DNA of 64,000 nucleotides, from IMG/VR virus record IMGVR_UViG_3300020220_003261. The stretch is one strand, 5' to 3'. The notes under the pieces are model-generated. The model saw only the letters and a program-made list of their open reading frames with translations. It did no database searches and had not been told where the DNA came from. Shown here one piece after another: positions 1 through 64,000 of this stretch. How positions within the stretch are numbered: position 1 is the stretch's first letter; every line of letters starts with the position of its first letter. The position numbers and the translations under genes were made by a program. Source of the stretch: a virus.

Positions 1-777
1 GGTATACCCGGTTATGATTTTTTAATCGGATTTACCTCGTATTCAAGATACGCAGTTCAAATATTTGATATTGATAATAATATTATTCATTTAGAATCTA
101 ATATAACAACCAATTATAAAACTAATATTGCTTTAACTATTGACACATATGAAAAAGAAATAAAGATGTATCAAGATGGTGTATTAGTGGACAGTAAAAA
201 AATAAAAAAATTAAGAGATTATTATAGTAAGAATAGAAAATTTTATTTAGGATGTAGTAACCCTAATAGAAAAGACAATCAAAAATTTTTTAAGGGCACC
301 ATATCTAACTTTGCAGTTTTTTCTGACGTGTTAAATTATGATGAAATCAAAGAAATTTCAGATAACAAGTATTTTGGATTGACACAAAACTTCGGTAACT
401 ATAAATCAGACCATAGAGTGATATTATATTATGATGCTAAATTTATAAAGGGTTATAAATTAATTGATTTAAGTGGGAATGGTAATGACGGTGAAATACA
501 CAATTGTGAAATCGTAGGTGAATCATTTGAAGATTACATTGAAATCGAAATACCATACAGAAGAAAATCAACATTTGAATTGATTCCACATAGAGAAAAT
601 GGGTATATTAAAAATGGATGGAAAAATAAATTAACCAGATACAATCAATTAAGATTTTATAATGAAACTCTTAAAGGTTCTACAGATTTTAAAAAAGATG
701 GTTTAAATAATTGTGAATATGTTGAACATTCATACGTAAAAAATAAAAACGAAAATCATATTATTGTAGGAATATAA
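1..777 (+). CDS. GT7 (beta-1,4-galactosyltransferase-like) protein with LamG/ConA insert; 5'-truncated by window edge
   Basis: Frame 1 is open from base 1 (GIPGYDFLIG...) into the 166..777 ORF. C-terminus PYRR..F..IPH.ENG...KDGLN parallels the next gene; LamG-like FYLG..N..FFKGTISNFAVF segment. Confidence 0.75.
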   Translation, partial: GIPGYDFLIGFTSYSRYAVQIFDIDNNIIHLESNITTNYKTNIALTIDTYEKEIKMYQDGVLVDSKKIKKLRDYYSKNRKFYLGCSNPNRKDNQKFFKGTISNFAVFSDVLNYDEIKEISDNKYFGLTQNFGNYKSDHRVILYYDAKFIKGYKLIDLSGNGNDGEIHNCEIVGESFEDYIEIEIPYRRKSTFELIPHRENGYIKNGWKNKLTRYNQLRFYNETLKGSTDFKKDGLNNCEYVEHSYVKNKNENHIIVGI

Positions 778-2201
778 TGGGACATAAGTTAGGTATTTGT
801 ATACCATATAGAAATAGAAAAGATCATATTGATAAATTGATTCCTCATCTATCAAAGTATCTCGGTAATGTTGGAATTGATCACAAATTTTATGTCGGTC
901 ATCAAGTAGACGATAAACTTTTCAATAGAGGGGCAATGAAAAATATTGCAGCTCATTATGCTTTTCAAGAAGGATGTGATTATATTGCTTGGCATGATGT
1001 AGATATGTTAAGTGAAGATAGAGATGGTTTTATTTGTGATTATTCGTATCCGAATTTGAATCCAATTCACATTGCCACAAAATTGTCAAAATACAATTAT
1101 GGTTTAGGTTACGATCAATACTTTGGAGGAGTAGTTCTTTTTACAAAGGAACAGGCTTATCAAACAAATGGTTATTCAAATGATTATTGGGATTGGGGTC
1201 AAGAAGACGATGATTTATTTTGGAGATGTTATTTTGAAGGTATGACGACTGGAAAAATGCTTGAGGGTCATGGTGAAAGAATTGTTGCTGAATTTAATGG
1301 AGATAGTTCTTTTTTAAAAATACCAACAAACAGAGAAATATCTTATTCATTACACAACGAATTCACAATTTCTATTTTATTCAAGGCAGAACAACAACCT
1401 GAAAAAGTTCCAATTTGGCTTGTTGGTGATAAAGAAAAAAAATTCATAGAATATCCTTTAATAAGAAAAGATGGTGCGTGGACTTGGGGACTATCATTCA
1501 ATAATTCAAGAGCTGTAACTATGGTCTTGTTTGATAAAAATAATCAACATTATTATAATTGGGCAAAAAGATTTGAAAACTTATGGACGTGGGTAACTTT
1601 ATCATATTCAAAAGAAAAACGAGGAGCATACCTTTTTGTAAATAATGAATTAATTTGTCAAATGAATGGTGTTAAGGAAAACAAACCATTTTCTGTTAAA
1701 GAAGATCTTAGAACTTTAGATTCAATAAAACCATTTATTATTGGACACTGTCCACATTTAAACACTTTTTATAAAGGGAAAATTGCAGAGATAAAAATCT
1801 CAAATCAATTTACCGAAAATGTTAAAAAAGGAGTCAATAATTTACTATCTCATTATGATTTTGATAAAGGTTTTTTAAATCTTATTGATAAAAAAGAATT
1901 TGAAAATTTTGATGTTAAATTTTCAAAAGAAAATGTTGAAATTATCGAAAATATTTTACCTTTTAGAAGAGAAGGTAATTTTTATTGTATACCACATACT
2001 GATGAAGGTTTTGTAAATGGAACTTGGGCTAAGGGTGAATCAACTGCAAGAAATGAAAGGAGATTTGTAACAGAAATGCAACAGAAAAAAATTAACTATA
2101 AAGAAGATGGATTAAATAAAATTTTAGATGTTTTAACAATTGATGTTATAGATGAAGAACTATACCCTAACACAAAATTTATAAATGTAAGAATGAAATG
2201 A
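777..2201 (+). CDS. GT7 family glycosyltransferase with inserted LamG/ConA-like domain
   Basis: ICIPYRNR, FNRGAMKN, WHDVDM (DxD), YFGGV, GYSNDYWDWGQEDDDLFWR and C-terminal EDGLN match beta4GalT motifs; about 230-aa beta-rich LamG-like insert. Confidence 0.85.
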   Translation: MGHKLGICIPYRNRKDHIDKLIPHLSKYLGNVGIDHKFYVGHQVDDKLFNRGAMKNIAAHYAFQEGCDYIAWHDVDMLSEDRDGFICDYSYPNLNPIHIATKLSKYNYGLGYDQYFGGVVLFTKEQAYQTNGYSNDYWDWGQEDDDLFWRCYFEGMTTGKMLEGHGERIVAEFNGDSSFLKIPTNREISYSLHNEFTISILFKAEQQPEKVPIWLVGDKEKKFIEYPLIRKDGAWTWGLSFNNSRAVTMVLFDKNNQHYYNWAKRFENLWTWVTLSYSKEKRGAYLFVNNELICQMNGVKENKPFSVKEDLRTLDSIKPFIIGHCPHLNTFYKGKIAEIKISNQFTENVKKGVNNLLSHYDFDKGFLNLIDKKEFENFDVKFSKENVEIIENILPFRREGNFYCIPHTDEGFVNGTWAKGESTARNERRFVTEMQQKKINYKEDGLNKILDVLTIDVIDEELYPNTKFINVRMK

Positions 2202-4294
2202 AAATAGAATATCAAAAGCCGTGGTTTATAAAACCAAAATTAACTGAACCACAAACTAATCCACTTATTGATGGTCAATTTACTGTTTCACTTACATTTC
2301 AAGTAGGTAAGGATTTTAAAAAAGACAATAAAATTGGATTTTGGGGTGTGCCAGGTAAAAATATTGGAATTAGTTACGATTACGAAGTGAATTATTTTGT
2401 ATTTGAATTTTGGACTAAAGAAGAAAATGGTGAGGGTAAATTTAATTGTCACATTTATGATTGTATAAATGACAAATCACTTCATAAGGTTTTAAACATA
2501 ACAGTTGTATTCGATGGTGAAATTTATTATTTGTACAAAGATTATAAATTATTTGATACAATAATGAATTCAGCTCAATTGATTGATGATTATAAAAATG
2601 AACCCATTTATTTAGGATGTCATAATATTGATAGTTTAAATCAAAAACACAAATGTATAACTGAATTGGATGTTTTTCATTTTAGTGCTTATAAAAATGC
2701 AATAGATATTGACACAATAAAAAAATATATTGAGAATCCTAAAGAATTACAATTATCGGAAGATTTTAAAAGTACATATTGTTTTTATGATTTAGAAAAT
2801 ACGAATGAAGAATTTTTAATTTTAGATTCTTTTGTTAAGAAAACATTTTTGAAGAAAAAAAATAAAATGTCTTCTGTTGGTTTTGAAATTACAAAAGATA
2901 AATTAGATAGTGTTGGATGTGGTTTTTGTTTGGCAAAATGGACACAAGTTACAATGCATTTACATAATGGTACAACACATAGTTGTCACCACCCCGAACC
3001 ACATAAAATAGGTTTAGAAGAGATTAAAAGAAATCCAACCGCATTACACAATAGTAAAATAAAAAAACAGGCAAGAAAAGACATGTTAGAAGATAAACGA
3101 CCTTCAGAATGTCAATATTGTTGGAATGTTGAAGATAATTCATCATCATTTTCTGATAGAATTTTTAAATCTGCAGAACCGTGGTCTGAACCTTATTTTG
3201 ATGAAATTGCGAAATCAGATTGGAGAGAAGATTATAATCCAAAATATGCCGAAATAAGTTTTTCAAACACTTGTAATTTTAAATGTGCATATTGTGGTCC
3301 AGAATATTCATCAAAATGGATGGAAGAAATTAATGAATTTGGACCTTACAATCTTTCGTTTGAGTACAATGGTACGAGAAGAATGGAGGAAAGAAACACT
3401 AAACCATATAAACAAACACAAGAAAATCCATATGTTAATGCATTTTGGGAATGGTTTCCTGAATTGTACAATAGTTTAGATACATTTAGAATAACAGGAG
3501 GAGAACCATTATTACATAAAGATACTTGGAAAGTTTTAGATTATATTATTGATTCTGAAACTCCAAACAAAAATTTAAAATTATCAATTAATAGTAATTT
3601 AGGAGTTCCAGATGAATTGATTGATAAACTAATTGAAAAATTAGATAAAATTATCAGATGGGAAAGAGTACATGAAATGATAATTTTTACAAGTTGTGAT
3701 GGATATGGTAAACAAGCAGAATACACTAGATATGGATTAGATTTTGAAAAATTATTTCAAAATATAGATAAAATATTAACTAAACTGCCAAGAGTTACTA
3801 TAGTGATAATGTCAACTTTCAATGTATTCAGTATATTTTCATATGAATTATTGATTAAAAAGATATATAAAATGAAATTAAAACATTTCAATAATAAAAG
3901 ATATTGGAATACTGCATTAATTTTAGATACATCTTATTTGAGACACCCACCATTTATGAGTTTCAGAATACTTAAAAATTTTATAAATTTAGATTATTTT
4001 AATCGTTGGATTAAGTATATGAAATTCAATTCAACATTTAGAAGTCTTAACTTTCATAAAACCCAACACATAAGTGATGTGGGTTTCTCAACTCAAGAAA
4101 TAGAAAAAATTAATAGAATTAAAGATATATTTGTTGCAGATTATGAAACACCTATTGAACTTTTTAATAAAGATAAAATAGATTTTTCAAAATTTATAAA
4201 AGAATATGAAGTGAGGAGGGGGTACAATTGTTTGGAATATTTTCCTGAATTAAAAGAATTTATAAAATTAATTGAAAATGAAAATACAATATAA
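2198..4294 (+). CDS. LamG-like domain fused to twitch-domain radical SAM enzyme
   Basis: CLAKW..CHH..CQYCW twitch-like cysteines, then NTCNFKCAYC (CxxxCxxC) and ITGGEPLLH; N-terminal 220 aa LamG-like. Confidence 0.8.
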   Translation: MKIEYQKPWFIKPKLTEPQTNPLIDGQFTVSLTFQVGKDFKKDNKIGFWGVPGKNIGISYDYEVNYFVFEFWTKEENGEGKFNCHIYDCINDKSLHKVLNITVVFDGEIYYLYKDYKLFDTIMNSAQLIDDYKNEPIYLGCHNIDSLNQKHKCITELDVFHFSAYKNAIDIDTIKKYIENPKELQLSEDFKSTYCFYDLENTNEEFLILDSFVKKTFLKKKNKMSSVGFEITKDKLDSVGCGFCLAKWTQVTMHLHNGTTHSCHHPEPHKIGLEEIKRNPTALHNSKIKKQARKDMLEDKRPSECQYCWNVEDNSSSFSDRIFKSAEPWSEPYFDEIAKSDWREDYNPKYAEISFSNTCNFKCAYCGPEYSSKWMEEINEFGPYNLSFEYNGTRRMEERNTKPYKQTQENPYVNAFWEWFPELYNSLDTFRITGGEPLLHKDTWKVLDYIIDSETPNKNLKLSINSNLGVPDELIDKLIEKLDKIIRWERVHEMIIFTSCDGYGKQAEYTRYGLDFEKLFQNIDKILTKLPRVTIVIMSTFNVFSIFSYELLIKKIYKMKLKHFNNKRYWNTALILDTSYLRHPPFMSFRILKNFINLDYFNRWIKYMKFNSTFRSLNFHKTQHISDVGFSTQEIEKINRIKDIFVADYETPIELFNKDKIDFSKFIKEYEVRRGYNCLEYFPELKEFIKLIENENTI

Positions 4295-5015
4295 AGAACC
4301 ATATTGGGTAAAATTTGAATGGGATGTATCTGAACATCATGATAACCAATATGTGACCGCATTTGATAAAAGTGAAAACATAATATTTAGAGATTTTTTA
4401 CACAAAGACAAATACATATTAACTTGTAACTTCAAGTTAAAAAAACACTATAAAAAAGATGAAATATGTATGGTATTTGGTAAACCAGGTAAAAACTTAG
4501 GTTTATCGTACAATGAGGGGTCTAAAGTTTTAGCTTTTGAATTTTGGACTAAATCCGAAGATGGGGATAAGTTCAATATGGTAATATCTAAAACTGTAAC
4601 AACTAAGGACATTGAAAACGGAGTCACTATATCAATAGTAAGAGACGTTAATAAAATATCAATTTTTAAAAATTTTGAATTTGATAATACAGTAGAATTC
4701 AATGGTAATTTAGTTGATGACTATAAGGATAATGCTTTTTTTATTGGTTGTTCAAGTCCAGATATAGAATCAGAAAAACATAGATATTATTGTGAGGTTA
4801 GTATAAATCATTTATCACACATATCAAATACAAATAGTATTGAAATAGCTAAAGAAATTTGTGAAAACGAAACTCATAACTTACCAATGAGAAAATATTA
4901 TGAAGATATTTTATTCTATTATGATTTCAAAACAGTAAACAATATTGGTATTGTTTATGATGAATCAAAGTATACAAATTTTTTAGAAAAAGTTCCAACA
5001 GAGTATATTAAGTAA
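4278..5015 (+). CDS. Standalone LamG/ConA-like domain protein
   Basis: Paralogous to the N-terminus of 2198..4294 (KIQYKEPYW/KIEYQKPWF, GKPGKNLGLSY/GVPGKNIGISY, FEFWTK). ATG at 4278 preferred over TTG 4272. Confidence 0.7.
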   Translation: MKIQYKEPYWVKFEWDVSEHHDNQYVTAFDKSENIIFRDFLHKDKYILTCNFKLKKHYKKDEICMVFGKPGKNLGLSYNEGSKVLAFEFWTKSEDGDKFNMVISKTVTTKDIENGVTISIVRDVNKISIFKNFEFDNTVEFNGNLVDDYKDNAFFIGCSSPDIESEKHRYYCEVSINHLSHISNTNSIEIAKEICENETHNLPMRKYYEDILFYYDFKTVNNIGIVYDESKYTNFLEKVPTEYIK

Positions 5016-5046
5016 AATAAATTAATTAAATTATAATAAAAAAATT

Positions 5047-6495
5047 ATGTCAAAACAATTAGTAAAATGGAGAGATAAACATTTAAATTCTATAAGTAAT
5101 AGTTTTTGTGCGGCAAAATGGTTCAATGTAAGTTTACATTTAGGACACGGTTTTACAAATTCGTGTCATTTACCACTACCACATCCAATAGATTTGGAAA
5201 AAATTAAAACAAATCCCTCTGCACTTCATAATACTGATTTCAAAAAGGAGATTAGGAAGATGATGTTAGAAGGAACAAGACCGGCCGAATGTTCGTATTG
5301 TTGGAGAATTGAGGACATTGGTAGAAATAATGTTTCTGACAGGGTCTATAAAAGTCAAATATACAAGGAACAAGACATTGCTTCCATAAAAGACATACCA
5401 TGGGACGCTGATGTTATGCCAAAAACAATTGAAGTAAGTTTTGATAGAATTTGTAATTTTGCATGTACTTATTGCAATTCGGGTTATAGTACGAAATGGG
5501 GAAAAGACATTAAAGATAATGGACCGTATCAAAAGTTCAAAACAACGAGTGCGGGTGCATATTATGCAGACGGTTCATGGTCTGAAATATATGGAAAGTA
5601 TGGTGAGAATAATCCTTATGTTAAAGCATTCTTAGAATGGTGGCCTGAATTATCACAAAATTTAGAAGAAATTAGAATTACTGGTGGAGAGCCCTCCCAA
5701 AGCCATAACTTTTGGAAGTTTATGGAAATAGTAAAACAATATGATTCTCCGAATCTAAGAGTAGCTATTAATTCAAATTTAGGACAAACAGAGAGAACTA
5801 TTGATAGACTTATAAATGTAACAAAAGAAATAAAGGTAAAAGAATTTGATTTATACACAAGTTGTGAAGCATATGGAAAACATGCAGAATATATTAGAGA
5901 TGGTTTGAATTATAAAATATGGAGACAAAACTTAGTCAATATAATTGAAAATGCGAATATCAGACAAGTTGTTATTATGATGACAATAAATAATTTGTGT
6001 CTATTCAGTATCACTGATTTTATGAATGATATGTTAGAATTAAAAGCTAAGTATGGTTGGAATAAACCAATTTTAGATTTAAACATTCTGAGATGGCCCG
6101 CATTTATGTCACCACTTACCTTACCCAATGAATTTAAACACATATTACATGACAATTTGAAAACATGGTATGAAATGCAAGAGAATAATGAACTTTTAAA
6201 CATACATGAGAGAGGTCAAATTGAAAGACTAATTGATTACATAGAAGTTGTCAATAGAGGACATATTACAACAGAATTAGATAATGTATCACAATATCAT
6301 GATTTTAAAAGCTTTTATGTCCAATACGATTTAAGAAGAAATAAAAATTTTCAAGATACTTTTCCACAATTATCAGATTGGTTTAATGAAATTATAGTTG
6401 ATAAAAGTATACCTGATGTTAGTGTAACAGACGGAAGAATCACACATTTTGAACCAGGAATATACGTGTCAGATAAAGATAATTACAATAAGTAA
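5047..6495 (+). CDS. Twitch-domain radical SAM enzyme
   Basis: FCAAKW..SCH..CSYCW, ICNFACTYC, ITGGEP; paralogue of the C-terminal part of 2198..4294. Confidence 0.85.
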   Translation: MSKQLVKWRDKHLNSISNSFCAAKWFNVSLHLGHGFTNSCHLPLPHPIDLEKIKTNPSALHNTDFKKEIRKMMLEGTRPAECSYCWRIEDIGRNNVSDRVYKSQIYKEQDIASIKDIPWDADVMPKTIEVSFDRICNFACTYCNSGYSTKWGKDIKDNGPYQKFKTTSAGAYYADGSWSEIYGKYGENNPYVKAFLEWWPELSQNLEEIRITGGEPSQSHNFWKFMEIVKQYDSPNLRVAINSNLGQTERTIDRLINVTKEIKVKEFDLYTSCEAYGKHAEYIRDGLNYKIWRQNLVNIIENANIRQVVIMMTINNLCLFSITDFMNDMLELKAKYGWNKPILDLNILRWPAFMSPLTLPNEFKHILHDNLKTWYEMQENNELLNIHERGQIERLIDYIEVVNRGHITTELDNVSQYHDFKSFYVQYDLRRNKNFQDTFPQLSDWFNEIIVDKSIPDVSVTDGRITHFEPGIYVSDKDNYNK

Positions 6496-6560
6496 TGATT
6501 ACATATAATAAGACCTTAAGGTGAATATAAATTAGATTCAAAACCCATTTCTAAATCAAA

Positions 6561-7865
6561 ATGATGAATTTTTTGTTTGAAGATATTAAAGAATTAAAAA
6601 ATTTTATTGCATGTAAAGATCTTTGTCCTTCAGGTATTCCAAGATTTGGAGTTTCACCATTAGTTAATGTTATAAACATTCTCATATACGAAAAAAAACA
6701 TGGATTCAAATCTGTTGAGGTTGAGTGTGATAATTACATAATTTCAGCGGGTGTTAACCATAGTCCAGATGATTGGACAGGGTATAATCCGAGAGTTGAA
6801 AGTCTATTCAGTTACTTAAATGAAAAATACCTTAACGATTTAAGAAGTGGAAAGGCACTCATTATGTTAGATCAAAGTTTTGAAGGGTACCAAACTAATT
6901 GGTTATGGGAATGGTTTCATCAAGAATGTTCAAATCATAATATTCCCCCACAATCAATTGTATATGTGACGGGTAACATGATTGTAGATGAGGTATATAC
7001 AGAATGGGCAGATAAAAATAATATCAATGAAAGAATAAAACCAATTGGTTATCCACATTTTGAAATTGATGTAGCAATGAATGCAATAAACAGACCTACA
7101 GTTTCAAATCAACTACCATTACCAACATTCAAAGAACATGTGGAATATAAAAGTAAAAATAAGATAAAAACTTTTTCATGTCTTAATAAAAGAATTAGAC
7201 CACATAGGGTTTGGTTTTATAATTATTTATTTCACTCAGGATTGATTGAAATGGGTTTGGTGAGTATGAATGAGTTTTATAAAAATTCATATAAATGGGA
7301 AGGAAAAGAAATACCTTTGGATGTAATTGATAAATTAGGAGATTCATTACCACTTAGAGTTTACGGCAAACCAAACGACGAACTCGATGATAATTTTTAT
7401 ATTAATAGATTTAATCCTGAAATTTGTTTAGATACGTATGTTAGTGTCGTTAGTGAAGCACATTGTGGTGATAGTGATCAAACTATGTTTTTGAGTGAAA
7501 AAATATTCAAACCTATTGCAACAAGGCATCCGTTCATGGTAATGGGTAATAAAAATAGTATGAAAAAAATGAGGGAAATTGGTTACAAAACATTTGATGA
7601 ATTTATTGACCAATCTTATGACTCTTTACCTACACACGAAAGATTACAATATCTTATAGAGTGTATAAGAAAAATTGATAATATCGAGGATAAACAATCA
7701 TGGTTTAAATCTATGGAAAACGATGTGGAACATAATTATAATGTTTTAATTGGTAATATATTTAATAAAAAAGTTCCCGCTTTTACAAAATTAGAAGAAT
7801 ACTATAAACAATATTTTAAAATAGAATTTGATGCAACAAAGAAGATACCTACCAACATTATCTGA
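6561..7865 (+). CDS. Putative GT-B glycosyltransferase (GT10-like paralogue family, copy 1)
   Basis: VSVVSE..FLSEKIFKPI..HPFMVMG..GYKTFDEFIDQSYD motif shared by six paralogues; resembles the EN..(I/V)TEK donor-binding motif of GT10. Confidence 0.5.
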   Translation: MMNFLFEDIKELKNFIACKDLCPSGIPRFGVSPLVNVINILIYEKKHGFKSVEVECDNYIISAGVNHSPDDWTGYNPRVESLFSYLNEKYLNDLRSGKALIMLDQSFEGYQTNWLWEWFHQECSNHNIPPQSIVYVTGNMIVDEVYTEWADKNNINERIKPIGYPHFEIDVAMNAINRPTVSNQLPLPTFKEHVEYKSKNKIKTFSCLNKRIRPHRVWFYNYLFHSGLIEMGLVSMNEFYKNSYKWEGKEIPLDVIDKLGDSLPLRVYGKPNDELDDNFYINRFNPEICLDTYVSVVSEAHCGDSDQTMFLSEKIFKPIATRHPFMVMGNKNSMKKMREIGYKTFDEFIDQSYDSLPTHERLQYLIECIRKIDNIEDKQSWFKSMENDVEHNYNVLIGNIFNKKVPAFTKLEEYYKQYFKIEFDATKKIPTNII

Positions 7866-8235
7866 ACTTATAGATAGACTGACAATAACACAATTAAAAG
7901 AGGTTAAAATACCAAAACATAAAGAAATGTATGCTCAAGAAATTGCGGATATTGTTCACGATATTCAACTTATCTTAAATAATTCAGATAATGTGATTAC
8001 TGCTGAGCAAATAAGAGCAATTATAGTTTTAGCACAAATGAATGCACATATTTGGTATAACGAATCAAATGTTAGAAGTGGATCCGCGGGTCCAAATATG
8101 TTAGCTCTAACTCATGGTATCAATGGGATTAGAAATACTGCAAAAAATAAAATTCAAGAAGTTGTTGGTGGTAGAAAAGACTATAAAATAGATTGTTTGG
8201 CTGCAGAGTTTAAAGATTGGGAAATTAGTTGGTAA
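7831..8235 (+). CDS. DUF6165-like helical protein
   Basis: PTLSELIDRLTITQLK, MNAHIWYNESNVR and NGIRNTAKNKI resemble my recollection of the DUF6165 consensus. ATG 7831 preferred. Confidence 0.45.
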   Translation: MQQRRYLPTLSELIDRLTITQLKEVKIPKHKEMYAQEIADIVHDIQLILNNSDNVITAEQIRAIIVLAQMNAHIWYNESNVRSGSAGPNMLALTHGINGIRNTAKNKIQEVVGGRKDYKIDCLAAEFKDWEISW

Positions 8236-8238
8236 CTT

Positions 8239-9012
8239 ATGTTAAGAGTATATGGAGATAGTTGGACAGAAGGTCAAGGCGCTAACCTTGAAAAAGAAAA
8301 TTCACTAAAGAATAGAGATGAATTACAGAAATTTAGGAATGAATTTTCTTGGGCCAAAGTATTATCTGATAAAATCAATTTAGAACACACAAATGATGGT
8401 TTATCGGGGCACTCAAACTTAAAAATTTTTAATAAAATTTCATCAGACGTAAAGAATGGTATAATTACAAAGAATGACTTAGTGATAATAATGTGGTCAT
8501 CTTCACTTAGAGATACTGTAAACTTTCTTCCTAATAATGAATGGATTAGTTGGTCTGTTAGGCAATTAATAAATACACCTAATAGATTTATAAATTCGTT
8601 TGTAAGTGGAGATGAAAAATACGATAACTTTCTTCAAACATATAAAGAATTATATATAAGTGAACTTTTTAATCAAAATTATTATAACATAGTCAATCAA
8701 AAATATATAATATTTATACAGAAATTATTAGAATTTTATAATGTGAAATATATAATGTGTGACGCATTTGAAAGAATGATCATAGATTTAAATAAAAAAG
8801 ATGATATTACTAAACATATAAATAAAGATTCATATTGGGGTTTTAATAATAAATGTTTTAGAGAGTATCTAACTGAATTAAAAAGAGACGACATTTGGGA
8901 AGTAAAAAATATGACAAAAGATATTTTTTTAAGTCTACATCCTAATAAAATTGGTTATCAAATTATTTCAGATGTTTTATATAATTTTTTAAAAAAATTA
9001 AAATATGTTTAA
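8239..9012 (+). CDS. SGNH/GDSL hydrolase-family protein
   Basis: VYGDSWTEG block I, G..G.SN block II, HPNKIGY C-terminal His. Confidence 0.75.
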   Translation: MLRVYGDSWTEGQGANLEKENSLKNRDELQKFRNEFSWAKVLSDKINLEHTNDGLSGHSNLKIFNKISSDVKNGIITKNDLVIIMWSSSLRDTVNFLPNNEWISWSVRQLINTPNRFINSFVSGDEKYDNFLQTYKELYISELFNQNYYNIVNQKYIIFIQKLLEFYNVKYIMCDAFERMIIDLNKKDDITKHINKDSYWGFNNKCFREYLTELKRDDIWEVKNMTKDIFLSLHPNKIGYQIISDVLYNFLKKLKYV

Positions 9013-9769
9013 ATATTTGAATGATTTAGAAGTAAAAAAATTACTATTTGATTGGAAATACAAAGGATATGCAATTATTGATATGTTATCTATAGAAGAA
9101 TGTAATGATATAAATAATGAATTAAATAAATTGAGAATTAATAGAAATAATAATTTAGAAAAAAATTGGGATATATATGAACCATATATGCACCCACATA
9201 AAGAATCAGAATTAATTGAAAAGATTTTTGCTCATCCTAAGGCAATAGAAGTAATGGAATTACTTTTAGGGAATAATTTAGAGGGAGTTCAAACGTGGGC
9301 GTATTTTAAACCACCCGGTGAATTAGGTAGAGACGCTCACCAAGACGGGTTTTACAGTCAATCTATATGGAACACAATAGCTAATGTTAGTGTTGCACTC
9401 GATGACACCGATGAAACAAATGGAGGTATTTGGGCTTATGAATCTTCCCATTTATTACCACTATTGGAAATTGAGGTTGATGAAGAAAGAATTAAAACAA
9501 ACCCATCCAACTGGAGAAATGAGAGAGGTAAACCTTGTAAAATGCCAAATGGGCATAATTTTTCAAAAGTTTATCCATCATTGAAAAAAGGACAATCATT
9601 TTTAATACATTCACATTTAGTTCATGGTTCAGATGATAACAATTCAGAAAATTTTAGAAGATCAATTCTGATGGGTTATAAAACTATTGGGACACCTATT
9701 AGACAAGGTGAACATATGAAAAGAATTCCGGTTGATGTGTATGAGTTAAGAAATAAATTATGGAATTAA
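9005..9769 (+). CDS. PhyH-family 2OG-Fe(II) dioxygenase
   Basis: YFKPPG, HQD (HxD), VALDD..ETNGGI, LVHGS..N..RRS. Confidence 0.85.
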   Translation: MFKYLNDLEVKKLLFDWKYKGYAIIDMLSIEECNDINNELNKLRINRNNNLEKNWDIYEPYMHPHKESELIEKIFAHPKAIEVMELLLGNNLEGVQTWAYFKPPGELGRDAHQDGFYSQSIWNTIANVSVALDDTDETNGGIWAYESSHLLPLLEIEVDEERIKTNPSNWRNERGKPCKMPNGHNFSKVYPSLKKGQSFLIHSHLVHGSDDNNSENFRRSILMGYKTIGTPIRQGEHMKRIPVDVYELRNKLWN

Positions 9770-10314
9770 TTTGAATAATATAATTCGGGATATTCGACTA
9801 TTATATGTATACCACCTTTTTCATAGACATTTTTATATATCGATTCAATATTTTCCCAAGATAATAAATCGTGAAATTGAATGTTTTTACACATTGATTT
9901 ATATTCATTTATATAATTACCCTTATGTTGGTGACCAGGATCTAAAGGTTTGACTGATCCCTTTCCGAGTCTTATAATCATATTAGGTTTCCATTCACCT
10001 TTACTCATCAAAACAATTTTATCAACGTGATTTACCAATTGATTTGTTGCACATATTAAAAAATCCCATCTTGGATAAAAAGTAATAACAAATTTACCAG
10101 CCATCGCCATTCCTAAAGACATACCCATTTGAGATTCCTCCATTACTGGCAACTCAATAAGTTTATTTTTGGGAACGTTTCCAATCGTTGTGCTCATAGG
10201 ATTCCCATGCCAAACTATTTGTTGACCAATAAAAATCGTATCTTCTTTTTGACCTAGTAATGTCATTGAATTTGTTAACGCATCTTTGTATGGTGTATAT
10301 TCTGGTTTACTCAT
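9766..10314 (-). CDS. TPP-dependent dehydrogenase E1 beta-like subunit (pyrimidine-binding domain only)
   Basis: ELPVMEESQMGMSLGMAMAG..DFLICATNQLVN; lacks the transketolase C-terminal domain. Confidence 0.8.
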   Translation of the reverse strand: MSKPEYTPYKDALTNSMTLLGQKEDTIFIGQQIVWHGNPMSTTIGNVPKNKLIELPVMEESQMGMSLGMAMAGKFVITFYPRWDFLICATNQLVNHVDKIVLMSKGEWKPNMIIRLGKGSVKPLDPGHQHKGNYINEYKSMCKNIQFHDLLSWENIESIYKNVYEKGGIHIIVEYPELYYSN

Positions 10315-11140
10315 TCTCTATTTTTTTTATAATATTATCTGCAATTATTTTATGACACAATAATGATGGATGGGAATCTTGGGGACAATCATCACCAAAA
10401 AAAGCAAGATCTTCTTTTATTAATAAATTTTCATTTGATTTAATCATATAATCTAAACATTTATAATTTTTTCCCATATAATCGAAGGTTATTAACCTTT
10501 TGTTCAAAAAATCATCCTTCGTGATAACACGAGAATAATCATCTGACCAATTCCAAATCCAACATTTTATACCTTTGCTTTCATAAAATTCAAAAAAAGA
10601 TTTTATATCATTCATTATATTTTCTGCCATATGATTCATCAAATCAGGTAAACCATATAATTTTTTCAATTCCATATATTCATATAATAATCTTTGGTTT
10701 TCTTTGTCTTCATTAATAATTTGCAAATTATGTTTATGACCATCCTTTTCAATTTTTATATGATTTCTCATAATTAGTGATGTTTGTAGAACAATATGAC
10801 TTATTTCACTATAGTCAAATTTACCATCATAATTTGTATTTCTATGTGGGTTGTAATGGTCATCATACAACGGACCATCAACACTTATAACCCCTTTCAA
10901 AAAATTTATACTTGTTTCTTCATTTCCTCCGTTAGACTTTTTAACAACTTCGAATGTATTGAAATGTTGTGCCACAAGTCTTGCAAACCTGTTGGCATAC
11001 ATGTATTGATAATGTGCCTCCGTCAAATATTTAAAATCAAATTTTTCAGGTGGAGGTCTTTTAATCGTAGGCATTTTAGAATAATAATATAAACCTTGAC
11101 CCCATGTGAATGAACAACCTAAAAATATTATTCCATTCAT
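10307..11140 (-). CDS. SGNH-family protein (GCS variant)
   Basis: FLGCSFTWG ... NGGNE ... DSHPS. Confidence 0.65.
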   Translation of the reverse strand: MNGIIFLGCSFTWGQGLYYYSKMPTIKRPPPEKFDFKYLTEAHYQYMYANRFARLVAQHFNTFEVVKKSNGGNEETSINFLKGVISVDGPLYDDHYNPHRNTNYDGKFDYSEISHIVLQTSLIMRNHIKIEKDGHKHNLQIINEDKENQRLLYEYMELKKLYGLPDLMNHMAENIMNDIKSFFEFYESKGIKCWIWNWSDDYSRVITKDDFLNKRLITFDYMGKNYKCLDYMIKSNENLLIKEDLAFFGDDCPQDSHPSLLCHKIIADNIIKKIENE

Positions 11141-11937
11141 AGTTTACTTTTCATTTTTTTTATTATGTTATTTGCAAAAATTTGATGACATAGTTTTGAT
11201 GGATGATGATCTTTAGGTGGATTAGCACCAAAATTCTCATAATCTTTAGAAATTTCTAATTCAGGATTTTGATATATCATTTCGTATATGTTACTGTATA
11301 TTTTTTCTTTATATTCTAAATCAATGTATCTTTCACTTAAATATGGATCTTTTTTTATAAAAGGTAAATGATTTGTTTCCCATGAAAATAATAAACATTT
11401 TATACCCTTACTTTCATAAAATTCGAATTTTTTTTTAATTCTTTGGACTTGTTGTTCTGTAAATAAAACAACCCATTCATCAAATTCTAAATTATTTTCA
11501 TCTAACCATTCATGAAACTTATCTAAATTTTCACCAATACCACTTTTCCAAACATAAGACCAATAATCAACACCTTTTAATTTGTAATTAAATTTATTTC
11601 TCCAAATTTGAGATGTTTGTAATATTATAAATTCAAAGTCGTCATAATGAAATCTCTGATCACGAGCAATTAAATGTTCTTTTGGGTTTATTTTTTTATC
11701 TATATCAAATACTTGATCAAAAAAATCAAATGTCTCATCCTCACTACCCCCATTTTGATTTTTAAAAACTTCAAATGTTTTGAAATAATCTGCGACTAAT
11801 CTCGGATATCTTATAGTATTTTTGAATCTTATGTGTGATGTTTTTACTAAATGTGGATCGAATTGCCATTCAGGTGGATACTGAAGTCTATTTAAATCAG
11901 AATAAAAATATAAACCTTGACCCCATGTGAATGAACA
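11086..11937. repeat. 31-bp exact direct repeat (11086..11116 and 11907..11937) in the tandem SGNH genes
   Basis: aatataaaccttgaccccatgtgaatgaaca is read at both positions. Confidence 0.85.
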
Positions 11938-11961
11938 CCCACCAAATAATAATCCTTTCAT
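11137..11961 (-). CDS. SGNH-family protein (GCS variant), tandem paralogue of 10307..11140
   Basis: FGGCSFTWGQGLY ... NGGSE ... DHHPS. Confidence 0.65.
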   Translation of the reverse strand: MKGLLFGGCSFTWGQGLYFYSDLNRLQYPPEWQFDPHLVKTSHIRFKNTIRYPRLVADYFKTFEVFKNQNGGSEDETFDFFDQVFDIDKKINPKEHLIARDQRFHYDDFEFIILQTSQIWRNKFNYKLKGVDYWSYVWKSGIGENLDKFHEWLDENNLEFDEWVVLFTEQQVQRIKKKFEFYESKGIKCLLFSWETNHLPFIKKDPYLSERYIDLEYKEKIYSNIYEMIYQNPELEISKDYENFGANPPKDHHPSKLCHQIFANNIIKKMKSKL

Positions 11962-12591
11962 TTATTTAATTCGTAAAACTATTGTGTAAAATTTTGATTC
12001 TCCAGTCCAACCATAACTGTCATATTCTATATAACATACGTCATAATCAGATTTAGCGATTTCAATTATATCTTGAACAGATACACCATCTGCATTTTCT
12101 ACTAATATAATTGATGAATAACCTTCAACGTAATTTTGTGCATCTTTTAAAAACTTAGTATGAAATTTCATTTCTTCATCTAATGATATTAATTCTTCGT
12201 GTTCGTTTCTATATCCACCTGGTCTTCTTGTTTTGAAATGTGGAGGATTACTAATAATCGTATCAAATTTATAACTAAATTCAGGAAATGAATCAAAAAC
12301 ATTTGATTCTATAAATTTTGTATTTTTAATATTATTAGTTGATATTGTTTTATCAATATATTCTTTATTCTCAGCATTAATATCACTCAATATTAAGTTT
12401 TCACATTGATAGTTGAAATTGAGATAAAATCCCATGAAGCCAGGGCCACTACACATTTCTAAAACATTTTTTGGCCTTAAATGTTTTTTTACACCCTCAC
12501 TTTTTAGGGCATTAATACCAAAAACGGTTCCACCTCCATCCAATGTTTTGTGATAGTAAACTACCTTTTCATTTATTTTGAATTCTTCCAT
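11962..12591 (-). CDS. Class I SAM methyltransferase (MTS/HemK-like)
   Basis: LEMCSGPGFMG motif I and ISNPPHF motif IV. ATG 12591 preferred over TTG 12600. Confidence 0.8.
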   Translation of the reverse strand: MEEFKINEKVVYYHKTLDGGGTVFGINALKSEGVKKHLRPKNVLEMCSGPGFMGFYLNFNYQCENLILSDINAENKEYIDKTISTNNIKNTKFIESNVFDSFPEFSYKFDTIISNPPHFKTRRPGGYRNEHEELISLDEEMKFHTKFLKDAQNYVEGYSSIILVENADGVSVQDIIEIAKSDYDVCYIEYDSYGWTGESKFYTIVLRIK

Positions 12592-12592
12592 T

Positions 12593-13567
12593 TTAAGCAA
12601 ATTCAGTTTTGTTATCCATATACCATTGATATGTTATTTTTAAACCTTCATCTAAAGAAAATTTTGGTTCCCATCCTAAATTGCTCTTTATTTTATTTGA
12701 ATTAATTCTTCTTGTTGGAATCATAGATGGTTTGCCTTTAATAAATTCTGTTGGAGCGTCATAATCAACAATTTTTTTCATCTTATCGAGAACTTCTAAC
12801 ACAGAATAAACTTGATTTGATCCTACATTATAAACATTATATAATTCTTGTTCTTTTTCCATTATAATTTTTAAAGATTCTACAAAATCATCAACATATA
12901 ATAAATCCCTTAATTCACTTCCATCACCCCATACAGGTATTGGATTCATTTTGTCCGCGACTTTTCTTATTGTTGCAGGTGTAACATGACATTTATTGAA
13001 ATCATACTTGTCATGTGGACCAAAAAGATTTGCTGGTCTTACTACAGTGCATTTCATTTTTCTTGGTAAATGATTACCATACAATTCACATTGAAGTTCC
13101 GCATATCTTTTCATCCAACCAACAGCAAAATATACAGGATATGGTGGATTGAACATAAAGTCCGTTTCAACTACTGGTTCGTCTCCTTTAGGTGGGTAAA
13201 CTGTATTCGAAGAAATGAAAATATAATGTTTTACGTCGTTTCTCCAAGAAGCATCGATTAGAAAATTATTCATTGCAACATTTGGTGTGACATGTAAAAG
13301 AGGGTCTACAATAGTATCGACAGCATTTGATGTTTGAGCCGCACAATGAAACACAACATCGACATTTTTAGTGATATCCATACATTTATCGTGCGTCATT
13401 AAATCACCAACCCAATATTCAATTTGATCATATTTTATTCTTGGTTCTTTTCTATGAACTAAAACTCTTATATTATTGTATCCATTAGAAATTAAATGAT
13501 TAGTTAAATTTTGTCCAACTAATCCTGATCCACCTGTTATAAGTATTTTTGCGTTTTTATCTATCAT
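12593..13567 (-). CDS. Extended SDR, GDP-fucose-synthase-like epimerase/reductase (YxxxK Tyr absent)
   Basis: ITGGSGLVG, RPANLFGPHD, VWGDGSELRDLLYVDD; VGWMK in place of YxxxK. Confidence 0.75.
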   Translation of the reverse strand: MIDKNAKILITGGSGLVGQNLTNHLISNGYNNIRVLVHRKEPRIKYDQIEYWVGDLMTHDKCMDITKNVDVVFHCAAQTSNAVDTIVDPLLHVTPNVAMNNFLIDASWRNDVKHYIFISSNTVYPPKGDEPVVETDFMFNPPYPVYFAVGWMKRYAELQCELYGNHLPRKMKCTVVRPANLFGPHDKYDFNKCHVTPATIRKVADKMNPIPVWGDGSELRDLLYVDDFVESLKIIMEKEQELYNVYNVGSNQVYSVLEVLDKMKKIVDYDAPTEFIKGKPSMIPTRRINSNKIKSNLGWEPKFSLDEGLKITYQWYMDNKTEFA

Positions 13568-14340
13568 ATAGAATTTTTAAATATTTTTTTTGCGGCTCTA
13601 CTATGAAATTTCCACATTTCTTCTTCTGTTATTTTTCCCTTATTTAGTTCTTCTTTATAAAATAACTCTTCGTTATATACAAAACTTAAATAAGTAAACC
13701 TGTGAAAATCATTCTTTACGGGTTCTACTTCGTGTATAATATCGTGATTTAAAAAATCCATTATTACAAAATTATCAATTACAGGTTCTACTTTTTCTAG
13801 TTCATTTTCAGTCCTACCCACAACTAAATGTCCACCACCATCAATATAATCTTTTTTATCTGAAAGGTAAATTAAAATAACACAATATCTTTCAGGTGAC
13901 CTACCATCAAAATGCCTTTCGATAAAATCACCATTATCGTAGATGGTAAATGCGTCATGATGTTTTATATTATTTTGTAAATCAGGATATATTTTTGGTA
14001 AGAAACTATTCAAAGTATCCCTCATAAAAGATGTATGTTTTTCAAAATCACCACCTCCACCCTTTTCCCACCATTTTTGTATTATTCTATAATTATTTTT
14101 TTTTATATGATTTTGTCTTTCTTCAATTTCATCAAGACTTGTTACCCAATGTCTTTTATTTTCTTGATCAAGTTGTGGATATTGAAAACGGTATTTATAC
14201 CCTTTTCTAAATCTCGCATTGTAATCCTTGCCGTGTTCACGAACCTCTTCAGCAATTTTTTCAAAGGTTTCCATTTCTTTTATAATTTCATTGGTTTTAC
14301 CTATGTAATAACCACTTTCTAAATAGTCTTGTATATTCAT
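13564..14340 (-). CDS. 2OG-Fe(II) oxygenase (prolyl-4-hydroxylase-like)
   Basis: HFD, ILIYLS, GGHL, HEVEPV..RFT. Confidence 0.8.
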   Translation of the reverse strand: MNIQDYLESGYYIGKTNEIIKEMETFEKIAEEVREHGKDYNARFRKGYKYRFQYPQLDQENKRHWVTSLDEIEERQNHIKKNNYRIIQKWWEKGGGGDFEKHTSFMRDTLNSFLPKIYPDLQNNIKHHDAFTIYDNGDFIERHFDGRSPERYCVILIYLSDKKDYIDGGGHLVVGRTENELEKVEPVIDNFVIMDFLNHDIIHEVEPVKNDFHRFTYLSFVYNEELFYKEELNKGKITEEEMWKFHSRAAKKIFKNSI

Positions 14341-14341
14341 T

Positions 14342-15274
14342 CTAAATCGTTTTAATATAAAAATTATACGTTTTTTCTAAAGCTTGTTTAAATCCTAATT
14401 TTGGTAAAAGATTATATTTCTCCTGTTTAGTTGTGTCCATTTGTCTTCTTAAATCACCATTTGGTTTTGATGTATCCCAACTGACATCTAAACTTTTACC
14501 ACTAATATTAATTATCTGGTCAACCATATATTTTATTGATATTTCTTCTCCAGAACCAAAGTTTATAATTTCATTTATTTCATCCTCAAAAAGTTGAATA
14601 ATTGCATCTGCTACGTCTCCAGCATATACAAAATCTCTAATTGGTGAACCATCACCCCAGCAATCAATTTTATCAATAGATTCATAAACTTTTTTTATTG
14701 TGGATGAAATAACAGTTCCATTACCACTAAAATCATCATACTCACCAAAAATGTTAGCGGGTCTAACAATTGACCATCTATTATAATTGTATTGAACTTC
14801 ATATGCCCCTATTAGTATTTCACCCATTCTTTTACTCCATGAGGGAAACCAATCCGCTTCAGACGGAAGAGTCTTCCAAACTGTATCTTCCATAAACTTT
14901 TCAGCTGGTGCATAAACACCAACAGAACTAACGAATACTAACCATATATTATTGATTGCACATTGATTGATAATTTCTGTGTTTATCTTGAAAGAAGGTA
15001 ACAAAAAATCAACTGGTTTAGTTTTTGCCCTGATAGGAGAACCCTTTATGCCAAATGTGTTCAAAACAACATCTGGCTTTTCATAGAAAAATAAATTCTT
15101 GATGTTTTGATCATCAGTCAAATCTAATTTATAAAATATGAAATTATCTGACATCGGTAAATTTTGAGATTCCCTAATGTCTATACCAATAACAAAATAA
15201 CCCTTTTCTAAACATTTATTTACTAAATGAATACCAACTAATCCACTACAACCCGTTATTAAAATCTTTTTCAT
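14342..15274 (-). CDS. Extended SDR, GDP-fucose-synthase-like (YxxxK Tyr absent)
   Basis: ITGCSGLVG, RPANIFGEYD, CWGDGSPIRDFVYAGD, KPNGDLRR; PSWSK in place of YxxxK. Confidence 0.75.
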   Translation of the reverse strand: MKKILITGCSGLVGIHLVNKCLEKGYFVIGIDIRESQNLPMSDNFIFYKLDLTDDQNIKNLFFYEKPDVVLNTFGIKGSPIRAKTKPVDFLLPSFKINTEIINQCAINNIWLVFVSSVGVYAPAEKFMEDTVWKTLPSEADWFPSWSKRMGEILIGAYEVQYNYNRWSIVRPANIFGEYDDFSGNGTVISSTIKKVYESIDKIDCWGDGSPIRDFVYAGDVADAIIQLFEDEINEIINFGSGEEISIKYMVDQIINISGKSLDVSWDTSKPNGDLRRQMDTTKQEKYNLLPKLGFKQALEKTYNFYIKTI

Positions 15275-16524
15275 AAATTTTTATTTATCAAACTTTTAAA
15301 AAAATTAAAATCATAATTATCGTCTGCTAATGACATCACTTTAATTTTATTTTCCCATAATCTCCTTTCATTTTTTTTATAAAATTCGATGATACTATTT
15401 TTATTTTTTATTAGTCTTGTGACCTCATTAAAAAATTTGAAAAACCTTTCTCTTGGATCAAAAATCGTATCATAATCATGGTTAATAATATCTTCAAATA
15501 AATCGAAATTGTAAATGTATTTTAACTTACTCACATGATTGTGTGATGCCAAAAATATTGGTAATTGAAAAAAATACATCGGTTTTATTGATTTCTCACT
15601 AATATGGACATCATCGACAAAATATGCAGATTCAGTAACACAGTTGATAAAGTTGTTTTCGTAACTTTTTAATTCAAATATCTTCCCCCAATTAATTCTA
15701 CCATGATTATCAAAATCATCAAACCAATTTTTATCCTCTTCAAACATACTTTTTTTTATATCTAAATTATTAAAATAGTCTATTTCGGGTTTAATTCTTT
15801 CAATTTCATTATTGGTAAAAATATTTCTATAAAATTGATAATCAATACCATTTAAATTTCTTTTTTTATGTTCCCAACCCATAACCAAAGACCAATCAAA
15901 TTCGTGCAATATGTTGTATTTTTTTAAAAGAACTAATAACGAATACCTATGAGGTTTTGGTGTTCTATTGTGACACATAAATAAACAACCTTCTTTTTCT
16001 GTCACATATTTACTTTCAAAATGTGATATATTAAGTGCGGTAATTTTAGGAAGAAATCTTATACTATGAACATTTATATCTGTATTGTGTTTCTTTTTAT
16101 AGTCATTTAAATTTGAATTATTATTTATAAAATAAACTTTTTTATGTGGTATACTAACTTTATCTAAATGATAAATTAATTTAGTTAATGCTTTTTCGGG
16201 TTCATACTCGTGTTCAGAAACAAGGCCTAAATAAAAATTATCGTTAGATTTTAAATAATTAATTACCTCATCTGAGATTGGGAGACGATTAATATCCTTC
16301 AACATACTATGTATATCTTGTATATTATTTATAAAATAATAAAAATTTTCATTTGGTTTATCTGTTATTTCACTTAGTTTATAAGATTTACAATTTCTAA
16401 ATTTATAAAAATTTAATAATCCCTCTACTTTTCTTACTTTGAAATCTCCCTTTACTATGTTTTTACCATTTTCGATTGGCATTTCATTATCCCATATGTC
16501 ATATACTAAATTTAAGTAATCCAT
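15271..16524 (-). CDS. GT10-like paralogue family, copy 2
   Basis: FMCHNRTPKPHR, INCVTES..ISEKSIKP..PIFLA..FDLFEDIINHDYD. ATG 16524 preferred over TTG 16554. Confidence 0.5.
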   Translation of the reverse strand: MDYLNLVYDIWDNEMPIENGKNIVKGDFKVRKVEGLLNFYKFRNCKSYKLSEITDKPNENFYYFINNIQDIHSMLKDINRLPISDEVINYLKSNDNFYLGLVSEHEYEPEKALTKLIYHLDKVSIPHKKVYFINNNSNLNDYKKKHNTDINVHSIRFLPKITALNISHFESKYVTEKEGCLFMCHNRTPKPHRYSLLVLLKKYNILHEFDWSLVMGWEHKKRNLNGIDYQFYRNIFTNNEIERIKPEIDYFNNLDIKKSMFEEDKNWFDDFDNHGRINWGKIFELKSYENNFINCVTESAYFVDDVHISEKSIKPMYFFQLPIFLASHNHVSKLKYIYNFDLFEDIINHDYDTIFDPRERFFKFFNEVTRLIKNKNSIIEFYKKNERRLWENKIKVMSLADDNYDFNFFKSLINKNL

Positions 16525-16540
16525 ATTTAAATTTCTAAAT

Positions 16541-17836
16541 TTAAGATATTCCAATTATATTTTTATTTATATAATTAATGTCAGTTTTATCATTCATAAT
16601 ATCTTTCGTAATTTGTTGATTTTTAAAAAGTCTTTCACGATTTTCTACATAAAATTTTTTTACCTGATCTTTATTTTGATGTAATCTTTTTATTTCTTTA
16701 AAAATCATGTTGAATCTTTTGTAATCATCAAATTCCTGATCATAACTATGGTCTATTAGGTCATCAAAAAAATCATAACCATATCTTTCTTTCATACACT
16801 CAACATGTCTCGGTGTTGCAACAAATAAAGGTAATTGTAGGAAATAAAATGGTTTAAAAGATTTTTCTGTAATTGATACATAGTTCTTTTTCGAAAATGC
16901 GGTTTCAGCTGTTATGTTAATATAAGAATTAACATATGTCTCTAACACATAATGATCACCCCAATTATTATTTAATGGGCGTTTATTTGTTCCTAAATCA
17001 AACCAATTTAAGTGTTTTTCGAATTTACTTTTTTTGACATCTATACTCATTAAGTAGTTAATCTCATTTTGATATTCATTTACCTCTTCCACATTCATCA
17101 CATCATTAAAAAACATGTGATTAAAATCTTTCATTTTTTGTCCAGTGTTTCTAAATTGATATCCACAACCTGCAGACCAATCAACATCATCAATTATATT
17201 ATTTTTCATCATTTTCATTATTAGACCATATCTATGAGATTTTGGGACTCTAATATGAAATAAAAAGAGAAAATCTTTTTGTCTTAAAAATTGAATATCG
17301 TATCTTAAGAACCAATAAACATGTGAATGTGCAAGTGCTCTACAGGAATAGACGTTAATCTTAGTATTACATTTTTTATTATATTCCTCTAAAAAATAAT
17401 TATTATTTATTACAAAAATTTGTTCCTCATTTATGTTTTGAAATTTACAAGCTTCCTTCAAGTAGTCTAATATTTCAACAATATCGGCTTCAGAGGGATG
17501 ACAAATTAGAATTTTAAAATTGGCATTTTTTCTAATTGTTTCTAAAAATTCCGAATTAAACGGAAGTCTTTTTCTTTCCATCAAATAAGTACTAATTTTA
17601 TAAAACCAATCAGAAATTACAAAATAAAAATTTTCATCTGGAAACTTTTCAATTTCTTTTAAATCACACTTATTAAAATTTTTCATCTTATAAGTTGTAA
17701 ATAAAGGTTTAGAATGATTAAATAGTTCTTCAGATGTTATTGTAAAATCTTTTTTTATACGTTCTGAAAAATAAGTGTATTGAAAATGAAAATCTACACA
17801 TACTAAATTTATTCTTCTTGTTTCTATACCAAACAT
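16541..17836 (-). CDS. GT10-like paralogue family, copy 3
   Basis: INITAET..ITEKSFKP..PLFVA..YDFFDDLIDHSYD. Confidence 0.5.
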   Translation of the reverse strand: MFGIETRRINLVCVDFHFQYTYFSERIKKDFTITSEELFNHSKPLFTTYKMKNFNKCDLKEIEKFPDENFYFVISDWFYKISTYLMERKRLPFNSEFLETIRKNANFKILICHPSEADIVEILDYLKEACKFQNINEEQIFVINNNYFLEEYNKKCNTKINVYSCRALAHSHVYWFLRYDIQFLRQKDFLFLFHIRVPKSHRYGLIMKMMKNNIIDDVDWSAGCGYQFRNTGQKMKDFNHMFFNDVMNVEEVNEYQNEINYLMSIDVKKSKFEKHLNWFDLGTNKRPLNNNWGDHYVLETYVNSYINITAETAFSKKNYVSITEKSFKPFYFLQLPLFVATPRHVECMKERYGYDFFDDLIDHSYDQEFDDYKRFNMIFKEIKRLHQNKDQVKKFYVENRERLFKNQQITKDIMNDKTDINYINKNIIGIS

Positions 17837-19080
17837 TTTAAAAATTTTTCGTCATATTGATTATTACTGAATTGTATAATTTTTAATTTATTTTGATAAA
17901 ATCTTTCATAATTATTTTTATAGAATTCAATCACATCTGTTTTTCTATTATAAAGAGAAACTATTTCATTTACTATTTTTTGAAATCTTATTTTATTATC
18001 GGGTTCATTATCATAATCATGATTTACAACATCTTCAAAAAAATCAAATCCGTATCTATTTTTCATTGCTTTTATGTGACCACAAGTTGCAAAAATTATT
18101 GGTATTTGAAAAGAATGAAAGGGTATGTATGATTTTTCAGTTACATGTATTATACCTGGTCTTTCGAATGAAGATTCAGTTGTAATATTCACATAAGATG
18201 TTTCATATGTTTTTGAATCATAATAGTTACCCCACTGACCTTTTGCTGGTGAACCGTTTTCATTCAAATAGTGCCACGTCATATAATCTTCATACTTACT
18301 TTTTTTTATGTCATCTTTTGTAACAAAATCAATATCATTTTCAATTTCTTTTAATTCTGTTTTTTCTATTAAATGTTCAAAAAAAGTATTTTTAATATCA
18401 CCAACATTATCTTTACACATTTTTTTATATTGAAATGATTGTAAATTCGACCAATTGGTGTCTTCTAATAAATTGTTTTTACTCAAGTATGCCAATGTTA
18501 ATAATCTATGTGCTTTCATAGTTTTGTTGTGACATAAAAAGAAAAATTCTTTTTCTTTAACAAAATCTATTTTATAATTTTCCATATCTCTGTTCATTAA
18601 AGACATGTGATGATTTGCTATATGATGTATTGGTTTAAAATTATGTTTATTTACATAATAATCAAAATTATGATCATCATCTATGATAATAAATTGATTG
18701 GGATCTATATCAAAATGATCACAAGTATTTTTAATTAATATAAAAAATTGTTCACCGAAACATTCATGGGCTTCACAAAAAAATATTTTGAAATTTTTGT
18801 AATTTTTAAGATAGTGAACTATTTTATTTGAAAACGGTATGAAATTTGGTCTTAATTTTGTAACAACAGCATAAAAAAATGTGTTACACGCCGGCGGACT
18901 ATAGTAAAAATATTCACTCGGATTATTTTCGATATCCCCAAATTCTTTTTTTACTGGATCCGCAATATTATAAAAGCCGAAAAGTGCACCAGTATTATAT
19001 ATTGCATCTCTTTCATTTATAACAGAAGAATCTTCATTATATAAATCGTAATCTAATATTACATTTAAAATATTACCCAT
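17824..19080 (-). CDS. GT10-like paralogue family, copy 4
   Basis: FLCHNKTMKAHR, VNITTES..VTEKSYIP..PIIFA..FDFFEDVVNHDYD. Confidence 0.5.
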   Translation of the reverse strand: MGNILNVILDYDLYNEDSSVINERDAIYNTGALFGFYNIADPVKKEFGDIENNPSEYFYYSPPACNTFFYAVVTKLRPNFIPFSNKIVHYLKNYKNFKIFFCEAHECFGEQFFILIKNTCDHFDIDPNQFIIIDDDHNFDYYVNKHNFKPIHHIANHHMSLMNRDMENYKIDFVKEKEFFFLCHNKTMKAHRLLTLAYLSKNNLLEDTNWSNLQSFQYKKMCKDNVGDIKNTFFEHLIEKTELKEIENDIDFVTKDDIKKSKYEDYMTWHYLNENGSPAKGQWGNYYDSKTYETSYVNITTESSFERPGIIHVTEKSYIPFHSFQIPIIFATCGHIKAMKNRYGFDFFEDVVNHDYDNEPDNKIRFQKIVNEIVSLYNRKTDVIEFYKNNYERFYQNKLKIIQFSNNQYDEKFLKCLV

Positions 19081-19694
19081 TTACCTGTTCCGTAATGCGG
19101 CCATTGTTTTTTATAATCATACCAAATAACATCATCAGGTATTTCACTTTTTATTTTCCAAGTTTCAACTGTCGGTGTATTTGTTGATACTCCGTTATCT
19201 TCTACAACAAATCTTATAGGTAAGTCAAAGTTTTTTGAATATTTGTAATTTTCCATAAAACCACCAGTTTCAAATGCCATGTCACCAACAAAGCACCACA
19301 CTAATTCATCATTACCTTTCAATTTATTTGCCATTGCCACACCTACCGCGATTGGTATGATAGCACCAACAATTGCCGATGCATAAAATTTATATTCTTT
19401 ACTAACAATCGTTATTGATCTACCTTCTAAAATTTCATTTTCTAACCATTCTGAAGGAACACCCTTTATTAATGCATGATAATGTGAACGCCATGTGCTG
19501 AAAACCCAATCAGTTGGTTTAATTCTTTTTCCAATTTCAAGTATTTCATATTCATTTCCACCACTTAAATGAATCGGACCCCTAACTCTACCGGCCTCCC
19601 AATGATCTGCCATTTTTCTTTCAAATCCGATTAATCCGTGTGTATCCCATAGAACTTCATTAACTATTGGATATTTTTCTAAATTTTTTATCAT
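19065..19694 (-). CDS. TPP-dependent dehydrogenase E1 alpha-like subunit (short)
   Basis: GPIHLSGG, STWRSHYHAL, VGDMAFETG..LPIRFVVEDN (GDG..NN TPP motif variant). Confidence 0.85.
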   Translation of the reverse strand: MIKNLEKYPIVNEVLWDTHGLIGFERKMADHWEAGRVRGPIHLSGGNEYEILEIGKRIKPTDWVFSTWRSHYHALIKGVPSEWLENEILEGRSITIVSKEYKFYASAIVGAIIPIAVGVAMANKLKGNDELVWCFVGDMAFETGGFMENYKYSKNFDLPIRFVVEDNGVSTNTPTVETWKIKSEIPDDVIWYDYKKQWPHYGTGKWVIF

Positions 19695-20236
19695 CTGTCT
19701 CTTTTTTGTAATATTGGTTTATCTGTTGGCCATTCCATTTGATATTCAGGATCATTCCATTTTACAACATATTGTTTATCAACATCAACATAGCTTTCTT
19801 TATAAAATAAATTATAATGAAACATACAGTCTGTTAATGCATAGTGTCCATTTGCAAAACCTGGAGGAACCAGTACTTGATTTCTTAATCTTTCAGTGAT
19901 AATAAAACTTTCCCATTCTCCAAATGTGTTAGAATTTTCTCTCATGTCCAAAACAACTAAATAGATGTCACCAACCGCCGCTTGAACCATCTTCCAAGTT
20001 TTATTATCCCAATGTAATCCTCTTAAAACCCCTTTATAAGATTTAGAAAATCTTCCGTGAATACTAATTTCATTTTTATCGTAATGAATATGTCTCATTA
20101 CAGGATGATCTTCTGAATGAAAAGTTGTCCAAATTTCTCCTCTATATTCTCTATACACAGAAGGTTGAAATTGTGGAACTTGATACCCAAACTTTTTTGA
20201 TGGTATCTCAATAAATTCATTCCAATTATTATCCAT
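19691..20236 (-). CDS. rmlC: dTDP-4-dehydrorhamnose 3,5-epimerase family
   Basis: GVLRGLH, VLDMRENSNTFGEW, VPPGFANG, WNDP. ATG 20236 preferred. Confidence 0.85.
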   Translation of the reverse strand: MDNNWNEFIEIPSKKFGYQVPQFQPSVYREYRGEIWTTFHSEDHPVMRHIHYDKNEISIHGRFSKSYKGVLRGLHWDNKTWKMVQAAVGDIYLVVLDMRENSNTFGEWESFIITERLRNQVLVPPGFANGHYALTDCMFHYNLFYKESYVDVDKQYVVKWNDPEYQMEWPTDKPILQKRDR

Positions 20237-20237
20237 A

Positions 20238-21203
20238 TTATGTTTGATTTGCATAACCTAAAGGAAATCCGTTTCTAAATTCGGCACCCATTTTGGGAAC
20301 AATCATTTGATATGCTTGTATGAGTTGTTTAATTCCCATATCTAAATCCCAAGTAGGTGACCAACCTGTTGATTCTATTTTTTGATTTGAAACAATATAA
20401 TTTCTTTTATCTGGATCTTCATAATAATCATCATAAACCACAGCAAAGTCTTTTACATGTGTTTGTATTTTTTCAAGTAGTTCTTGTTTTGATAGATTAG
20501 CATCACTCAACCCAACATTAAAAACTTCATTTTTATAAGTTTCATAATTTTCAAGCATGAATAAAAAAGCATCTGCAACGTCCTCTATATGAATAAAGTT
20601 TCTTTTAAAACTCTTTTCAAAAACAACTATATATTTGTCTGTAATAGCCTTGTAAACAAAATCATTTACTAATAAGTCATTTCTCATTCTTGGTGATACA
20701 CCAAAAACAGTTGCCAATCTAAAAATAATAGCATCAGTTGAAGACCTAAGAAAATTTTCAGCTTCAACTTTTGTTGTTCCATAAACTGATATGGGATTCA
20801 AAGGAGACTCCTCGGTGCAAAATATATCGTTTTCACGAACACCGTATCCACTATTTGTGTTTGGATATAATATTTTTTTATTCTTAGAAAACTTAACAAC
20901 GTTGACTATTTGTTTGAAATTTATTTCTTTTGATAATTGTGGATCTGCCGCACAAGCTGGAAATCCAACTATTGCTGCCAATGGTATTATTACATCAGAT
21001 TCACCACATAACTGCTCTAAAAGTTTTTCATTTCTAACATCACCATAAATAAATTTAAATTTTGTATTCGAAGTGTATCCTAAAAGAGAAACTTGATTGA
21101 AAAGAAGTTTATCTAAAACAGTTACACTATATCCTGAATTTAATAATTTTTTTGTTATAACTGACCCCAAGTAACCGGCGCCGCCTGTAATTAAAACTCT
21201 CAT
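20238..21203 (-). CDS. NAD-dependent sugar epimerase/dehydratase
   Basis: ITGGAGYLG, LAAIVGFPAC, YGTTK, FRLATVFG. Confidence 0.9.
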   Translation of the reverse strand: MRVLITGGAGYLGSVITKKLLNSGYSVTVLDKLLFNQVSLLGYTSNTKFKFIYGDVRNEKLLEQLCGESDVIIPLAAIVGFPACAADPQLSKEINFKQIVNVVKFSKNKKILYPNTNSGYGVRENDIFCTEESPLNPISVYGTTKVEAENFLRSSTDAIIFRLATVFGVSPRMRNDLLVNDFVYKAITDKYIVVFEKSFKRNFIHIEDVADAFLFMLENYETYKNEVFNVGLSDANLSKQELLEKIQTHVKDFAVVYDDYYEDPDKRNYIVSNQKIESTGWSPTWDLDMGIKQLIQAYQMIVPKMGAEFRNGFPLGYANQT

Positions 21204-21296
21204 ATATTAATTTATATATATCTGAAAAATAACATTTTTGAAAAGATTAGTAAACGAATTTAAAATTTATTTTTTTTGTTTTATATTTTGTTTTAC

Positions 21297-22586
21297 ATGG
21301 ATAAAATTATATGTAGTTTAGAAGATTGGGATTCTATTTTTGATTATTATAGACCAAACGGATCCTCAAAAACTTGGTACATAAAAGAACTAAAAATTTT
21401 GACATTACCTCTCATGTTGGCGGAATGGACCATTTTTACCGAACAGGGTGAAATGTTCGGAGAAGGACATTTGAGAAACACCATAACGCCAAACTATTCA
21501 AATTTAATACAATATACACCAAAAGAGAAAATTGGTCACTCTCCACACATTTATATTATTAATGTGTATGATAGTAATTTTTTTCACAACAATAGAAATT
21601 TAGGTTTTAGGTGCATTTCAAAAAATTACTTAAATGATATTAGAAATGGTAAATCTAAAATATTAATGTTTTTTTTATATGAAGGATATTCAGGAACAAA
21701 AAACAATGAAGACTTCGAATTGATTGAAAAGTGGAGAATAGATTCTGATTTACCCATCGATTCTATATATTATGTTTGTGGTAACTTATTATGTGAAGAA
21801 ATAGTTCGAGAAAAAGGTTATGGATATCAAGCGAGAGGTATTCATAATTTTGAACCGTGGAATAAATATGGTGGTAACTTATTGAATTTTAACCCTTTAT
21901 ATGATAAATTTTTGTTTCTGTCTTATAACAGACAATGCAGACACCATAGGATTAGATTTATAATTGATTTGTTAGATAAGAATTTAATTAACAAAGGATT
22001 AATAAGTTTAAATAAATTAAATAATATTCCATATGAAACAACGGATCAAAATAAAGATTTTTTAATTAACAAAACACCGTTGATTATTGATTCACTTCCT
22101 GATTTAACGAATAACTTGGCTGTAAACATAACCACTCAAGACTACGAAAGAACATTTATGTCTATTGTCACCGAAACTTTAGCAGATGATAATACTTTAT
22201 TTTTTTCTGAAAAAGTATGGAAACCTATTATGGTTGGTCATCCTTTCATGATTTATGGTAATCGTGGGTCATTAAAATATTTGAAAGATTTAGGATTTAA
22301 AACATATGATAAATGGTTTGATGAATCATATGATAACGAACTTGATAGGGACATTAGATCAAAAAAAATTGTAAATGAAATAGAAAGATTAAGTAAAAAA
22401 AGTTTAGAAGAATTGAAAATAATAAGAGAGGAAATGAAAGAAACTTGTCAATATAATTTTCATTTTTATAAAAAATATTATTCAGAAAAGTATGGTAATA
22501 ATGACCAATCTAAAGCAATAAGAGATATTTTATTAGAAATTTGGTCATCAATTTCTAATACAACGCCAAAACCAAATTTAATATGA
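21297..22586 (+). CDS. GT10-like paralogue family, copy 5
   Basis: FLSYNR..RHHR, MSIVTET..FSEKVWKP..HPFMIYG..GFKTYD..DESYD. ATG 21297 preferred. Confidence 0.5.
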   Translation: MDKIICSLEDWDSIFDYYRPNGSSKTWYIKELKILTLPLMLAEWTIFTEQGEMFGEGHLRNTITPNYSNLIQYTPKEKIGHSPHIYIINVYDSNFFHNNRNLGFRCISKNYLNDIRNGKSKILMFFLYEGYSGTKNNEDFELIEKWRIDSDLPIDSIYYVCGNLLCEEIVREKGYGYQARGIHNFEPWNKYGGNLLNFNPLYDKFLFLSYNRQCRHHRIRFIIDLLDKNLINKGLISLNKLNNIPYETTDQNKDFLINKTPLIIDSLPDLTNNLAVNITTQDYERTFMSIVTETLADDNTLFFSEKVWKPIMVGHPFMIYGNRGSLKYLKDLGFKTYDKWFDESYDNELDRDIRSKKIVNEIERLSKKSLEELKIIREEMKETCQYNFHFYKKYYSEKYGNNDQSKAIRDILLEIWSSISNTTPKPNLI

Positions 22587-23263
22587 AAACATTGTGGACA
22601 TTTGGTGATAGCTACACTGCGGAATATGATTATAGTAACAATGATTCTTATAGTAGATATAAAGAAATAATAGGAAAAGAGATAAAAACATGGCCAACTA
22701 TATTGTCTGATAAATTAAACATACGACTCGAAAATTTGGGGAAAAGAGGAAGTGGAAATTCGGACATATTTGAAACTTTAATAAACAATATTAGATATAT
22801 TAATGAAGACGATATTGTTATTATTGGTTGGGGGCTTAACTCTAAATTCAGAATTGCAAGTAATAATAAACTTATAACATTATTTCCTTTCGGTTCACAT
22901 ACTGATAATAATATGTCCAAAGAATGTTTGAATTTATTGTCAAAAAATAAAGAAGAAAGGATTTGGAATGATGAAATATATCAATGGGAAAAAATTATAA
23001 AATATATTTCAGAACTTAAAAATTTTTACGTGTTTTTTTGGAATTCGGAAGATCCAAACTTGATATATGGACTTTCAAATAAAAATAAAAAAGAATATAT
23101 TTTGTCTGAAAGCAATATCGGGTTGATTTTTTATTTAAAAAACTTGGGAGCTAGAACTATTTCAGATGACACCGAAAACATTATAAACGATTGTCATTTT
23201 GGAGAACATGGACATATTTTTCAAGCCGATTGTTTTTATAAACATATAAATGAATTTTTATGA
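22583..23263 (+). CDS. SGNH-family protein
   Basis: TFGDSYT, NLGKRGSGN, DCHFG. Confidence 0.7.
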   Translation: MKTLWTFGDSYTAEYDYSNNDSYSRYKEIIGKEIKTWPTILSDKLNIRLENLGKRGSGNSDIFETLINNIRYINEDDIVIIGWGLNSKFRIASNNKLITLFPFGSHTDNNMSKECLNLLSKNKEERIWNDEIYQWEKIIKYISELKNFYVFFWNSEDPNLIYGLSNKNKKEYILSESNIGLIFYLKNLGARTISDDTENIINDCHFGEHGHIFQADCFYKHINEFL

Positions 23264-23841
23264 CACTATTAGATTTATACTATCAAAATGAGTATGATAA
23301 ACTAGATGTTGGTTTCCAATTAGATAAGTTTGATCACATGTATCTTCAGAAATATTATGATAAAGAATTTACACCGAGAAGAAATGACGAAATTAATTTA
23401 TTAGAAATAGGTGTAGCCACTGGTATATCTATGAAATTTTGGTCGGAATGGTTTGTTAATGGTAAAATTTACGGTGTTGATTTGGGACACGAAAGCAGGT
23501 TAAGTGATTTTTACAAAAAACATAATTTAAATAACATTTATTGGGAAAACGCACTTACAAATTCATTTGTAAACAGATTTGAAAATGATTATTTTGATTA
23601 TGTAATTGATGACGGTAGTCATAGAATTGAAGACCAAATTGTTGCGATAAAAAAATATCTACCAAAAATTAAATCAGGTGGAAAACTTGTTATTGAAGAT
23701 ATCATGAACATACATTATATCCCAATAATAATAGAAAGTATTGATAAAAAATTATCAGATGAATGGAATCTTTATGATTTAAGATATGTCGGAGGAAGAC
23801 ATTATCCCAATAGTGTGTTTTTTGAAATTATTAGAAAATGA
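23260..23841 (+). CDS. Sugar O-methyltransferase-like (MycE/Methyltransf_24-type)
   Basis: DK..H.Y..YY, LLEIGVATG, VIDDGSH, GGKLVIEDI. Confidence 0.8.
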   Translation: MTLLDLYYQNEYDKLDVGFQLDKFDHMYLQKYYDKEFTPRRNDEINLLEIGVATGISMKFWSEWFVNGKIYGVDLGHESRLSDFYKKHNLNNIYWENALTNSFVNRFENDYFDYVIDDGSHRIEDQIVAIKKYLPKIKSGGKLVIEDIMNIHYIPIIIESIDKKLSDEWNLYDLRYVGGRHYPNSVFFEIIRK

Positions 23842-24602
23842 ACAGATTATTTGCTTTAGGTTGTAGTTTTACCGATTATATGTGGCCAACGTGGGTTGAT
23901 TTTATATCAAATAAATTTGATTTTACATACAACTTGGGTCACAGTGGTGCGGGTAATTTTTATATTGCAACTCAATTATATGAAATTAATTTAAAAGAAA
24001 AAATTACAAAGGATGATACTGTGCTAATTATGTTAACTAGTTTTACCAGATATGACACTATTCTTAGAGATTTTGGGTGGTCTAATAGTGGTAATATATA
24101 CTCCCAAACAATTTTTGGAAAAGAATTTATTGAAAAATATTGGTCAGAAGAATTTGGGTTTTACAACACGTGGTTTTCAATAATGTCTATGAAATCACTT
24201 TTGGACAATATAGGTTGTAAATATAAATTCATGTGTGCATTTAATTTAACAAAAAAAGAAACAGATCCTTTATTATTTGAAGAATTAGATAAACCAAGAT
24301 TAAGTAATGTTTGGTCGTCTTTGCTTGATATAATTTCTGAAAATAATTTTAGAGATTTTTGTGATCAAAATAAAAGATATTACAGTTTTAATGGTGAAAC
24401 CGATTTTCACCCCACAATTTCTGACCACCATGATTGGGTTGAACAAGAATTACCCGAATATTATGACAAGTCATATGATAATATTAGGCAAGAGTGGGAG
24501 AGTAATGTCACTGATGATTTGGAAAAAACGGTGATAAATTTTTTCAACGTTAAACCTGAGTTTAAAAATAAATTTAATAAAAGATTTAATTGGAATTTTT
24601 AA
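23838..24602 (+). CDS. SGNH-family protein (GCS variant)
   Basis: ALGCSFT, NLGHSGAGN, DFHPT. Confidence 0.7.
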   Translation: MNRLFALGCSFTDYMWPTWVDFISNKFDFTYNLGHSGAGNFYIATQLYEINLKEKITKDDTVLIMLTSFTRYDTILRDFGWSNSGNIYSQTIFGKEFIEKYWSEEFGFYNTWFSIMSMKSLLDNIGCKYKFMCAFNLTKKETDPLLFEELDKPRLSNVWSSLLDIISENNFRDFCDQNKRYYSFNGETDFHPTISDHHDWVEQELPEYYDKSYDNIRQEWESNVTDDLEKTVINFFNVKPEFKNKFNKRFNWNF

Positions 24603-24603
24603 T

Positions 24604-25740
24604 ATGAAAGTAGGATTTATTGGTGTTGGTAAATTGGGAAAAGATGTTGCCGAGGTTATGGCGGAAAAATATTATGTGGAGGGTTATGATGTAAAAAATA
24701 TCAAACCAATTAACTTTAAAATGGTGGAAACACTTAAAGAGGTGTGTTCCGATAAAGACATAATTTTTATCGCAGTCCCCACACCTCATCATGTAGATTA
24801 TGATGGTAGTAAACCAACATCAAACTTAGAACCAAAGGATTTTGATTATACTACCGTAAAAAATATTTTATTGGAAATAAATAAATTTACAAATATAAAA
24901 CAACTTGTTGTTTTAATTTCAACCGTTCTACCAGGAACAATTAGACGTGAATTTATACCATTGGTTCAAAATTATAGATTTATTTATAATCCTTATTTGA
25001 TTGCAATGGGGACAGTAAAATACGATATGGTTAATCCCGAAATGGTGATTATAGGAACTGAAGATGGGTCATTTACATCGGACGCAAAAATATTAATAGA
25101 TTTTTATGAAACAATTATAAAACCCGATACACGATATGAGATCGGTACTTGGGACGATGCTGAAGCCATTAAAATATTCTACAACACATTCATATCTGCT
25201 AAAATATCAATTGTTAACATGATAATGGATGTTGCTGAAATAAATGGTAACATGAACACAGATGTGGTGACTGGTGCACTTGAAAGAAGTTCATACAGAA
25301 TTACGGGTCCTGCATATATGAAAGCAGGAATGGGGGATGGAGGGGCTTGTCACCCAAGAGATAATATTGCTCTTAGATATATGGCGGAGAAATATGATTT
25401 AGGTTATGATTTATTTGATGCAATTATGAAGTCTAGAGAAAAACAAGCTGAGAATATCGCGAAAAAACTTACAGAATTAAAAAATCTTCATAACCTACCA
25501 ATAGTAATCATGGGAAAAAGTTATAAACCTGGTGTTGAATATGTGGATGGATCATATTCTATTTTGATTTCTCATTATTTACCAAACGACATAAAATTTG
25601 ATGATAATACTACACCCGCAATTTATCTTTTAGGACATAGAAAAGTTTTTAATAACACAATATTTCCAAAAGGAAGCGTAGTTTTAGATCCATGGAGAGA
25701 AAGAACAAAAAAAGATACAATATACTATGGAGGAAAGTAA
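24604..25740 (+). CDS. ugd: UDP-glucose/GDP-mannose dehydrogenase family
   Basis: GFIGVGKLG, IAVPTP, STVLPGT, AEAIKIFYN, GGACHPRD catalytic Cys. Confidence 0.85.
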   Translation: MKVGFIGVGKLGKDVAEVMAEKYYVEGYDVKNIKPINFKMVETLKEVCSDKDIIFIAVPTPHHVDYDGSKPTSNLEPKDFDYTTVKNILLEINKFTNIKQLVVLISTVLPGTIRREFIPLVQNYRFIYNPYLIAMGTVKYDMVNPEMVIIGTEDGSFTSDAKILIDFYETIIKPDTRYEIGTWDDAEAIKIFYNTFISAKISIVNMIMDVAEINGNMNTDVVTGALERSSYRITGPAYMKAGMGDGGACHPRDNIALRYMAEKYDLGYDLFDAIMKSREKQAENIAKKLTELKNLHNLPIVIMGKSYKPGVEYVDGSYSILISHYLPNDIKFDDNTTPAIYLLGHRKVFNNTIFPKGSVVLDPWRERTKKDTIYYGGK

Positions 25741-26734
25741 AAAAGAATTTATAATATGTTTTTCAAGCCATTACGGTAAAAATGTTTTGAAACCGTTGAT
25801 GGAGGATATTAAAAAATATTCACCAAAAAAGGTTCTGTATTGGGCAGGTGATGAATGGGCATTACCTGGGGATATGATTATAGAAGATTTAGATAATCTA
25901 AAAGATTTGATCATAGACACAAATACACAATTATATGTTCTTTTTGGAAGTTGTGAAACTGAGAAAGGTCATTTCTACAAAAAAGTTTACCCACAAGAAA
26001 ACTTTAAAATTTTAAATTGGCCGACTTATTTCATACACAGGGTTAACTACGATACTAATAATTTTTTAAACGAATTTAACTATCTTTTTTCCAACTTAAA
26101 TTATATACCACATCATCACAGATGTGTTTTAATGGATGAGTTATATAATGTAAATTTATTTAATGTTGGAAAAATATCATGGAACTTAATTGATGAAAAT
26201 TATTCACAATATGATTTTAAGTATTGGAAACAAGAACTTATAGAAATAGACAACTTTATTAAAAACAAAAAAAATTTCACAAATACCTTTTATGAAACCG
26301 ATGACTCACTAATATCAATAGTAACAGAATCAACCACAAGAGATATGTTTTTTACTGAAAAAACATTTAAACCAATCATATCGGAAAGACCATTTATAGT
26401 TTTGGGGTATAAGGGTCAAAATTTAGAATTAAAAAAATATGGATTTGAATTATTCGATGAAATATTTAATTATGAGTTTGATTTATCTGATGATGTGGTT
26501 TATCGAGCAAAAGGTATTGTTCAAAACCTACAAAATTTAAAAAATGAAAACTATAACTTATTATATAATAAAGTATCAGAAAAGTTAAGACATAATAAAG
26601 AAGTCGCACTTAACATATTAGAAAATGACTTATTTATACCACAAGAAATATTGGAATTTAAAAACTTATATAAAGACGAATTCATCGAAGGTTTACACCA
26701 TAAAGTTCCTCAATTTTTCTCAAAGTATTTGTAA
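25727..26734 (+). CDS. GT10-like paralogue family, copy 6
   Basis: ISIVTES..FTEKTFKP..RPFIVLG..GFELFDEIFNYEFD. Confidence 0.5.
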   Translation: MEESKKEFIICFSSHYGKNVLKPLMEDIKKYSPKKVLYWAGDEWALPGDMIIEDLDNLKDLIIDTNTQLYVLFGSCETEKGHFYKKVYPQENFKILNWPTYFIHRVNYDTNNFLNEFNYLFSNLNYIPHHHRCVLMDELYNVNLFNVGKISWNLIDENYSQYDFKYWKQELIEIDNFIKNKKNFTNTFYETDDSLISIVTESTTRDMFFTEKTFKPIISERPFIVLGYKGQNLELKKYGFELFDEIFNYEFDLSDDVVYRAKGIVQNLQNLKNENYNLLYNKVSEKLRHNKEVALNILENDLFIPQEILEFKNLYKDEFIEGLHHKVPQFFSKYL

Positions 26735-28404
26735 TGTATATTATTGGAATATCGGCATTTTATCATGATTCATCGGTCTGTTTATTCAGAAACGACCAAC
26801 TTATATTTGCATGTGAAGAAGAAAAATTCACAGGTATAAAACACGATAGTTCCTTTCCCGAAAAAACATTGAATTATATTTTTAAAAAATATAAAATTCA
26901 AAAAAATGAAATTGAAAGTGTTTGTTATTATGAAAATCCACGTATAAAATTAAATAGAGTAATTAAAAACTTAAAGAAGAATATTTTCAATAGTCCATTA
27001 TATTGTATAAAATCATATTTGACAATTAAAAAAAACATTAAATATTTGGATAAAAGGTTAAATGAAATATGTCCAAATGTTTTTTATTCAACACATCATG
27101 AAGCTCATCAGTATTATTCATTTTACTCATCTCCATTTGATAAATCTGTCTGTCTGTCTGTAGACGGGGTAGGTGAAATTGACACATTGTCTATGGGTGA
27201 AACTAAATATAATGGAATATTATATACTCCTATTGCAGAATATCCTAATTCACTAGGTTTGTTTTATTCTGCCATGACATCATTTTTAGGTTTTAGACCA
27301 AATGAAGGTGAATATAAAGTCATGGGTCTCGCATCATATGGAAACCCTGTAGATCATATTGATAAAGTAAGAAAATTAATAAGATTCAAAAATGGTAGAC
27401 TCGAATGTAACATGGATGTTTTTTGTTGGGATCGATCAGATAGAATTATGTTTAATGAGAAATTACCCTCTTTATTGGAAATTGATCAGAGATTACCAAA
27501 CGAGAAGTTGGAAAAAATTCACGAAAATTTGGCAGCTTCGGTTCAAAAAGTATATGAAGAAATTCTGTTTAATATTTTAAAAATGGTTTCATTATGTTCT
27601 GAAAGTGGAAATTTATGTTTAAGTGGTGGTTGTGCATATAATGGAACCGCAAACGGAAAAATTACAAGTTTTACCAATTTCAAACATCTTTGGATACCAC
27701 CCGCCCCATCTGACGCTGGATCCACAATTGGTTCATGCGTACACTATATGGTTAAAATTAAAAAAAATGATAATAAAATAACAAGGAATCCTTTCTTGGG
27801 TCCTGAATATAATGTTGATGACTATACAAAATATATAAAATCATCTTCCAAGACTTATAAAATATTAAACGAATCTAAAATTAGATCTATTATCTCTAAA
27901 GAATTATTAGATGGAAAAGTGGTAGGTTGGTTTCAAGGTCATATTGAATTTGGTGCCAGAGCATTAGGAAACAGATCAATATTAGCAAACCCAACTGTTG
28001 ATGGAATGAAAGATAAAATAAATAGAGTTATTAAAAAAAGAGAGGGTTTTAGACCATTCGCACCTATGGTTGTCAAAGAAAAACAACATTTATATTTTGA
28101 TGTTACGGATGATGTTCCATACATGAATCAAGTGGTCAAAGTTAAACCTGAATATGTCGATAAATTAAAAGCTGTTACACATGTCGATGGTACCGCTAGA
28201 ATTCAGACGGTATATGAACACACCAGAATTCATGAATTATTAATAGACTTTGAAAAGTTAAGTGGATTTCCTATATTATTGAATACGTCGTTTAATGTAA
28301 AAGATAAAACGATGGTATTAACACCCAAAGATGCGATAGATACATTTTATGATACTGAAATGGATATATTAGTTATGGGTAATTATATTATATACAAATC
28401 TTAA
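26734..28404 (+). CDS. O-carbamoyltransferase (NodU/CmcH/TobZ family)
   Basis: GISAFYHDSS, HHEAH, DGVGE, SLGLFY, EGEYKVMGLASYG, LSGGCAYN, EFGARALGNRSIL, RPFAP, LNTSFN. Confidence 0.95.
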   Translation: MYIIGISAFYHDSSVCLFRNDQLIFACEEEKFTGIKHDSSFPEKTLNYIFKKYKIQKNEIESVCYYENPRIKLNRVIKNLKKNIFNSPLYCIKSYLTIKKNIKYLDKRLNEICPNVFYSTHHEAHQYYSFYSSPFDKSVCLSVDGVGEIDTLSMGETKYNGILYTPIAEYPNSLGLFYSAMTSFLGFRPNEGEYKVMGLASYGNPVDHIDKVRKLIRFKNGRLECNMDVFCWDRSDRIMFNEKLPSLLEIDQRLPNEKLEKIHENLAASVQKVYEEILFNILKMVSLCSESGNLCLSGGCAYNGTANGKITSFTNFKHLWIPPAPSDAGSTIGSCVHYMVKIKKNDNKITRNPFLGPEYNVDDYTKYIKSSSKTYKILNESKIRSIISKELLDGKVVGWFQGHIEFGARALGNRSILANPTVDGMKDKINRVIKKREGFRPFAPMVVKEKQHLYFDVTDDVPYMNQVVKVKPEYVDKLKAVTHVDGTARIQTVYEHTRIHELLIDFEKLSGFPILLNTSFNVKDKTMVLTPKDAIDTFYDTEMDILVMGNYIIYKS

Positions 28405-28407
28405 AGT

Positions 28408-28524
28408 ATGAAAAAATTGATAGAATGGTTAGTAAACAAGGTAAAAGATTACAAAAAAAAGAGAAAATTCAAAAAGAAATTAGAGGAATTGAAGAAAAGA
28501 GACCCATTTATTTATAAACATTAA
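28408..28524 (+). CDS. Small basic protein (38 aa, ends KKRDPFIYKH); not in ORF track
   Basis: ATG 3 nt after the carbamoyltransferase stop; open to TAA at 28524. Confidence 0.65.
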   Translation: MKKLIEWLVNKVKDYKKKRKFKKKLEELKKRDPFIYKH

Positions 28525-28561
28525 TTTTATTTTTTGAAAGGAAATCATTATATTATATATT

Positions 28562-28996
28562 ATGATATATTGGTTTACAGGACAGCCCGGATCGGGTAAA
28601 ACAACATTAGCTCTGGAATTAATGAAACATCTTCCGGCCGCAACCACTGTTCATATTGACGGTGATCACTTAAGGGATATTTTTAAAAATAAGGACTATT
28701 CTGAAGCAGGACGGAGAAAGAATATAGAAAGAGCGCAAGATATTGCTAAGTTCTTAAATACCAAAGGTTATTCGGTTATAGTGTCTTTAGTTTCCCCATA
28801 TAAGGACCAAAGAGATAAATTCAAATCAGAAAATTCTGTAGTAGAGATATATGTTCATACCAACGAAACAAGAGGTAGAGAACACTTTTCTGTAGATGAC
28901 TACAACCCACCAACTGAAAGATATCTTGATATGGATACAACAAATCAAACAATAGAAGAATCCACTAATAAATTACTTAATACTATATTTTTATGA
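28562..28996 (+). CDS. cysC: Adenylyl-sulfate (APS) kinase
   Basis: WFTGQPGSGKTT P-loop, IDGDHLR, VSLVSPY..R. Confidence 0.9.
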   Translation: MIYWFTGQPGSGKTTLALELMKHLPAATTVHIDGDHLRDIFKNKDYSEAGRRKNIERAQDIAKFLNTKGYSVIVSLVSPYKDQRDKFKSENSVVEIYVHTNETRGREHFSVDDYNPPTERYLDMDTTNQTIEESTNKLLNTIFL

Positions 28997-29367
28997 AAAG
29001 GTACGCAATGTACATTGGCAGGTGGCAAAATTGGCACGCCGGTCACGAATGGCTTATTCGCCAGCAATTAGATAAAGGTAAAAATGTATGGGTAGCTATC
29101 AGAGATGTACAAGTTGATGAAAATAATCCAAAATCAGCAAAAGAGGTATTTTGGTCATTAAAAAATGAACCATTTTTTGCTAATAATACGGACAAAATAA
29201 TGGTATCTGTCATTCCAGATATAGAATCCGTGAATTATGGTAGAGGTGTTGGATATGATGTTATTTATCATGAGCCGCCAAATGAAATCGCCGAAATAAG
29301 CGGAACTAAAATTAGAAAAGGAGAAATTGATGTCAATGGTAAAACGACACATAGCAAAGAGTATTAG
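28993..29367 (+). CDS. Small HIGH-superfamily nucleotidyltransferase
   Basis: IGRWQNWHAGH (HxGH) and ISGTKIR (KMSKS-like). Confidence 0.75.
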   Translation: MKRYAMYIGRWQNWHAGHEWLIRQQLDKGKNVWVAIRDVQVDENNPKSAKEVFWSLKNEPFFANNTDKIMVSVIPDIESVNYGRGVGYDVIYHEPPNEIAEISGTKIRKGEIDVNGKTTHSKEY

Positions 29368-29545
29368 CTATAGATTTGTAGGTACAATAACCACAATCAT
29401 ATTATCTGTATCTGCTGGCCTACCACTAAAGTGGGCGGGTATGGTTGGTTTGGGTGAGTTTATTTTGAAGCCTATCATATATTTTTTACATGAGAGAGTT
29501 TGGTACAAATGGATAAAATATGGGTTAAAAAATAAAACAATTTAG
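29330..29545 (+). CDS. DUF2061-like small membrane protein
   Basis: KSISYR..T, hydrophobic core, YFLHERVW. Confidence 0.8.
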   Translation: MSMVKRHIAKSISYRFVGTITTIILSVSAGLPLKWAGMVGLGEFILKPIIYFLHERVWYKWIKYGLKNKTI

Positions 29546-29609
29546 TATATTTATCTATAAAAGGAAAAATTTCTTTTTTAAAACGACTTCCCCCCTACCC
29601 CCAACCCCT

Positions 29610-29638
29610 TTGGTAAATTAAAATATTTTTCGTATAAT
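29610..29638 (+). promoter_or_regulatory. sigma70-like promoter TTGGTA-17-TATAAT, 6 nt before ATG 29645
   Basis: Read directly from the sequence; canonical 17-nt spacing. Confidence 0.6.
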
Positions 29639-29644
29639 TACAAT

Positions 29645-30151
29645 ATGATAAAAGTAATTGATAATATTTTAACTAAATCTGAGTTTTCTTTTCTAAAAAA
29701 AATTATTAACAACCCCAATTTCTATGCGGACAATAAACCACATACTAAGGTTGATTCAAAAAATTATTACAATCGTAAATTCATAACACCTACGGATAAT
29801 ATAGAAAAAAGGATATATGAGTGTTTAAAATTAGAATATGACTCGCTTAAATTCAAAATTTCTAATTGTTGGATAAACCATATATATGTGGATACAAACA
29901 AAAATGATAATTTTCATAAAGACAGTTCAGATGTTTCTACGGTACTTTTTTTAAATGAGGGATTTATTGGTGGTAATTTTGAATATAAAGATTTTAATGG
30001 TGATATTAATATTATAACACCGAAAGAAAATCGTTTAATCGTAATCGATAAAGAATGTTTACATAGAGTTAGCAACGTAATTGAAGGTAATAGATACACT
30101 TTTGTAGCGTTTTTACATTTTCAAGAAAAAACAAGTAAAACAATAATATGA
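29645..30151 (+). CDS. 2OG-Fe(II) oxygenase
   Basis: FHKD, VLFLNE.F.GG.F, HRVSNVIEGNRY; ends SKTII. Confidence 0.85.
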   Translation: MIKVIDNILTKSEFSFLKKIINNPNFYADNKPHTKVDSKNYYNRKFITPTDNIEKRIYECLKLEYDSLKFKISNCWINHIYVDTNKNDNFHKDSSDVSTVLFLNEGFIGGNFEYKDFNGDINIITPKENRLIVIDKECLHRVSNVIEGNRYTFVAFLHFQEKTSKTII

Positions 30152-30159
30152 AATTGATA

Positions 30160-30167
30160 TATTTATA
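30160..30167 (+). promoter_or_regulatory. TAYTTATA motif (putative late promoter) before ATP-grasp/Hint gene
   Basis: TATTTATA 17 nt before ATG; the same motif precedes five other genes. Confidence 0.4.
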
Positions 30168-30184
30168 AAAAAAGGAAAAAATCT

Positions 30185-31633
30185 ATGAAATCAGTATTAA
30201 TAGCAACAGATTTAATAAAAACAACTTCAGGAGAAATTAAGGTACTCGAAACCAATACTAATGTAAAAATAGGTCAACCTTTTGGTACTAACACACATTA
30301 CATGGATGGTATCATACCATTTATACAGAATGGTGGTTTTCAAACAGTTCATTGTATTTTGCCAAGAAGTTCACATTATTTTAGTGATGAATTAAATAGG
30401 GTTTGTAATTCTTTAAACATACCACTAACCATACACTTTACTACACCTGACGCCATTACAGTTCCTTTTATTGAGGATTCAGATGATGTGTTAATCATAA
30501 GATTAACATACGATACAACAGCAATAATCGATGATGATTATTGTAGAGATAAATTCGCATTACAGAAAATAATTAATACTAAATCTTATGGTTCAAAAAC
30601 ATATATACCAAATGTTTTAGATGATTTTGATGGTATTGAAGATTTTATATTCAATGAGAACGCTCCAAATTTTATAATTAAAAAACGTTTTCCAAACTAC
30701 AATAAAGAAGTGTGGCCAAAATTGTATAAAATTGAAAATTTAAACCAATTAAACACATTAAAATCAGAAATCGAATCTGATTGTTATTTACAGGAATTCC
30801 ATAATTCCGAATTGATTGATGGAAAAAGATGTATTATCAGAACTCTCGATTTATTATATGGTTCAAATTTAGATGTTTTGAATATTTGTAGTTTTTATAG
30901 AACATCAGAATTGGCCGAGGGCTATTGGCCGAATACGTTTGATGAAAATGGATTACTAGCCTTTAAAGACAGATTTAAATATTTATCTCACGCCTCACAT
31001 GAGGATTCATATATATCAGAATATGTTTACGATGTTGACCAAGAAGTTGTAATGGGTGATGGTAGTAAAAAAATGTTCGCACTTTTAGAAGTTGGAGACC
31101 AAGTAAAAGGAATTCACATTGAGGGATTGGATTTAGATGAATCATCATACGATTTAAAAACTTGGACTGGTAATTATTCTGATTTTATTCAAAATTACAA
31201 TTTAGTAACAACCGAAGTAAAATATACACACACTTCACCCCCAACAAACAAATTATTTTTAAGAGTTACTCTTAACGATGGTAATACACAATGGGATGAT
31301 TTGGGTATTTCTCGAATATTAATAAAGGATAACGATTTGATTAGATTTACATTATTTGAAAATTTAGAAGTGGGTGATGAAATTGTCACATATAATTTTG
31401 AAACTAATTCTGTAGAAATCAAATCAATTCAAACAATAGAAGTTGTTTATAAAGAAAATCAAATTTTAGGCGTTCTTGATGCAGAACCAACTGATTTATA
31501 TCTACCATTAGTTTCTGATAAAATAACAATTATACAACATAACCTGTGTAAAGCTCTATGTAGAAGTACTCAATGTGCTAATGCGACACAATGCGGTGAC
31601 TGCACTACATTTCAATGTTTAAACCAAAAATAA
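30185..31633 (+). CDS. Circularly permuted ATP-grasp + Hint domain + C-terminal six-Cys peptide
   Basis: N-terminal D-x11-ETN metal motif, IIKKRFP, YLQEF; Hint V.MGDGSKK..LEVGD.V ... LEVGDEI ... IIQHN; tail LCKALCRSTQCANATQCGDCTTFQCLNQK. Confidence 0.7.
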   Translation: MKSVLIATDLIKTTSGEIKVLETNTNVKIGQPFGTNTHYMDGIIPFIQNGGFQTVHCILPRSSHYFSDELNRVCNSLNIPLTIHFTTPDAITVPFIEDSDDVLIIRLTYDTTAIIDDDYCRDKFALQKIINTKSYGSKTYIPNVLDDFDGIEDFIFNENAPNFIIKKRFPNYNKEVWPKLYKIENLNQLNTLKSEIESDCYLQEFHNSELIDGKRCIIRTLDLLYGSNLDVLNICSFYRTSELAEGYWPNTFDENGLLAFKDRFKYLSHASHEDSYISEYVYDVDQEVVMGDGSKKMFALLEVGDQVKGIHIEGLDLDESSYDLKTWTGNYSDFIQNYNLVTTEVKYTHTSPPTNKLFLRVTLNDGNTQWDDLGISRILIKDNDLIRFTLFENLEVGDEIVTYNFETNSVEIKSIQTIEVVYKENQILGVLDAEPTDLYLPLVSDKITIIQHNLCKALCRSTQCANATQCGDCTTFQCLNQK

Positions 31634-31656
31634 ATTACTTATAAAATAATTAGAAT

Positions 31657-31767
31657 ATGTTAATAAAAATTATATTTCAGCCAACAGAAGAGTCTACGAA
31701 ACTAAATTTGGATACCGTGATAAAGGATGTTGCCTCCACTATTAAGACAGACATTCAAAACGGTTAA
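31657..31767 (+). CDS. Small 36-aa protein (MLIKIIFQPTEESTKLNLDTVIKDVASTIKTDIQNG); not in ORF track
   Basis: Open frame fills the gap between two genes; TACTTATA motif at 31636..31643 upstream. Confidence 0.55.
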   Translation: MLIKIIFQPTEESTKLNLDTVIKDVASTIKTDIQNG

Positions 31768-31773
31768 AATACT

Positions 31774-32067
31774 ATGGGATTAGATATTAAAGAAATAACT
31801 AAAGCTTGGTTTGATTCTTATTTTGCAAAAGAAGAACAAAAAGCTTTAGCAAAAAAAAGATTTGAAATATGTAAAAATTGTCCATCTTTAAAGAATAAGT
31901 TTCAAATACTTTGGCCAAAAATGGAAATAACAGTTTGTGGTGAATGTGGATGTCCAATAAAAAAAAAGATTTTTTCATCTAACTTTAATGCGTGTCCATT
32001 AAAAAAATGGAAGGAGGTGGATATGGAAAATATGAAACTATTTGAAAAAAATAAAACTTTAATATAA
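31774..32067 (+). CDS. DUF6171-like Cys-rich (metal-binding) protein
   Basis: R..ICKNCP..CGECGCP..CPLKKW; ends NKTLI. Confidence 0.6.
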   Translation: MGLDIKEITKAWFDSYFAKEEQKALAKKRFEICKNCPSLKNKFQILWPKMEITVCGECGCPIKKKIFSSNFNACPLKKWKEVDMENMKLFEKNKTLI

Positions 32068-32124
32068 ATTACTTAAAAGTGTGATTTACTAAAAAATTTA
32101 TAGTAAAGGAATAAATTAATTAAT

Positions 32125-32724
32125 GTGAATTATCCTTTTTATCAAGAAGTTATTTTTACGGGAGAAGAATGTAAAAAAATAATAGAATATTCTAAAAAAT
32201 ATCCGGCACTCGCTGAAAAGAGAAAATTAGAACCAAAAATAGATTTGACCACAGGTAGAGTAGAACAATTGTTCCAATCTAACGATGGTGATAAGAAAGG
32301 AAAGGCTTTCTTCGTTTATGATATTGTTAGAGATGAGACTACTGAATGGGTTTTTAAAAAACTATTAAATTGGTTTCAAATGGTTTCGGATATTAAATTA
32401 AAAGAAACGCCCGTAGTAAATGGTATGACTCTACTTAATTATAGAGTTGGTGATTTTTTTATGAAACATACGGATATATATGAAAATTTTGAGTGGAGAA
32501 GATGGACATTAAACATTCAATTAGGTAATCAATATAAAGGGGGTGATTATGTTTTGTATTTAGATGACAAAGAAGTTATCTTAAATAAAGATACGGGAAA
32601 CGCAATTGCATATTGGGCCGGTACTGAACACGAAATAAAAGAAATAGAAGAAGGAGAAAGGTGGTCTATTGTTTGTACTATTACTAAGTATATGATTGTT
32701 GAAAAAGAAAAGAAGTTATTTTAA
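32125..32724 (+). CDS. 2OG-Fe(II) oxygenase
   Basis: KHTD, YKGGDY, HEIKEIEEGERWS; GTG start; ends EKKLF. Confidence 0.85.
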   Translation: MNYPFYQEVIFTGEECKKIIEYSKKYPALAEKRKLEPKIDLTTGRVEQLFQSNDGDKKGKAFFVYDIVRDETTEWVFKKLLNWFQMVSDIKLKETPVVNGMTLLNYRVGDFFMKHTDIYENFEWRRWTLNIQLGNQYKGGDYVLYLDDKEVILNKDTGNAIAYWAGTEHEIKEIEEGERWSIVCTITKYMIVEKEKKLF

Positions 32725-32725
32725 A

Positions 32726-33418
32726 ATGTCCCTATTAATAAATGATGAGTTAATATGGGTATCAATACCGAAAAATGCGAGTCATTCGATTGAAAATTCA
32801 CTTTATTTATCTAATCTTAAAATTGAAAACTTTGATTCCAAACTTAATAATTTAAATCCATCTAATCCAAAATTTTTGCATAAACACCATAAGTTAGATG
32901 ATATGTGTAAATATTGGAAAAACAAAAAATCAATTTGTGTAAAAAGAGACTTTGTGGATAGATGGATTTCCGCATTATCGTACACTTGGGACCAATTTAA
33001 AAAAAAAGAATTATCTCCGATTATTGAGTATGAGGATATAGACAATAATTTTATTTATAAAACCTTTGATAAAAAATTTTCAGATATTTTATATGGTCAT
33101 GATGGTAGAGTTGAAATTATAAAATATCTAATTAAAGATAAATTAAACGAAGATAGTTTATTTGAAAATAGAATAAGCGTATTTTTTTCACAAAATTATT
33201 GGCTTGGATTAAGTAAAAATTGTGATTATGAATTCAATATAAATGAGTTAGATAAGTTGGTTGATTTTATTGAAAACAAATATGGGGAAAAATTATTGTT
33301 AAATAAATTTAACGTATCAAAAAAACAAAGGAATAAAATAATAATAAATAACGAGTTTAAAAACCACATATGGGAGATTTTTGAAAAACCATTTGTAAAA
33401 ACGAAAAAAATTTTGTAA
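32726..33418 (+). CDS. Sulfotransferase family 2-like protein
   Basis: WVSIPKNASHS (5'-PSB-like) and KRDFVDRWISA (3'-PB-like). ATG 32726 preferred; ends TKKIL. Confidence 0.6.
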   Translation: MSLLINDELIWVSIPKNASHSIENSLYLSNLKIENFDSKLNNLNPSNPKFLHKHHKLDDMCKYWKNKKSICVKRDFVDRWISALSYTWDQFKKKELSPIIEYEDIDNNFIYKTFDKKFSDILYGHDGRVEIIKYLIKDKLNEDSLFENRISVFFSQNYWLGLSKNCDYEFNINELDKLVDFIENKYGEKLLLNKFNVSKKQRNKIIINNEFKNHIWEIFEKPFVKTKKIL

Positions 33419-33423
33419 ATAAG

Positions 33424-34041
33424 ATGCACGGTAAAGAAAAAATAAAGATTTCTAAAGATGAGATAAAAATTATTAATAGTAATTTGCCAACAAATACTAT
33501 AATGCATTCGGGTGAAAAACATTTAATGGCTAGACTTGCGGACATTGCAACAAAAAATGGCGGTGATATTTTAGAAATTGGTTTTGGTTTACACCTATCC
33601 GCCGATGCTGTTCAGAGTAATCCAAATGTAAAATCACATACTATCATTGAAATACATCCTGAAATATATAAATCGGCATTAACTTGGGCAAAAGATAAAC
33701 CAAATGTTAATATTATTTTAGGTGATTGGATTAAAATTTTACCAATATTAGGGGGAAAATTTGATGGTATAATTCACGATACTCATATAGATAGAAACAT
33801 TCCATTTTTTTTGGATTATGTTAAAAATAATTGTAAAAAGGGTGCCATTGTCGCTTTTTTTGAGTATATGTTATTTGATACAAGATTTAATGGAGTTAGA
33901 TATAAATTGAACAAAGAAGACTACGATTCTTTACCTTACAGAAATAATCAATGTTTTTTTAATTACGAATACGAATTAAAATATACAACATTTAATGGTA
34001 TTGATTTTTATTCAGATAGAAAAGTTGACAAATTAATTTAA
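33424..34041 (+). CDS. GAMT/RMT2-like class I methyltransferase
   Basis: GGDILEIGFG..SADAVQ, HTIIEIHP, GDW, FDGIIHDT; ends DKLI. Confidence 0.75.
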   Translation: MHGKEKIKISKDEIKIINSNLPTNTIMHSGEKHLMARLADIATKNGGDILEIGFGLHLSADAVQSNPNVKSHTIIEIHPEIYKSALTWAKDKPNVNIILGDWIKILPILGGKFDGIIHDTHIDRNIPFFLDYVKNNCKKGAIVAFFEYMLFDTRFNGVRYKLNKEDYDSLPYRNNQCFFNYEYELKYTTFNGIDFYSDRKVDKLI

Positions 34042-34043
34042 AA

Positions 34044-35090
34044 ATGATTGATTTAAAGAATTATATATGTAGAGTACCTTTTGATTCATTAGAAATACAT
34101 AATAATGTTTGTTTTGTCTGCTGTCCTTCTTGGTTACCAAATAGAGTAGAACTAAATAAAATTCCATTAAGAGATGTTTATAATAGTAAACCAATAATTG
34201 ATATTCGAAAATCAATTTTGGATGGTACATTTAAATACTGTGATAAAGAAATGTGTCCTCATTTGAGTAAAGTAATAAAATATGATATTCCTGCAGGCCC
34301 GATTATTAAAAAAAATAGTGTAGAAAAATTTGATTTAATAATAAAAAATAATACACCAGATAATGTGGTAATGAACTTTGATAGAACATGTAATTATAAA
34401 TGCCCTTCGTGTAGAATAAATTTAATTGTTGAGGATAGTAATGGAATTAAAAGAATTGAAAAAACAATAGAAGAAATTGATACTTACTATTCTGCAAATG
34501 TAAAAACATTGTATATTACAGGTACAGGCGACCCATTTGTATCAGTAGGGTTTAGAAATTATTTAAGAAATTTTAACACTAAAAAATATCCAAAATTACA
34601 ATCAATACATTTACATACAAACGCATCAATGTGGAATCAAGAAATGTGGGAATCAATGCCAAACGTACACAAATATGTAAAAACGTGTGAAATTAGTATT
34701 GATGCCGGAACAAAGGATACTTATGAAAATAAAACTAGATTGGGTGGTAATTGGGAAAATTTACTAAATAACTTAAAGTTTATATCTACGATACCAACAT
34801 TGTATAGAGTTAAAACATCATTTGTGGTACAAGATTCCAATTATATGGAAATGGAAACATTTTATAATTTAATGTATTCTATATTTGGTGAAAAAGTAAA
34901 TGTATTTTTTGGTAAAATAACAAATTGGGGAACATATTCTGAAGGTGAGTTTAAATTAAAGCAAGTTTGGAATTTTGAACATCCGGAACATATGTTATTT
35001 AAAAAAGAATTTAATAAGATATGGAGGAACCAACGACTTTTTCATAATTTATATGAGTTCATTGATAATACAAATAAAACGTTAATATAA
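34044..35090 (+). CDS. Radical SAM enzyme with N-terminal Cys cluster
   Basis: YIC..PF..CCPSWL..C..CP, RTCNYKCPSC, ITGTGDPF; ends NKTLI. Confidence 0.85.
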   Translation: MIDLKNYICRVPFDSLEIHNNVCFVCCPSWLPNRVELNKIPLRDVYNSKPIIDIRKSILDGTFKYCDKEMCPHLSKVIKYDIPAGPIIKKNSVEKFDLIIKNNTPDNVVMNFDRTCNYKCPSCRINLIVEDSNGIKRIEKTIEEIDTYYSANVKTLYITGTGDPFVSVGFRNYLRNFNTKKYPKLQSIHLHTNASMWNQEMWESMPNVHKYVKTCEISIDAGTKDTYENKTRLGGNWENLLNNLKFISTIPTLYRVKTSFVVQDSNYMEMETFYNLMYSIFGEKVNVFFGKITNWGTYSEGEFKLKQVWNFEHPEHMLFKKEFNKIWRNQRLFHNLYEFIDNTNKTLI

Positions 35091-35587
35091 TGAAGATTTT
35101 ATTAATAACCCTACCCAGAACAGGATCCACTTCATTATTAAAAAATTTATCAGAACAATATAATTTAAATGCAATAAGTGAACCATTCAACCCATCTACT
35201 AAAAATTTAGAACAATATAAAAATTTTGATTGGAATACTACAAATGAAATATGTGTTAAAACCCATATAAATCACAAAGACATATCATTCTATACAGATT
35301 TTGTAAAACTATTTGATAAAGTAATTTTAGTATCTAGAAAGGATTTAAAGTTGTGTGCTGAGAGTTTGGCATATGCAAATCATTTTGGAAATTTTAGTGA
35401 AAAATACAAATGGATTAATACACCTAATTTAACACATAATGTAAAATTAGTAAAAAAATTTGACGCAGATTTAAAAAAATTATCAGAACTAATTAATATT
35501 GATATATTATACTATGAAGATTTGTTTGATATAAATTCTGAAAATAAATTAAGAAAAAATGTTGTTAAAAGAAAAAATCTTATTTAG
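35090..35587 (+). CDS. Sulfotransferase-like P-loop protein
   Basis: LPRTGSTSL, EPFN, R.DL...AES, YYEDLF; ends KNLI. Confidence 0.65.
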   Translation: MKILLITLPRTGSTSLLKNLSEQYNLNAISEPFNPSTKNLEQYKNFDWNTTNEICVKTHINHKDISFYTDFVKLFDKVILVSRKDLKLCAESLAYANHFGNFSEKYKWINTPNLTHNVKLVKKFDADLKKLSELINIDILYYEDLFDINSENKLRKNVVKRKNLI

Positions 35588-36077
35588 TAAAAAAGAGTGT
35601 GAATATATTATTGAGTTATCTAAAAATTTACCAAATACTAAACCATACACTAGTAAAAGTGACCAATTTAAAGTTTCTTATGATGCTTGGAAATTAATTT
35701 TAGATAATAATTCTCAATGGATTTTTGATAAAATCACTCAATACTTTACATATGCAACTAATCTAAAAATAAAAAAAGAATTAAGTACGTTATATATCCA
35801 CAAATATAATGTAGGTCAACAATTTGAAAAGCATAACGATACGCAATATAAAACTCAAATACACAATGTAGGTGTATGTTTAAATGATGATTATGTAGGT
35901 GGTGATTTTATCTTATATAATCCAAAGGAAATACTACCGAAAAGACAAGGTGAAATATACACATTTCCTAGTAGTAGATTTCATGAGGTTGAACAAATAG
36001 TAAAGGGTGAACGATGGAGTATAATTGGATTTATACATATAGAAAATATTTATTTATCTAATAAAACTTTAATATGA
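35559..36077 (+). CDS. 2OG-Fe(II) oxygenase
   Basis: KHND, LNDDYVGGDF, HEVEQIVKGERWS; ends NKTLI. Confidence 0.85.
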   Translation: MLLKEKILFSKKECEYIIELSKNLPNTKPYTSKSDQFKVSYDAWKLILDNNSQWIFDKITQYFTYATNLKIKKELSTLYIHKYNVGQQFEKHNDTQYKTQIHNVGVCLNDDYVGGDFILYNPKEILPKRQGEIYTFPSSRFHEVEQIVKGERWSIIGFIHIENIYLSNKTLI

Positions 36078-36631
36078 AAATCGCAATAACCGGTCACAGC
36101 GATGGCGTTGGTAAAAGTATTTATGAAAAACTTTTGAAAGAGTTTAGTGTAATTGGACTAAGTAGGACTAATGGATATGATATTAAAAACGTTGACGAAA
36201 TATTGAAACAAGTAGAAGAGTGTGATGTTTTTATTAATAACGCTTTCCAACAAAACTACCAAACGTTATTATTTGAAAAACTTTTTTACAGATGGAAATA
36301 TACCACAAAGTTAATTATTAATATGAACAGTAGTTGTGTATACGAGTCGTCAGACTGGAATCCGACATATGCGAATATTAAAAAGGATTTTAAAGAAGTT
36401 TCTATGAATATCATAAGAAGCAATATTGATAAGAAAGTTAGGATAACTAATTTGTATCCATCAACACTATCTTCTCACACAAGATTTGAAAAATTAAATA
36501 AAATTGATATTAACTATATTTCAGACGTTATTCTTTGGTTAGTGTCTCAACCTAAAGAGGTCGAAATAAGAGAAATGAGTATTTATAGTACAACTTTGGA
36601 GAAAGAATTTAAAATAGATAAGTTAATGTGA
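36074..36631 (+). CDS. Short-chain dehydrogenase/reductase
   Basis: IAITGHSDGVG, FINNA, YANIK; ends DKLM. Confidence 0.8.
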   Translation: MKIAITGHSDGVGKSIYEKLLKEFSVIGLSRTNGYDIKNVDEILKQVEECDVFINNAFQQNYQTLLFEKLFYRWKYTTKLIINMNSSCVYESSDWNPTYANIKKDFKEVSMNIIRSNIDKKVRITNLYPSTLSSHTRFEKLNKIDINYISDVILWLVSQPKEVEIREMSIYSTTLEKEFKIDKLM

Positions 36632-37167
36632 ATGTTTGTATAGTTTGTTATAGTAGAGTCGGTGGTACATCTTTTGGAAAATGGTTAAGTTTAGAATTAA
36701 ACTACACTTATATACAGGAACCATTTAATCAAAATCATAACGAATTATATAAAAACACAGATTATTCCGAAAATAAATTTGTTATAAAATTAGAACCTGA
36801 ACAAGTTGAATTAATTAAAACAGATAAAAAAACGATTGGATTAATAAGAGAAAACACAATGGATTGTGCAATAAGTTTACTACATTGTTTAGAAAGTGGT
36901 AAATGGCACAGAGAATATAGTGTAAATCAAAATTAGATTGATTACAACAAAAAAAGGTTAGAAGAAATAGAACTACAAATAAAAAATCAGAACACTAATA
37001 TTAAAAAAATGAATACGGATATTTTAGTAACATATGAAGGTATATATAATACACGTTCAGATATACTAAAACTAAAAGAATTTTTTAATATTAAAAATTT
37101 TTCATATATTTCTACATATTTAAACCCAAAAATACGTTATAGAAATGGTAATAAAATAATAATATAA
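36628..37167 (+). pseudogene. Sulfotransferase-like gene interrupted by an in-frame TAG at 36934..36936
   Basis: YSRVGGTSF, EPFN; the frame stays open for 76 more codons (DILVTYEGIY...NKIII) to TAA 37167. Confidence 0.7.
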
Positions 37168-37189
37168 ATTTGGAGCGATTCTCATTACT

Positions 37190-37218
37190 TTGGTTCTTGC
37201 AAAAAGAAAATATAAAAT
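37190..37218 (+). promoter_or_regulatory. sigma70-like promoter TTGGTT-17-TAAAAT
   Basis: Intergenic; 19 nt before ATG 37238. Confidence 0.35.
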
Positions 37219-37237
37219 TTAAAACAAATAAACTATT

Positions 37238-38035
37238 ATGAATCCTTTACAATATTGGAAACCAGAAGGATTCGAAATTTCATCTTACAAATATTCATTA
37301 AGAGAAAGAGTAAATCAAACATATACAACTTCGGGTGGAGATAATACAAATTTATGTACTTACACATATAATGAATTGGGATTTAGAGGTGATAGTATAA
37401 AAAAAGAAGGTTTCAAAGTAATGTCATTAGGATGTTCAATCACAGAAGGGGTTGGGGTAAATGATGACGAGACCTGGCCCGCGCAATTTTGTAACCATAT
37501 TGAAAACGGGGTAAATTTAAATTTTGGAACCGGAGGAAGAAGTAACGATTTTATTTGCAGATGTTTAATAAGTTATTATGATTTAATACAACCTGATTTA
37601 GTTTTAATTATGTATACATTTCCGCATAGAAGAGAAGTTTATACAGAAGATAACGGAATAGAACCATATGTACCAACAAAAGTTTGGGGAAAATTATTAG
37701 AAACTAAAGAGGGACAAATTATACAAAATAGTATGGATGTTTTACAAAACGATAACTCTGATTTTATAAACTGGTATAAAAATCATATTCTAATTAAGTA
37801 CTTTTTAGAAAGTAAAAAATGTAATTGGTTGTGGAATGGGAAAAACTTAAATATCAATTACAATGAATTCAATAGATTTGATGGGGAAAAATCATTTTTA
37901 GATAAGGGAAGTGACGATAAGCACCCTGGTCCAAAAACACATAATAGAGATGCAAATTTATTATACGATTATATTAGAATGAAATTTCCAAACTATATTC
38001 CAAAAAACGAACATGCCTTTCTTAAAATAATTTAG
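37238..38035 (+). CDS. SGNH-family protein (GCS variant)
   Basis: YTYNELGFRG, SLGCSITEGVG, NFGTGGRSND, DKHPG; ends LKII. Confidence 0.7.
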   Translation: MNPLQYWKPEGFEISSYKYSLRERVNQTYTTSGGDNTNLCTYTYNELGFRGDSIKKEGFKVMSLGCSITEGVGVNDDETWPAQFCNHIENGVNLNFGTGGRSNDFICRCLISYYDLIQPDLVLIMYTFPHRREVYTEDNGIEPYVPTKVWGKLLETKEGQIIQNSMDVLQNDNSDFINWYKNHILIKYFLESKKCNWLWNGKNLNINYNEFNRFDGEKSFLDKGSDDKHPGPKTHNRDANLLYDYIRMKFPNYIPKNEHAFLKII

Positions 38036-38064
38036 TTGGTTTTTCCCTATTTTTTTCGTATATT
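38036..38064 (+). promoter_or_regulatory. sigma70-like promoter TTGGTT-17-TATATT, 7 nt before ATG 38072
   Basis: Read directly; mirrors the 29610 promoter, including ttttcg just before the -10 box. Confidence 0.55.
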
Positions 38065-38071
38065 TTATACG

Positions 38072-40798
38072 ATGAAAATACTCGCTCACGCCCCTTTTAT
38101 TGGAACGACTGGTTATGCTAATCATGCTCGTTCCTTTTTTTGTGCTCTAAACAAATATCATATTGTTAAAATACGTAATCTAACCATAGGAAATAGTTGG
38201 AAAGGAATGAACAATCGTCCACATGACGGCGAATCCTATTTCACTAAAGAAATGGAAAAAATGTTGATTTTACAAACACTACACAGATCTGATGGAAATG
38301 GTAGAATTGACGAACCCATGTATGGTTATAAAGGAGATTTTGTTCCTGATGTTCATATTGTTTTAATGGAAACTAATAATCATTATTTTTATGATGATTA
38401 TGAAGGTTATAAAATTGCGTATAATGTTTGGGAATCAACAAGATATCCTGAAGAATTTTTTCAAAGACTTTTTTATTTTGATGAGGTTTGGGTTCCGACT
38501 CAATGGCAGTTTGATTGTTTAGTTGAACAAGGATATCCATCTTATAAAATATTCGTAGTTCCCGAAGGTGTAGATGTAGATGTTTTTAAACCTATAAATA
38601 AATTTCCAAAAAGAGATAAGATTAGATTTGTCCTTTTTGGAAGATGGGACTATAGAAAGGGGACTACAGAAATTTTACAAGCATTCTCTGAGGAATTTAA
38701 AGATAACGATGATATCGAATTGTTAGCATCAGTTGAGAATCCGTATCCTTATGATGGTTTATATTCAACCGAAGAAAGAATTAAACATTACAATATAGAC
38801 ACAAAAAATATTCAGTTTTTAAAATTTCCATCAAGAGAACATTATGTAAATTATCTACAAACTGCACAAGTTTTTGTCTCATGTTCTAGAAGTGAGGGAT
38901 GGAATTTACCATTAATTGAGGCAATGGCGTGTGGAACACCATCAATATATTCAAACTGGGGTGGTCAATTACAGTTCGCAAAAGATAAGGGTATTCCTGT
39001 TGATATAAAAGGATTAAGACCTGCAAATATAGAACATAAAGAATGGCCTGGAGAATACTGTGAACCAGATTGGAAAGATCTCAGATATAAAATGAGGGAA
39101 GCTTACAACTATCATTCTGCTATGTGGATAAAAGCGGTAGATGACGCGAAAGATATTCATAAAAAATTTAATTGGAATACTATAGCCAAGGGTGCATCTG
39201 ATATTTTGACGAGAAATAAAAAACCATTTGCGTTTGTTACAACTGGCAACATTGGTTATATGCCAGTAATAGAAAAACTTGTTCAGTCATTATTAGAATT
39301 TTCTGAACAAAAAATTATTGTATATGGTGTAGATTGTGATGTTCCTTTTGATTATCCAAATGTAATTAAAAGAAGAATCAACCCACCAAAAATATCTGAA
39401 CACGATAAATGGTATTGGAAACAACATGCTTGTGCTGAATCACTGAAAGAAATTTTTGATTATTTTATTTGGATAGATGGTGATGTAGTTGTAAATTATA
39501 ACATAGACAATGTCCGTCAGTATTTCAATAAAGTTGGTAAATATCCATTGTCAGATATACACGTTCAAGAGGAATTTTTTGGTTTATATGACAAAGGAAA
39601 TAAATCACAATTGTTTAATCAACAATTAAGTCATGAATGGGGCGTAAAGAAATCAAATCCATACGCACATGTTTGTTTTTACATATATAATTTAGAATCT
39701 AAACTTTGGTTTGAAGAAATTATCAATCATTATGAAACTATAATGAAAAATAACCCGAGTGATTATAAAAGACTTTATTTATGGAACGATGAAGGAATAG
39801 ATAATGCAATGAGATGGAAATATGGTTTCACAAATCATTTACCATTATCTAATTTTGACACATCGTCATATGACGGTGATGAAGGGTATATAAATCAAAC
39901 TTTAAATCAATTTTATAAATTTTGGAATGAGGATGGACCACAAAATTTCAATAGAATATTTGGATATCAATTTATACCCAAAGATAAATCAAACATAATT
40001 TATTTTCACGGTAATAAAAACGCACAGGTATCTGATAAAATGATTGAATTTATAAAAATGAAAAGAGACAATTCTTTTTATAAATCGAAATGTTTTTATT
40101 GTGATCTTTATAAATTAGAAAACTTTGATAGCTTATTCGAATGTGAAGGAAGTACTTTAGATATTGCTGACAAATTTGGTTGGTCGGCGGCAATCTTTCA
40201 TGAAATATATAACCTGAGAGATTATTATAGGAATAGAGAAAAAAGAATACACGAGGGTGATATTGTCGTTGATTTAGGCGGAAATATTGGTATCTTTAAT
40301 AGATGGGCCTATAATGAAGGTGCAAGTAAAGTTATATCTTTTGAACCAGACAAAAGGTACTTTAAATTACTTTCATTAAATGCGGACCCACGTTCAATTT
40401 TGTTTAATGCAGCTGTTAGTAATCAAATAAATGAAATGACTTTATACGAGAGTACACACTTAGGTGGATCAAATTTATTTAGAATACAACAGAATTCAAC
40501 TTCGTATAGTGTTAGAACTTACAATTTAGATTATCTATTTGAGTCCAACTTAATTGATAGGATTGATTTTTTAAAGATTGATATCGAAGGTTCTGAACAC
40601 TATGCTCTATCAGGAATTAGTGATGAAAACTTGATGAAGGTAAAAACAATCTCGATTGAGTATCACCATTCACATTTTAATTATGATGAAGAACTAAGAC
40701 AGAAACTTATAAACAGAATGATTATACTCGGATTTAATTCTTATCTTATGTTTATGGGTTCAAATAATGCATCACAAATGATATATTTTAATAGATGA
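38072..40798 (+). CDS. Three-domain fusion: GT4 glycosyltransferase + GT-A (DxD) domain + FkbM methyltransferase
   Basis: SRSEGWNLPLIEAMACG (GT4); FIWIDGDVVV; VDLGGNIG..SFEP..LKIDIEGSE (FkbM). ATG 38072 preferred. Confidence 0.85.
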   Translation: MKILAHAPFIGTTGYANHARSFFCALNKYHIVKIRNLTIGNSWKGMNNRPHDGESYFTKEMEKMLILQTLHRSDGNGRIDEPMYGYKGDFVPDVHIVLMETNNHYFYDDYEGYKIAYNVWESTRYPEEFFQRLFYFDEVWVPTQWQFDCLVEQGYPSYKIFVVPEGVDVDVFKPINKFPKRDKIRFVLFGRWDYRKGTTEILQAFSEEFKDNDDIELLASVENPYPYDGLYSTEERIKHYNIDTKNIQFLKFPSREHYVNYLQTAQVFVSCSRSEGWNLPLIEAMACGTPSIYSNWGGQLQFAKDKGIPVDIKGLRPANIEHKEWPGEYCEPDWKDLRYKMREAYNYHSAMWIKAVDDAKDIHKKFNWNTIAKGASDILTRNKKPFAFVTTGNIGYMPVIEKLVQSLLEFSEQKIIVYGVDCDVPFDYPNVIKRRINPPKISEHDKWYWKQHACAESLKEIFDYFIWIDGDVVVNYNIDNVRQYFNKVGKYPLSDIHVQEEFFGLYDKGNKSQLFNQQLSHEWGVKKSNPYAHVCFYIYNLESKLWFEEIINHYETIMKNNPSDYKRLYLWNDEGIDNAMRWKYGFTNHLPLSNFDTSSYDGDEGYINQTLNQFYKFWNEDGPQNFNRIFGYQFIPKDKSNIIYFHGNKNAQVSDKMIEFIKMKRDNSFYKSKCFYCDLYKLENFDSLFECEGSTLDIADKFGWSAAIFHEIYNLRDYYRNREKRIHEGDIVVDLGGNIGIFNRWAYNEGASKVISFEPDKRYFKLLSLNADPRSILFNAAVSNQINEMTLYESTHLGGSNLFRIQQNSTSYSVRTYNLDYLFESNLIDRIDFLKIDIEGSEHYALSGISDENLMKVKTISIEYHHSHFNYDEELRQKLINRMIILGFNSYLMFMGSNNASQMIYFNR

Positions 40799-41454
40799 GT
40801 ACCTTAAACAAAATTGCACAATCGTATGGAACGGATAAAAGTTCAGATATACACAACTACTGTGTAAAATATGAAAAATATCTACCATTTAATAGATACG
40901 AAGAATTGAACATTTTAGAAATTGGAATCTTAAACGGTAAGTCACTTAAAACATGGAAAGAATATTACTATCGTTCTAAAATTGTCGGTATTGACATCAA
41001 TCCTGATTGTAAACAATATGAAGAAGAAAGAGTAAGTGTTGAAATTGGATCACAGGTAGATGGAAGTTTTCTATCTCGTGTTCGGCAACAATATGGTCCA
41101 TTTGATATGATATTAGATGATGGTTCACATATGAATTCACATGTTATATACTCTTTTCAAAACTTGTGGAAAAGCCTAAAATCTGGCGGTGTTTATATAA
41201 TAGAAGATTGTGGAACTGCATATTGGGAAGATTATGAGGGCGGTTATTTGAAACCAACAACAAGTGTTGAGGCATTTAAATCTTTAGTTGATGATGTAAA
41301 TTTTAGAGGACTAATGAATTTAGATAAACCAAATGTACATGCAAGAAGAGAAGATTGGTTAATAGAATTATCAAAAAAAACACAACCATTTTGTGTTGTG
41401 GATATCGAGTCAATAAACTTTTTAAACGGAATTATTATAATAACAAAAAGATAA
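40795..41454 (+). CDS. Sugar O-methyltransferase-like (MycE/Methyltransf_24-type)
   Basis: GTDK..HNY..YE, LEIGI..GKS, ILDDGSH, GGVYIIED. Confidence 0.85.
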   Translation: MSTLNKIAQSYGTDKSSDIHNYCVKYEKYLPFNRYEELNILEIGILNGKSLKTWKEYYYRSKIVGIDINPDCKQYEEERVSVEIGSQVDGSFLSRVRQQYGPFDMILDDGSHMNSHVIYSFQNLWKSLKSGGVYIIEDCGTAYWEDYEGGYLKPTTSVEAFKSLVDDVNFRGLMNLDKPNVHARREDWLIELSKKTQPFCVVDIESINFLNGIIIITKR

Positions 41455-43574
41455 TGGGATATACGTTCGAAGAGGATATTTTTGTAATTGATTGTTGGTT
41501 AGATACTGTCGAAAAGGAAAACACTCTATTAAAATTAATTGAAAGAATTAAAGTTTTTAATATACCAATAATTTTATGTGGGCATTTTCCTGTAAATCCA
41601 AAAATTCAGAAACAAGTTGATTATTTTATTTATGATAAAAATAATGATATTTTGTTGGAAAAAGATTTTAATCAGTATGAAGTAATGAGTGATAGGTGGT
41701 CAATTATGAATGACTATAAAGTTTTTAACAAAGTAGATTTTCATCATGACTATGCTATTTGGATCACTATGAAAAATGCTTTTAATTTAGTTAAACAACT
41801 AAATAAAAAATATATCCATTTTCTCGAATATGATAACATACCCGACGAAATTCAATATCGACAAGCTTTTATGGAATATATTAGAAACCACGATGCTGTT
41901 GTATATGAATATATGCCAGGTTCAACCAATCAAATGCAACCATATTGTTCGACATATATTTTTTCAATAAAAACCGATGTTGCATTATCAGTGATTAATA
42001 AAGTTAATAATAAAGAAGAGTATTTCAAAAATAGACCAAATGGTTGGCAATTAGAAAAAGTTTTCTTTCAAACGTTAAAAGGTGTGACAAGTAATATATT
42101 TGTAAGTAAGTATATACCTAATGATAATGAACTTAATATATATGCAGCTTGGAACAGAAATGGAATTTTAAAAAATGGTGCAATTTTTCAAACTTACTTG
42201 GCTGTAGACGAATCCAACAAATTACATATTCATTTCATTTCTGGATTTTCAGAAAAAGACGCTGATAAAGATTACTTATGTGAGATAAACTATTCAAACA
42301 CCAAATTTTTCTTTACTGTAAAAAGAAAACAATATCACTTAGAATTGTTGGGTGACTATATAGAAAATGAAACTGTTAGAGTTTTTTATCAGGGTATTGA
42401 AGTTTTCACACAAAAACTGACCGAAGATGTTATAAAATTTAAAAGAAAAAACATTTTAGAATGGAAAAATAAAGTATCAAATAGAAAGATAAATGTTCAT
42501 TTTATTGATGGTGCATATGTTGAAATATTGGACAACATACCTTTGAAATATAATGTTCAATTTATTGATAAAAAAAATAACAATATTGTTTATAGCACAG
42601 AATTAATCAGCAACCATTGGTGTAAGACTTCTTTGAAATATTATGTCGACTGGGAAATTAGGATAAAAGGAATAGATAACGATTATTTGGAATATCACAA
42701 TTTTACAACTGAGAATAATAAATTTTATATCTCTTTTGAGACAAAATCTTTGGGTGACACATTAGCTTTTATACCTTATGTTGAGGAATTTAGAAAAGAA
42801 AAAAAATGTAAAATAATATGTTCGACTTTCCATAATGAATTGTTCAGAAAACAGTATCCCGAAATTGAGTTTGTAAATCCTGGAACAAATGTTAACAATA
42901 TTATGGGTCTTTACAGATTAGGACTCTTTTATAATGGATCTAATGTTGATTATGAAAAACATCCTTATAATCCTCTTAAAGAACCGTTACAAAAAATTGC
43001 ATCAGATATACTAGGTTTAGACTACAAAGAAATTAAACCATTTTTACCAAAATTAGGAGGACATAAAAAGAAAAGAGTGTGTATTGCAATTCACTCTACA
43101 TCACAATGTAAATATTGGAATAACCCACATGGATGGCAAGAAGTAGTTGATTATATAAAATCCCAAGGATATGAAGTTAGGTTACTATCAAGAGAAGAAG
43201 ACGGTTACATGGGAAATAAAAACCCGAAAGGAATAAAACAACAACCAAATAGTTCAACTATCGAAATACTTAAAGTTCTACAAGAGTCACATTTATTTAT
43301 AGGAATAAGTAGTGGTTTGAGTTGGTTGGCATGGGCTTCAGATATACCTGTAATATTGGTATCGGGATTTACAGATGTTTATTTAGAACCATTTAAAGAT
43401 GTGACTAGAATTATAAATAAAGATGTGTGTAACGGATGTTGGCATAATCATAAGTTTGATCCGGGAGATTGGTATTGGTGTCCAATTCATAAAGGAACAG
43501 ACAAACAATACGAATGTTCAAAAGAAATAAGTGGGCAAAATGTTATTTCTTCGATAAAAAAATTTTTAGTTTAA
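41454..43574 (+). CDS. Autotransporter O-heptosyltransferase (Aah/TibC)-like protein with N-terminal extra GT-like domain
   Basis: KSLGDTLAFIPY, HSTSQCKYWNN..W, FIGISSGLSWLAW..VILVSGF, CNGCW..DWYWCPIH..QYECSK four-Cys motif. ATG 41454 preferred. Confidence 0.8.
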   Translation: MGYTFEEDIFVIDCWLDTVEKENTLLKLIERIKVFNIPIILCGHFPVNPKIQKQVDYFIYDKNNDILLEKDFNQYEVMSDRWSIMNDYKVFNKVDFHHDYAIWITMKNAFNLVKQLNKKYIHFLEYDNIPDEIQYRQAFMEYIRNHDAVVYEYMPGSTNQMQPYCSTYIFSIKTDVALSVINKVNNKEEYFKNRPNGWQLEKVFFQTLKGVTSNIFVSKYIPNDNELNIYAAWNRNGILKNGAIFQTYLAVDESNKLHIHFISGFSEKDADKDYLCEINYSNTKFFFTVKRKQYHLELLGDYIENETVRVFYQGIEVFTQKLTEDVIKFKRKNILEWKNKVSNRKINVHFIDGAYVEILDNIPLKYNVQFIDKKNNNIVYSTELISNHWCKTSLKYYVDWEIRIKGIDNDYLEYHNFTTENNKFYISFETKSLGDTLAFIPYVEEFRKEKKCKIICSTFHNELFRKQYPEIEFVNPGTNVNNIMGLYRLGLFYNGSNVDYEKHPYNPLKEPLQKIASDILGLDYKEIKPFLPKLGGHKKKRVCIAIHSTSQCKYWNNPHGWQEVVDYIKSQGYEVRLLSREEDGYMGNKNPKGIKQQPNSSTIEILKVLQESHLFIGISSGLSWLAWASDIPVILVSGFTDVYLEPFKDVTRIINKDVCNGCWHNHKFDPGDWYWCPIHKGTDKQYECSKEISGQNVISSIKKFLV

Positions 43575-43595
43575 GTTTTTTAATTGTAATATCCA

Positions 43596-43627
43596 ATATT
43601 TATATGAGTATAATACCATATAAATAT
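43596..43627 (+). promoter_or_regulatory. 11-bp perfect inverted repeat covering the tail-fibre start codon; 5' arm contains the TATTTATA motif
   Basis: ATATTTATATG (43596..43606) / CATATAAATAT (43617..43627); ATG at 43626. Confidence 0.55.
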
Positions 43628-46220
43628 GAAAATATTTCAGCCTTTAATAACTGGTTCGTTAAGTGTATCAGGCTCAACGACGATTAGTCAAGATTTAACA
43701 GTCCTTGGAACCATCAATGCGACGATTAGTGGTACCACAACAAACGCAATTACCGCTTCATATGCTTTAAATGCAGATACTATTGATAATATTGATTCAT
43801 TAAGATTAGCAACAACTGGAAGTAACACATTTAATGCAGATCAAACAGTAACTGGATCAATAAAGATTCAAGGAGATTTATACATTAACGGGACTCAGTA
43901 TACGGCTGCAACATCAGGAACCTCAGGAACAAGCGGTTCTTCTGGTTCATCAGGAACTTCAGGATCATCTGGTAGCTCTGGTTCGTCTGGTTCTTCTGGT
44001 AGCTCAGGTTCTTCGGGAACAAGCGGTTCTTCTGGTTCATCAGGAACAAGTGGTAGCTCAGGTACATCAGGAACCTCTGGTACAAGTGGAACATCAGGAA
44101 CTTCAGGATCATCTGGTAGCTCTGGTTCGTCTGGTTCTTCTGGTAGCTCAGGTTCTTCGGGAACTAGTGGAACATCTGGTTCATCAGGAACAAGTGGTAG
44201 CTCAGGTACATCAGGAACCTCTGGTACAAGTGGAACATCAGGATCATCAGGATCATCTGGATCGAGTGGTACTGTAACAATGACAGGAGCTCAAGATAAT
44301 GGTGTATTAACATTAAACGGTTCCTCTCCAAATGTGACCGCCGAAACTAATTTAACATTTGATGGCACAACATTAACTGTTACTGGTGACGTATTAATAA
44401 CAAATAATTTATTAGTACAAGGAACAAATACAAATTTACAAGTTACTCAATTGTTTATTGAGGACAAGACAATAACATTAGCTAGTGGTTCTTTAACAGC
44501 AGCAGCTGCCAATGGTGCAGGTATTGAGGTAGTTGGCCCAACAACAGCGGCAACAATCACATATACAAGTGCGAACGATAGTTGGAATACTAATAAAATA
44601 TTAAGAGTTCCTGAGTTATTCATAAATGGAACACAATATACTGCGGCAACCTCAGGTACAAGTGGTTCATCTGGTTCTTCGGGAACAAGTGGAACATCGG
44701 GATCAAGTGGTTCGTCTGGATCTTCTGGTAGCTCAGGTTCTTCGGGAACAAGTGGAACATCGGGATCAAGTGGTTCGTCTGGATCTTCTGGTTCATCAGG
44801 AACCTCTGGTACAAGTGGAACATCGGGATCAAGTGGTTCGTCTGGATCCTCTGGTAGCTCAGGTTCTTCGGGAACTTCAGGAAGTTCAGGTTCATCAGGA
44901 ACCTCAGGTAGTAGTGGTAGCTCAGGTTCATCTGGAACATCAGGTTCTTCTGGATCATCAGGAACCTCAGGTAGTAGTGGTAGCTCAGGTTCATCAGGAA
45001 CCTCAGGTAGTAGTGGTAGCTCAGGTTCATCTGGAACATCAGGTTCTTCTGGTTCATCAGGTTCATCAGGAACCTCAGGTAGTAGTGGTAGCTCAGGTTC
45101 ATCTGGAACATCAGGTTCTTCTGGTTCTTCTGGATCATCAGGAACCTCAGGTAGTAGTGGTAGCTCAGGTTCATCAGGTTCATCAGGAAGTTCTGGGTCA
45201 AGCGGATCAAGTGGATCAAGTGGATCAAGTGGATCATCAGGTACTTCAGTTTCAGTATCAGGAACTAACAATACATTAGTTAAATTCACATCAGCATCAA
45301 CAGTGGGTAATTCATCCATTACAGATGATGGTACAACAGTAACAATTGGTGGTAACTTAGTTATTTCAGGTACACAAACAACAGTTAACTCAACAACCGT
45401 TAATATTGCTGATAATATTATTCAATTAAATGGTACTGGAGCAACAAACGCAGGTTTAGTTGTAAGAGACGCTACCGCATCTACGTTGGTATCAGGTTCA
45501 TTTTTGTGGGATACAACAAATGATAAATGGATTGCGGGTCCGTTAGGATCTGAAGATGATGTTGTATTAAAAACAGCATCGCAAACTTTAACGAATAAAA
45601 CAATTAACGCTTCCCAATTAGTTGATGCATCTGTAACAAATGCTAAATTAACTAACTCATCTTTAACAGTTACGGCTGGTACAGGTATGAGTGGTGGAGG
45701 ATCAGTTGCATTAGGGTCATCGGTAACATTAACAAATGCCGGTGTGACATCGGCGGTTGCAGGAACGGGTGTTAGTGTAAGTGCCGGAACAGGAGCGGTA
45801 ACAATTTCAATTGGTCAAGCCGTAGCGACCAACTCGAATGTTCAATTTAACGCTTTAGGTGTTGGAACCGCTGCACCAAACACGGCAGGTTTGATTAGAG
45901 CAACAAATGACGTAATTGCTTTCTATGGCTCAGATATAAGATTAAAAGAAAATATAACACCTATATCTAATCCAATCGAAAAGTTAAAACAAATAAATGG
46001 TTACGAATTTGATTGGATTCCTTTAGAGGGTATTCACGAAAATGAAGGTCATGATATTGGAGTGGTTGCTCAAGAGATTGAAGAAGTCTTACCTGAAATT
46101 GTAACAACAAGAGATAATGGTTATAAGGCTGTTAAGTATGAAAAACTTGTGGCGTTATTAATCGAATCTAATAAAGAATTACTTAGGAAAATTGAAATAC
46201 TTGAGAATAAACTTAGGTAA
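43626..46220 (+). CDS. Phage tail fibre with two Ser/Thr-Gly triplet tracts and C-terminal peptidase S74 intramolecular chaperone
   Basis: SDIRLKENI..GYEFDW..DIGVVAQE.E.VLPE..YKAVKYEKLVALLIE; (S/T)SG repeats. Confidence 0.9.
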   Translation: MKIFQPLITGSLSVSGSTTISQDLTVLGTINATISGTTTNAITASYALNADTIDNIDSLRLATTGSNTFNADQTVTGSIKIQGDLYINGTQYTAATSGTSGTSGSSGSSGTSGSSGSSGSSGSSGSSGSSGTSGSSGSSGTSGSSGTSGTSGTSGTSGTSGSSGSSGSSGSSGSSGSSGTSGTSGSSGTSGSSGTSGTSGTSGTSGSSGSSGSSGTVTMTGAQDNGVLTLNGSSPNVTAETNLTFDGTTLTVTGDVLITNNLLVQGTNTNLQVTQLFIEDKTITLASGSLTAAAANGAGIEVVGPTTAATITYTSANDSWNTNKILRVPELFINGTQYTAATSGTSGSSGSSGTSGTSGSSGSSGSSGSSGSSGTSGTSGSSGSSGSSGSSGTSGTSGTSGSSGSSGSSGSSGSSGTSGSSGSSGTSGSSGSSGSSGTSGSSGSSGTSGSSGSSGSSGTSGSSGSSGSSGTSGSSGSSGSSGTSGSSGSSGSSGTSGSSGSSGSSGTSGSSGSSGSSGSSGSSGSSGSSGSSGSSGSSGTSVSVSGTNNTLVKFTSASTVGNSSITDDGTTVTIGGNLVISGTQTTVNSTTVNIADNIIQLNGTGATNAGLVVRDATASTLVSGSFLWDTTNDKWIAGPLGSEDDVVLKTASQTLTNKTINASQLVDASVTNAKLTNSSLTVTAGTGMSGGGSVALGSSVTLTNAGVTSAVAGTGVSVSAGTGAVTISIGQAVATNSNVQFNALGVGTAAPNTAGLIRATNDVIAFYGSDIRLKENITPISNPIEKLKQINGYEFDWIPLEGIHENEGHDIGVVAQEIEEVLPEIVTTRDNGYKAVKYEKLVALLIESNKELLRKIEILENKLR
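43911..44273 (+). repeat. (S/T)-S-G tripeptide tract 1 (about 120 aa) with 144-bp DNA periodicity
   Basis: caggaacttcaggatcatctggtagctctgg... at both 43951 and 44095. Confidence 0.9.
44649..45245 (+). repeat. (S/T)-S-G tripeptide tract 2 (about 200 aa) with multiple DNA-level repeat units
   Basis: ggaacctcaggtagtagtggtagctcaggttcatc recurs several times between about 44900 and 45180. Confidence 0.9.
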
Positions 46221-46225
46221 TAAAA

Positions 46226-46252
46226 TATTCCCTATATAAAATATTGGGAATA
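46226..46252. terminator. Hairpin after the tail-fibre gene (terminator or processing site)
   Basis: TATTCCC-13 nt-GGGAATA; no clear U-tract. Confidence 0.35.
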
Positions 46253-46276
46253 CTTATAAATAAAATTTAATAGACA

Positions 46277-46492
46277 ATGGGTCTTATACCTGCCACAGGA
46301 TCTGAGGTTAGTTTAGGGAGAATAGGTCAAGCATTAGGAATGGGAACAGCAGGAACTGTGGCTGTAGCACTAAATGCTGGTGCAGGAGCAAACAGAGGAA
46401 ATAATCAATCAGGTGTAGGAGCAATTTCCTCAGGTTCACAAACAGAAGAGGGTGCCAGTTTCGGTGGTTTAAATGCTAACGGAACATATTAA
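46277..46492 (+). CDS. Small Gly-rich protein, probable tail-fibre-associated structural protein
   Basis: M.LIP.TGS.VS..RI..ALG..FGG pattern; follows the S74 fibre; TACTTATA motif 18 nt upstream. Confidence 0.45.
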   Translation: MGLIPATGSEVSLGRIGQALGMGTAGTVAVALNAGAGANRGNNQSGVGAISSGSQTEEGASFGGLNANGTY

Positions 46493-46531
46493 TGTCTTTA
46501 TTATTAAGTTATAAACTCTTATATTTTATTG

Positions 46532-46978
46532 ATGAAATTAAAGTATAAGAGTTTTTCTTGCAAATACGAATTATATTATATAACTTGGAATGGAATTAAT
46601 TTCGATAAAGATAAACTTATAAAATTAACAAATAGATTAAAATTACTAAAATTCACATCTCTTTTATTTAAATCACATAAAGAAGAATTAAGAATTTTAA
46701 AAGAAATATATTCATCTTATGATGAAAAAGTTCTGATAGGTCTATTAAATAATGATGAGAAAATTTGTAGAAATGGTTTTATAGAAAAATGGGCAAGAAT
46801 TGGTGCAATAGATATTTTATTGACGGGTGTTTATAGTAGAAATACATTTACAACAATAAGTAACTTACCAGTTGAGGACTATCAATTAATATGTAAAAGA
46901 ATTGAGGAATTAGTAAATTACGGAAGAAACTTAACATATCAACAAGATAAAATTAGTAACAATATACCTGGATTATGA
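46532..46978 (+). CDS. Hypothetical protein
   Basis: Long ORF coupled to the next gene; TATATT 6 nt before ATG 46532. Confidence 0.7.
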   Translation: MKLKYKSFSCKYELYYITWNGINFDKDKLIKLTNRLKLLKFTSLLFKSHKEELRILKEIYSSYDEKVLIGLLNNDEKICRNGFIEKWARIGAIDILLTGVYSRNTFTTISNLPVEDYQLICKRIEELVNYGRNLTYQQDKISNNIPGL

Positions 46979-47616
46979 ATAAATCATTTTATAGTCAATC
47001 AATGTGGTCTGGTTTACCGAGAAAATTATCAATATTAGTTCCAACAAGGGATATGATTCATTCTCATTTTGCATATTGTTTAACACAACTTATCAAAACC
47101 ACAAATCAAAATAATATTGATACATATCTTTTTTTTGATTCAAGTACAATTTTATTAAATCAAAGAACAAATTTGATCAAGAAATCTTTAGAGGTTAAAT
47201 CTGATTATTTGTTATGGTTAGACAGTGATATGATGTTTCCGTCAAGCACCGCATTAAGATTATTAAATCATAATAAAGATATTGTAGCGTGTAATTACAT
47301 AAAAAGAACTAAACCACAAAACCCAGTTGCTTATAAAGATATTACAGATTTTAATAGTTTTATACCGCTAACACCTCAAGAAGAGTTAGTTGAAGTAGAA
47401 GGAATAGGAATGGGTTGTATGTTAATGAAGACAGATATATTCAACCAATTAGATAAACCTTACTTCAAATTTATTTATAAGGAAGATACAGATGATTGGC
47501 ATGGAGAAGATTTTGATATGTTATCAAGATTTAGAAAACTTGGGTATACCATTTATGTTGATTCTTTATTGAGTTTAGAAATAAAACATTTGGGTAACCA
47601 AGCATTTGGTGTTTAA
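46975..47616 (+). CDS. GT2-like (GT-A) glycosyltransferase
   Basis: LLWLDSDMMFP, GIGMGCMLMK..F, GEDF..GYTIYVD..HLG. Confidence 0.75.
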   Translation: MNKSFYSQSMWSGLPRKLSILVPTRDMIHSHFAYCLTQLIKTTNQNNIDTYLFFDSSTILLNQRTNLIKKSLEVKSDYLLWLDSDMMFPSSTALRLLNHNKDIVACNYIKRTKPQNPVAYKDITDFNSFIPLTPQEELVEVEGIGMGCMLMKTDIFNQLDKPYFKFIYKEDTDDWHGEDFDMLSRFRKLGYTIYVDSLLSLEIKHLGNQAFGV

Positions 47617-48722
47617 ATTTCTTTTTTAATTTCGATTAACATATTACCTATATTATATTGATTAGGTTTATATTCAGGAATTGATAATCTTAATTTTTGT
47701 AATGTATAAACATCTTCATCTGTAAATGGTGAGGTTTCATAAATTATTACATCCACCATGTCAGTTAAAGTAAATTTACTTCTCAAATCGTATCTAGTAT
47801 TCTTCTGTTCGTTTTCAATATAGTCATCAGGTATTATACCTAAATCTATCTTATCAAAAAAAGGTTCAATTTCATATAACCTATTACAATTTCTTGTTAA
47901 TAAAGACATTGTGAATGTTTTAAATTTAAACGGGTTATCCTCCCAATATCTCATCTCATTAAATGCGGATATTGGTATTCCCCATTTCCTCACAAAGTTT
48001 CTATTTGATGATATTTCATATTTAAATCTATCGTTTTTATAATCGTTTCCGAATCTAGATGTTTGAGAAACAAAATGATATGTTATTGCACATTCAGTTG
48101 TTTTTAGATCGTAACCTTTCAATTTAGCACGGATTAAAAAATCATCATCCTCACAAAAACAAGGAATAAAACTGAATCCATCAAACATCCCAACATCTTC
48201 AAACATTTTTTTATATCCACTCATAAAAAAAACTGCGCCATCATATAGTGTTATGTCATTTTTGTGATCTTCGACATAACTATCAAAAGATATGTAATCA
48301 AATTCTTGAAATGTTCTACCCATATCAATTAAAACTTTACCTGGCCTTCTATGTGTGGTAAAAATTGGAGGTTCAATTGTTGTATAACACAAAACCATTT
48401 TCTCATTTAACAACCTATCAATATTTTCTAAGAAATTTTTACCAATGACCATGTCATTGTGAATTAAAACTAATTTTTCGGTATCAACAAGATTAATACC
48501 TGTGTTATATGTTTCAGAAAATGTTAATCTATCATCATCATGAAATATTGTGAGATAATCATCTTCATTTGATGTATTTTCTAACCATTGTTTAGTCCCA
48601 TCATATGACCCACCGCTACTAATTACAATTGGAATTTTAGGGTATATTTCACGTATTCTTTTATAACAATTTTTTGTTAATTCTAAATTATTATAAACCG
48701 CTAAAACAAAACTTATGTCCAT
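47613..48722 (-). CDS. GT2 family glycosyltransferase
   Basis: SFVLAVYNN, LIHNDM, FCEDDDF, YHFVSQT. Confidence 0.85.
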   Translation of the reverse strand: MDISFVLAVYNNLELTKNCYKRIREIYPKIPIVISSGGSYDGTKQWLENTSNEDDYLTIFHDDDRLTFSETYNTGINLVDTEKLVLIHNDMVIGKNFLENIDRLLNEKMVLCYTTIEPPIFTTHRRPGKVLIDMGRTFQEFDYISFDSYVEDHKNDITLYDGAVFFMSGYKKMFEDVGMFDGFSFIPCFCEDDDFLIRAKLKGYDLKTTECAITYHFVSQTSRFGNDYKNDRFKYEISSNRNFVRKWGIPISAFNEMRYWEDNPFKFKTFTMSLLTRNCNRLYEIEPFFDKIDLGIIPDDYIENEQKNTRYDLRSKFTLTDMVDVIIYETSPFTDEDVYTLQKLRLSIPEYKPNQYNIGNMLIEIKKEI

Positions 48723-49567
48723 TTACTCAAATATGCTTTTATATAGTCATCAATATTTTTTACAGGATTCCAACCTAAAAGTTCTTTTGCTAAAAAAGAT
48801 TCACATAAAGTTTCTTGTGATTCTCCAGGTAAATCCTCTGAGTAAATTTTTTCTTTACCATACATTTCTGCAATTTCATTTATAGAATAATTATGACCTC
48901 TTCCAAATTCAAAGACATTACCCCAACTTTCTTTTTCTTTAATTTTTATTAAACCATCAACAATATCTTCAACATGAGTAAAATCTCTTCTTTTTTCTCC
49001 ATTACCATAAATCGTTAAAGGATTGTTGTTTTCGATTAAATTTTCCCATCTACCAATTAATGTTGTATAACCACCCGTTTTTAAATGATATGGACCATAA
49101 ACATTATAAAATCTAGCAATTGAACATTTTAATTTAAAATGTTCTTGATAAAGTTTAATTATTTCTTCACCGATGTCTTTACTGAAAGTATATGGATTTT
49201 TAAACTTACCTGAGTGATGTGAACTACTACCAGCATAAATAAGGGGAACATTATTTTTGGAACAATATTCAACTATTTCAAATGTTCCGTTTGCATTCAC
49301 ATCAAAGTATTCTTTAGGATTTTTAAAAGATGGTTGTATTCTTGCAACTGCAGCCAAATGATAAATTACATCAATATTTTTACAATTTCCCCAAGAGTTA
49401 AATCTTCTAATATCATCTTCCAAATATTTTATGGCACCATCAATATGATTATCTTTCAAACCTGTTGTGTAATTGTCTATTGATATTATAAAATGACCCT
49501 CATTTAATAACCTTTTAATTAAATTGGTTCCAACAAAACCAGCTCCACCCGTTACAATAATTCTCAT
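48713..49567 (-). CDS. NAD-dependent epimerase/dehydratase
   Basis: VTGGAGFVG, HLAA, YTFSK, RFYNVYGP, RDFTHVED. ATG 49567 preferred. Confidence 0.9.
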   Translation of the reverse strand: MRIIVTGGAGFVGTNLIKRLLNEGHFIISIDNYTTGLKDNHIDGAIKYLEDDIRRFNSWGNCKNIDVIYHLAAVARIQPSFKNPKEYFDVNANGTFEIVEYCSKNNVPLIYAGSSSHHSGKFKNPYTFSKDIGEEIIKLYQEHFKLKCSIARFYNVYGPYHLKTGGYTTLIGRWENLIENNNPLTIYGNGEKRRDFTHVEDIVDGLIKIKEKESWGNVFEFGRGHNYSINEIAEMYGKEKIYSEDLPGESQETLCESFLAKELLGWNPVKNIDDYIKAYLSKWT

Positions 49568-50535
49568 TTTGAATATATTTTCAACCAATGTTCAATCATT
49601 TCATCCATCATAGATTCGAAAGTATATTCTGGTTTCCAACCTAAAATATTTCTAACCTTAGATGAATCTCCTTTAAGATAGGATAATTCTTCAGGTCGTA
49701 AAAATTTTTGATTTTGGATTATATATTCTTGATAATCCAAACCTAATGTTTCAAAAACATATTTACACATGTCTCTTACTGATCTACTTTCCCCTGTTGC
49801 GACAACAAAATCATCTGGTGATGTGTGATTATTAATCAAATGCATAGCCTTTACATAATCTTTAGAATGCCCCCAATCTCTATATGCATCCAAATTTCCT
49901 AACTCTAAACTTTTTTGTAATCCAAGTTTTATTCTTACTGCAGCCTTCACAACTTTATTTGTGACAAAGTTGGACCCCCTTCTTGGAGATTCATGATTAA
50001 AAAGAATACCATTTGTTGCAAACAAATTATATGCATGTCTATAATTTCTAACAATATTATACCCAAACACTTTTGTGCAACCATATGGTGATACTGGTGT
50101 CATTCTTGTTGTTTCTCTTTGAAATCCATCATCGTCTACGGAGGAACCAAACATCTCAGATGAAGAGGCTTGATAAAATCTAGCATTCGGACATGAAGTT
50201 CTATACGCCTCCAACATATTTAAAACTCCCACCGCATTTGATTGAGCTGTAAAAATTGGAATATCAAAACTAATTCTTACATGTGACTGTGCACCAATAT
50301 TATAAATTTCATCAGGTTGTATTTGATCTAACAATCTGTGTAAGGTAGAATAATCGATAAGATCACCATAATAAGTTTTTACCTTATCTTCAAGATGTCC
50401 AATTCTACTTTCTTGATGTTCTGGTGTTGAATTTCTCCTAACAATACCATGTATTTCATATCCTAAATCTAATAAGTGTTCGGCTAAATAACTTCCGTCT
50501 TGTCCCGCAATACCCGTGATAAATGCTTTCTTCAT
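49564..50535 (-). CDS. gmd: GDP-mannose 4,6-dehydratase
   Basis: ITGIAGQDGSYLAE, AQSHVRISF, QASSSEMFG, SPYGCTK, FNHESPRRG.FVT, RDWGH. Confidence 0.95.
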   Translation of the reverse strand: MKKAFITGIAGQDGSYLAEHLLDLGYEIHGIVRRNSTPEHQESRIGHLEDKVKTYYGDLIDYSTLHRLLDQIQPDEIYNIGAQSHVRISFDIPIFTAQSNAVGVLNMLEAYRTSCPNARFYQASSSEMFGSSVDDDGFQRETTRMTPVSPYGCTKVFGYNIVRNYRHAYNLFATNGILFNHESPRRGSNFVTNKVVKAAVRIKLGLQKSLELGNLDAYRDWGHSKDYVKAMHLINNHTSPDDFVVATGESRSVRDMCKYVFETLGLDYQEYIIQNQKFLRPEELSYLKGDSSKVRNILGWKPEYTFESMMDEMIEHWLKIYSK

Positions 50536-51506
50536 TTTATATTTTTTAATATGTTAATATCATTTTTTACCATTTTTTCAACCATCTCTTCAAATTTTGT
50601 TTTAGGTTCCCATCCCAAAATGTTTTTTGCCTTTGAATAATCACCTCTAATTGCATCCATTTCAATCGGTCTAATAAACTTCGGATCTACCTTAATATAT
50701 TTTGTCCATTCAGATTCACCAATGAAATTAAAAGCAATGTTTAACAAATCCTCTATTGTTCTAGATTTATTGGTCGATAAAATATAATCATCAGGATTTT
50801 CTTGTTGTAACATCAACCACATACCCTCAACAAAATCGAGTGAATAACCCCAATCTTTCGCAATTTTTATATTTCCTAATGTTATTGAGTCAGATAAACC
50901 TAAATGAATTTTAGCAACACCGTTTGTTATTTTTCTTACAACAAATCTAACACCTCTTCTTTCACTTTCATGATTAAATGCAATTCCACTACAGTTAAAC
51001 ATTCCATATGATTCTCTATAATTTTTAGTAATCCAATGTGCATATAATTTAGCAACAGCATATGGCGATTTTGGATATAATGGTGTTGTTTCCTTAACAG
51101 GGTTTTCATACATTTTACCAAACATTTCTGATGAAGATGCTTGATAAAATTTTAAGTCTTTATTTCCGTGTTCCCTTATTGCATCTAATAATCTGAGAAC
51201 ACCTAATCCGGTTATATTTGCCTGTGATTCGGGTGTCATCCAACTATCACCAACAAAAGACTGTGCTGCAAAGTTATAGACTTCGTCTGGATTAGATTCC
51301 TTTAAACATTTTGAAAGAGAACTTCCATCGACTAAATCACCTTTAAGAAATGTAACTTTACCAATTAAATGTGATGAGTTTATTCTGTTTTCTTCGGATT
51401 CAGTTCTTTCCATACCAAAAACTTCGTAACCTTTTGACAATAAAAAATCTGCCAAATGAGATCCGTCCATACCATTTATTCCAGTAATAAGTGCTCTTCT
51501 ATTCAT
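50532..51506 (-). CDS. gmd: GDP-mannose 4,6-dehydratase (second copy)
   Basis: ITGINGMDGSHLAD, AQSFVGDS, QASSSEMFG, SPYAVAK, FNHESERRG. Confidence 0.9.
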   Translation of the reverse strand: MNRRALITGINGMDGSHLADFLLSKGYEVFGMERTESEENRINSSHLIGKVTFLKGDLVDGSSLSKCLKESNPDEVYNFAAQSFVGDSWMTPESQANITGLGVLRLLDAIREHGNKDLKFYQASSSEMFGKMYENPVKETTPLYPKSPYAVAKLYAHWITKNYRESYGMFNCSGIAFNHESERRGVRFVVRKITNGVAKIHLGLSDSITLGNIKIAKDWGYSLDFVEGMWLMLQQENPDDYILSTNKSRTIEDLLNIAFNFIGESEWTKYIKVDPKFIRPIEMDAIRGDYSKAKNILGWEPKTKFEEMVEKMVKNDINILKNIK

Positions 51507-52101
51507 TTTTGAAAATATCCATTTGTGTTAAATCCGGCCAATCGGTAACAACCCATTGTCTTGGTGTAGTTTCAATTGCCCTTTGTAATTTATCCAAACC
51601 CATTTGAGCGGTCTCGGGAGTCATATAATAGTGATAACCTATTGTATTAATGTTTTGATTTCTCCAAGGTATATTCGGTAATCTACCATCATAAGACATT
51701 TTTTTTAATTCCACTGCTGCTTTTTCATCATCAAGTAAGATCATACCTCCCCTACCTAATGATAAATGTTTTTGATATTGAAAACTTAAACACATAAAAG
51801 TGTTAGGAATGTATGAATCCTTTTTCCATAAAACCGCAGCATCTATGATTCTTTTATCACCATAATTCAAAGTGTAGTAATCTGTCCAAAATTCTTCCCT
51901 CCATACTCTTCCGATTCCTAATTTTTCCGATAAAAAAGGAATCGATAGATATGTATTTTTTGGAACATTTATTTTGGTTTCTTTTGTATATCTTAAACAA
52001 AGTTCTATTCCATGTGTGCAACTATCAACCGCAACCGCATATTTGGAACCAAAAAAGTTAGATATTTCTTTTTCAAAACTTGAAATAATATCAAAATTCA
52101 T
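51499..52101 (-). CDS. DegT/DnrJ/EryC1/StrS-like PLP enzyme, miniaturised (200 aa)
   Basis: AVDSCTHGIEL, IDAA, SFQYQKHL..GRGGMI, GYHYYM. Confidence 0.8.
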   Translation of the reverse strand: MNFDIISSFEKEISNFFGSKYAVAVDSCTHGIELCLRYTKETKINVPKNTYLSIPFLSEKLGIGRVWREEFWTDYYTLNYGDKRIIDAAVLWKKDSYIPNTFMCLSFQYQKHLSLGRGGMILLDDEKAAVELKKMSYDGRLPNIPWRNQNINTIGYHYYMTPETAQMGLDKLQRAIETTPRQWVVTDWPDLTQMDIFKNE

Positions 52102-52135
52102 TTTAAAATATATTAAAAATTTGTTGTTTAAACAA

Positions 52136-52684
52136 TTAAATTGTCATCTTTTTATTACACTCAACATTTAAACTTATTAACACACCATTTTCTTTATCCA
52201 TGTGGGGAATATATGCTTGTGAATGATCATCCTCATTTTCATGATCTGTTAATCTCCAATCATATCTTCTGATACCATCAAATCCACATGAATATAAAAT
52301 ATCTGAAATTGATTTATAATCATAAGTTGTCTTATGATATATTATATTATTACCCATATTCATTTTCCCATATAAAGGTCCTAAAAACCTACTCAGCTCA
52401 ATTTTCCTTTTGACATATAATTCGGTCATAATTTCAAAATCGGGAACAGCAAGTCTTAATAATCCATTTAGTTTTAAAACTCTGTTCCATTCTTTTAATA
52501 CGTCAAGAACTTCTACCCTATCAAAGTATTCTATAACGTGAGATGAGTATATTAAATCAACTGAATTATCTTTAAATGGAATTTTAGTTATATCATGTGA
52601 ATGTAAATGTGAAAAATTACCACCATCTATATGAATCCAATCAGAACCAAAATTTCTTTTTCCACAACCTAAGTGTAATTTCAT
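52136..52684 (-). CDS. Methyltransferase type 11-like
   Basis: LHLGCG, DLIYSSHVIEY, EWNRVLK..GLLRLAVPD. Confidence 0.85.
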   Translation of the reverse strand: MKLHLGCGKRNFGSDWIHIDGGNFSHLHSHDITKIPFKDNSVDLIYSSHVIEYFDRVEVLDVLKEWNRVLKLNGLLRLAVPDFEIMTELYVKRKIELSRFLGPLYGKMNMGNNIIYHKTTYDYKSISDILYSCGFDGIRRYDWRLTDHENEDDHSQAYIPHMDKENGVLISLNVECNKKMTI

Positions 52685-52688
52685 GATT

Positions 52689-53102
52689 TTAATTTATGAA
52701 TGTTTTATCCATTGATTGTCCTTCATAAGGTCCAGTCTTATATTCATAGACTAGTGTCTCATCTTCGAGTATTAAATAGTTATGACCACCTTCTAAAGTA
52801 AAACTCGTATCACCTGGATATAAAATTGGTTCGGATATAATATTATCATCTAAATCATAAAAAATACATTTTACACTTCCACTTATCACAACCCAACTTT
52901 CTTGTGCAATAACATTACGATTTCTTTCTTTCCAAATATGTCTGTGAGGTCTAAAAGTTTTACCCTCATTCATGTTCAACATAGAACATTGAATAAAATT
53001 ATCTTCAGAAATAATATCCTCTCTACCAGGTTTCATATCTTTCTTTCTGACAATTATGTGTAATAATTTATTGGGATCAATTTTACTATATATTTTTTCC
53101 AT
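52689..53102 (-). CDS. WbuC-like cupin
   Basis: PHRH..QESWVVISG..GGHNY..E.KTGPY. Confidence 0.65.
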   Translation of the reverse strand: MEKIYSKIDPNKLLHIIVRKKDMKPGREDIISEDNFIQCSMLNMNEGKTFRPHRHIWKERNRNVIAQESWVVISGSVKCIFYDLDDNIISEPILYPGDTSFTLEGGHNYLILEDETLVYEYKTGPYEGQSMDKTFIN

Positions 53103-53103
53103 A

Positions 53104-53850
53104 TTAAATTTTTTCTTTTGCTCTAACTTCTTTTAATGGATTTTTAGAATGATTAATATAATTGTTTATATCAATCGGACAACCAAAATCTTCCGTTAAA
53201 CCACCGTGTTTAAGTTCTTTATTGTACAGTTTAAAACAAGATTCTAAAACCCAATTATCCGCCCATTCAGGTTCATTTACAAAAACATTACCTGATAAGT
53301 AATAATTTAAATAAAATTTTGCGAAATCTTTAGTCTTTTCATTAATTTTTATGAATTGAAAACCACTTTCTATCCAATCTTTATATCTCAGTATAACCAA
53401 CCAATCATTTTCTTCAAAATATTCATAAAAGTTATCAGGTAAATCTTTACATAGATAAGAGTCAACATCCGCCCAAATCATTACATCACCTATTTCAAAC
53501 ATTTCAATTGCGTCACAAATTGCAACTACTTTTCTAAACCAAAAGGGAGAATTCTTCATATAATAATTTGAAGATTTATAACAATCTTTAAAAGGTGATG
53601 TGATTAGAAAATCTTTTAACCATTTATTATTTTCAAATAAATCCATGTATTGAATATTTTTATAATTTTCTAATTTTGAAAAATCAATAGATTGATTATA
53701 CATAGAATTATCGAATGAATTTTCATGATAAACAAAAATTTTATTTTTTGTATATGAATTAGGTATGTTTTTCATGAAAAGATTGTGACTATGATTATAC
53801 AATCTTGTATTGAAAGAGGTAACAAATTTATAATTTTCAGGTAATTTCAT
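53104..53850 (-). CDS. Putative GT-A (DxD) glycosyltransferase
   Basis: FRKV.AI, MIWADVDS, ESGF, WADNWV. Confidence 0.55.
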   Translation of the reverse strand: MKLPENYKFVTSFNTRLYNHSHNLFMKNIPNSYTKNKIFVYHENSFDNSMYNQSIDFSKLENYKNIQYMDLFENNKWLKDFLITSPFKDCYKSSNYYMKNSPFWFRKVVAICDAIEMFEIGDVMIWADVDSYLCKDLPDNFYEYFEENDWLVILRYKDWIESGFQFIKINEKTKDFAKFYLNYYLSGNVFVNEPEWADNWVLESCFKLYNKELKHGGLTEDFGCPIDINNYINHSKNPLKEVRAKEKI

Positions 53851-53851
53851 T

Positions 53852-54712
53852 TTAATATTTTTGTGATATTACTCTTGATATTTCAGCAAAACTACTTAGT
53901 GGGTGATATATCAATATGTTAGTGTGTGCCAATAAATAAATGTCTTCTAACCCCTCTTGTGCAACTTCTGTGGTTATCGCAAAACTTGTATGATCATTCC
54001 ATTCTTTTTTGGAATCTTTTTTAACTATGTAATTTTCTTTTTTCCTTAATATGATACTGTCACTAAACAAATCACATATTACATTTTCATAATCAGGATC
54101 TTCAGTTGATAGAAAAATTTTTTGTTTAGGATTTTGTTCTAATAATTTTTTTATTGCATTAACATATAAGGTCAGAGGTGCACCAAAATCTGTTCCTCTA
54201 GCATGAACACCAATCACATTTTTATTTAAACCTAATTCCCCAACATAGTGATCTATTTTTTGTTGAACTTTTTTTATTGGTTTAAGATTTATTAAGAATT
54301 CAGCGCAGTCTTTTTTATCTACAGTTGGTAAAAAGTTATTATGGTATATTATAACATTTTTTTGTTTATCGTCATATGAAAATGATTCGTAATGTCTATA
54401 TGGATTCTTCAAAGACAATTCTTTTAAAGTAGTTCTTCCAAACTTTGTGACTTCTCTGTCTATACCGTGACCACCGTGACCCGATTCTGTTAACAATAAA
54501 CAATCATCTAAATTAGAAAGATCTTCTAATGAAAGAACATCAAGATCGTTTTCGAATAACTCATCAAATCTTGCTAAACAACCGTTTGTAGTGATGTTGT
54601 CCCAATATGCTTTTAATTGTCTACCAGATTTTTTTGAAATTGCATAACAAGAAGATAATGGTCTCAACCTATTTCCCATTCCACTTGTTGAATAATTTAT
54701 TATTGTTTTCAT
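53852..54712 (-). CDS. NodZ/O-fucosyltransferase-like glycosyltransferase
   Basis: SGMGNRL, IGVHARGTD, IFLSTED, DIYLLA..SSF. Confidence 0.7.
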   Translation of the reverse strand: MKTIINYSTSGMGNRLRPLSSCYAISKKSGRQLKAYWDNITTNGCLARFDELFENDLDVLSLEDLSNLDDCLLLTESGHGGHGIDREVTKFGRTTLKELSLKNPYRHYESFSYDDKQKNVIIYHNNFLPTVDKKDCAEFLINLKPIKKVQQKIDHYVGELGLNKNVIGVHARGTDFGAPLTLYVNAIKKLLEQNPKQKIFLSTEDPDYENVICDLFSDSIILRKKENYIVKKDSKKEWNDHTSFAITTEVAQEGLEDIYLLAHTNILIYHPLSSFAEISRVISQKY

Positions 54713-55411
54713 TTAATATTTTTTATGTTTTCCTTGATCTTCAAAGTATTCATTTCCTTCGTTCTTTCCCCCCATTGAAAATAAGTTTGAAAATCCCCTT
54801 AATCTTTTCTTTTTTATTCTATCTTTCATTCTCCATAAACAGAAAGGAAAACTTATTTGATCTCTTGAACTAAATCTACATAGTTGTTCCCACCACATTA
54901 GTTGTAATTCTTTAACCACATCACTTGTTTTAACAATAAAAGTTGACATTTCGAATAAACCAAAATCGGTTGGCATTCCCATATACTTATAAAATTTAAA
55001 CTGATTTTCTAAATTTTCTCTGTGATCAAGTTGCCATTGCGCACAAGCTGATATTTCTTGATATATACATTTTCTGTCAGGATGTTTAAAAAGAAAAAGA
55101 TCTACATCAGAACCGTATTCATCTATTATACTTTGAGGATCTTTTTTTAGTTGGTGATTACCGTCTACCCAAATTATGTATTCATATTGTGGAAACATCA
55201 GGGAACTTATAATTTTGTAAGGCTTAGCGTTTCTTCTGTTTGTAAAATTATCAATATTTGAAAATTTAAAAACATCTTTTTGTTCCCATACTTTTACTTC
55301 GTACGATTTATCAACAAATGAAATGTAATCACAATTATCAAAAACTATTAGGGGATCCACTAAATCGTCTTTTCCATCTGTGATTGATGTTATTACTAAA
55401 AATTTTTTCAT
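54713..55411 (-). CDS. DUF616 (TOD1/MUCI70-like) glycosyltransferase
   Basis: TSITDGKDDL, IWVDGN, HPDRKCIYQE, RDQISFPF. Confidence 0.8.
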   Translation of the reverse strand: MKKFLVITSITDGKDDLVDPLIVFDNCDYISFVDKSYEVKVWEQKDVFKFSNIDNFTNRRNAKPYKIISSLMFPQYEYIIWVDGNHQLKKDPQSIIDEYGSDVDLFLFKHPDRKCIYQEISACAQWQLDHRENLENQFKFYKYMGMPTDFGLFEMSTFIVKTSDVVKELQLMWWEQLCRFSSRDQISFPFCLWRMKDRIKKKRLRGFSNLFSMGGKNEGNEYFEDQGKHKKY

Positions 55412-55412
55412 A

Positions 55413-56399
55413 TTATCGCCAAAATGAATATAATCCGTTTCTTATTTCGTATTCAGACCATTTATATCTTTCTCTTTTTGGTTGTTGTTTAGCCCATTCC
55501 CACATAATTTTAATTCCATCATACAGTGATGTCCTATCACAATAACCAAGGATCTCAACCGATTTTTGCCACGTTGGATGTGCATTTTTTACTTCATGTC
55601 TTTGTTCTATATAAACAGTTTGACCCCCTTGAATGATATCTTTTAAAATATTATTAGCCTCATTTATGGTATAGTATTTTGTGGCACCTAAATTAAAAAT
55701 TTGTTTAGAACAATTATCTTGTTGTGAGGCTCTCCATAAACCCTCTAAAGAATCATCAATAAAACTAAATGCTCTTTTTTGTTCACCATCACCAAATATT
55801 GTCATCTTTTCACCATTCATATATTGATACATCCAAATACCAATTACGTTTCTATATTTGTCCCAAATATTTTGTTTTACACCATAAAAATTATGAGGTC
55901 TTATAATACACCAATCCAATCCGTGTTGTTCACCTGCTACTTTAATATCCATTTCACATGCATATTTTGCGATACCATAGGGATCAACTGGTTGAGGTAA
56001 ATCATTTTCATTAAACGGAGGGTTACCATTTCCATAAACGGCCATTGAGGAAGTAAAAACCAATCTTTTTATATTATGTTTGATACAGGCATTTACAATT
56101 TTAACTGTTGCAATCAAATTATTTTGATAGTTGTAACTTCTTATAAATGGTGATAGTCCTTCTGCGGCATAGGCTGCGAAATGAAAAACATAATCAATTT
56201 TTCTTCTACTAAAACAAACATCTAAATCCGCCTCCACCAAATTCATTTTCCAAAAATCAACACGAGTATCAACATTGTCTAAATAACCACCACTCAAATC
56301 ATCTATGCCTGTAATTTTAATATCGGGATACTTTTCTAAAATATAATCTGCTAATCTCGAACCGAGTAAACCAGCAACACCTGTTATAAGAACATTCAT
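55413..56399 (-). CDS. NAD-dependent epimerase/dehydratase (GalE-like)
   Basis: ITGVAGLLG, HFAAYAAEGLSPF, DPYGIAK, RPHN.YG, GDGEQKRAFS. Confidence 0.9.
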   Translation of the reverse strand: MNVLITGVAGLLGSRLADYILEKYPDIKITGIDDLSGGYLDNVDTRVDFWKMNLVEADLDVCFSRRKIDYVFHFAAYAAEGLSPFIRSYNYQNNLIATVKIVNACIKHNIKRLVFTSSMAVYGNGNPPFNENDLPQPVDPYGIAKYACEMDIKVAGEQHGLDWCIIRPHNFYGVKQNIWDKYRNVIGIWMYQYMNGEKMTIFGDGEQKRAFSFIDDSLEGLWRASQQDNCSKQIFNLGATKYYTINEANNILKDIIQGGQTVYIEQRHEVKNAHPTWQKSVEILGYCDRTSLYDGIKIMWEWAKQQPKRERYKWSEYEIRNGLYSFWR

Positions 56400-57019
56400 A
56401 TAGTATTATAAAAATTATTTTGATTTTCTTGTCTTGTTATTGTTTTGTTATGTTCAATAAAATATTCATCATTATCCACTGGGATTAGAGAATAATATTT
56501 CGCACCAATAATTTTTTCATGAACTTTACCCTCCCACCTCAAATTACCTTTATAAATTCTTCCTTGATAATCAGGGAAGTTTATTCTCATTTTATCATCC
56601 ATATTCCATCGCCAGTTTCTAATATGTTCCATAGTTATACCCTCAACGGTATTTAAACGTGGAATATAAAATAAATCTGTCTCAGGATTCAATTCAATAA
56701 TACTTGGTAAGTCTCTAATCAAATCTTTACTTATCATTTCATCAGCATCTAATTGAAATATATAATCTCCAACACAATAATAATTCAATCTGTTTTTCCA
56801 TTCGGCAAAATCTTTTCTAAATCCATTATTCCTCCAAATCTGAACATCTGGTTTTAAATTATAAGGTAAAAGAAAATCTAAAACTTCTTTAAATCCATTT
56901 TTTTCATCAAATAAAATAACAATTTCATCTTCTATCCTTTTGTTCTCAAGAATAAAGGGTAACAATCTTTTAATTTCATCTAATTCATTACAAACTGTAA
57001 TCGCATAACTTATTTTCAT
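56396..57019 (-). CDS. GT2 family glycosyltransferase
   Basis: ISYAITVCNE, YIFQLDADE, FPDYQGRIY, W.GKVHE. Confidence 0.85.
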   Translation of the reverse strand: MKISYAITVCNELDEIKRLLPFILENKRIEDEIVILFDEKNGFKEVLDFLLPYNLKPDVQIWRNNGFRKDFAEWKNRLNYYCVGDYIFQLDADEMISKDLIRDLPSIIELNPETDLFYIPRLNTVEGITMEHIRNWRWNMDDKMRINFPDYQGRIYKGNLRWEGKVHEKIIGAKYYSLIPVDNDEYFIEHNKTITRQENQNNFYNTI

Positions 57020-57288
57020 GCTCTCTCACCTCCTTGATTTATTTCTCTTGCAAAAATTTTGAATGTTCTTCCGTTATCATTAAAAATAATATTTCCATTT
57101 GGTGTCGGTGTAATAACTAAATGTAAATTGTTTTCACCAGATCCCAAATGGACAGGATCATTATCATCAAATTGAAAACAGAACTCTACATTGTGTCTAT
57201 CAAATGATAAAATTGGTTGAACTAAAAAAGTTTCATTTTGTAAAAATCTAATTTCAGGATCCTTACCTCTTAGAAATTTAAAATTCAT
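57016..57288 (-). CDS. Hypothetical protein
   Basis: ORF coupled to flanking genes (4-nt overlap / 2-nt gap). Confidence 0.7.
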   Translation of the reverse strand: MNFKFLRGKDPEIRFLQNETFLVQPILSFDRHNVEFCFQFDDNDPVHLGSGENNLHLVITPTPNGNIIFNDNGRTFKIFAREINQGGERA

Positions 57289-57290
57289 AT

Positions 57291-58541
57291 TTAATTTACT
57301 TTAGTCAATTTTGGTAGAACAATTTTATTTTCAAATGGTTGATTTATATAAGGCGTTAATATTTCAATTAATTTTTCTTTCATTTTATTTAAAGTAAACT
57401 TTGATAGGTTCTCTTTTCTTAATGTTTCTGATCTTTCTAAAAAATTATCATAATCCTTTTCTACTATTTTCATAACCTCTATCACCTCATTGTAATTTGC
57501 GGTAAACCATTTTGAACCTTTGATAATAAATTCATTTATGGATGATTCGTGAACTTCGGTCAAAGACCCCCCAACCATTATTGCCTTATCCATGGGTAAA
57601 AAATCTTTGTGTCCAGACCAATTAGATGCAATTACCGGTTTACCCGTCATTGTGAATTCTAACAATGGTCTACCAAATCCTTCCCCTTTTGTAATTGAAA
57701 TCATACACTTTACTTTGGGATGATTATACAGATTATTCATTTCTGAATCACTTAGCTCACCAAATAAAAGATATATCGAAGGTGGATTTTCTGATTGATC
57801 TATTATGGATTTAATTTTCTTTCGAAAATTTTCTCTTTCTTTGATTGAAAAATTTGCAGAAGACGTTTTTAAAATTAATGCAGGTTTATTTTCATGATTT
57901 TTAAAAGACTCATTAAAACATTTAATTAACATACCCACATCTTTTCTATCGTGTCCTAATTTACCATTCAACCAATGACCAACAAATAAAAATGCAAAAT
58001 CTTCATTGATTTCTAAATCAATTTTTTCATATGTGTTATTAAAAATATTTTCATTAATACCCTCGAATAGTATTTCAATTGGAGTTTTAATTTTATGTTG
58101 ATTTACTAATTTACCGGTATTTTTTTCTGTTTCATTATAAACTGTTTGTAGTAAAACATCTCTTGAAAACAAAGAAGTAGTAATAATTAAATCCATTTTA
58201 TTACAACCATCAATCCAAGATTTAGGTGCGATTGTTGTTTCAATACCCGCAGTTATTCCAATATTGAACTTTCCCTTTCTTTGAAATTCGTTTGGAACCG
58301 TAACCTCAATATAGATATCTGGAGTGGGAATTGTACTTGTTATAAAATTTGACTCAATCCATTTATGAAATTGATTGGTCTCTTCCAACGCTGTCATCGG
58401 ATTCATACCCCAACCACAACTATCAATTTTAATATCGAACAAATCTGATTCATATAAAACCTCCAATAAATCTCTTGAATGTGATCCATAACCACTTCTT
58501 GATTTTACTGGTCCTCTAAATAATAAAAAGGGTTTATTCAT
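57291..58541 (-). CDS. GT4-like glycosyltransferase
   Basis: SGYGSHSRD, FLFVGHW, TKGEGFGRPLLEF..GKPVIASNWSGH. Confidence 0.85.
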   Translation of the reverse strand: MNKPFLLFRGPVKSRSGYGSHSRDLLEVLYESDLFDIKIDSCGWGMNPMTALEETNQFHKWIESNFITSTIPTPDIYIEVTVPNEFQRKGKFNIGITAGIETTIAPKSWIDGCNKMDLIITTSLFSRDVLLQTVYNETEKNTGKLVNQHKIKTPIEILFEGINENIFNNTYEKIDLEINEDFAFLFVGHWLNGKLGHDRKDVGMLIKCFNESFKNHENKPALILKTSSANFSIKERENFRKKIKSIIDQSENPPSIYLLFGELSDSEMNNLYNHPKVKCMISITKGEGFGRPLLEFTMTGKPVIASNWSGHKDFLPMDKAIMVGGSLTEVHESSINEFIIKGSKWFTANYNEVIEVMKIVEKDYDNFLERSETLRKENLSKFTLNKMKEKLIEILTPYINQPFENKIVLPKLTKVN

Positions 58542-59896
58542 ACAATTTTATATAAGTCGAATTTTTTTCTTGGTTTGAAATTTTTTATTACACTATCAAT
58601 ACCCTCTGACATTTTTTCACACATAATTTTACTTGATAAATTTTTTAACATAAATTCTCTTCCTAACAAACCTCTTCTTTTTCTTTCCTCTCTTGTCCAA
58701 TTATAAACTTTTTCTATAGCATCCGCAACTTCATAATCGTCTACTCTGTCATCGAAAATATATGGAGTTGCGGGTGATCCATTTATATTAATCGCTGATG
58801 GCCATATTGGAACAACCCATTCACCATAATTTATTGATCCATGTATTCTTTTATCATGTAACGTTCCTAAAGAAATATAATCATTTTCATTGAAATCAAA
58901 CCCCATTTGGTCTTGTAAACCACCTGTGACATTTGCTATAATCGGTGTTCCAGCCATCAATGATTCTGCGGTAGTTAATCCAAACCCCTCATTATTTGCA
59001 ATGTTAATTGTGCAATCAACAATATTATAAATCTCATTTAACTTTTCCTGTTCAATTTTTTGACCAATAAACTTTACATTATATTTAGGACAAACTGTAT
59101 TTACCACCTCGTATAAATCCGTCCCATTGTCATCAATCGGTATTGTATGCATCAACAACAAACATTTATTTGCCCTCTCTTTAGGTAATCTATCACAAAA
59201 TAGTTTGAAAGAATAGACAACATCTGATGGTTGTTTTCTTCTTATGTTTCTATTATTATAAAACAAAATGAAATCTAAGTCCTCACTCCCTTTTATAAGA
59301 TCGTATATATCATTACCAACATTTTGTAATGGTTTAAAAGTGTTGTGATTAATACCATGTGGGACATAACTTATCTGCCAATCATCTAATGGTTTAAATG
59401 TTATTTCATCTTTTCTTTTACCTACTCTATGAACTATACCATATGTTTGTTTCGAGATGCAACCTATCCAATCGCAGCTTTCATAATAATTTCTATTATA
59501 AAAAGGATCAGGTAGATTATCCCAAATGTGATAATAAAGTATTGGAACTTGTTGTCTTATTTCGTGTTCGTTGTCATATAACCACTGCCAATAATGAGGA
59601 TCAGTAAAATGTAAAATTGCATCAGGTTTTTCTTCTTGCAAAAGTTTTCTGATAACAGAAATATCACCATATCCGTTGTATGGTATTATTTTAAGACTCG
59701 CATCTTTTATACCTGTTCTTTTTTTTATATCATCATCAATAGATACAATTTTTCCTAATTCAGGATGATTAATCGCGGAACCTAGTTGAACCCAATCATA
59801 TTTTTCTATCGTTCCCATGACAAATTCTTTCGACATAGTAGATATGCCAGATGTCATCCTCAAGTCATCCGATAGTAATAATATCTTTTTTTTCAT
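58538..59896 (-). CDS. GT4 glycosyltransferase
   Basis: LLSDDLR, VPHGIN, NRNIRRKQ, NEGFGLTTAESLMAGTP. Confidence 0.9.
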   Translation of the reverse strand: MKKKILLLSDDLRMTSGISTMSKEFVMGTIEKYDWVQLGSAINHPELGKIVSIDDDIKKRTGIKDASLKIIPYNGYGDISVIRKLLQEEKPDAILHFTDPHYWQWLYDNEHEIRQQVPILYYHIWDNLPDPFYNRNYYESCDWIGCISKQTYGIVHRVGKRKDEITFKPLDDWQISYVPHGINHNTFKPLQNVGNDIYDLIKGSEDLDFILFYNNRNIRRKQPSDVVYSFKLFCDRLPKERANKCLLLMHTIPIDDNGTDLYEVVNTVCPKYNVKFIGQKIEQEKLNEIYNIVDCTINIANNEGFGLTTAESLMAGTPIIANVTGGLQDQMGFDFNENDYISLGTLHDKRIHGSINYGEWVVPIWPSAININGSPATPYIFDDRVDDYEVADAIEKVYNWTREERKRRGLLGREFMLKNLSSKIMCEKMSEGIDSVIKNFKPRKKFDLYKIV

Positions 59897-59899
59897 TAA

Positions 59900-60097
59900 T
59901 TAAAATTTCGACCCACTTGATGCCAATCCATCATGGTTATTAATTAAGTCTCTAAATTTTTCATCTTTGATATAGAGATCTAATGATCTGTTTACCAATT
60001 TTTGTAAATTGATTGATCCTTCAATTGATTTGACTTTAAATTTTTTGTAGACATCGTCTAAAATATTGACGCTTGTTAATTTAGTTTCTGCTTTCAT
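59900..60097 (-). CDS. Small ribbon-helix-helix-like DNA-binding protein
   Basis: Alternating KLTSVNI strand, helix DDVYKKFK, helix LQKLVNRSLDLY. Confidence 0.55.
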   Translation of the reverse strand: MKAETKLTSVNILDDVYKKFKVKSIEGSINLQKLVNRSLDLYIKDEKFRDLINNHDGLASSGSKF

Positions 60098-60130
60098 ATT
60101 AGTATATATATTCTTATATATTATTTTACT

Positions 60131-60154
60131 AAAAAAAATCGGAATTTACCGATT
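60131..60154 (-). terminator. Rho-independent terminator
   Basis: Minus strand AATCGG-TAAATT-CCGATT followed by 6 T, at the stop of the 60153..60329 ORF. Confidence 0.65.
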
Positions 60155-60329
60155 ATTCATTTTTTGTTAACTCTTTGATTCGATTAACAATTTCGTTTAA
60201 CTGTTCATCTTGTTTTGATTTCTCTATTTCAGTCTGATTTAGTAGTGAAGCTTCTGTAACTGTTAAAGAAACTTGTTGTGGCTCAGATGAAGGTTGAATG
60301 ATCTTCTTTTTTTTACATCCACATCCCAT
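60153..60329 (-). CDS. Small 58-aa protein starting MGCGCKKKK; not in ORF track
   Basis: Open frame with its own TATTTATA motif (60342..60349) and a terminator. Confidence 0.7.
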   Translation of the reverse strand: MGCGCKKKKIIQPSSEPQQVSLTVTEASLLNQTEIEKSKQDEQLNEIVNRIKELTKNE

Positions 60330-60408
60330 GTCTATTTTTTTTATAAATATTTTGATTTATATTTTTATAAAATATAGAGAAAAAAATAATTACAGTCAAC
60401 AGTTAGTA

Positions 60409-61131
60409 ATGAAAATTGGAGTCACAGGTTGTTCACATTCAAGTTATATTTGGGGTAATCCTTGGCATTTTTACTTATCCGAAGAATTTAAAGCAGAAGT
60501 TATTTATACATGTTCACCTGGTGCAGGTAACGAAATGAATTTCGAAAAAATGAAATATACGATAGAAACATATAATGTGGATTATTTTATATTTCAAATA
60601 TCTGATCCCTCAAGGTTGGTTATGGGTATTAATAATTGGGTAAATGAACATGAAATTAACAGAAACCAAATGATACCAAACCTGAGTATAAATGAACAGA
60701 TGAGACATGGTCAAATTTTTAGAGACTTATATTTTTATACTTTTAATGCACATAAAAACGAAAAAAACTTAGAAAAAATATTTGAGAAGAAACTACCCGT
60801 GGATGATTTTATGATTAATCATGTCATGACATCAACATATAACATTGAATATAAAGTGTTCATGACTATGTGTGCAACAAAGTTTATCTGTGATTTTTAT
60901 GGTATTCCTCTAATATTTTTTAGTTGGTTTACGGATATAAACGAACTATCAAAAAAAGTAGGATATAATAACATTTTAGAAAAAATGAATATAGTTCCTG
61001 GTTGTGTTATTGACTTTATAAATGAGAACAAAATAGAAGCAATACCGAACGATGGACACTACGATGGTGATTCTCATCTTAAAATTTATCGAGAATATCT
61101 TAGTCCATATATTAAAACAATTATAAAATAA
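60409..61131 (+). CDS. SGNH-family protein (GCS variant)
   Basis: VTGCSHS, PGAGN, DGHY. ATG 60409 preferred because the track start at 60298 overlaps the opposite-strand ORF. Confidence 0.65.
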   Translation: MKIGVTGCSHSSYIWGNPWHFYLSEEFKAEVIYTCSPGAGNEMNFEKMKYTIETYNVDYFIFQISDPSRLVMGINNWVNEHEINRNQMIPNLSINEQMRHGQIFRDLYFYTFNAHKNEKNLEKIFEKKLPVDDFMINHVMTSTYNIEYKVFMTMCATKFICDFYGIPLIFFSWFTDINELSKKVGYNNILEKMNIVPGCVIDFINENKIEAIPNDGHYDGDSHLKIYREYLSPYIKTIIK

Positions 61132-61210
61132 TAGATCTGAAAAATACACTAAAATTTTTAAACAAAGAGAAGAAATAACAAATTAGTAGTATTTATATTA
61201 AAACAAATAT

Positions 61211-61633
61211 ATGGCTTGCACATTTCTAAGGGGTAGTAACGTATTTTACGATGGATTAGCGTCTATTGTTATAGAAGATTTTCATAATGGTCAAGGCCTT
61301 TTAAGTTATGATTTCGAAATTGCAGAATCTGTTAACGGAACTGTCTTTGAAAATGAAGAAATTACTATAGATTCTTACCTTAAAATAACTTGTGAAGACG
61401 GAGCTGTTTTAAAAACTGTTGATAATCAAAAATTTTACGTAAACGAATCTTGGATTCAAGCTAAAAACTTAGAGATTGGTAATGAACTAACCAAGTTTAA
61501 AGAAAATGAAATGTTGGAGAAAGTTGTTATTACTGATATTGAGGTGGTAAATGAGTCTGCAACCGCATTTATTTTCAATGAAATTTTAGATAAACATATT
61601 TTATTCGTTGAAAGAATAATGGTTCATGACTAA
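61211..61633 (+). CDS. Standalone Hint-domain protein
   Basis: MAC-TFLRGSNV start, KITCEDG..LKTV..QKFYV..WIQAKNLEIGNEL, ends IMVHD-stop; TATTTATA 13 nt upstream. Confidence 0.7.
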   Translation: MACTFLRGSNVFYDGLASIVIEDFHNGQGLLSYDFEIAESVNGTVFENEEITIDSYLKITCEDGAVLKTVDNQKFYVNESWIQAKNLEIGNELTKFKENEMLEKVVITDIEVVNESATAFIFNEILDKHILFVERIMVHD

Positions 61634-61995
61634 ATAATAGGATTCTCAGGACTTCCTAAATATAGATTTACTCTGTCCCCAACTTTAAATTTTGAACAGG
61701 TTCCTCCTTTAAATTCAATAACATGGTCTCCTATTCCTGTATATCTAAGTGGGTTTAGTTGATGTTTGTCGGCTGGGGGACAATTGTGGTGAATTCTTGA
61801 TATTCTGTTATTGTTAACAAAGACAATATCCAATGGGATTAGACAATTCTTCATCCAAAATGAATGATGACCTTTACCGATTTTGAATACCATACATCCA
61901 TTTAATTCTTTTCTACCCATCATACCACGTCGGATATCATCAGGGTTAGTTAAGTATTCGGCCTCAAATGTTTTGTTGTTAATGTGTACAGACAT
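61630..61995 (-). CDS. DUF192 family protein
   Basis: RRGMMGR, GCMVF, SFWMKNCLIPLDIVFV, VIEF.GG. Confidence 0.85.
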   Translation of the reverse strand: MSVHINNKTFEAEYLTNPDDIRRGMMGRKELNGCMVFKIGKGHHSFWMKNCLIPLDIVFVNNNRISRIHHNCPPADKHQLNPLRYTGIGDHVIEFKGGTCSKFKVGDRVNLYLGSPENPII

Positions 61996-62042
61996 ATCTA
62001 TAATTATTTTGTATTGCCAAATAAATTTAATATATTCGAGTT

Positions 62043-62252
62043 ATGGAAAATATATTTGGTGGATTAATTGAATTTCCTTCAGAAAAAGAGTTCGATGAAT
62101 TTCTTAGTAAAATGGACAAAGAAACAGCACTATCTGTGGTAGAAAAGGCTATAGAATTTGCGTATCAAAATAATACATTTTCTGTTCAGGAAACATATTT
62201 TATATATAAATCCTTGAAAATATTGAAAGATAAAAATTTGAATAATGAGTAA
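62043..62252 (+). CDS. Hypothetical protein
   Basis: ORF 6 nt after a TATATT box; coupled to the next gene. Confidence 0.7.
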   Translation: MENIFGGLIEFPSEKEFDEFLSKMDKETALSVVEKAIEFAYQNNTFSVQETYFIYKSLKILKDKNLNNE

Positions 62253-63342
62253 AATTGCTGTTTTAGGTGCTGGATTGGTCGGAAGAACAATTGCGGTCGA
62301 TTTAAGTAGAAGTGATCATAATGTTGTAAGTTATGATATGGATAAAAATAATCTGAATCTACTATCAAACTATACTGACATAGAAAAAAAACAAGTTGAT
62401 TTGACAATGTTCAATTACGAAACACAACTTATTGATTTTGATTTGGTTGTGTCGGCGGTACCTGGTCGTGTTGGTTATAGAGTTTTGAAAGATATAATTT
62501 GTTGGGCAAAAAAAGATTGTGTCGATATATCATTCTTTATTGAAGACTATAGACCACTCGATGCTTTAGCAAAAGAAAATAATTTGCGTGTCGTAATCGA
62601 CTGTGGTATTGCACCAGGTATGAGTAATATAATTTTAGGTCGGGAGTCCGAAAATATGTTAGTAAAAAATTATAAGTTCAGCGTCGGAGGGTTACCCCAA
62701 GAGAGAGTTTTACCGTTTGAATATAAAGCCCCATATTCACCATCAGATGTTATTGAATTTTATACTAGACCAGTAAGAAAAAGAATTAATGGTGTTGATG
62801 TAATCGAGGAACCATTATCTGATATTGAAAATTTGTATGTAGAAAATGTTGGAACTTTGGAAGCATTTGAAACCGATGGACTAAGAACACTTCTCACATC
62901 ATTTCCTGAGATTCAAAATATGACAGAAAAAACCATCAGATATCCAGGTTATGCCGATAAAATTAATCTTTTGAAAGATATGGGTTTCTTTAAAAAAGAA
63001 AATTTAAATAACACCGTACAAGTATTGATAAACGAGTGGAAAATGAAACCGAGTGATAAAGATTTAACTGTTATGATAGCCGATATCAATGGTATCGATT
63101 TGTTAGGTAATAAAATTCATTTACAATATTCATTAGTTGATAAACATGACGGTGAATTCAGCTCAATGTCAAGGTGCACCGCTTTCACTTGTACTGCAGT
63201 TGTTGATTTGATTTTGAATAAAAATATAAATGAATTTGGTGTTTACCCACCAGAAATAATTGCAAAAGATAATAATTGTTTTGATGAAATTTTGAATCAT
63301 TTAAAAAATAGAAACGTATTATGGCAAAAAAAGTATATCTAA
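62245..63342 (+). CDS. Saccharopine dehydrogenase / lysine dehydrogenase family
   Basis: VLGAGLVG, SAVPG..G, DCGIAPGMSN, VGGLP, EAFETDGLRTL, KTIRYPG, MSRCTA. Confidence 0.85.
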   Translation: MSKIAVLGAGLVGRTIAVDLSRSDHNVVSYDMDKNNLNLLSNYTDIEKKQVDLTMFNYETQLIDFDLVVSAVPGRVGYRVLKDIICWAKKDCVDISFFIEDYRPLDALAKENNLRVVIDCGIAPGMSNIILGRESENMLVKNYKFSVGGLPQERVLPFEYKAPYSPSDVIEFYTRPVRKRINGVDVIEEPLSDIENLYVENVGTLEAFETDGLRTLLTSFPEIQNMTEKTIRYPGYADKINLLKDMGFFKKENLNNTVQVLINEWKMKPSDKDLTVMIADINGIDLLGNKIHLQYSLVDKHDGEFSSMSRCTAFTCTAVVDLILNKNINEFGVYPPEIIAKDNNCFDEILNHLKNRNVLWQKKYI

Positions 63343-63515
63343 AAGATTTTTTTGTTTATAAAAAAAAACATCATTGGTTTATTTTTCCCGCAATAATATT
63401 TTACTATGACAAATATTCATATTATGACGATGGGAAAATGTCGCCTTCATGGGGTTTTACTATTAGATGGTTAACATTTATGATTGGATTTCAAATACAG
63501 AAAATACATGAATAA
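63321..63515 (+). CDS. Hypothetical small protein
   Basis: ORF in an overlapping-gene run. Confidence 0.6.
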   Translation: MAKKVYLKDFFVYKKKHHWFIFPAIIFYYDKYSYYDDGKMSPSWGFTIRWLTFMIGFQIQKIHE

Positions 63516-63663
63516 TATAGACAGACAATCAGTTGAAAAATGTGTTGAGGAATCTTATAATTTAGGTGTTAACGATGTGTTGAGTTGGTTATCTAAAATA
63601 GATTATCTTTCCGATAACTTAGGATACATTATAGAGGAATGGAACAATAAACATTTGTTATGA
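63508..63663 (+). CDS. Hypothetical 51-aa protein; not in ORF track
   Basis: MNNIDRQSVEKC...; overlaps both neighbours. Confidence 0.55.
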   Translation: MNNIDRQSVEKCVEESYNLGVNDVLSWLSKIDYLSDNLGYIIEEWNNKHLL

Positions 63664-63827
63664 CAAACGAAGAAATTATAGATGAGCTGATGCACCAGGC
63701 TTATGAGTTAAAAATTCGTGATCAGGTATTAGATCTTTCAAGGCTTTTGAGAGAAAAAAATAATAAAATGACGATGTTAGAATCACTCGAATTAGCAATG
63801 AGTCACATAAAATCTAGCTATGAATAA
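63660..63827 (+). CDS. Hypothetical 55-aa protein; not in ORF track
   Basis: ATGA overlap with the previous stop; [16 protein letters not shown]... Confidence 0.55.
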
Positions 63828-64000
63828 TTTAGATTCAAGTTATCAAGCCTTATTGGAAGATATTCTAAATACAGGTGTGGAAAAAAAGGATAGAACAGGA
63901 ACAGGTACCATATCAGTTTTTGGTAGACAAATTCGTCACAAGATGTCTGAAGGATTTCCTATTTTAACAACAAAGAAAATGGCTTGGAAAACTGTGGTTG
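63820..64000 (+). CDS. thyA: Thymidylate synthase, truncated by window edge
   Basis: [39 protein letters not shown]. Confidence 0.95.

Follow-up and report, generated by a model that had tools for sequence, protein, structure and literature searches.

A glycan island in a T4-type jumbo phage and its possible role in glycosylating serine-rich tail fibres

Introduction

A dense cluster of glycosyltransferase (GT) genes around the tail fibre of a phage raises the question of what glycan is made and on which acceptor. A preliminary description, made from the sequence alone, proposed that the products decorate the virion in the cytoplasm. The window, the whole 64,000-nucleotide stretch analysed here, comes from a T4-type jumbo phage in lake water.

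Origin and extent of the island

Positions 1-59896 of the window form a densely packed glycan island that begins ~4 kb upstream of the window start. Three near-complete relatives (G001-G003, 316-335 kb) encode the T4 capsid protein Gp23 (E 1e-62 to 1e-64). G002 (335,630 bp; CheckV 100% complete) has homologues for 51 of the 66 window proteins, and the conserved ones are collinear at 252-307 kb of that genome, as are the flanks on both sides of the window. Since collinearity with this 335-kb phage genome extends through the island and both flanks, the window DNA is viral; the CheckV-complete, Gp23-encoding relative thus secures an origin that the preliminary description had wished to see confirmed with geNomad or CheckV.

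Glycosyltransferases

The island holds 17 GT genes with 18 GT domains, close to the earlier estimate of ~18 GT-like genes. Pfam recognises 11, six more fall in a virus-only family of GT-B type, and fold comparison adds one GT-A domain.

1-777, plus strand: GT7 (beta4GalT-like) with LamG-like module, C-terminal 258 aa of a 473-aa enzyme (Pfam Laminin_G_3, E 2e-9)
777-2201, plus: GT7 (beta4GalT-like) with LamG-like module (Glyco_transf_7C, E 2e-18; 7N, E 4e-15)
6561-7865, plus: distant member of the virus-only GT-B (FucT-like) paralogue family (blastp to 21276-22586 product, E 2e-26)
15271-19080, minus: three tandem paralogues (427, 431 and 418 aa) of the virus-only GT-B glycosyltransferase-like family
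21276-22586, plus: distant GT-B (FucT-like) family member (invariant columns in alignment A1)
25727-26734, plus: short distant GT-B (FucT-like) family member (blastp to 21276-22586 product, E 2e-14; in A1)
38036-40798, plus: 920-aa fusion of GT4 and FkbM methyltransferase (Glycos_transf_1, E 7e-15; Methyltransf_21 (FkbM), E 3e-17)
46529-47616, plus: 149-aa protein and Anp1/GT-A-like glycosyltransferase (Anp1, E 5e-8), both kept beside the fibre in G002 and G003
47613-48722, minus: GT2 glycosyltransferase (Glycos_transf_2, E 6e-10)
Within 48713-55411, minus: NodZ-like and TOD1/MUCI70-like GTs (NodZ, E 2e-7; TOD1_MUCI70, E 2e-22)
55413-59896, minus: SDR epimerase, GT2 and two GT4 (Epimerase, E 8e-45; Glycos_transf_2, E 5e-8; Glycos_transf_1, E 4e-9 and 8e-9)

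The full gene of the first entry, present in an identical JGI contig (L001:8580-10001), encodes GT7N, GT7C and LamG. Its neighbour at 777-2201 best matches beta4GalT7 and beta4GalT1 in the PDB (E about 1e-28) and has homologues 48-74% identical in 79 viral loci; a fibre lies 4-10 kb upstream in 16 of 35 GT7 loci, against 13-16% of random windows. The GT-B family, represented by the tandem paralogues at 15271-19080, is possibly fucosyltransferase-like. In alignment A1 the 6561-7865 product has the H-R, E and E-K-P columns that are invariant in this family, and blastp links the 21276-22586 product to those of 6561-7865, 17824-19080 and 25727-26734.

Donor-sugar remodelling

Donor enzymes comprise two GDP-mannose 4,6-dehydratases, five SDR epimerase/reductases, an RmlC-like epimerase and a UDP-Glc/GDP-Man dehydrogenase.

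9766-10314, minus: TPP-enzyme half, PDH-E1-beta/transketolase-pyrimidine-like (Transket_pyr, E 6e-5; NCBIfam PDH E1 beta, E 8e-9)
12593-15274, minus: SDR epimerase/dehydratase, 2OG-Fe(II) oxygenase and second SDR (Epimerase, E 5e-43 and 2e-37; 2OG-FeII_Oxy_3, E 2e-9)
19065-19694, minus: TPP-enzyme half, PDH-E1-alpha-like (E1_dh, E 1e-16; TIGR03182, E 2e-26, below cut-off)
19691-21203, minus: RmlC-like 3,5-epimerase and SDR (RmlD/reductase-like) (dTDP_sugar_isom, E 1e-29; Epimerase, E 5e-35)
24604-25740, plus: UDP-glucose/GDP-mannose dehydrogenase, uronic-acid donor (UDPG_MGDP_dh, E 3e-16; N-terminal domain, E 9e-14)
48713-55411, minus: variable GDP-sugar cassette with an SDR, two GDP-mannose 4,6-dehydratases (GDP_Man_Dehyd, E 1e-112 and 1e-118), a short DegT-like protein (DegT, E 2e-17), a methyltransferase, a probable WbuC-like cupin, a further protein and the two GTs listed above

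The WbuC cupin family matched one protein of a batch searched, probably the 52689-53102 product. Most genes of this cassette have no match in G002 or G003, and the rest show weak, paralogue-level matches elsewhere in those genomes. The two TPP-enzyme halves are taken as partners. Donor-sugar enzymes are present, as the preliminary description had said, but its term "donor synthesis" is overstated because neither a sugar-1-P nucleotidyltransferase nor GmhA was found in the three relatives; the island remodels host NDP-sugars and its pathways are not complete.

Decoration and tailoring enzymes

Decoration is represented by a carbamoyltransferase, five methyltransferase domains, five 2OG/PhyH oxygenases and three radical SAM enzymes.

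2198-4294, plus: twitch-type radical SAM enzyme with N-terminal accessory domain (NCBIfam NF033640, 314 bits; cut-off 170)
4272-5015, plus: free-standing copy of that accessory domain (blastp E 4e-26 to residues 1-220 of the 2198-4294 product; no Pfam match)
5047-6495, plus: second twitch-type radical SAM enzyme (NF033640, 304 bits; 38% identical to the 2198-4294 product)
7828-9012, plus: two small genes, for a conserved 135-aa protein (no Pfam match; G002 homologue 79% identical) and a weakly SGNH/GDSL-like 257-aa protein (Lipase_GDSL_2, E 0.0033)
9005-9769, plus: PhyH-type 2OG/Fe(II) dioxygenase (Pfam PhyH, E 4e-19)
10307-11961, minus: two paralogous genes (277 and 274 aa; 37% mutual identity; no Pfam match), with one homologue in G002
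11962-12600, minus: class I SAM methyltransferase (Pfam MTS, E 3e-11)
22583-24602, plus: 226-aa protein of a multi-copy family (three copies in G002), Methyltransf_24 methyltransferase (E 6e-7) and 254-aa protein
26734-28404, plus: NodU/CmcH-type O-carbamoyltransferase (Carbam_trans_C, E 1e-63; Carbam_trans_N, E 1e-57)
28562-29367, plus: APS-kinase-like P-loop protein (APS_kinase, E 2e-19) and small HxGH nucleotidyltransferase-like protein, both kept in G002 and G003
29645-38035, plus: tailoring cassette with 2OG-FeII_Oxy_3 at 29645, 32125 and 35559, Radical_SAM at 34044, two sulfotransferase-like P-loop proteins (lead only), an SDR-like protein, a 482-aa protein and others
40795-41454, plus: Methyltransf_24 methyltransferase (Pfam E 2e-7)
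60298-61131, plus: 277-aa protein at the island edge, of uncertain membership (no Pfam match; one weak hydrophobic segment at residue 2)

The decorations named earlier hold for the methyl, carbamoyl, 2OG-oxygenase and radical SAM enzymes. Sulfate and acyl transfer have weaker evidence: for sulfate, the APS-kinase-like gene and sulfotransferase-like leads only, the lead being a neighbour cluster in the Atlas, 12% of whose members have Sulphotransf; for acyl, a single weak SGNH match (E 0.003). The 28993-29367 product carries a HAGH motif, and one protein of a batch searched matches cytidylyl/adenylyltransferase families.

The TibC-like enzyme and its fibre

TibC of Escherichia coli heptosylates serines of an adhesin. 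The island encodes a relative of it next to a fibre.

41454-43574, plus: 706-aa bifunctional enzyme, N-terminal GT-A and C-terminal TibC/Aah-type (BAHT) protein O-glycosyltransferase
43626-46220, plus: 864-aa tail-fibre-like protein, proposed acceptor (Collagen, E 3e-44; Peptidase_S74, E 2e-16)

Position 41454 as the gene start comes from inspection of the sequence. In a phmmer search the enzyme's C-terminal 360 aa match TibC (4RAP) at E 2.4e-58 over TibC residues 26-385, and Asp110, Lys230 and the iron-finger cysteines (Cys339/342/358/370) are aligned and conserved. On this sequence evidence the enzyme is a true relative of TibC, kin to protein O-glycosyltransferases. Its N-terminal domain (AF2 pLDDT 85) gives GT-A fold matches at E 3e-6, among them PBCV-1 A64R (2P6W). 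TibC-like domains of other phages are fused to GT4, FkbM, Methyltransf_24/23/25, GT2 and GT25. The GT4, FkbM and methyltransferase modules are the families that neighbour the TibC-like gene in the window, and one locus (L185) joins a TibC-like domain to Methyltransf_24, the family of 40795-41454.

The tail fibre noted in the preliminary description does lie inside the island and starts 51 nt after the end of the TibC-like gene. It contains two (S/T)SG tracts of Gly-X-Y type, free of Pro and together 318 aa long, with collagen-type periodicity, and ends in an S74 intramolecular chaperone domain. Three more such fibres lie directly upstream of the window, and fibres flank the island or stand inside it in the window genome, G002 and G003.

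This pairing recurs. Of 80 viral loci that carry a TibC-like gene, ~65 have room downstream, and in ~45 of these an S/T/G-rich gene starts on the same strand 54-104 nt after the TibC-like gene; the adjacency persists down to 45-52% enzyme identity, and the counts are not independent events because the loci are phylogenetically related. Such S/T/G-rich ORFs number only five in the whole G002 genome. The cultured Microcystis phage Mel-JY01 has the same pairing, as does the 735-kb phage LR756501 near its TibC-like gene. No S/T-rich gene adjoins the TibC-like gene in ~20 loci and in LR756504, and in G003 the enzyme and fibre genes lie ~45 kb apart across contig ends.

The closest known counterparts are the bacterial autotransporter heptosyltransferases (BAHT) of E. 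coli, TibC-TibA and Aah-AIDA-I (PDB 4RAP/4RB4; eLife 2014, PMC4358343). There, too, the gene of a cytoplasmic enzyme immediately precedes that of a repetitive, Ser-rich surface protein. The phage enzyme differs in its extra GT-A domain, and it presumably acts on a collagen-like Gly-X-Y fibre lacking Pro rather than on a beta-helical autotransporter. The tips of the "thumb" on which the TibC dodecamer depends are not conserved, and no ADP-heptose pathway (GmhA) was found in the relatives. Because the TibC-like enzyme is embedded among ~15 further GTs, a complex glycan would be expected rather than single heptoses.

Membrane and export machinery

A Kyte-Doolittle scan found no polytopic membrane protein among the window products, none having two or more transmembrane candidates, which agrees with the earlier impression that almost all products are soluble. 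The reported lack of export machinery is borne out as well: PF02397, PF00953, PF01943 and PF04932 are absent from all three near-complete relatives (controls positive), so that no phosphoglycosyl transferase, WecA, Wzx or Wzy/ligase family was found there, and whole-genome scans of G002 and G003 found no polytopic membrane protein of Wzx/Wzy size. The window's own genome was inspected over ~102 kb, and the absence of export genes is therefore established in the relatives only.

Proposed function and alternatives

The reading that we favour, with a probability of about 50% as a whole, is that ~60-64 kb of phage genome might constitute a conserved cytoplasmic glycan factory glycosylating the phage's own serine-rich tail fibres. 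Soluble enzymes would start from NDP-sugars of the host: GDP-Man, UDP-Glc and precursors of dTDP- or GDP-6-deoxyhexoses. Dehydration, epimerisation, reduction and oxidation to uronate, and possibly branching that depends on TPP, would reshape these donors. The GT-A/TibC-like enzyme would prime serines or threonines on Pro-free, collagen-like fibres of Gly-(S/T)-S type, of which the window holds one and the region directly upstream three. Its GT4-FkbM and methyltransferase neighbours, and probably many of the other 15 GTs, would extend and decorate the O-glycans by methylation, carbamoylation and perhaps sulfation, hydroxylation and radical-SAM chemistry. Lipid carrier, flippase and polymerase would not be needed, because the acceptor would be a cytoplasmic protein released at lysis. 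We infer both the role of the 43626-46220 fibre as acceptor and the identity of the first sugar; the remaining ~50 kb may serve the same glycan or target as the TibC-like module, and the phage might benefit through stiffening or protection of the Pro-free triple helix, or through adhesion. Virion glycosylation as proposed earlier is partly supported by viral DNA, soluble products, relatives lacking export families and a TibC relative beside a Ser/Thr-rich fibre. That all ~60 kb acts on virion proteins goes beyond the evidence, and the 29.6-38 kb cassette may have another target, such as a peptide or a small molecule.

A composite island with several unrelated targets is rather unlikely. Only the ~8-kb module at 38036-46220 would then glycosylate fibres, and the remaining operons would yield glycans on further proteins of phage or host, a small glycoconjugate or free oligosaccharide, or, in the case of the 29.6-38 kb cassette, a modified peptide. 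At least four transcription blocks on alternating strands, a swappable cassette (48713-55411) that lacks a syntenic counterpart in both G002 and G003, island parts scattered in G003, ~20 genes without assignable function, and the wealth of 2OG and radical SAM enzymes, types that also modify peptides, at 29.6-38 kb all suit this reading. Yet in G002 the block order is kept as a single unit adjoining fibres, a second TibC-like gene lies inside the counterpart of the tailoring cassette, and TibC-like fusions tie that domain to several enzyme types spread over the island. Rather unlikely, too, is a role in building or changing surface glycans of the host (LPS, capsule, S-layer) during infection, by way of host undecaprenyl-phosphate priming, flippase and ligase. 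Such hijacking of host export is still compatible with the data because lipid-linked intermediates of the host are also substrates, at the membrane, for soluble GTs; in bacteria the majority of O-antigen GTs are soluble or peripheral, the island has O-antigen-type families (RmlC, Gmd, WbuC cupin, GT2, GT4), its donors come from host pools, and the GT and NDP-sugar epimerase clusters of P-SSM2, S-SCSM1 and S-SCSM2R are so interpreted (PMC12801897). Against this stand the missing priming transferase, flippase, polymerase and ligase in the three relatives, the little time that a lytic T4-like phage has for envelope rebuilding, and the embedding of the island among fibre genes, where the sole GT with a close characterised relative is protein O-glycosyltransferase kin paired with a fibre gene.

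DNA hypermodification, in which the GTs would glycosylate modified bases so that the phage genome escapes restriction (known from T4 and from recently described phages whose DNA glycans have several sugars), is improbable. The thymidylate-synthase-family gene considered is an ordinary ThyA by its best PDB matches, and G002 carries the full island without any gene of that family, which argues against glycosylation of hydroxymethyl bases. A Tet/JBP search gave no match, though its control was also silent; 17 GTs with carbamoyl, methyl and uronate chemistry go far beyond known DNA glycans, and TibC is a protein GT. The chance that the locus is a misassigned bacterial polysaccharide locus is close to nil, even though the fibre is the only phage hallmark gene inside the 64-kb window. 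Rather than a bacterial chromosome with flippase or polymerase genes nearby, window and flanks match a CheckV-complete T4-like genome; GT7 homologues occur in 79 viral contigs and TibC-like homologues in 116, the homologous families of island genes are viral-only in Atlas, and the window has no membrane or export genes.

Comparison with other viral glycosylation systems

The chlorovirus PBCV-1 capsid and the Mimivirus fibrils bear complex decorated glycans made by virus-encoded, cytoplasmic, ER/Golgi-independent systems, and giant-virus clusters include NDP-sugar enzymes and methyltransferases. Those viruses have eukaryotic hosts, another capsid architecture and N-linked or fibril glycans, whereas the island belongs to a tailed phage with a BAHT-type priming enzyme. 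Glycosylating mycobacteriophages infect Actinobacteria and reportedly, in the work of Freeman et al. 2023, use only few GTs; the island combines its 17 GT genes with donor remodelling and a wide set of tailoring enzymes, and fibres are its likely target. The role proposed for the island resembles that of mycobacteriophages in that soluble, phage-encoded GTs near structural genes would modify virion proteins in the cytoplasm without lipid carriers; the mycobacteriophage targets are the C-termini of capsid and tail-tube subunits (PMC12619734, which cites Freeman et al. 2023).

The "LPS / cell-wall" clusters of cyanomyoviruses P-SSM2, S-SCSM1 and S-SCSM2R likewise combine GTs and NDP-sugar epimerases in T4-like phages (PMC12801897) and share with the island a large size and the lack of obvious genes for export. 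Their assumed role is modification of the host surface or of DNA, and an acceptor is not known for them. At 17 GT genes the island is larger: S-SCSM2R has 13 GTs, described as perhaps the most in any marine phage (PMC12801897). The pairing of a protein O-glycosyltransferase relative with Ser/Thr-rich fibres gives the island a concrete acceptor hypothesis.

Viral origin and conservation of the island

The packed glycan gene region at 1-59896, here termed the island, is a conserved feature of a clade of T4-type freshwater jumbo phages. Pieces identical to the window occur in JGI and Logan lake-water assemblies, and the largest recorded contig encoding a window protein measures 181,887 bp. Megablast of window 28-48 kb against cultured phages returned no match. 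Homologues of the GT7 glycosyltransferase (GT) protein, 48-74% identical, occur in 79 IMG/VR loci, many of them on 300-335-kb contigs. Three relatives, G001 (316 kb), G002 (335,630 bp), and G003 (326 kb), are 95-100% complete by CheckV, and each carries a gene for a capsid protein of the T4 Gp23 family (E 1e-62 to 1e-64). Capsid comparison puts Microcystis phage Mel-JY01 (41%), the Flavobacterium 'immuto' phages (40.5%), and Rhodothermus RM378 nearest among isolates. The 'Moraphage' jumbo phages (PMC12619734) were set aside as candidates for the clade, since nothing connects them to this T4-like group.

Homologues of 51 of the 66 window proteins are found in G002, where those that are conserved keep their order at 252-307 kb, and collinearity extends beyond the window by up to 18 kb on the upstream side and 20 kb on the downstream side. 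The inspected part of the window's genome (~102 kb) is collinear with G002 throughout; Gp23 itself was seen in the relatives. G003 has homologues of 45 of the 66, and its island runs across the contig ends. The preliminary description had weighed a viral origin against a bacterial chromosome. The latter is ruled out because the window and its flanks are syntenic with complete phage genomes.

Organization and enzyme content

The window has a GC content of ~28%, no tRNAs, and densely packed genes, many overlapping by 1-4 nt, in blocks of alternating strand.

Strand blocks of the island
1-9769, plus strand
9766-21203, minus strand
21276-47616, plus strand
47613-59896, minus strand

Only over the (S/T)SG repeats of a fibre gene (~44000-46000) does GC climb, from ~28% to 42%, and the jump creates long spurious ORFs on both strands (44447-45319, 44620-45237, and 44626-45279). 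The T4 late-promoter motif TATAAATA is not enriched in the window (23 seen against 20.8 expected).

Pfam places GT domains in 11 genes. Together with six GT-B paralogues and an extra GT-A domain, the total is 17 GT genes carrying 18 GT domains, in agreement with the earlier estimate of about 18.

Glycosyltransferase, remodelling, and tailoring genes recognized by Pfam in the window
GT genes: 2 GT7/LamG, GT4+FkbM, GT9/TibC-like, Anp1-like, 2 GT2, NodZ-like, TOD1/MUCI70-like, 2 GT4
GDP-mannose 4,6-dehydratases: 2
SDR epimerase/reductases: 5
RmlC-like epimerase: 1
UDP-Glc/GDP-Man dehydrogenase: 1
NodU/CmcH carbamoyltransferase: 1
Methyltransferase domains: 5
Oxygenases: 4 2OG-FeII_Oxy_3 and 1 PhyH
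Radical SAM enzymes: 3
APS-kinase-like protein: 1
PDH-E1/transketolase-like TPP enzyme: two separate halves

Two of the three radical SAM enzymes are twitch-domain radical SAM proteins by NCBIfam (314 and 304 bits, cut-off 170). Sulfate and acyl decoration, both proposed from the sequence, are less secure. An APS-kinase-like gene is present; for the sulfotransferase there are leads, namely a P-loop resembling the sulfotransferase PAPS motif in a window product and a neighbouring Atlas cluster with Sulphotransf in 12% of its members. The products of 35090-35587 (sulfotransferase-like) and 32696-33418 have no significant PDB match by phmmer. Acyl decoration comes down to a single weak SGNH match in Pfam. 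About 20 island genes have no functional assignment. PHROGs returned 'kinase' and 'FabG-like' as the sole labels for 23 window unknowns; since it recognizes almost none of them, the unassigned families are essentially absent from cultured phages.

The six paralogues, grouped by all-against-all blastp, have no Pfam match in the window.

GT-B paralogues
15271-19080, close tandem trio
6561-7865, 21276-22586, and 25727-26734, distant trio

At least 210 homologues were found at E <= 1e-5, every one from uncultured material. The nearest Atlas clusters are 100% viral. As some homologues carry a fused GDP-fucose-synthase-like SDR domain, the paralogues are described as GT-B glycosyltransferase-like, possibly fucosyltransferase-like. 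Membership in the GT10 alpha1,3/4-fucosyltransferases was rejected because the six paralogues have no Glyco_transf_10 match in Pfam at E<0.01, and profiles built from two alignments of the family (A1 and A2) found no sequence match in the PDB.

Absence of lipid-carrier and export machinery

The claim that the products are soluble is borne out by a Kyte-Doolittle scan, in which no window product has two or more transmembrane (TM) candidates. Whole-genome scans of G002 and G003 found no polytopic protein of Wzx/Wzy size; their 4-6-TM ORFs are few, 109-382 aa long, and match no relevant Pfam family, and the largest multi-TM ORFs of G002 (204-382 aa) belong to no export-related Pfam family. The lack of an initiating phosphoglycosyl transferase, flippase, polymerase, or ligase likewise holds for the window and the three relatives. 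Pfam finds no initiating transferase in the window, and PF02397, PF00953, PF01943, and PF04932 are absent from all three near-complete relatives in HMM searches for Bac_transf, WecA/MraY-type, Wzx, and Wzy/ligase families, with controls positive in 10-13 of 14 genomes.

A Wzx/Wzy- or ABC-dependent surface polysaccharide locus is rejected on these absences in the window and relatives. Serotype conversion of the Gtr type (GtrA, GtrB, polytopic GtrC) is rejected as well, as the TM scan of the window found no multi-TM ORF and the GT2 genes have no TM segments.

Donor synthesis, also part of the preliminary description, stands as remodelling of NDP-sugars and falls as synthesis de novo. The three relatives have neither sugar-1-phosphate nucleotidyltransferases nor GmhA (SIS_2), which indicates that the phage remodels host NDP-sugars and does not make donors from scratch.

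A TibC-like enzyme beside collagen-like fibres

Central enzyme and proposed acceptor
41454-43574, TibC-like glycosyltransferase
43626-46220, collagen-like fibre, proposed acceptor

TibC is a cytoplasmic E. coli enzyme of the BAHT family that heptosylates serines of the adhesin TibA (PMC4358343). The window gene begins at a TAATG overlap and encodes 706 aa, of which the C-terminal 360 match TibC (PDB 4RAP; phmmer E 2.4e-58, query 381-736 against TibC 26-385 of 406). In TibC, D110A is catalytically inactive and K230A binding-deficient, Lys230 binds the sugar, and the iron-finger cysteines 339, 342, 358, and 370 are required, like Asp110 and Lys230 (PMC4358343). Asp110 and Lys230 are conserved in the window enzyme, and all four iron-finger cysteines align with cysteines. 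The beta-hairpin thumb (TibC Phe265/Val266) falls at a 3-residue gap in the alignment; its tip serves the dodecameric ring in TibC, whereas the tip residues of the window enzyme are not Phe/Val. As the three relatives have no GmhA, the donor is expected to be host-made or other than ADP-heptose. The N-terminal 337 aa have a predicted GT-A fold (pLDDT 85) that matches alpha3GalT (E 3e-6), the collagen glycosyltransferases LH3 and COLGALT1, and PBCV-1 A64R. The known acceptor of the BAHT family is a Ser-rich autotransporter passenger, whereas the neighbour here is a Ser/Thr-rich collagen-like S74 fibre. By sequence, the enzyme is predicted to work as the BAHT family does on a different class of acceptor.

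In other phages the TibC-like domain is fused to GT4, FkbM, Methyltransf_24/23/25, GT2, or GT25. GT4+FkbM and Methyltransf_24 are exactly the two genes 5' of the window enzyme, and the fusions therefore place at least 38036-46220 in one pathway. Five loci (L128, L161, L165, L179, and L185) encode TibC-like domains within multi-enzyme polypeptides of up to 1606 aa that combine GT4, GT2, GT25, FkbM, and class I methyltransferases, apparently whole glycan assembly lines in a single protein. A second, stand-alone TibC-like gene in G002 (286340-287452), 51% identical to the window enzyme, lies within a tailoring cassette directly after a radical SAM gene.

The TibC-like gene is followed after 51 nt by the gene for an 864-aa protein whose N-terminus resembles that of a fibre. 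It has two (S/T)SG tracts free of proline, together 318 residues long and with a Gly-X-Y period, and a Peptidase_S74 domain, an intramolecular chaperone. Three further fibres are encoded upstream, just outside the window.

Upstream fibres
739 aa, 135 repeat residues
1134 aa, 645 repeat residues
722 aa, 366 repeat residues

In the window genome and in both G002 and G003, the island has fibre genes at its flanks or within it. Of 35 GT7 loci whose flanks are complete, 16 have a repeat fibre 4-10 kb upstream, compared with 13-16% for random windows. The TibC-like protein is encoded on 116 viral contigs. Among the 80 examined, ~45 of ~65 loci with room downstream have a same-strand gene 54-104 nt after the TibC-like stop whose product is 25-51% Ser+Thr, a count that is not a probability because the loci are phylogenetically related. 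The pairing persists where the TibC-like enzyme is 45-52% identical, and all 335 kb of G002 hold five such Ser/Thr-rich ORFs. In LR756501, a 735-kb phage, the TibC-like gene has a repeat-protein gene two genes away; in LR756504 none occurs within 10 kb of it.

The cultured phage Mel-JY01 carries a GT4-TibC-like fusion gene (4750-8430) with (S/T)SG-repeat ORFs on either side. In its record (L114, PP395634), a 1016-aa plus-strand (S/T)SG ORF occupies 2-3049, where the deposited annotation has small minus-strand CDSs instead, and a second repeat region at 9143-9983 appears split over two frames. Its collagen-like fibres are probably mis-annotated.

Proposed pathway and alternatives

The most far-reaching reading, at a probability of roughly 0.35, is that this tailed phage has the most elaborate protein-glycosylation pathway known for a bacterial virus. 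In it, 17 soluble GTs and ~25 remodelling and tailoring enzymes would place methylated, carbamoylated, possibly sulfated, uronate/deoxyhexose O-glycans on ~1,400 residues of proline-free Gly-Ser/Thr-Ser collagen-like repeats, giving mucin- or proteoglycan-like fibres made wholly in the cytoplasm, with priming by a BAHT enzyme taken over from the biology of bacterial adhesins. In the favoured pathway, judged about as likely as not, host NDP-sugars would be remodelled in the cytoplasm and the TibC-like enzyme would prime Ser/Thr of nascent or assembling fibres. Extension and decoration of the glycan would fall to the GT-A domain fused to it, to GT4-FkbM, to the methyltransferase, and to further GTs of the island. 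A carrier lipid and exporter would be unneeded because the glycosylated fibres would enter virions and be released at lysis. Glycosylated Thr stabilizes the triple helix in Riftia cuticle collagen. The benefit here might similarly be a stabilized Pro/Hyp-free triple helix, or else protease protection or adhesion.

Remodelling of the host surface through host machinery is the usual reading of cyanophage clusters (PMC12801897), and lipid-linked intermediates of the host can be substrates for soluble GTs too; for this island, with its fibre-paired TibC-like gene, it is judged less likely. For the 29.6-38 kb cassette, a composite island serving several targets is a plausible reading. Glycosylation of DNA by enzymes of the T4 AGT/BGT type is unlikely: ordinary thymidylate synthases are the best matches for the ThyA-family gene nearby, and G002 retains the island without any ThyA-family gene (no PF00303 match). 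A Tet_JBP search gave no match, but its control was equally silent.

Virion protein glycosylation and BAHT enzymes are both already known; what the window contributes is size and setting, with a conserved island of ~60 kb, 17 GTs, and no export genes arranged around fibre genes. To our knowledge, phage virion glycosylation has been shown by experiment for a few mycobacteriophage GTs only, and we know of no acceptor identified for the large glycan clusters of T4-like cyanophages. The available literature treats phage virion glycosylation as a mycobacteriophage phenomenon, and literature searches returned no paper connecting BAHT enzymes with phages and none relevant on Mel-JY01. Thirteen GTs are possibly the highest number in a marine phage (PMC12801897). 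For a clade of jumbo phages widespread in fresh water, the island offers a concrete enzyme-acceptor hypothesis that pairs a TibC-like enzyme with a Ser/Thr collagen-like fibre, and the hypothesis is directly testable because Mel-JY01 has the same pairing in culture. If true, carrier-free cytoplasmic assembly of complex virion glycans would extend from giant viruses to tailed phages, the possible stabilization of proline-free collagen-like fibres would be accounted for, and a function would be in hand for GT families confined to viruses, one of them a GT-B family that has hundreds of members. Consequences would also follow for phage adsorption, for stability in the environment, and for the tools of glyco-engineering.

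Modules within and beside the island

The 48713-55411 region is a GDP-mannose-derived sugar cassette with two Gmd, an SDR, a short DegT-like protein, a probable WbuC cupin, and NodZ-like and TOD1/MUCI70-like GTs. It has no syntenic counterpart in G002 or G003 and is a swappable module within the conserved island.

A LamG-like module is common to four consecutive enzymes (1-777 and 777-6495). Both GT7 proteins carry it, as does a radical SAM enzyme (2198-4294) at its N-terminus, and it also forms a free-standing gene (4272-5015) directly before the second radical SAM enzyme. The arrangement looks like a fused-and-split pair, and possibly a shared substrate-addressing domain.

The APS-kinase-like gene (144 aa) lacks the C-terminal third of the Pfam profile and is followed directly 3' by a 124-aa HxGH nucleotidyltransferase-like gene. 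The pair (28562-29367), kept in G002 and G003, may form a minimal module for activated sulfate or another nucleotide donor. A 482-aa ORF at 30185-31633, without Pfam or NCBIfam match, neighbours 2OG, radical SAM, and sulfotransferase-like genes; the surrounding cassette may act on peptide rather than glycan.

The TPP halves, PDH-E1 beta-like at 9766-10314 and alpha-like at 19065-19694, both on the minus strand, sit 9 kb apart near opposite ends of the minus-strand operon. In some antibiotic pathways, PDH-E1 alpha/beta-like TPP pairs attach branches of two carbons to sugars.

Outside the island edge (61211-63342, and 11576-12688 on L007) lie a stand-alone PT-HINT domain protein (140 aa), a DUF192 protein, a 370-aa thymidylate synthase with an insertion, and a saccharopine-dehydrogenase-like gene for which a role in polyamine metabolism is possible.

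Follow-up and report, generated by a model that had tools for sequence, protein, structure and literature searches.

A common C-terminal tail on unrelated modifying enzymes encoded around an ATP-grasp/Hint protein in an uncultured jumbo phage

The DNA analysed here is a stretch of 64,000 nt (the window) from IMG/VR record IMGVR_UViG_3300020220_003261, which derives from an uncultured jumbo phage with many relatives that share its tagged enzymes. Between positions 29645 and 38035 lies a block with a dozen modifying enzymes that are unrelated to one another, are grouped around a single ligase/self-cleaving (ATP-grasp/Hint) protein and end in a common tail. No tRNA and no Rfam family was found within the window. 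A search with Capsid_NCLDV gave no match, and its controls likewise remained without a match.

The genes of the block described here are all on the + strand. The first (29645..30151) encodes a 2OG-Fe(II) oxygenase (PF13640, E 3e-6) that ends in SKTII and belongs to a family in which 92% of 48 members are tailed. After the ATP-grasp/Hint gene (30185..31633) comes a 97-aa Cys-rich protein (31774..32067; sub-threshold match to DUF6171) ending in NKTLI, whose orthologues end in KTII, KTLM, KTFL or KTLI. The 2OG-Fe(II) oxygenase encoded at 32125..32724 (PF13640, E 3e-8) ends in EKKLF, and its orthologues mostly in KKTLL or KKTLI. It is followed by a sulfotransferase-like protein of about 231 aa (32696..33418; the start may be 32726) with the tail TKKIL, from a family that is tailed in 98% of 66 members (e.g., KRNQLI, NKTLI), and by a methyltransferase-like protein (33424..34041; weak Methyltransf_25 match) ending in VDKLI, whose six orthologues end in NKLL, KSLL or KSLI. 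The radical SAM enzyme (34044..35090; PF04055) ends in NKTLI and 95% of its 83 orthologues are tailed. A small P-loop sulfotransferase-like protein (35090..35587), whose Atlas neighbours are viral Sulfotransfer_3 clusters, ends in RKNLI, and 96% of 67 family members have the tail. The third 2OG-Fe(II) oxygenase (35559..36077; PF13640, E 1e-9), in which the HxD..H..R residues are invariant in the alignment, ends in NKTLI, while an SDR-like protein (36074..36631; weak adh_short match) ends in IDKLM, and nine of ten members of its family in NKLI or DKLI. A small sulfotransferase-like gene (36628..37167) is interrupted by one in-frame TAG (36934-36936); its 3' piece ends in NKIII, and intact orthologues end in KRKNII. 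The last gene (37238..38035) encodes an SGNH/GDSL-like protein (sub-threshold GDSL match) that ends in FLKII and belongs to a family tailed in 61-71% of 77 members.

A previous sequence-only reading had listed these eleven C-termini, and all eleven were confirmed, as was the lack of a tail on the ATP-grasp/Hint protein, which ends in CLNQK, and on a 36-aa ORF of the block. The pattern that it proposed, K-x-[LI]-[ILFM], fitted seven of the eleven as worded; the other four have the lysine at -3 (DKLI, DKLM, LKII; KKLF and KKIL can be read in both registers). Its fold assignments held for the three 2OG genes and the radical SAM enzyme, which are recognised by Pfam, and weakly for the SDR; methyltransferase, GDSL/SGNH and DUF6171 are sub-threshold hints, and sulfotransferase is an Atlas lead. 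BLAST clustering showed the tail-bearing families to be mutually unrelated, as had been stated.

Enrichment was assessed with a combined motif (K-x-[LI]-[ILFM] or K-[LI]-[ILFM]) in proteins of the block of at least 50 aa. The motif terminated 11 of these 12 proteins, the sole exception being the ATP-grasp/Hint protein, as compared with 1 of 63 in the rest of the window (binomial p 1.3e-22); its internal rate in the window proteome was 0.0082. The stricter K[ST][LI][IL], with an internal rate of 0.0002, was found at the end of 4 of the 12 block proteins and of 0 of 63 outside. A genome-wide test on a complete 335-kb relative (G001), performed with a PSSM trained on other genomes, identified the tail in 7 of 9 cassette genes as compared with 17 of 405 others (p 3e-8). 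The original observation is therefore confirmed, and is stronger than first noted. The confinement to the block that had been proposed is slightly too narrow, since there are two more bearers 8 and 23 kb upstream. Both had been listed among three weak outside matches: a 434-aa protein of a family that we did not recognise (6561..7865, + strand), ending in PTNII, and its 436-aa paralogue (21276..22586, + strand), ending in KPNLI. They are genuine bearers, because 92% of the 25 members of their family have the tail (KTLI, SSLI, NSLI). The third match, NKTI (29327-29545, DUF2061), is due to chance, since 0 of 31 orthologues have the tail. In the complete relative, some bearers are also found far from the cassette, near both record ends. 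Conversely, some cassette enzymes have no tail, namely a 2OG subfamily ending in FWFH and families of 274 and 376 aa.

The tail was found to be kept on 80 related IMG/VR contigs. Pooling 404 distinct tails gave the consensus K(-4) S/T(-3) L(-2) I(-1), or in its extended form [K/N]-K-[S/T]-L-I-COOH, with T (.40) or S (.17) at -3, K or N at this position in 28%, I (.72) or L (.17) at -1, and an enrichment in K/N/R from -7 to -4 before the terminal dipeptide L-I. The 2OG enzymes keep the tail although their bodies are only 35-40% identical, and radical SAM homologues keep it down to about 40% identity, remote ones having lost it. Distant tail-bearing radical SAM homologues sit on contigs of 1.7 and 3.8 kb, too short for their gene context to be assessed. 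Ten families show lower entropy at -2 and -1 than in the variable linker. The distribution is bimodal: at least 80% of members are tailed in 15 sequence families and at most 10% in 30 neighbouring families, while 10 families are intermediate. Among cultured phages, the block had no DNA match, and tblastn with the ATP-grasp/Hint protein and the radical SAM enzyme gave none either. The 2OG enzyme had only two distant matches there, one of them in Synechococcus phage S-RS29, where the homologue lies in an unrelated context and stops at the last strand, without extension and without tail. In cellular genomes the radical SAM enzyme had no close relative, and it was absent from the MAGs in which the nearest relatives of ClpP occur.

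An AF2 model of the 2OG enzyme encoded at 35559..36077 showed a confident fold followed by a tail (residues 169-172) that has no secondary structure and stays below a pLDDT of 50; the disorder was seen in this one model. In at least 15 unrelated families, this short linear motif sits on a flexible extension past the catalytic fold. Bacterial C-termini are generally biased against hydrophobic residues (PMC10862746), so a conserved Leu-Ile end needs a positive reason.

We considered whether the tail might arise as a side effect of a nucleic-acid signal between genes (ribosome loading, translational coupling, promoter or terminator) or of AT-rich composition. K, N, I, L and T do have A/T-rich codons, neighbouring genes often abut closely or overlap (ATGA, TAATG), and ATA and AAT are slightly over-represented among the last codons. 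However, the tail codons vary synonymously, as the sequence-only reading had pointed out, and their usage is that of gene bodies: at Leu(-2), TTA, TTG and CTA account for.69,.13 and.10, as compared with.69,.13 and.08 in gene bodies, and the same equality holds at Thr(-3) and Lys(-4). The order of the residues is fixed, beyond what composition alone entails. We found neither the extra nucleotide conservation nor the fixed spacing of a Shine-Dalgarno or coupling element: the tail-bearing genes use all three stop codons, and the next start lies anywhere from less than -20 to more than +60 nt away. Equally tight junctions elsewhere in the window have no tail, and in the relative the tail also occurs before neighbours on the opposite strand. 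This explanation is close to refuted. Body-like codon usage, conservation in orthologues and bimodality by family together support the earlier claim of selection on protein, and the tail marks one functional gene set.

The tail-less protein encoded at 30185..31633 is the conserved hub of these cassettes and comprises ATP-grasp, Hint and six-Cys peptide regions. It was identified by fold search alone, as sequence searches returned no Pfam family and a best PDB profile E-value of 0.14. In its AF2 model (pLDDT 82.5), Foldseek recovered both folds, the Hint domain matching hedgehog, intein and BIL structures (TMt ~0.8) and the N-domain an ATP-grasp similar to glutathione synthetase, GspS and YgiC. 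Acidic, Asn, Arg and Lys residues of the ATP-grasp are invariant in the alignment. None of 56 hub orthologues has the tail. In 80 loci anchored on the hub gene, with hubs 27-59% identical to that of the window, tailed genes made up.72-.86 of those at positions +/-1-3 from the hub and.05-.18 of those at positions +/-10-12. The K-S/T-L-I consensus is identical across hub clades that share less than 50% identity, including clades without the Cys peptide. We also considered a Hint-mediated conjugation to the tail lysine, similar to that of BUBL domains, and rejected it because the Hint domain has Val or Met in place of the N-terminal Cys/Ser nucleophile.

The reading that we favour, with a probability of roughly 0.45, is that the tail acts as a docking tag at the C-terminus, through which exchangeable tailoring enzymes plug into a common partner, probably the hub. 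This partner would recognise the tail through a single conserved peptide-binding site, and an enzyme gaining the tail would be recruited to the same place or substrate. Since the tail alone would recruit any enzyme, the enzyme set of a cassette could be freely exchanged. The hub, tail-less and at the centre of every cassette, is the most likely candidate, and the substrate may be part of it, in the form of a Cys-rich peptide that releases itself. Alternatively, the partner may be a different conserved protein of the glycan island. A more specific version, which we hold more tentatively and consider rather unlikely, makes the hub both the scaffold and the carrier of its own hypervariable Cys-rich peptide, binding the K-S/T-L-I-COOH of any tailoring enzyme. 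The enzymes would then carry the tag and the precursor the receptor. Evidence against docking is that some bearers are distant from the hub and that some cassette enzymes are tail-less, and linkage to the hub would be equally expected if the hub were a mere common substrate and a host factor read the tail. Complex prediction with the hub, ATP and a 2OG enzyme, run without controls, returned no verdict (score 0.09, mark 0.32) and speaks neither for nor against binding. As to other readers, PDZ_6, PDZ_2, TPR_16, Peptidase_S41 and Linocin_M18 (encapsulin) were all absent from the complete relative.

The tail could instead be a shared degron or unfoldase tag, by which an AAA+ protease (host ClpXP, or a phage ClpP with a ClpC-like ATPase) limits the lifetime or amount of the enzymes. 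Its basic residues followed by aliphatic ones, with Ile at the free C-terminus, resemble the C-motif-2 degron of MuA (...RRKKAI-COOH; PMC12723719), which differs by its penultimate Ala in place of Leu and has no described S/T position. Hydrophobic C-termini generally raise proteolytic susceptibility, yet short tags unlike ssrA are weak degrons in E. coli (PMC10862746), and no tail ends in Ala-Ala, the terminus of the ssrA-like C-motif-1 degron. Among the genes of the complete relative are those of a bona fide ClpP (194 bits) and of a ClpC/ClpA-like protein of 670 aa, double-AAA+ and lacking an N-domain, but these Clp genes are known from the relative only and lie more than 60 kb from its cassette. 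Nor does this reading explain why only hub-adjacent enzymes should be unstable and the glycosyltransferases and precursor enzymes of the island stable. We regard a degron as improbable. Even less likely is that the tail serves as the recognition element for the ATP-grasp domain, which would activate the C-terminal carboxylate of the enzymes and ligate an amine (amino acid, polyamine or peptide) to it. RimK, LysX, GshB and GspS ligate at C-terminal carboxylates, and the structural neighbours of the hub N-domain are ligases of this type; the invariant residues and the constant position of the hub among tail-bearing genes agree with such a role. To our knowledge, however, ATP-grasp protein ligases use acidic termini rather than Leu-Ile. 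Such a ligation would also leave the Hint domain and the Cys peptide without a role.

If the tail does dock enzymes to the hub, it would represent a simple, evolvable rule for building interchangeable enzyme sets, which would account for the high gene turnover of the cassettes. It would also provide a four-to-six-residue handle to pull down partner and substrate, and enzyme engineering could borrow it for co-localisation. Should the hub indeed carry its own peptide, the phage would diversify one product by swapping cassette enzymes in and out. The tag also allows pathway members to be recognised by sequence alone among the many orphan genes that abundant uncultured jumbo phages of fresh water and the sea carry.

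Eukaryotes offer well-known examples of short C-terminal address tags that unrelated enzymes share (PTS1, KDEL, CIA tripeptide), and encapsulins provide others. We found no published description of the tail on phage tailoring enzymes, nor of any such tag for a phage biosynthetic enzyme set. PTS1 (-SKL-COOH, the last three residues being [SAC]-[KRH]-[LM]) is read by the TPR domain of Pex5. Like the phage tail, this address occurs at the C-terminus of numerous unrelated enzymes and places a basic residue before an aliphatic end. Phage tails have K at -4 or -3 and end in L-I, typically as [ST/K/N]-L-I, so that their last three residues do not follow the PTS1 pattern; TPR_16 was absent from the relative, and we know of no compartment for a PTS1-type tag in a phage-infected bacterium. 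Class I PDZ ligands (X-[S/T]-X-hydrophobic-COOH) are matched in part, with S/T at P-2 in 57% of phage tails and I/L at P0 in 89%, while K or N occupies P-2 in about 28%. Most PDZ proteins of bacteria are periplasmic. A search of the complete relative for two PDZ families, PF17820 and PF13180, found neither, whereas its controls matched. Cargo peptides of encapsulins and microcompartments are likewise short terminal peptides on functionally linked, unrelated enzymes beside one hub gene; they are longer (~10-18 aa) and have another consensus, and the phage hub resembles an enzyme rather than a shell protein. Encapsulin (PF04454), the one shell family searched for, was absent from the relative.

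In eukaryotes, the CIA targeting complex reads the tripeptide [LIM]-[DES]-[WF]-COO- of cytosolic Fe-S proteins (Marquez et al., PMC10245660). This too is a very short free-C-terminal motif on unrelated clients, transferable and read by one machine, and it differs in its sequence, its eukaryotic setting and its function in cofactor delivery. Such a delivery was rejected for the phage tail because most bearers, being sulfotransferase-, methyltransferase-, SDR- or GDSL-like, do not depend on an Fe-S or other metal cluster. RiPP leaders resemble the tail in that one short element directs several tailoring enzymes to one peptide precursor, and the phage cassette combines a radical SAM enzyme with a Cys-rich peptide. 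No RRE was detected, and the arrangement would be the opposite one, the tag being part of the enzymes and the receptor part of the precursor.

The sequence-only reading had listed eleven proteins of a tailoring-enzyme cassette (29645-38035) as sharing a C-terminal tail (SKTII, NKTLI, EKKLF, TKKIL, VDKLI, NKTLI, RKNLI, NKTLI, IDKLM, NKIII and FLKII), and all eleven termini were found exactly as listed. The tenth, which had been placed after an internal stop, indeed belongs to one small sulfotransferase-like gene (36628-37167) that one in-frame TAG (36934-36936) cuts in two. TAG is also the stop codon of other block genes (35587, 38035), which disfavours recoding and makes a nonsense mutation or a sequencing error the likelier cause. 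In a greedy, non-overlapping ORF set of the window (76 ORFs), proteins ending in the combined motif (K.[LI][ILFM] or K[LI][ILFM]) made up 11/12 of the block versus 1/63 others (p = 1.3e-22, based on its rate of 0.0082 at internal positions in the window proteome). About three proteins outside the block had been noted as weak matches. This was correct for the third, a DUF2061 protein, but not for the products of 6561-7865 and 21276-22586, whose family is tailed in 92% of its members.

Conservation was assessed in 80 contigs retrieved via the radical SAM gene (34044-35090, + strand; 64-85% identity), and the tail was kept by orthologues of every tagged gene. The radical SAM orthologues ended in TNKTLI in 42/83 cases and otherwise in KTLI, TSLI or KTLM, the sulfotransferase-like families in KRNQLI or KRKNII, and the 2OG enzymes in ETNKLI, KKSLI or TKTII, the bodies of the latter being only 35-40% identical. 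After BLAST clustering, the distribution was bimodal: 15 families had the tail in 80% or more of their members, 30 had it in at most 10%, and 10 fell in between. It was never carried by the ATP-grasp/Hint protein (0/56), the cytidylyltransferase (0/33), DUF2061 (0/31), APS kinase (0/24) or a 908-aa glycosyltransferase (0/17). A logo pooled from 404 distinct sequences gave K (.55) or N (.17) at -4, T (.40), S (.17), K (.17) or N (.11) at -3, L (.74) or I (.17) at -2, and I (.72) or L (.17) at -1. In each of ten families, entropy dropped at -2 and -1 compared with a variable K/N/T-rich linker containing indels. Within the radical SAM family (50%-identity cluster representatives), the tail was kept down to ~40% identity and was absent from remote GC-rich homologues, and in a cyanophage 2OG homologue nothing extends past the final strand of the fold. 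For one of the window's 2OG enzymes (35559-36077, + strand), AlphaFold2 (pLDDT 88) gives a confident double-stranded beta-helix carrying the invariant HxD..H..R, followed by an extension whose last four residues lack secondary structure and score below 50 in pLDDT; such a disordered terminus would be expected to look this way if it were an exposed short linear motif. Two cassette families whose genes immediately precede the radical SAM gene are never tailed, namely a 2OG subfamily ending in ...FWFH (23 loci) and a 274-aa family ending in K[IL]PI (11 loci); L071:4764-5234 and L070:6905-7729 are examples from this pair of families.

The tail-less ATP-grasp/Hint protein of the block, hereafter the hub (30185-31633, + strand; model pLDDT 82.5), was found by Foldseek to contain a Hint domain of the hedgehog/intein/BIL type (TMt about 0.8), preceded by an ATP-grasp domain resembling glutathione synthetase (GshB), GspS and YgiC. 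The terminal His-Asn is invariant and is followed by a ~29-aa six-Cys peptide, hypervariable between orthologues, making the modelled hub a candidate self-releasing peptide system. The Cys-rich peptide is missing in some hub clades (627-649 aa and 912 aa); the 912-aa variant (L069:3218-6112 and six similar loci) ends straight after the Hint His-Asn (...VHNK), and a separate conserved 50-aa ORF comes next in place of the fused peptide. A radical SAM gene often lies immediately beside the hub. The order carbamoyltransferase, APS kinase, cytidylyltransferase, DUF2061 membrane protein, ATP-grasp/Hint (26734-31633) is repeated across many relatives, and the four genes upstream of the hub in this order all lack the tail. 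When the first 80 loci were written out as gene-order strings, tagged genes appeared in runs around the hub and the radical SAM gene, with 483/726 genes tagged within five genes of the latter versus 185/694 beyond. In an independent hub-anchored scan (271 stretches, of which 80 loci with 27-59% identity to the window's hub were retained), the tagged fraction was.72-.86 at offsets of ±1-3 genes (.61 at -3), about.4 at ±6 and.05-.18 at ±10-12 (.28 at -11). The K-S/T-L-I consensus was unchanged across hub clades that share less than 50% identity with each other, including those devoid of the Cys peptide. This gradient and this constancy argue that the tag marks a gene set organised around the hub, and the constancy also implies that whatever reads the tag must be conserved.

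The window (27% GC; zero matches in tRNA and Rfam searches) forms an island densely packed with genes for glycosyltransferases and radical SAM enzymes, and it also encodes a collagen-like fibre with matches to phage tail-fibre PHROGs. This 864-aa fibre (43626-46220), encoded downstream of a GT9-like 739-aa protein, combines collagen triple-helix repeats with a Peptidase_S74 chaperone domain at its C-terminus; the island's enzymes might use it as a substrate. The window belongs to an uncultured jumbo-phage lineage: its relatives come from IMG/VR, on contigs as long as 335 kb, and no close counterpart was found among the cultured phages searched. One relative, G001 (335,630 bp, 100% complete by CheckV), was taken whole for genome-wide tests. 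In this genome, 34/414 ORFs end in [LI][IL], and a PSSM trained on other genomes scored 7/9 cassette genes versus 17/405 others (p = 3e-8), the latter being concentrated in the glycan island and near the record ends and including GDSL-like and sulfotransferase-like proteins. A search of G001 for reader domains found no PDZ_6, PDZ_2, S41, TPR_16 or encapsulin gene. The genome encodes a true ClpP (212668-213195, L098:1363-2040:+; 194 bits) and a double-AAA+ ClpC/ClpA-like ATPase of 670 aa that has a UVR motif and lacks an N-domain (L099:1201-3213:-). The nearest relatives of this ClpP (70-77% identity) lie on ~250-kb contigs (L103 and L104, from genome_contigs) binned into Flavobacteriaceae/Bacteroidetes MAGs, in which the radical SAM gene was not found; cellular ClpP of Flavobacteriaceae is only ~48-50% identical. 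This may point, weakly, to a host among the Bacteroidota, or else to phage contigs that were mis-binned.

The synonymous variation seen in the tails had been taken to favour selection on protein, a view borne out by comparing 273 distinct tails with gene bodies. Codon usage was the same in both (for Leu at -2, TTA.69, TTG.13 and CTA.10 versus.69,.13 and.08), as it was for the Thr and Lys codons. All three stop codons were used, the gap to the next start varied widely (under -20 to over +60 nt), and operons just as compact in other parts of the window had no tail. The residue order is fixed, which goes beyond an A/T-rich composition. Together, these data argue that selection acts on the tail peptide; codon usage and spacing bring a nucleic-acid or compositional artefact close to refutation, and we consider it very improbable. 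In our judgement, the tail is a real C-terminal motif, under selection and present throughout the lineage.

Our leading interpretation, with a probability of about 0.45, is that the tag mediates docking to a partner within the cassette, because it tracks the hub, sits on decorating enzymes while sparing most glycosyltransferases and the precursor-supply enzymes, and persists through rapid gene turnover. That it might instead be a degron or unfoldase tag is suggested by its resemblance to the C-motif-2 ClpX degron of MuA (...RRKKAI; PMC12723719) and by the ClpP and ClpC-like genes of G001, but in E. coli, short tags that differ from ssrA act weakly as degrons (PMC10862746), and we hold this to be unlikely. 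Still more doubtful is that the tag is a substrate of the hub's ATP-grasp ligase, although the structural neighbours of the hub do work on C-terminal carboxylates. Other roles share the remaining probability.

Hydrophobic residues are generally avoided at bacterial C-termini (PMC10862746). No account of the tag turned up in our literature search; ClpP and a cyanophage carbamoyltransferase/2OG cluster both appear in a survey of jumbo phages (PMC7824862), which does not mention it. The tail fits class I PDZ ligands in pattern alone, and by its defining features it belongs neither to these nor to the CIA tripeptide (PMC10245660), PTS1 or encapsulin cargo peptides. The last three are the nearest in working principle, being C-terminal client tags that are read by one receptor.

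Follow-up and report, generated by a model that had tools for sequence, protein, structure and literature searches.

Ribosomal peptide precursors fused to a biosynthetic enzyme are known from the borosins, such as OphMA, and ATP-grasp peptide chemistry is known from the graspetides, which use RimK-like ligases, and from pheganomycin. The phage protein described here resembles the borosins and ATP-grasp RiPPs in that an enzyme and a candidate core reside on one chain, with the core variable, the enzyme conserved, and tailoring enzymes co-encoded. It differs from borosins and graspetides in that release of the precursor peptide would be autocatalytic, via a Hint domain, as opposed to using a separate protease, and its ATP-grasp domain is of the permuted GspS-like clade and not RimK-like. 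The shared tag of the phage system is carried by the enzymes, whereas leader-bearing RiPPs carry a leader on the substrate. Compared with borosins, graspetides and pheganomycin, the system is phage-encoded and its product is a predicted one.

The permuted clade comprises GspS, YgiC/YjfC (‘peptidylpolyamine synthetases’), glutathione synthetases and Cp1B, which use an acyl phosphate to couple the carboxylate of a peptide or acid with an amine (PMC12568646). The phage domain shares the fold of this clade (GspS, YgiC/YjfC, eukaryotic glutathione synthetase and Cp1B) and the same permuted order, with D..E-x-N first and the ATP-binding Lys later, but is much smaller (273 aa), always N-terminal and always Hint-fused. 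It also lacks detectable sequence similarity to the clade, and is seen only in viral or metagenome DNA.

The second domain has the full Hint fold common to BIL domains, the Hedgehog C-terminal domain and pre-toxin Hint domains, and presents a terminal His-Asn at the same position as inteins and A-type BILs. As in the PT-HINT polymorphic toxins, a variable C-terminal cargo follows the Hint domain, although here the cargo is a Cys-framework peptide of 5–90 aa and not a toxin domain. In Tetrahymena BUBL, cargo lies between C-terminally and N-terminally cleaving Hint domains, as it does in family members with extra Hint domains; however, the phage cargo is a Cys-rich peptide and not a ubiquitin fold, and the protein in the window pairs one N-terminally dead Hint domain with an ATP-grasp domain.

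Tandem arrays of 2OG-Fe(II) dioxygenases and Trp halogenases in cyanophages were called ‘rather unprecedented’ by Iyer et al. 2010 (PMC2938197), who proposed protein or metabolite substrates for the phage oxygenase arrays and named no substrate gene. Clustered, distantly related 2OG oxygenases, Trp halogenases, sulfotransferases and T4-like aquatic phages are features common to those arrays and to the loci of the present family. These loci differ in their ATP-grasp/Hint/tail gene, for which tblastn found no match in 50,697 deposited phage records (E ≤ 1e-3), and in the 97-aa partner gene, for which one weak match was obtained.

The window, the whole stretch of 64,000 nucleotides analysed here (IMG/VR record IMGVR_UViG_3300020220_003261), is from a large phage, with source DNA in lake-water metagenome runs and no RNA run listed as carrying it. 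The gene of interest and its parts are as follows.

30185..31633, + strand: whole open reading frame of 482 aa, comprising ATP-grasp, Hint and Cys-rich tail; stop codon at 31631..31633
30185..31003, + strand: circularly permuted ATP-grasp domain of the GspS/YgiC/eukaryotic glutathione-synthetase type, residues 1–273, from Foldseek and VIA-align
30209..30256, + strand: D9..E22-x-N24, putative Mg2+/acyl-phosphate motif, invariant in alignments A1 and A4
30680..30682, + strand: K166, putative ATP-binding Lys in a P-N-x-I-x-K strand, invariant, with its role taken from ATP-grasp motif order
30839..30841, + strand: R219, the sole residue invariant in 119/119 homologues
31025..31543, + strand: Hint domain, residues 281–453, in which Val281 occupies the Cys1 position and TxxH is missing, from fold alignment and motifs
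31538..31543, + strand: H452-N453, terminal His-Asn, putative site of Asn cyclisation (C-terminal cleavage)
31544..31630, + strand: 29-aa six-Cys tail ending in Lys, residues 454–482, with pLDDT < 50 in the model

The AlphaFold2 model of the 482-aa protein had a pLDDT of 88.3 and a pTM of 0.82. The original prediction, made from the letters of the DNA, had divided the protein into an ATP-grasp domain, a Hint domain and a six-Cys tail; this three-part anatomy was borne out, and each detail that could be checked holds. Sequence searches of Pfam, PHROGs, NCBIfam and the PDB with the whole protein gave no match, so the domain calls are based on fold and motifs and not on sequence-family membership. 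A word search recovered 119 homologues and a profile search 371 cluster representatives, putting the family at 371 or more clusters at 50% identity; from these numbers, the architecture is not a chance arrangement. The family was seen solely in viral or metagenome DNA, and a scan of the genomes of 185,579 prokaryote species with a single peptide pattern returned no relative. Literature searches on ATP-grasp, Hint and phage, on RiPP and Hint, and on permuted ATP-grasp and peptide turned up no account of the architecture. One 291-aa member (P0153) was considered as a possible stand-alone ATP-grasp form; its nearest IMG/VR relatives are full-length fusions. Some members of the family carry a CBM_4_9 carbohydrate-binding insert.

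The N-terminal domain superposes on permuted ATP-grasp enzymes from its first residue. Model residues 1..273 align with E. coli GspS 310..608 (Z 9.7) and with YgiC 94..378 (Z 9.8), and across GspS, YgiC, glutathione synthetases and Cp1B the matches had Z scores of 8–10 over 200–225 aligned residues. The canonical ATP-grasps ArgX/LysX, RimK and TTLL match more weakly, aligning only from residue 53. Residue invariance was read from alignments A1 (34 sequences) and A4. The motifs run in the order D9/E22/N24, K166, Q203-E204 and R219, the reverse of the canonical ATP-grasp order, and the first has the same shape as D318..E330-x-N332 of GspS, as read from the E. coli sequence. An N-terminal ExN metal motif of a permuted ATP-grasp had been predicted, and the motif order and the structural alignment from residue 1 agree with this. 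On the model, this is a ligase domain of the permuted ATP-grasp type that has all the catalytic motifs, with residue roles assigned from position. At the sequence level, it belongs to no Pfam or NCBIfam family of the GSP_synth, CP_ATPgrasp or similar type, its profile found no match in the PDB at E 10, and hhalign of the profile to E. coli GspS gave a probability of 0.3.

Residues 281..453 align with 6tyy (Z 16.8, r.m.s.d. 1.8 Å, 141/146 residues), covering an intein or Hedgehog domain from residue 1 to the last, so that the Hint fold expected of the middle region was obtained; no Pfam Hint model detects this segment. The best structural matches are Hedgehog and BIL domains, including BIL2 of the BUBL1 locus. 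The aligned residues coincide exactly with the span first proposed for the domain (about 31025..31543), and the active-site reading that came with it, of Val in place of an N-terminal Cys/Ser nucleophile, a missing TxxH and a retained terminal His-Asn, agrees with what we found at each position. Residue 281 is Val, and in the family the Cys1 position is occupied by Val (34), Ile (34), His (24), Ser (16) and others, never by Cys. At the block-B Thr position, by our reading of A1, lies D372 (≥ 90% conserved) with no His following, and TxxH is thus absent. Residue 453 is Asn and aligns to the final intein residue, with His-Asn retained in 117/119 homologues. The +1 residue after Asn453 is Leu, not a nucleophile; this position is variable in the family, with conserved Cys occurring at +2 or further. 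A domain that lacks a Cys/Ser at position 1, TxxH and a +1 nucleophile can neither splice nor cleave at its N-terminus. The predicted cut is at the terminal His-Asn, after Asn453. In many inteins a block-F His assists Asn cyclisation; none is apparent in this domain, so cleavage may be slow or dependent on a trigger.

The tail carries the C-x3-C-x4-C-x5-C-x2-C-x4-C pattern originally noted in it, and as a free peptide has a predicted mass of 3153.6 Da (average mass, reduced). It contains a CxxC, and Cys is its sole strongly conserved feature: mean pairwise identity is 20% at the non-Cys positions of the tail, compared with 53% for the ATP-grasp domain and 49% for the Hint domain. Cys number 6, 8 or 10 in 200/228 plain tails, and Lys is among the last three residues in 180/228. 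Across the family, the tail ranges from 5 to ~90 aa with 1 to 16 Cys, mostly an even number; the minimal tails have 5–7 residues and no more than one Cys (P0112, and the P0119 type once its Hint domains are removed). The even Cys counts suggest that the peptide, once it has left the cell, acquires disulfides. The dN/dS of the tail is 0.29 and that of the domains 0.11, although synonymous sites approach saturation. Being < 1, the tail value denotes net purifying and not diversifying selection, and positive selection was rejected. That the tail is unstructured in the model fits a free peptide and fits an unmodelled metal site equally. The original prediction held that a variable Cys-rich tail after a conserved His-Asn would support a precursor role, and this is the pattern that the homologues present.

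Some homologues carry further self-processing modules around the tail. A Peptidase_S74-type module comes after the tail in 19 members, and in 15 of these its S-D-x3-K motif begins directly after the tail Lys. With Pfam PF13884, P0093 scored 23.9 bits (cut-off 22 bits) and P0108 and P0078 fell slightly under, and all three matches start at profile position 1, straight after the tail Lys, so that self-cleavage would leave these tails with a C-terminus identical to that of the short forms. A further 32 members have one to three canonical Hint domains, with Cys1 and His-Asn, after or interrupting the tail; these extra domains match PF07591 (PT-HINT), and P0245 has a 10-Cys peptide flanked on both sides by one of them. 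With S74 modules or Cys1-bearing Hint domains after it, the tail in these homologues is bracketed by autoprocessing junctions. The ATP-grasp domain is retained in members with extra Hint domains, and the ligase is thus not simply a means of activating the tail C-terminus.

The genes around the main gene in the window are as follows.

28562..29545, + strand: APS kinase, small nucleotidyltransferase and DUF2061 protein, a likely sulfate-activation module, upstream
29645..30151, + strand: 2OG-Fe(II) oxygenase (PF13640), directly upstream of the main gene
31774..32067, + strand: 97-aa Cys-rich partner with a weak DUF6171 match, phrog_13558
32125..32724, + strand: 2OG-Fe(II) oxygenase (PF13640)
32696..33418, + strand: 240-aa sulfotransferase-like protein, in 73/80 loci, with a profile match to heparan sulfate 2-O-sulfotransferase (E 2.8e-4)
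34044..35090, + strand: radical SAM enzyme without a SPASM match, in 27/80 loci
35090..35587, + strand: 165-aa protein, of a family without a database match, in 60/80 loci
35559..36077, + strand: third 2OG-Fe(II) oxygenase (PF13640)

Operon counts refer to 80 of the 251 IMG/VR loci. The most constant partners are the 97-aa Cys protein, which is adjacent and on the same strand in 76/80 loci, the sulfotransferase-like protein, and the 2OG oxygenases, a family present in 78/80 loci and often in several copies. A Trp halogenase is often among the recurring neighbours. Gene order in this tight operon, which includes the 97-aa partner and the tagged enzymes, is conserved across phages at only ~30% identity. 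Around it lies an island with many glycosyltransferases and sugar enzymes and with a collagen-like fibre bearing S74. The invariant residues of the 97-aa partner are C33, C36, C55, C58, C60 and C74. Its model (pLDDT 83.7) found no match in a structural search (best Z 3.6), zinc-ribbon-like sequence matches were marginal (E 0.03), and a protein atlas returned only viral clusters without names. Among the 50,697 phage records, tblastn with the partner found one weak match, in Roseobacter phage CRP-143 (31% identity). When the main protein and the partner were modelled as a complex, the score was 0.26 against a mark of 0.32, which counts neither way.

Most of these neighbours end in a common C-terminal tag, K-x-[ST]-hydrophobic-hydrophobic. 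The tag is present in 111/131 2OG oxygenases, 43/53 97-aa partners, 46/59 sulfotransferase-like proteins, 26/31 halogenases and 14/20 radical SAM enzymes, with a background of 24/310, and in 0/58 ATP-grasp/Hint proteins. The APS kinase, the small nucleotidyltransferase and the DUF2061 protein all lack it. The halogenase accompanies Trp-containing tails and is found with 0/5 Trp-free tails; with a cut at two Trp, it occurs with 22/29 of the Trp-richer tails and 1/6 of the others (Fisher p 0.012, uncorrected for relatedness).

The comparative evidence favours a precursor role for the tail, given the variable tail after a conserved His-Asn, the second self-cleaving module, the recurring tailoring enzymes and a tail Trp content that appears to track the halogenase. 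We judge the chance that the main protein is a self-releasing, RiPP-like peptide precursor to be about even. As such, the gene would be the centre of a phage peptide-tailoring operon and would encode the self-processing precursor of a short Cys-framework peptide. The Hint domain would cut the bond after Asn453 by asparagine cyclisation, freeing the 29-aa tail (3.15 kDa) from a 52-kDa ‘leader protein’ with no further protease needed. The tail, whether already released or still attached, would be the substrate of the co-encoded sulfotransferase with its PAPS module, the prolyl-hydroxylase-like 2OG oxygenases, the radical SAM enzyme and, in Trp-rich relatives, the flavin halogenase, with the shared C-terminal tag possibly recruiting these enzymes. 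More speculatively, the ATP-grasp domain may install an amide, in keeping with its structural relatives, which form amides at the C-terminal carboxylate of a peptide; the obvious candidate site would be the conserved Lys(-hydrophobic) terminus of the tail. That the protein's own ATP-grasp domain ligates the tail is a guess by analogy, drawn from its closest structural relatives being peptide-carboxylate ligases. The neighbouring enzymes could act instead on glycans or on the collagen-like fibre of the same island.

The interpretation originally placed on the locus stands in part: the anatomy is confirmed and a precursor role favoured, while a link to six-Cys ranthipeptides modified by radical SAM chemistry is not supported. 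The radical SAM gene is present in 27/80 loci, only about a third, with a general Radical_SAM match in Pfam and, as its best NCBIfam match, a twitch-domain type far under the cut-off. The enzyme has no SPASM match, and on these grounds a ranthipeptide/SPASM radical SAM system was rejected.

The same features can be read without any cleavage, with the Hint domain structural or regulatory and the Cys tail binding Zn or Fe-S within an ATP-grasp ligase that acts on another substrate, whether a small molecule, a precursor of glycans, or the tagged neighbours at their C-terminal carboxylates. The CxxC and the conservation of Cys alone would suit this reading, as would a reducing cytoplasm, the purifying selection on the tail, the intact and invariant ATP-grasp motifs and an island rich in glycosyltransferases and sugar enzymes. 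However, this reading does not sit well with a tail that varies from 5 to ~90 aa and from 1 to 16 Cys, mostly in even numbers, or with tails of 5–7 residues and one Cys at most, nor does it account for a His-Asn retained while the other intein active-site residues have decayed, or for S74 and Cys1-Hint modules flanking the tail, and we consider this explanation unlikely. Another reading is a polymorphic cargo or virion module, in which, as in polymorphic toxins with a pre-toxin Hint, the Hint domain releases or presents an untailored, disulfide-knotted peptide that works extracellularly as an adhesin tip, toxin or signal, while the enzymes encoded nearby act on the tail fibre or glycans. Such a module is in keeping with the disulfides suggested by even Cys counts, the Peptidase_S74 fibre chaperone that ends some members, the CBM_4_9 insert in others, the S74-bearing fibre nearby and the PT-HINT matches of the extra Hint domains. 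It leaves an intact ATP-dependent ligase without an obvious role in the virion or extracellularly, and sits poorly with an ordered operon of partner and tagged enzymes kept at ~30% identity and with a tail Trp content that appears to co-vary with the halogenase; we regard it as distinctly improbable.

A conjugation device resembling BUBL would have the Hint domain, the ATP-grasp domain or both activate the tail end, which would then be joined to an amine (of a virion protein, a polyamine or a tagged enzyme, for example) or head to tail. The presence of BIL2 of the BUBL1 locus among the top structural matches points in this direction, as do the Hint-tail-Hint layout of some members, formally a BIL-cargo-BIL arrangement, the ability of the ATP-grasp's structural relatives to ligate peptide carboxylates to amines, and the conserved terminal Lys. 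Yet the protein in the window has no second Hint domain and its only one has no thioester-forming Cys, and with an argument drawn from analogy, we think a conjugation device very unlikely.

Extending the precursor reading, the family may represent a virus-only class of ribosomal peptide, in which the leader recruits the tagged enzymes, amidates or cyclises the core with its own ligase and removes itself through asparagine cyclisation, and conotoxin-like products are released at lysis. The products would be disulfide-rich, hydroxylated, sulfated and halogenated peptides released by large aquatic phages. We view this extension as unlikely; if true, the long-sought substrate of the phage 2OG-oxygenase/halogenase arrays would be identified.

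As a variable Cys-framework peptide on the operon's untagged protein, the family offers a concrete candidate substrate for the phage 2OG-oxygenase/halogenase/sulfotransferase arrays. If the Hint domain releases the tail, this would be leader removal of a kind that is not known from the biosynthesis of ribosomal peptides. It would also be a natural example of Hint chemistry confined to C-terminal cleavage. A tag common to enzymes of unrelated folds would point to a recruitment logic opposite to leader-peptide recognition. Since the family comprises at least 371 clusters and is without annotation, any function assigned to it would be new biology for abundant environmental viruses.

The ORF at 30185..31633 (+), set among same-strand genes of 26–30% GC, encodes a protein of 482 residues, in which we distinguish three segments:

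Residues 1–273, ATP-grasp domain
Residues 281–453, Hint domain
Residues 454–482, six-Cys tail

The protein had no match in Pfam, PHROGs, NCBIfam or PDB chains. A word-based search found 119 homologues down to 21% identity, every one annotated 'hypothetical', and a profile of the N-terminal domain matched at least 371 cluster representatives (50% identity clusters; 1.84 billion proteins searched), and almost all of the 150 profile matches listed have the domain beginning at residue 1. Despite the silent sequence libraries, this is a real and widespread gene. No relative was found among 50,697 deposited phage records, nor by a single-pattern search of one genome per prokaryote species. The AlphaFold2 model (from the 119-sequence alignment) had a pLDDT of 88.3 and a pTM of 0.82, the low-confidence exception being residues 457–482 (pLDDT <50). 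One 291-residue representative, P0153, stops just past the ATP-grasp domain and ends in S-K-L-I, like the tagged enzymes described below; a frameshift or a split form could explain it.

Structural comparison of residues 1–273 using Foldseek and VIA-align gave Z-scores of about 8–10 over 200–225 aligned residues against permuted ATP-grasp enzymes, including E. coli YgiC (Z 9.8, model 1..269 on chain 94..378) and glutathionylspermidine synthetase (GspS; Z 9.7, model 1..273 on chain 310..608). The eukaryotic glutathione and homoglutathione synthetases and the fungal ligase Cp1B were also among the matches. Alignments to the canonical ATP-grasps ArgX/LysX, RimK and TTLL begin only at model residue 53, as expected if the D9..E22-x-N24 hairpin corresponds to the C-terminal strand of the canonical enzymes. 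The motifs run in the order D9/E22/N24, then K166, Q203-E204 and R219, all invariant or nearly so in the family alignments, and E. coli GspS carries a motif of like shape (D318..E330-x-N332) at the start of the structural alignment. Fold and motif order thus bear out the original prediction of a circularly permuted, GspS-type ATP-grasp; membership of residues 1–273 in the GspS-type clade was not found at the sequence level. Those enzymes of the GspS/YgiC structural clade that have been characterised form a bond between an amine and a carboxylate, in many cases that of a peptide C-terminus, and YgiC and YjfC have been termed peptidylpolyamine synthetases (PMC12568646).

Superposition on residues 281..453 covers Hedgehog HhC, BIL domains and mini-inteins from first residue to last (Z 16.8, r.m.s.d. 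1.8 Å, 141 residues), and the range matches the predicted Hint span of 31025..31543. The details anticipated for its active site were also found: residue 281, at the nucleophile position, is Val (V, I, H, S or others across the family, never Cys); TxxH is missing, block B having a nearly invariant Asp (D372) for Thr and no following His in our reading of the 34-sequence alignment; and the terminal His-Asn is kept in 117/119 sequences, with a Cys at +2 or slightly further. Having lost Cys1 and TxxH, the domain can neither splice nor cleave at its N-terminal end. Inteins inactivated at the N-terminus can still perform C-terminal cleavage by Asn cyclisation, and judged from its sequence this Hint domain retains the residues for that reaction. 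A subgroup of 674–676 residues (P0114–P0118) has a CBM_4_9 carbohydrate-binding module (PF02018) inserted within the Hint domain.

The predicted six-Cys pattern is present in the window protein, whose tail lacks Trp and ends in Lys. Heuristic parsing of 279 distinct family members by tail layout gave 228 plain tails, 19 tails followed by a Peptidase_S74-type module, and 32 members in which one, two or three additional Hint domains occur. Plain tails mostly hold 6 (n = 138), 8 (n = 40) or 10 (n = 22) Cys, odd numbers being rare, and 180 of the 228 have Lys in the final three residues. A variable Cys-rich tail after a conserved His-Asn, proposed earlier as a mark of a precursor, is what the family displays: mean pairwise identity is 20% at non-Cys tail positions versus 53% and 49% in the enzyme domains. 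With a dN/dS of 0.29 against 0.11 for the domains, the tail evolves faster; positive selection was not demonstrable. Where an S74 module follows, an S-D-x3-K motif begins immediately past the tail Lys, with the Pfam match running from profile position 1, so S74 self-cleavage would give the Lys-ended tail of the short forms. The extra Hint domains are canonical (Cys1 and His-Asn; Pfam Intein_splicing, Hint and PT-HINT) and sit just ahead of a terminal K, KK, KL or similar. Two of them flank a 10-Cys peptide in P0245, and P0249 has three, one or two residues apart. Six distant members (P0119, P0225, P0231, P0236, P0245, P0249) have a degenerate Hint followed by two to three tandem canonical mini-Hints, 0–3 residues apart, and end in K, KL or KK; should these mini-Hints splice out, a tail of only 5–7 residues would be left.

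We surveyed the neighbourhoods of 80 of the 251 IMG/VR loci found, and the main gene lies within a recurring same-strand operon.

Neighbours of the main gene: loci with each family, and proteins ending in the C-terminal tag
Partner, 97 residues, six invariant Cys, adjoining (about 170 nt downstream or 30–100 nt upstream): 76/80; tag 43/53
2OG-Fe(II) oxygenases, usually several: 78/80; tag 111/131
Second 2OG oxygenase family: 64/80; tag 46/49
Sulfotransferase-like protein (heparan sulfate 2-O-sulfotransferase profile, E 2.8e-4): 73/80; tag 46/59
186-residue family without database match: 60/80
Trp halogenase (PF04820, E 1e-89): 44/80; tag 26/31
DUF6071: 41/80
Radical SAM: 26–27/80; tag 14/20
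APS kinase, small nucleotidyltransferase, DUF2061: 23–39/80; tag absent

Besides the partner and the sulfotransferase-like gene, the window operon includes three 2OG oxygenases, a radical SAM enzyme and an APS-kinase module; no halogenase was found in the window. At L014:8812-9319, the partner gene occurs in two tandem copies (72 and 95 residues).

Checked across loci (window 29645-38035; loci L001–L088), operon enzymes of unrelated folds share a C-terminal K-x(1,2)-hydrophobic-hydrophobic tag, found in 70–94% of each tagged family against a background of 24/310 (7.7%). Two families without database match are also tagged. Where proteins share about 30% identity the tag persists, with conservative substitutions, and is therefore a protein-level signal. 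The main protein never carries it (0/58) and is the sole always-present protein without it. The tag is often K-[ST]-L-I, in form a PDZ-type C-terminal ligand of class I. At 36628-37167, a 102-residue ORF akin to the 165-residue family at 35090-35587 and, beyond a gap, a 52-residue ORF with the tag-like end K-I-I-I resemble a single gene of this family interrupted by a stop or frameshift.

Trp-rich tails, starting in the C-W-C-P-W manner, are found in most IMG/VR relatives, and in 44 of the 80 loci (within L003–L088) a flavin Trp halogenase (PF04820) is encoded 2–3 kb upstream of the main gene (e.g. L083:1011-2234). Among 35 distinct tails with enough flanking sequence, the halogenase accompanies 22/29 tails with at least two Trp versus 1/6 with fewer (Fisher p 0.012, relatedness ignored), and 0/5 Trp-free tails. 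Tails of the C-W-C-P-W type accompany the halogenase, and Trp adjoins Cys at most sites; Trp-Cys chemistry in these tails is a possibility.

The window DNA was found in many lake-water metagenome runs. Viral contigs bearing related loci reach 333 kb, and a complete record of 238 kb has a gene for a T4-type major capsid protein (E 2e-76). The nearest phage relatives of the window carbamoyltransferase, at about 30% identity, are mostly from cyanophages, and the best matches further include Pelagibacter phage HTVC008M and a jumbo Ralstonia phage. The roughly 30 ORFs scanned across 1-64000 encode mostly modification enzymes (radical SAM proteins, many glycosyltransferases, methyltransferases, the carbamoyltransferase, a UDP-sugar dehydrogenase). 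The sole virion gene found among them, following a GT9 heptosyltransferase-like gene (41355-43574), encodes an 864-residue collagen-repeat fibre with a Peptidase_S74 chaperone end (43626-46220; PF01391, E 3e-44; PF13884, E 2e-16), which explains the local GC rise (42% at 44–46 kb). No tRNAs were found in the window.

Most of these facts fit a precursor that releases itself and yields a tailored Cys-framework peptide, a reading that as a whole we consider evenly balanced between right and wrong. Its parts differ in strength: the Hint domain probably cuts after His-Asn by Asn cyclisation, the tail is somewhat more plausibly than otherwise a substrate of the neighbouring enzymes, and action of the ATP-grasp on the tail is put forward tentatively. 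The protein might instead be a ligase that does not cleave itself and whose tail binds metal, which we judge unlikely. In the extra-module variants, the tail appears from its sequence context to be bracketed by autoprocessing junctions, the strongest comparative argument for the tail as a separable product; this, and minimal tails such as the five residues and single Cys of P0112, speak against an invariant structural metal site. Less likely again is a polymorphic-toxin type of cargo, extracellular or in the virion and not tailored, and the most improbable of these is a device for conjugation resembling BUBL.

We found no description in the literature of an ATP-grasp fused to a Hint domain, of a ribosomal peptide released by a Hint domain, or of this operon; related cyanophage oxygenase/halogenase arrays were termed unprecedented, with their substrate left open (Iyer et al. 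2010, PMC2938197). The individual parts are of known kinds; new are the way they are combined, the confinement of this combination to viruses, and the tag borne by the enzymes.
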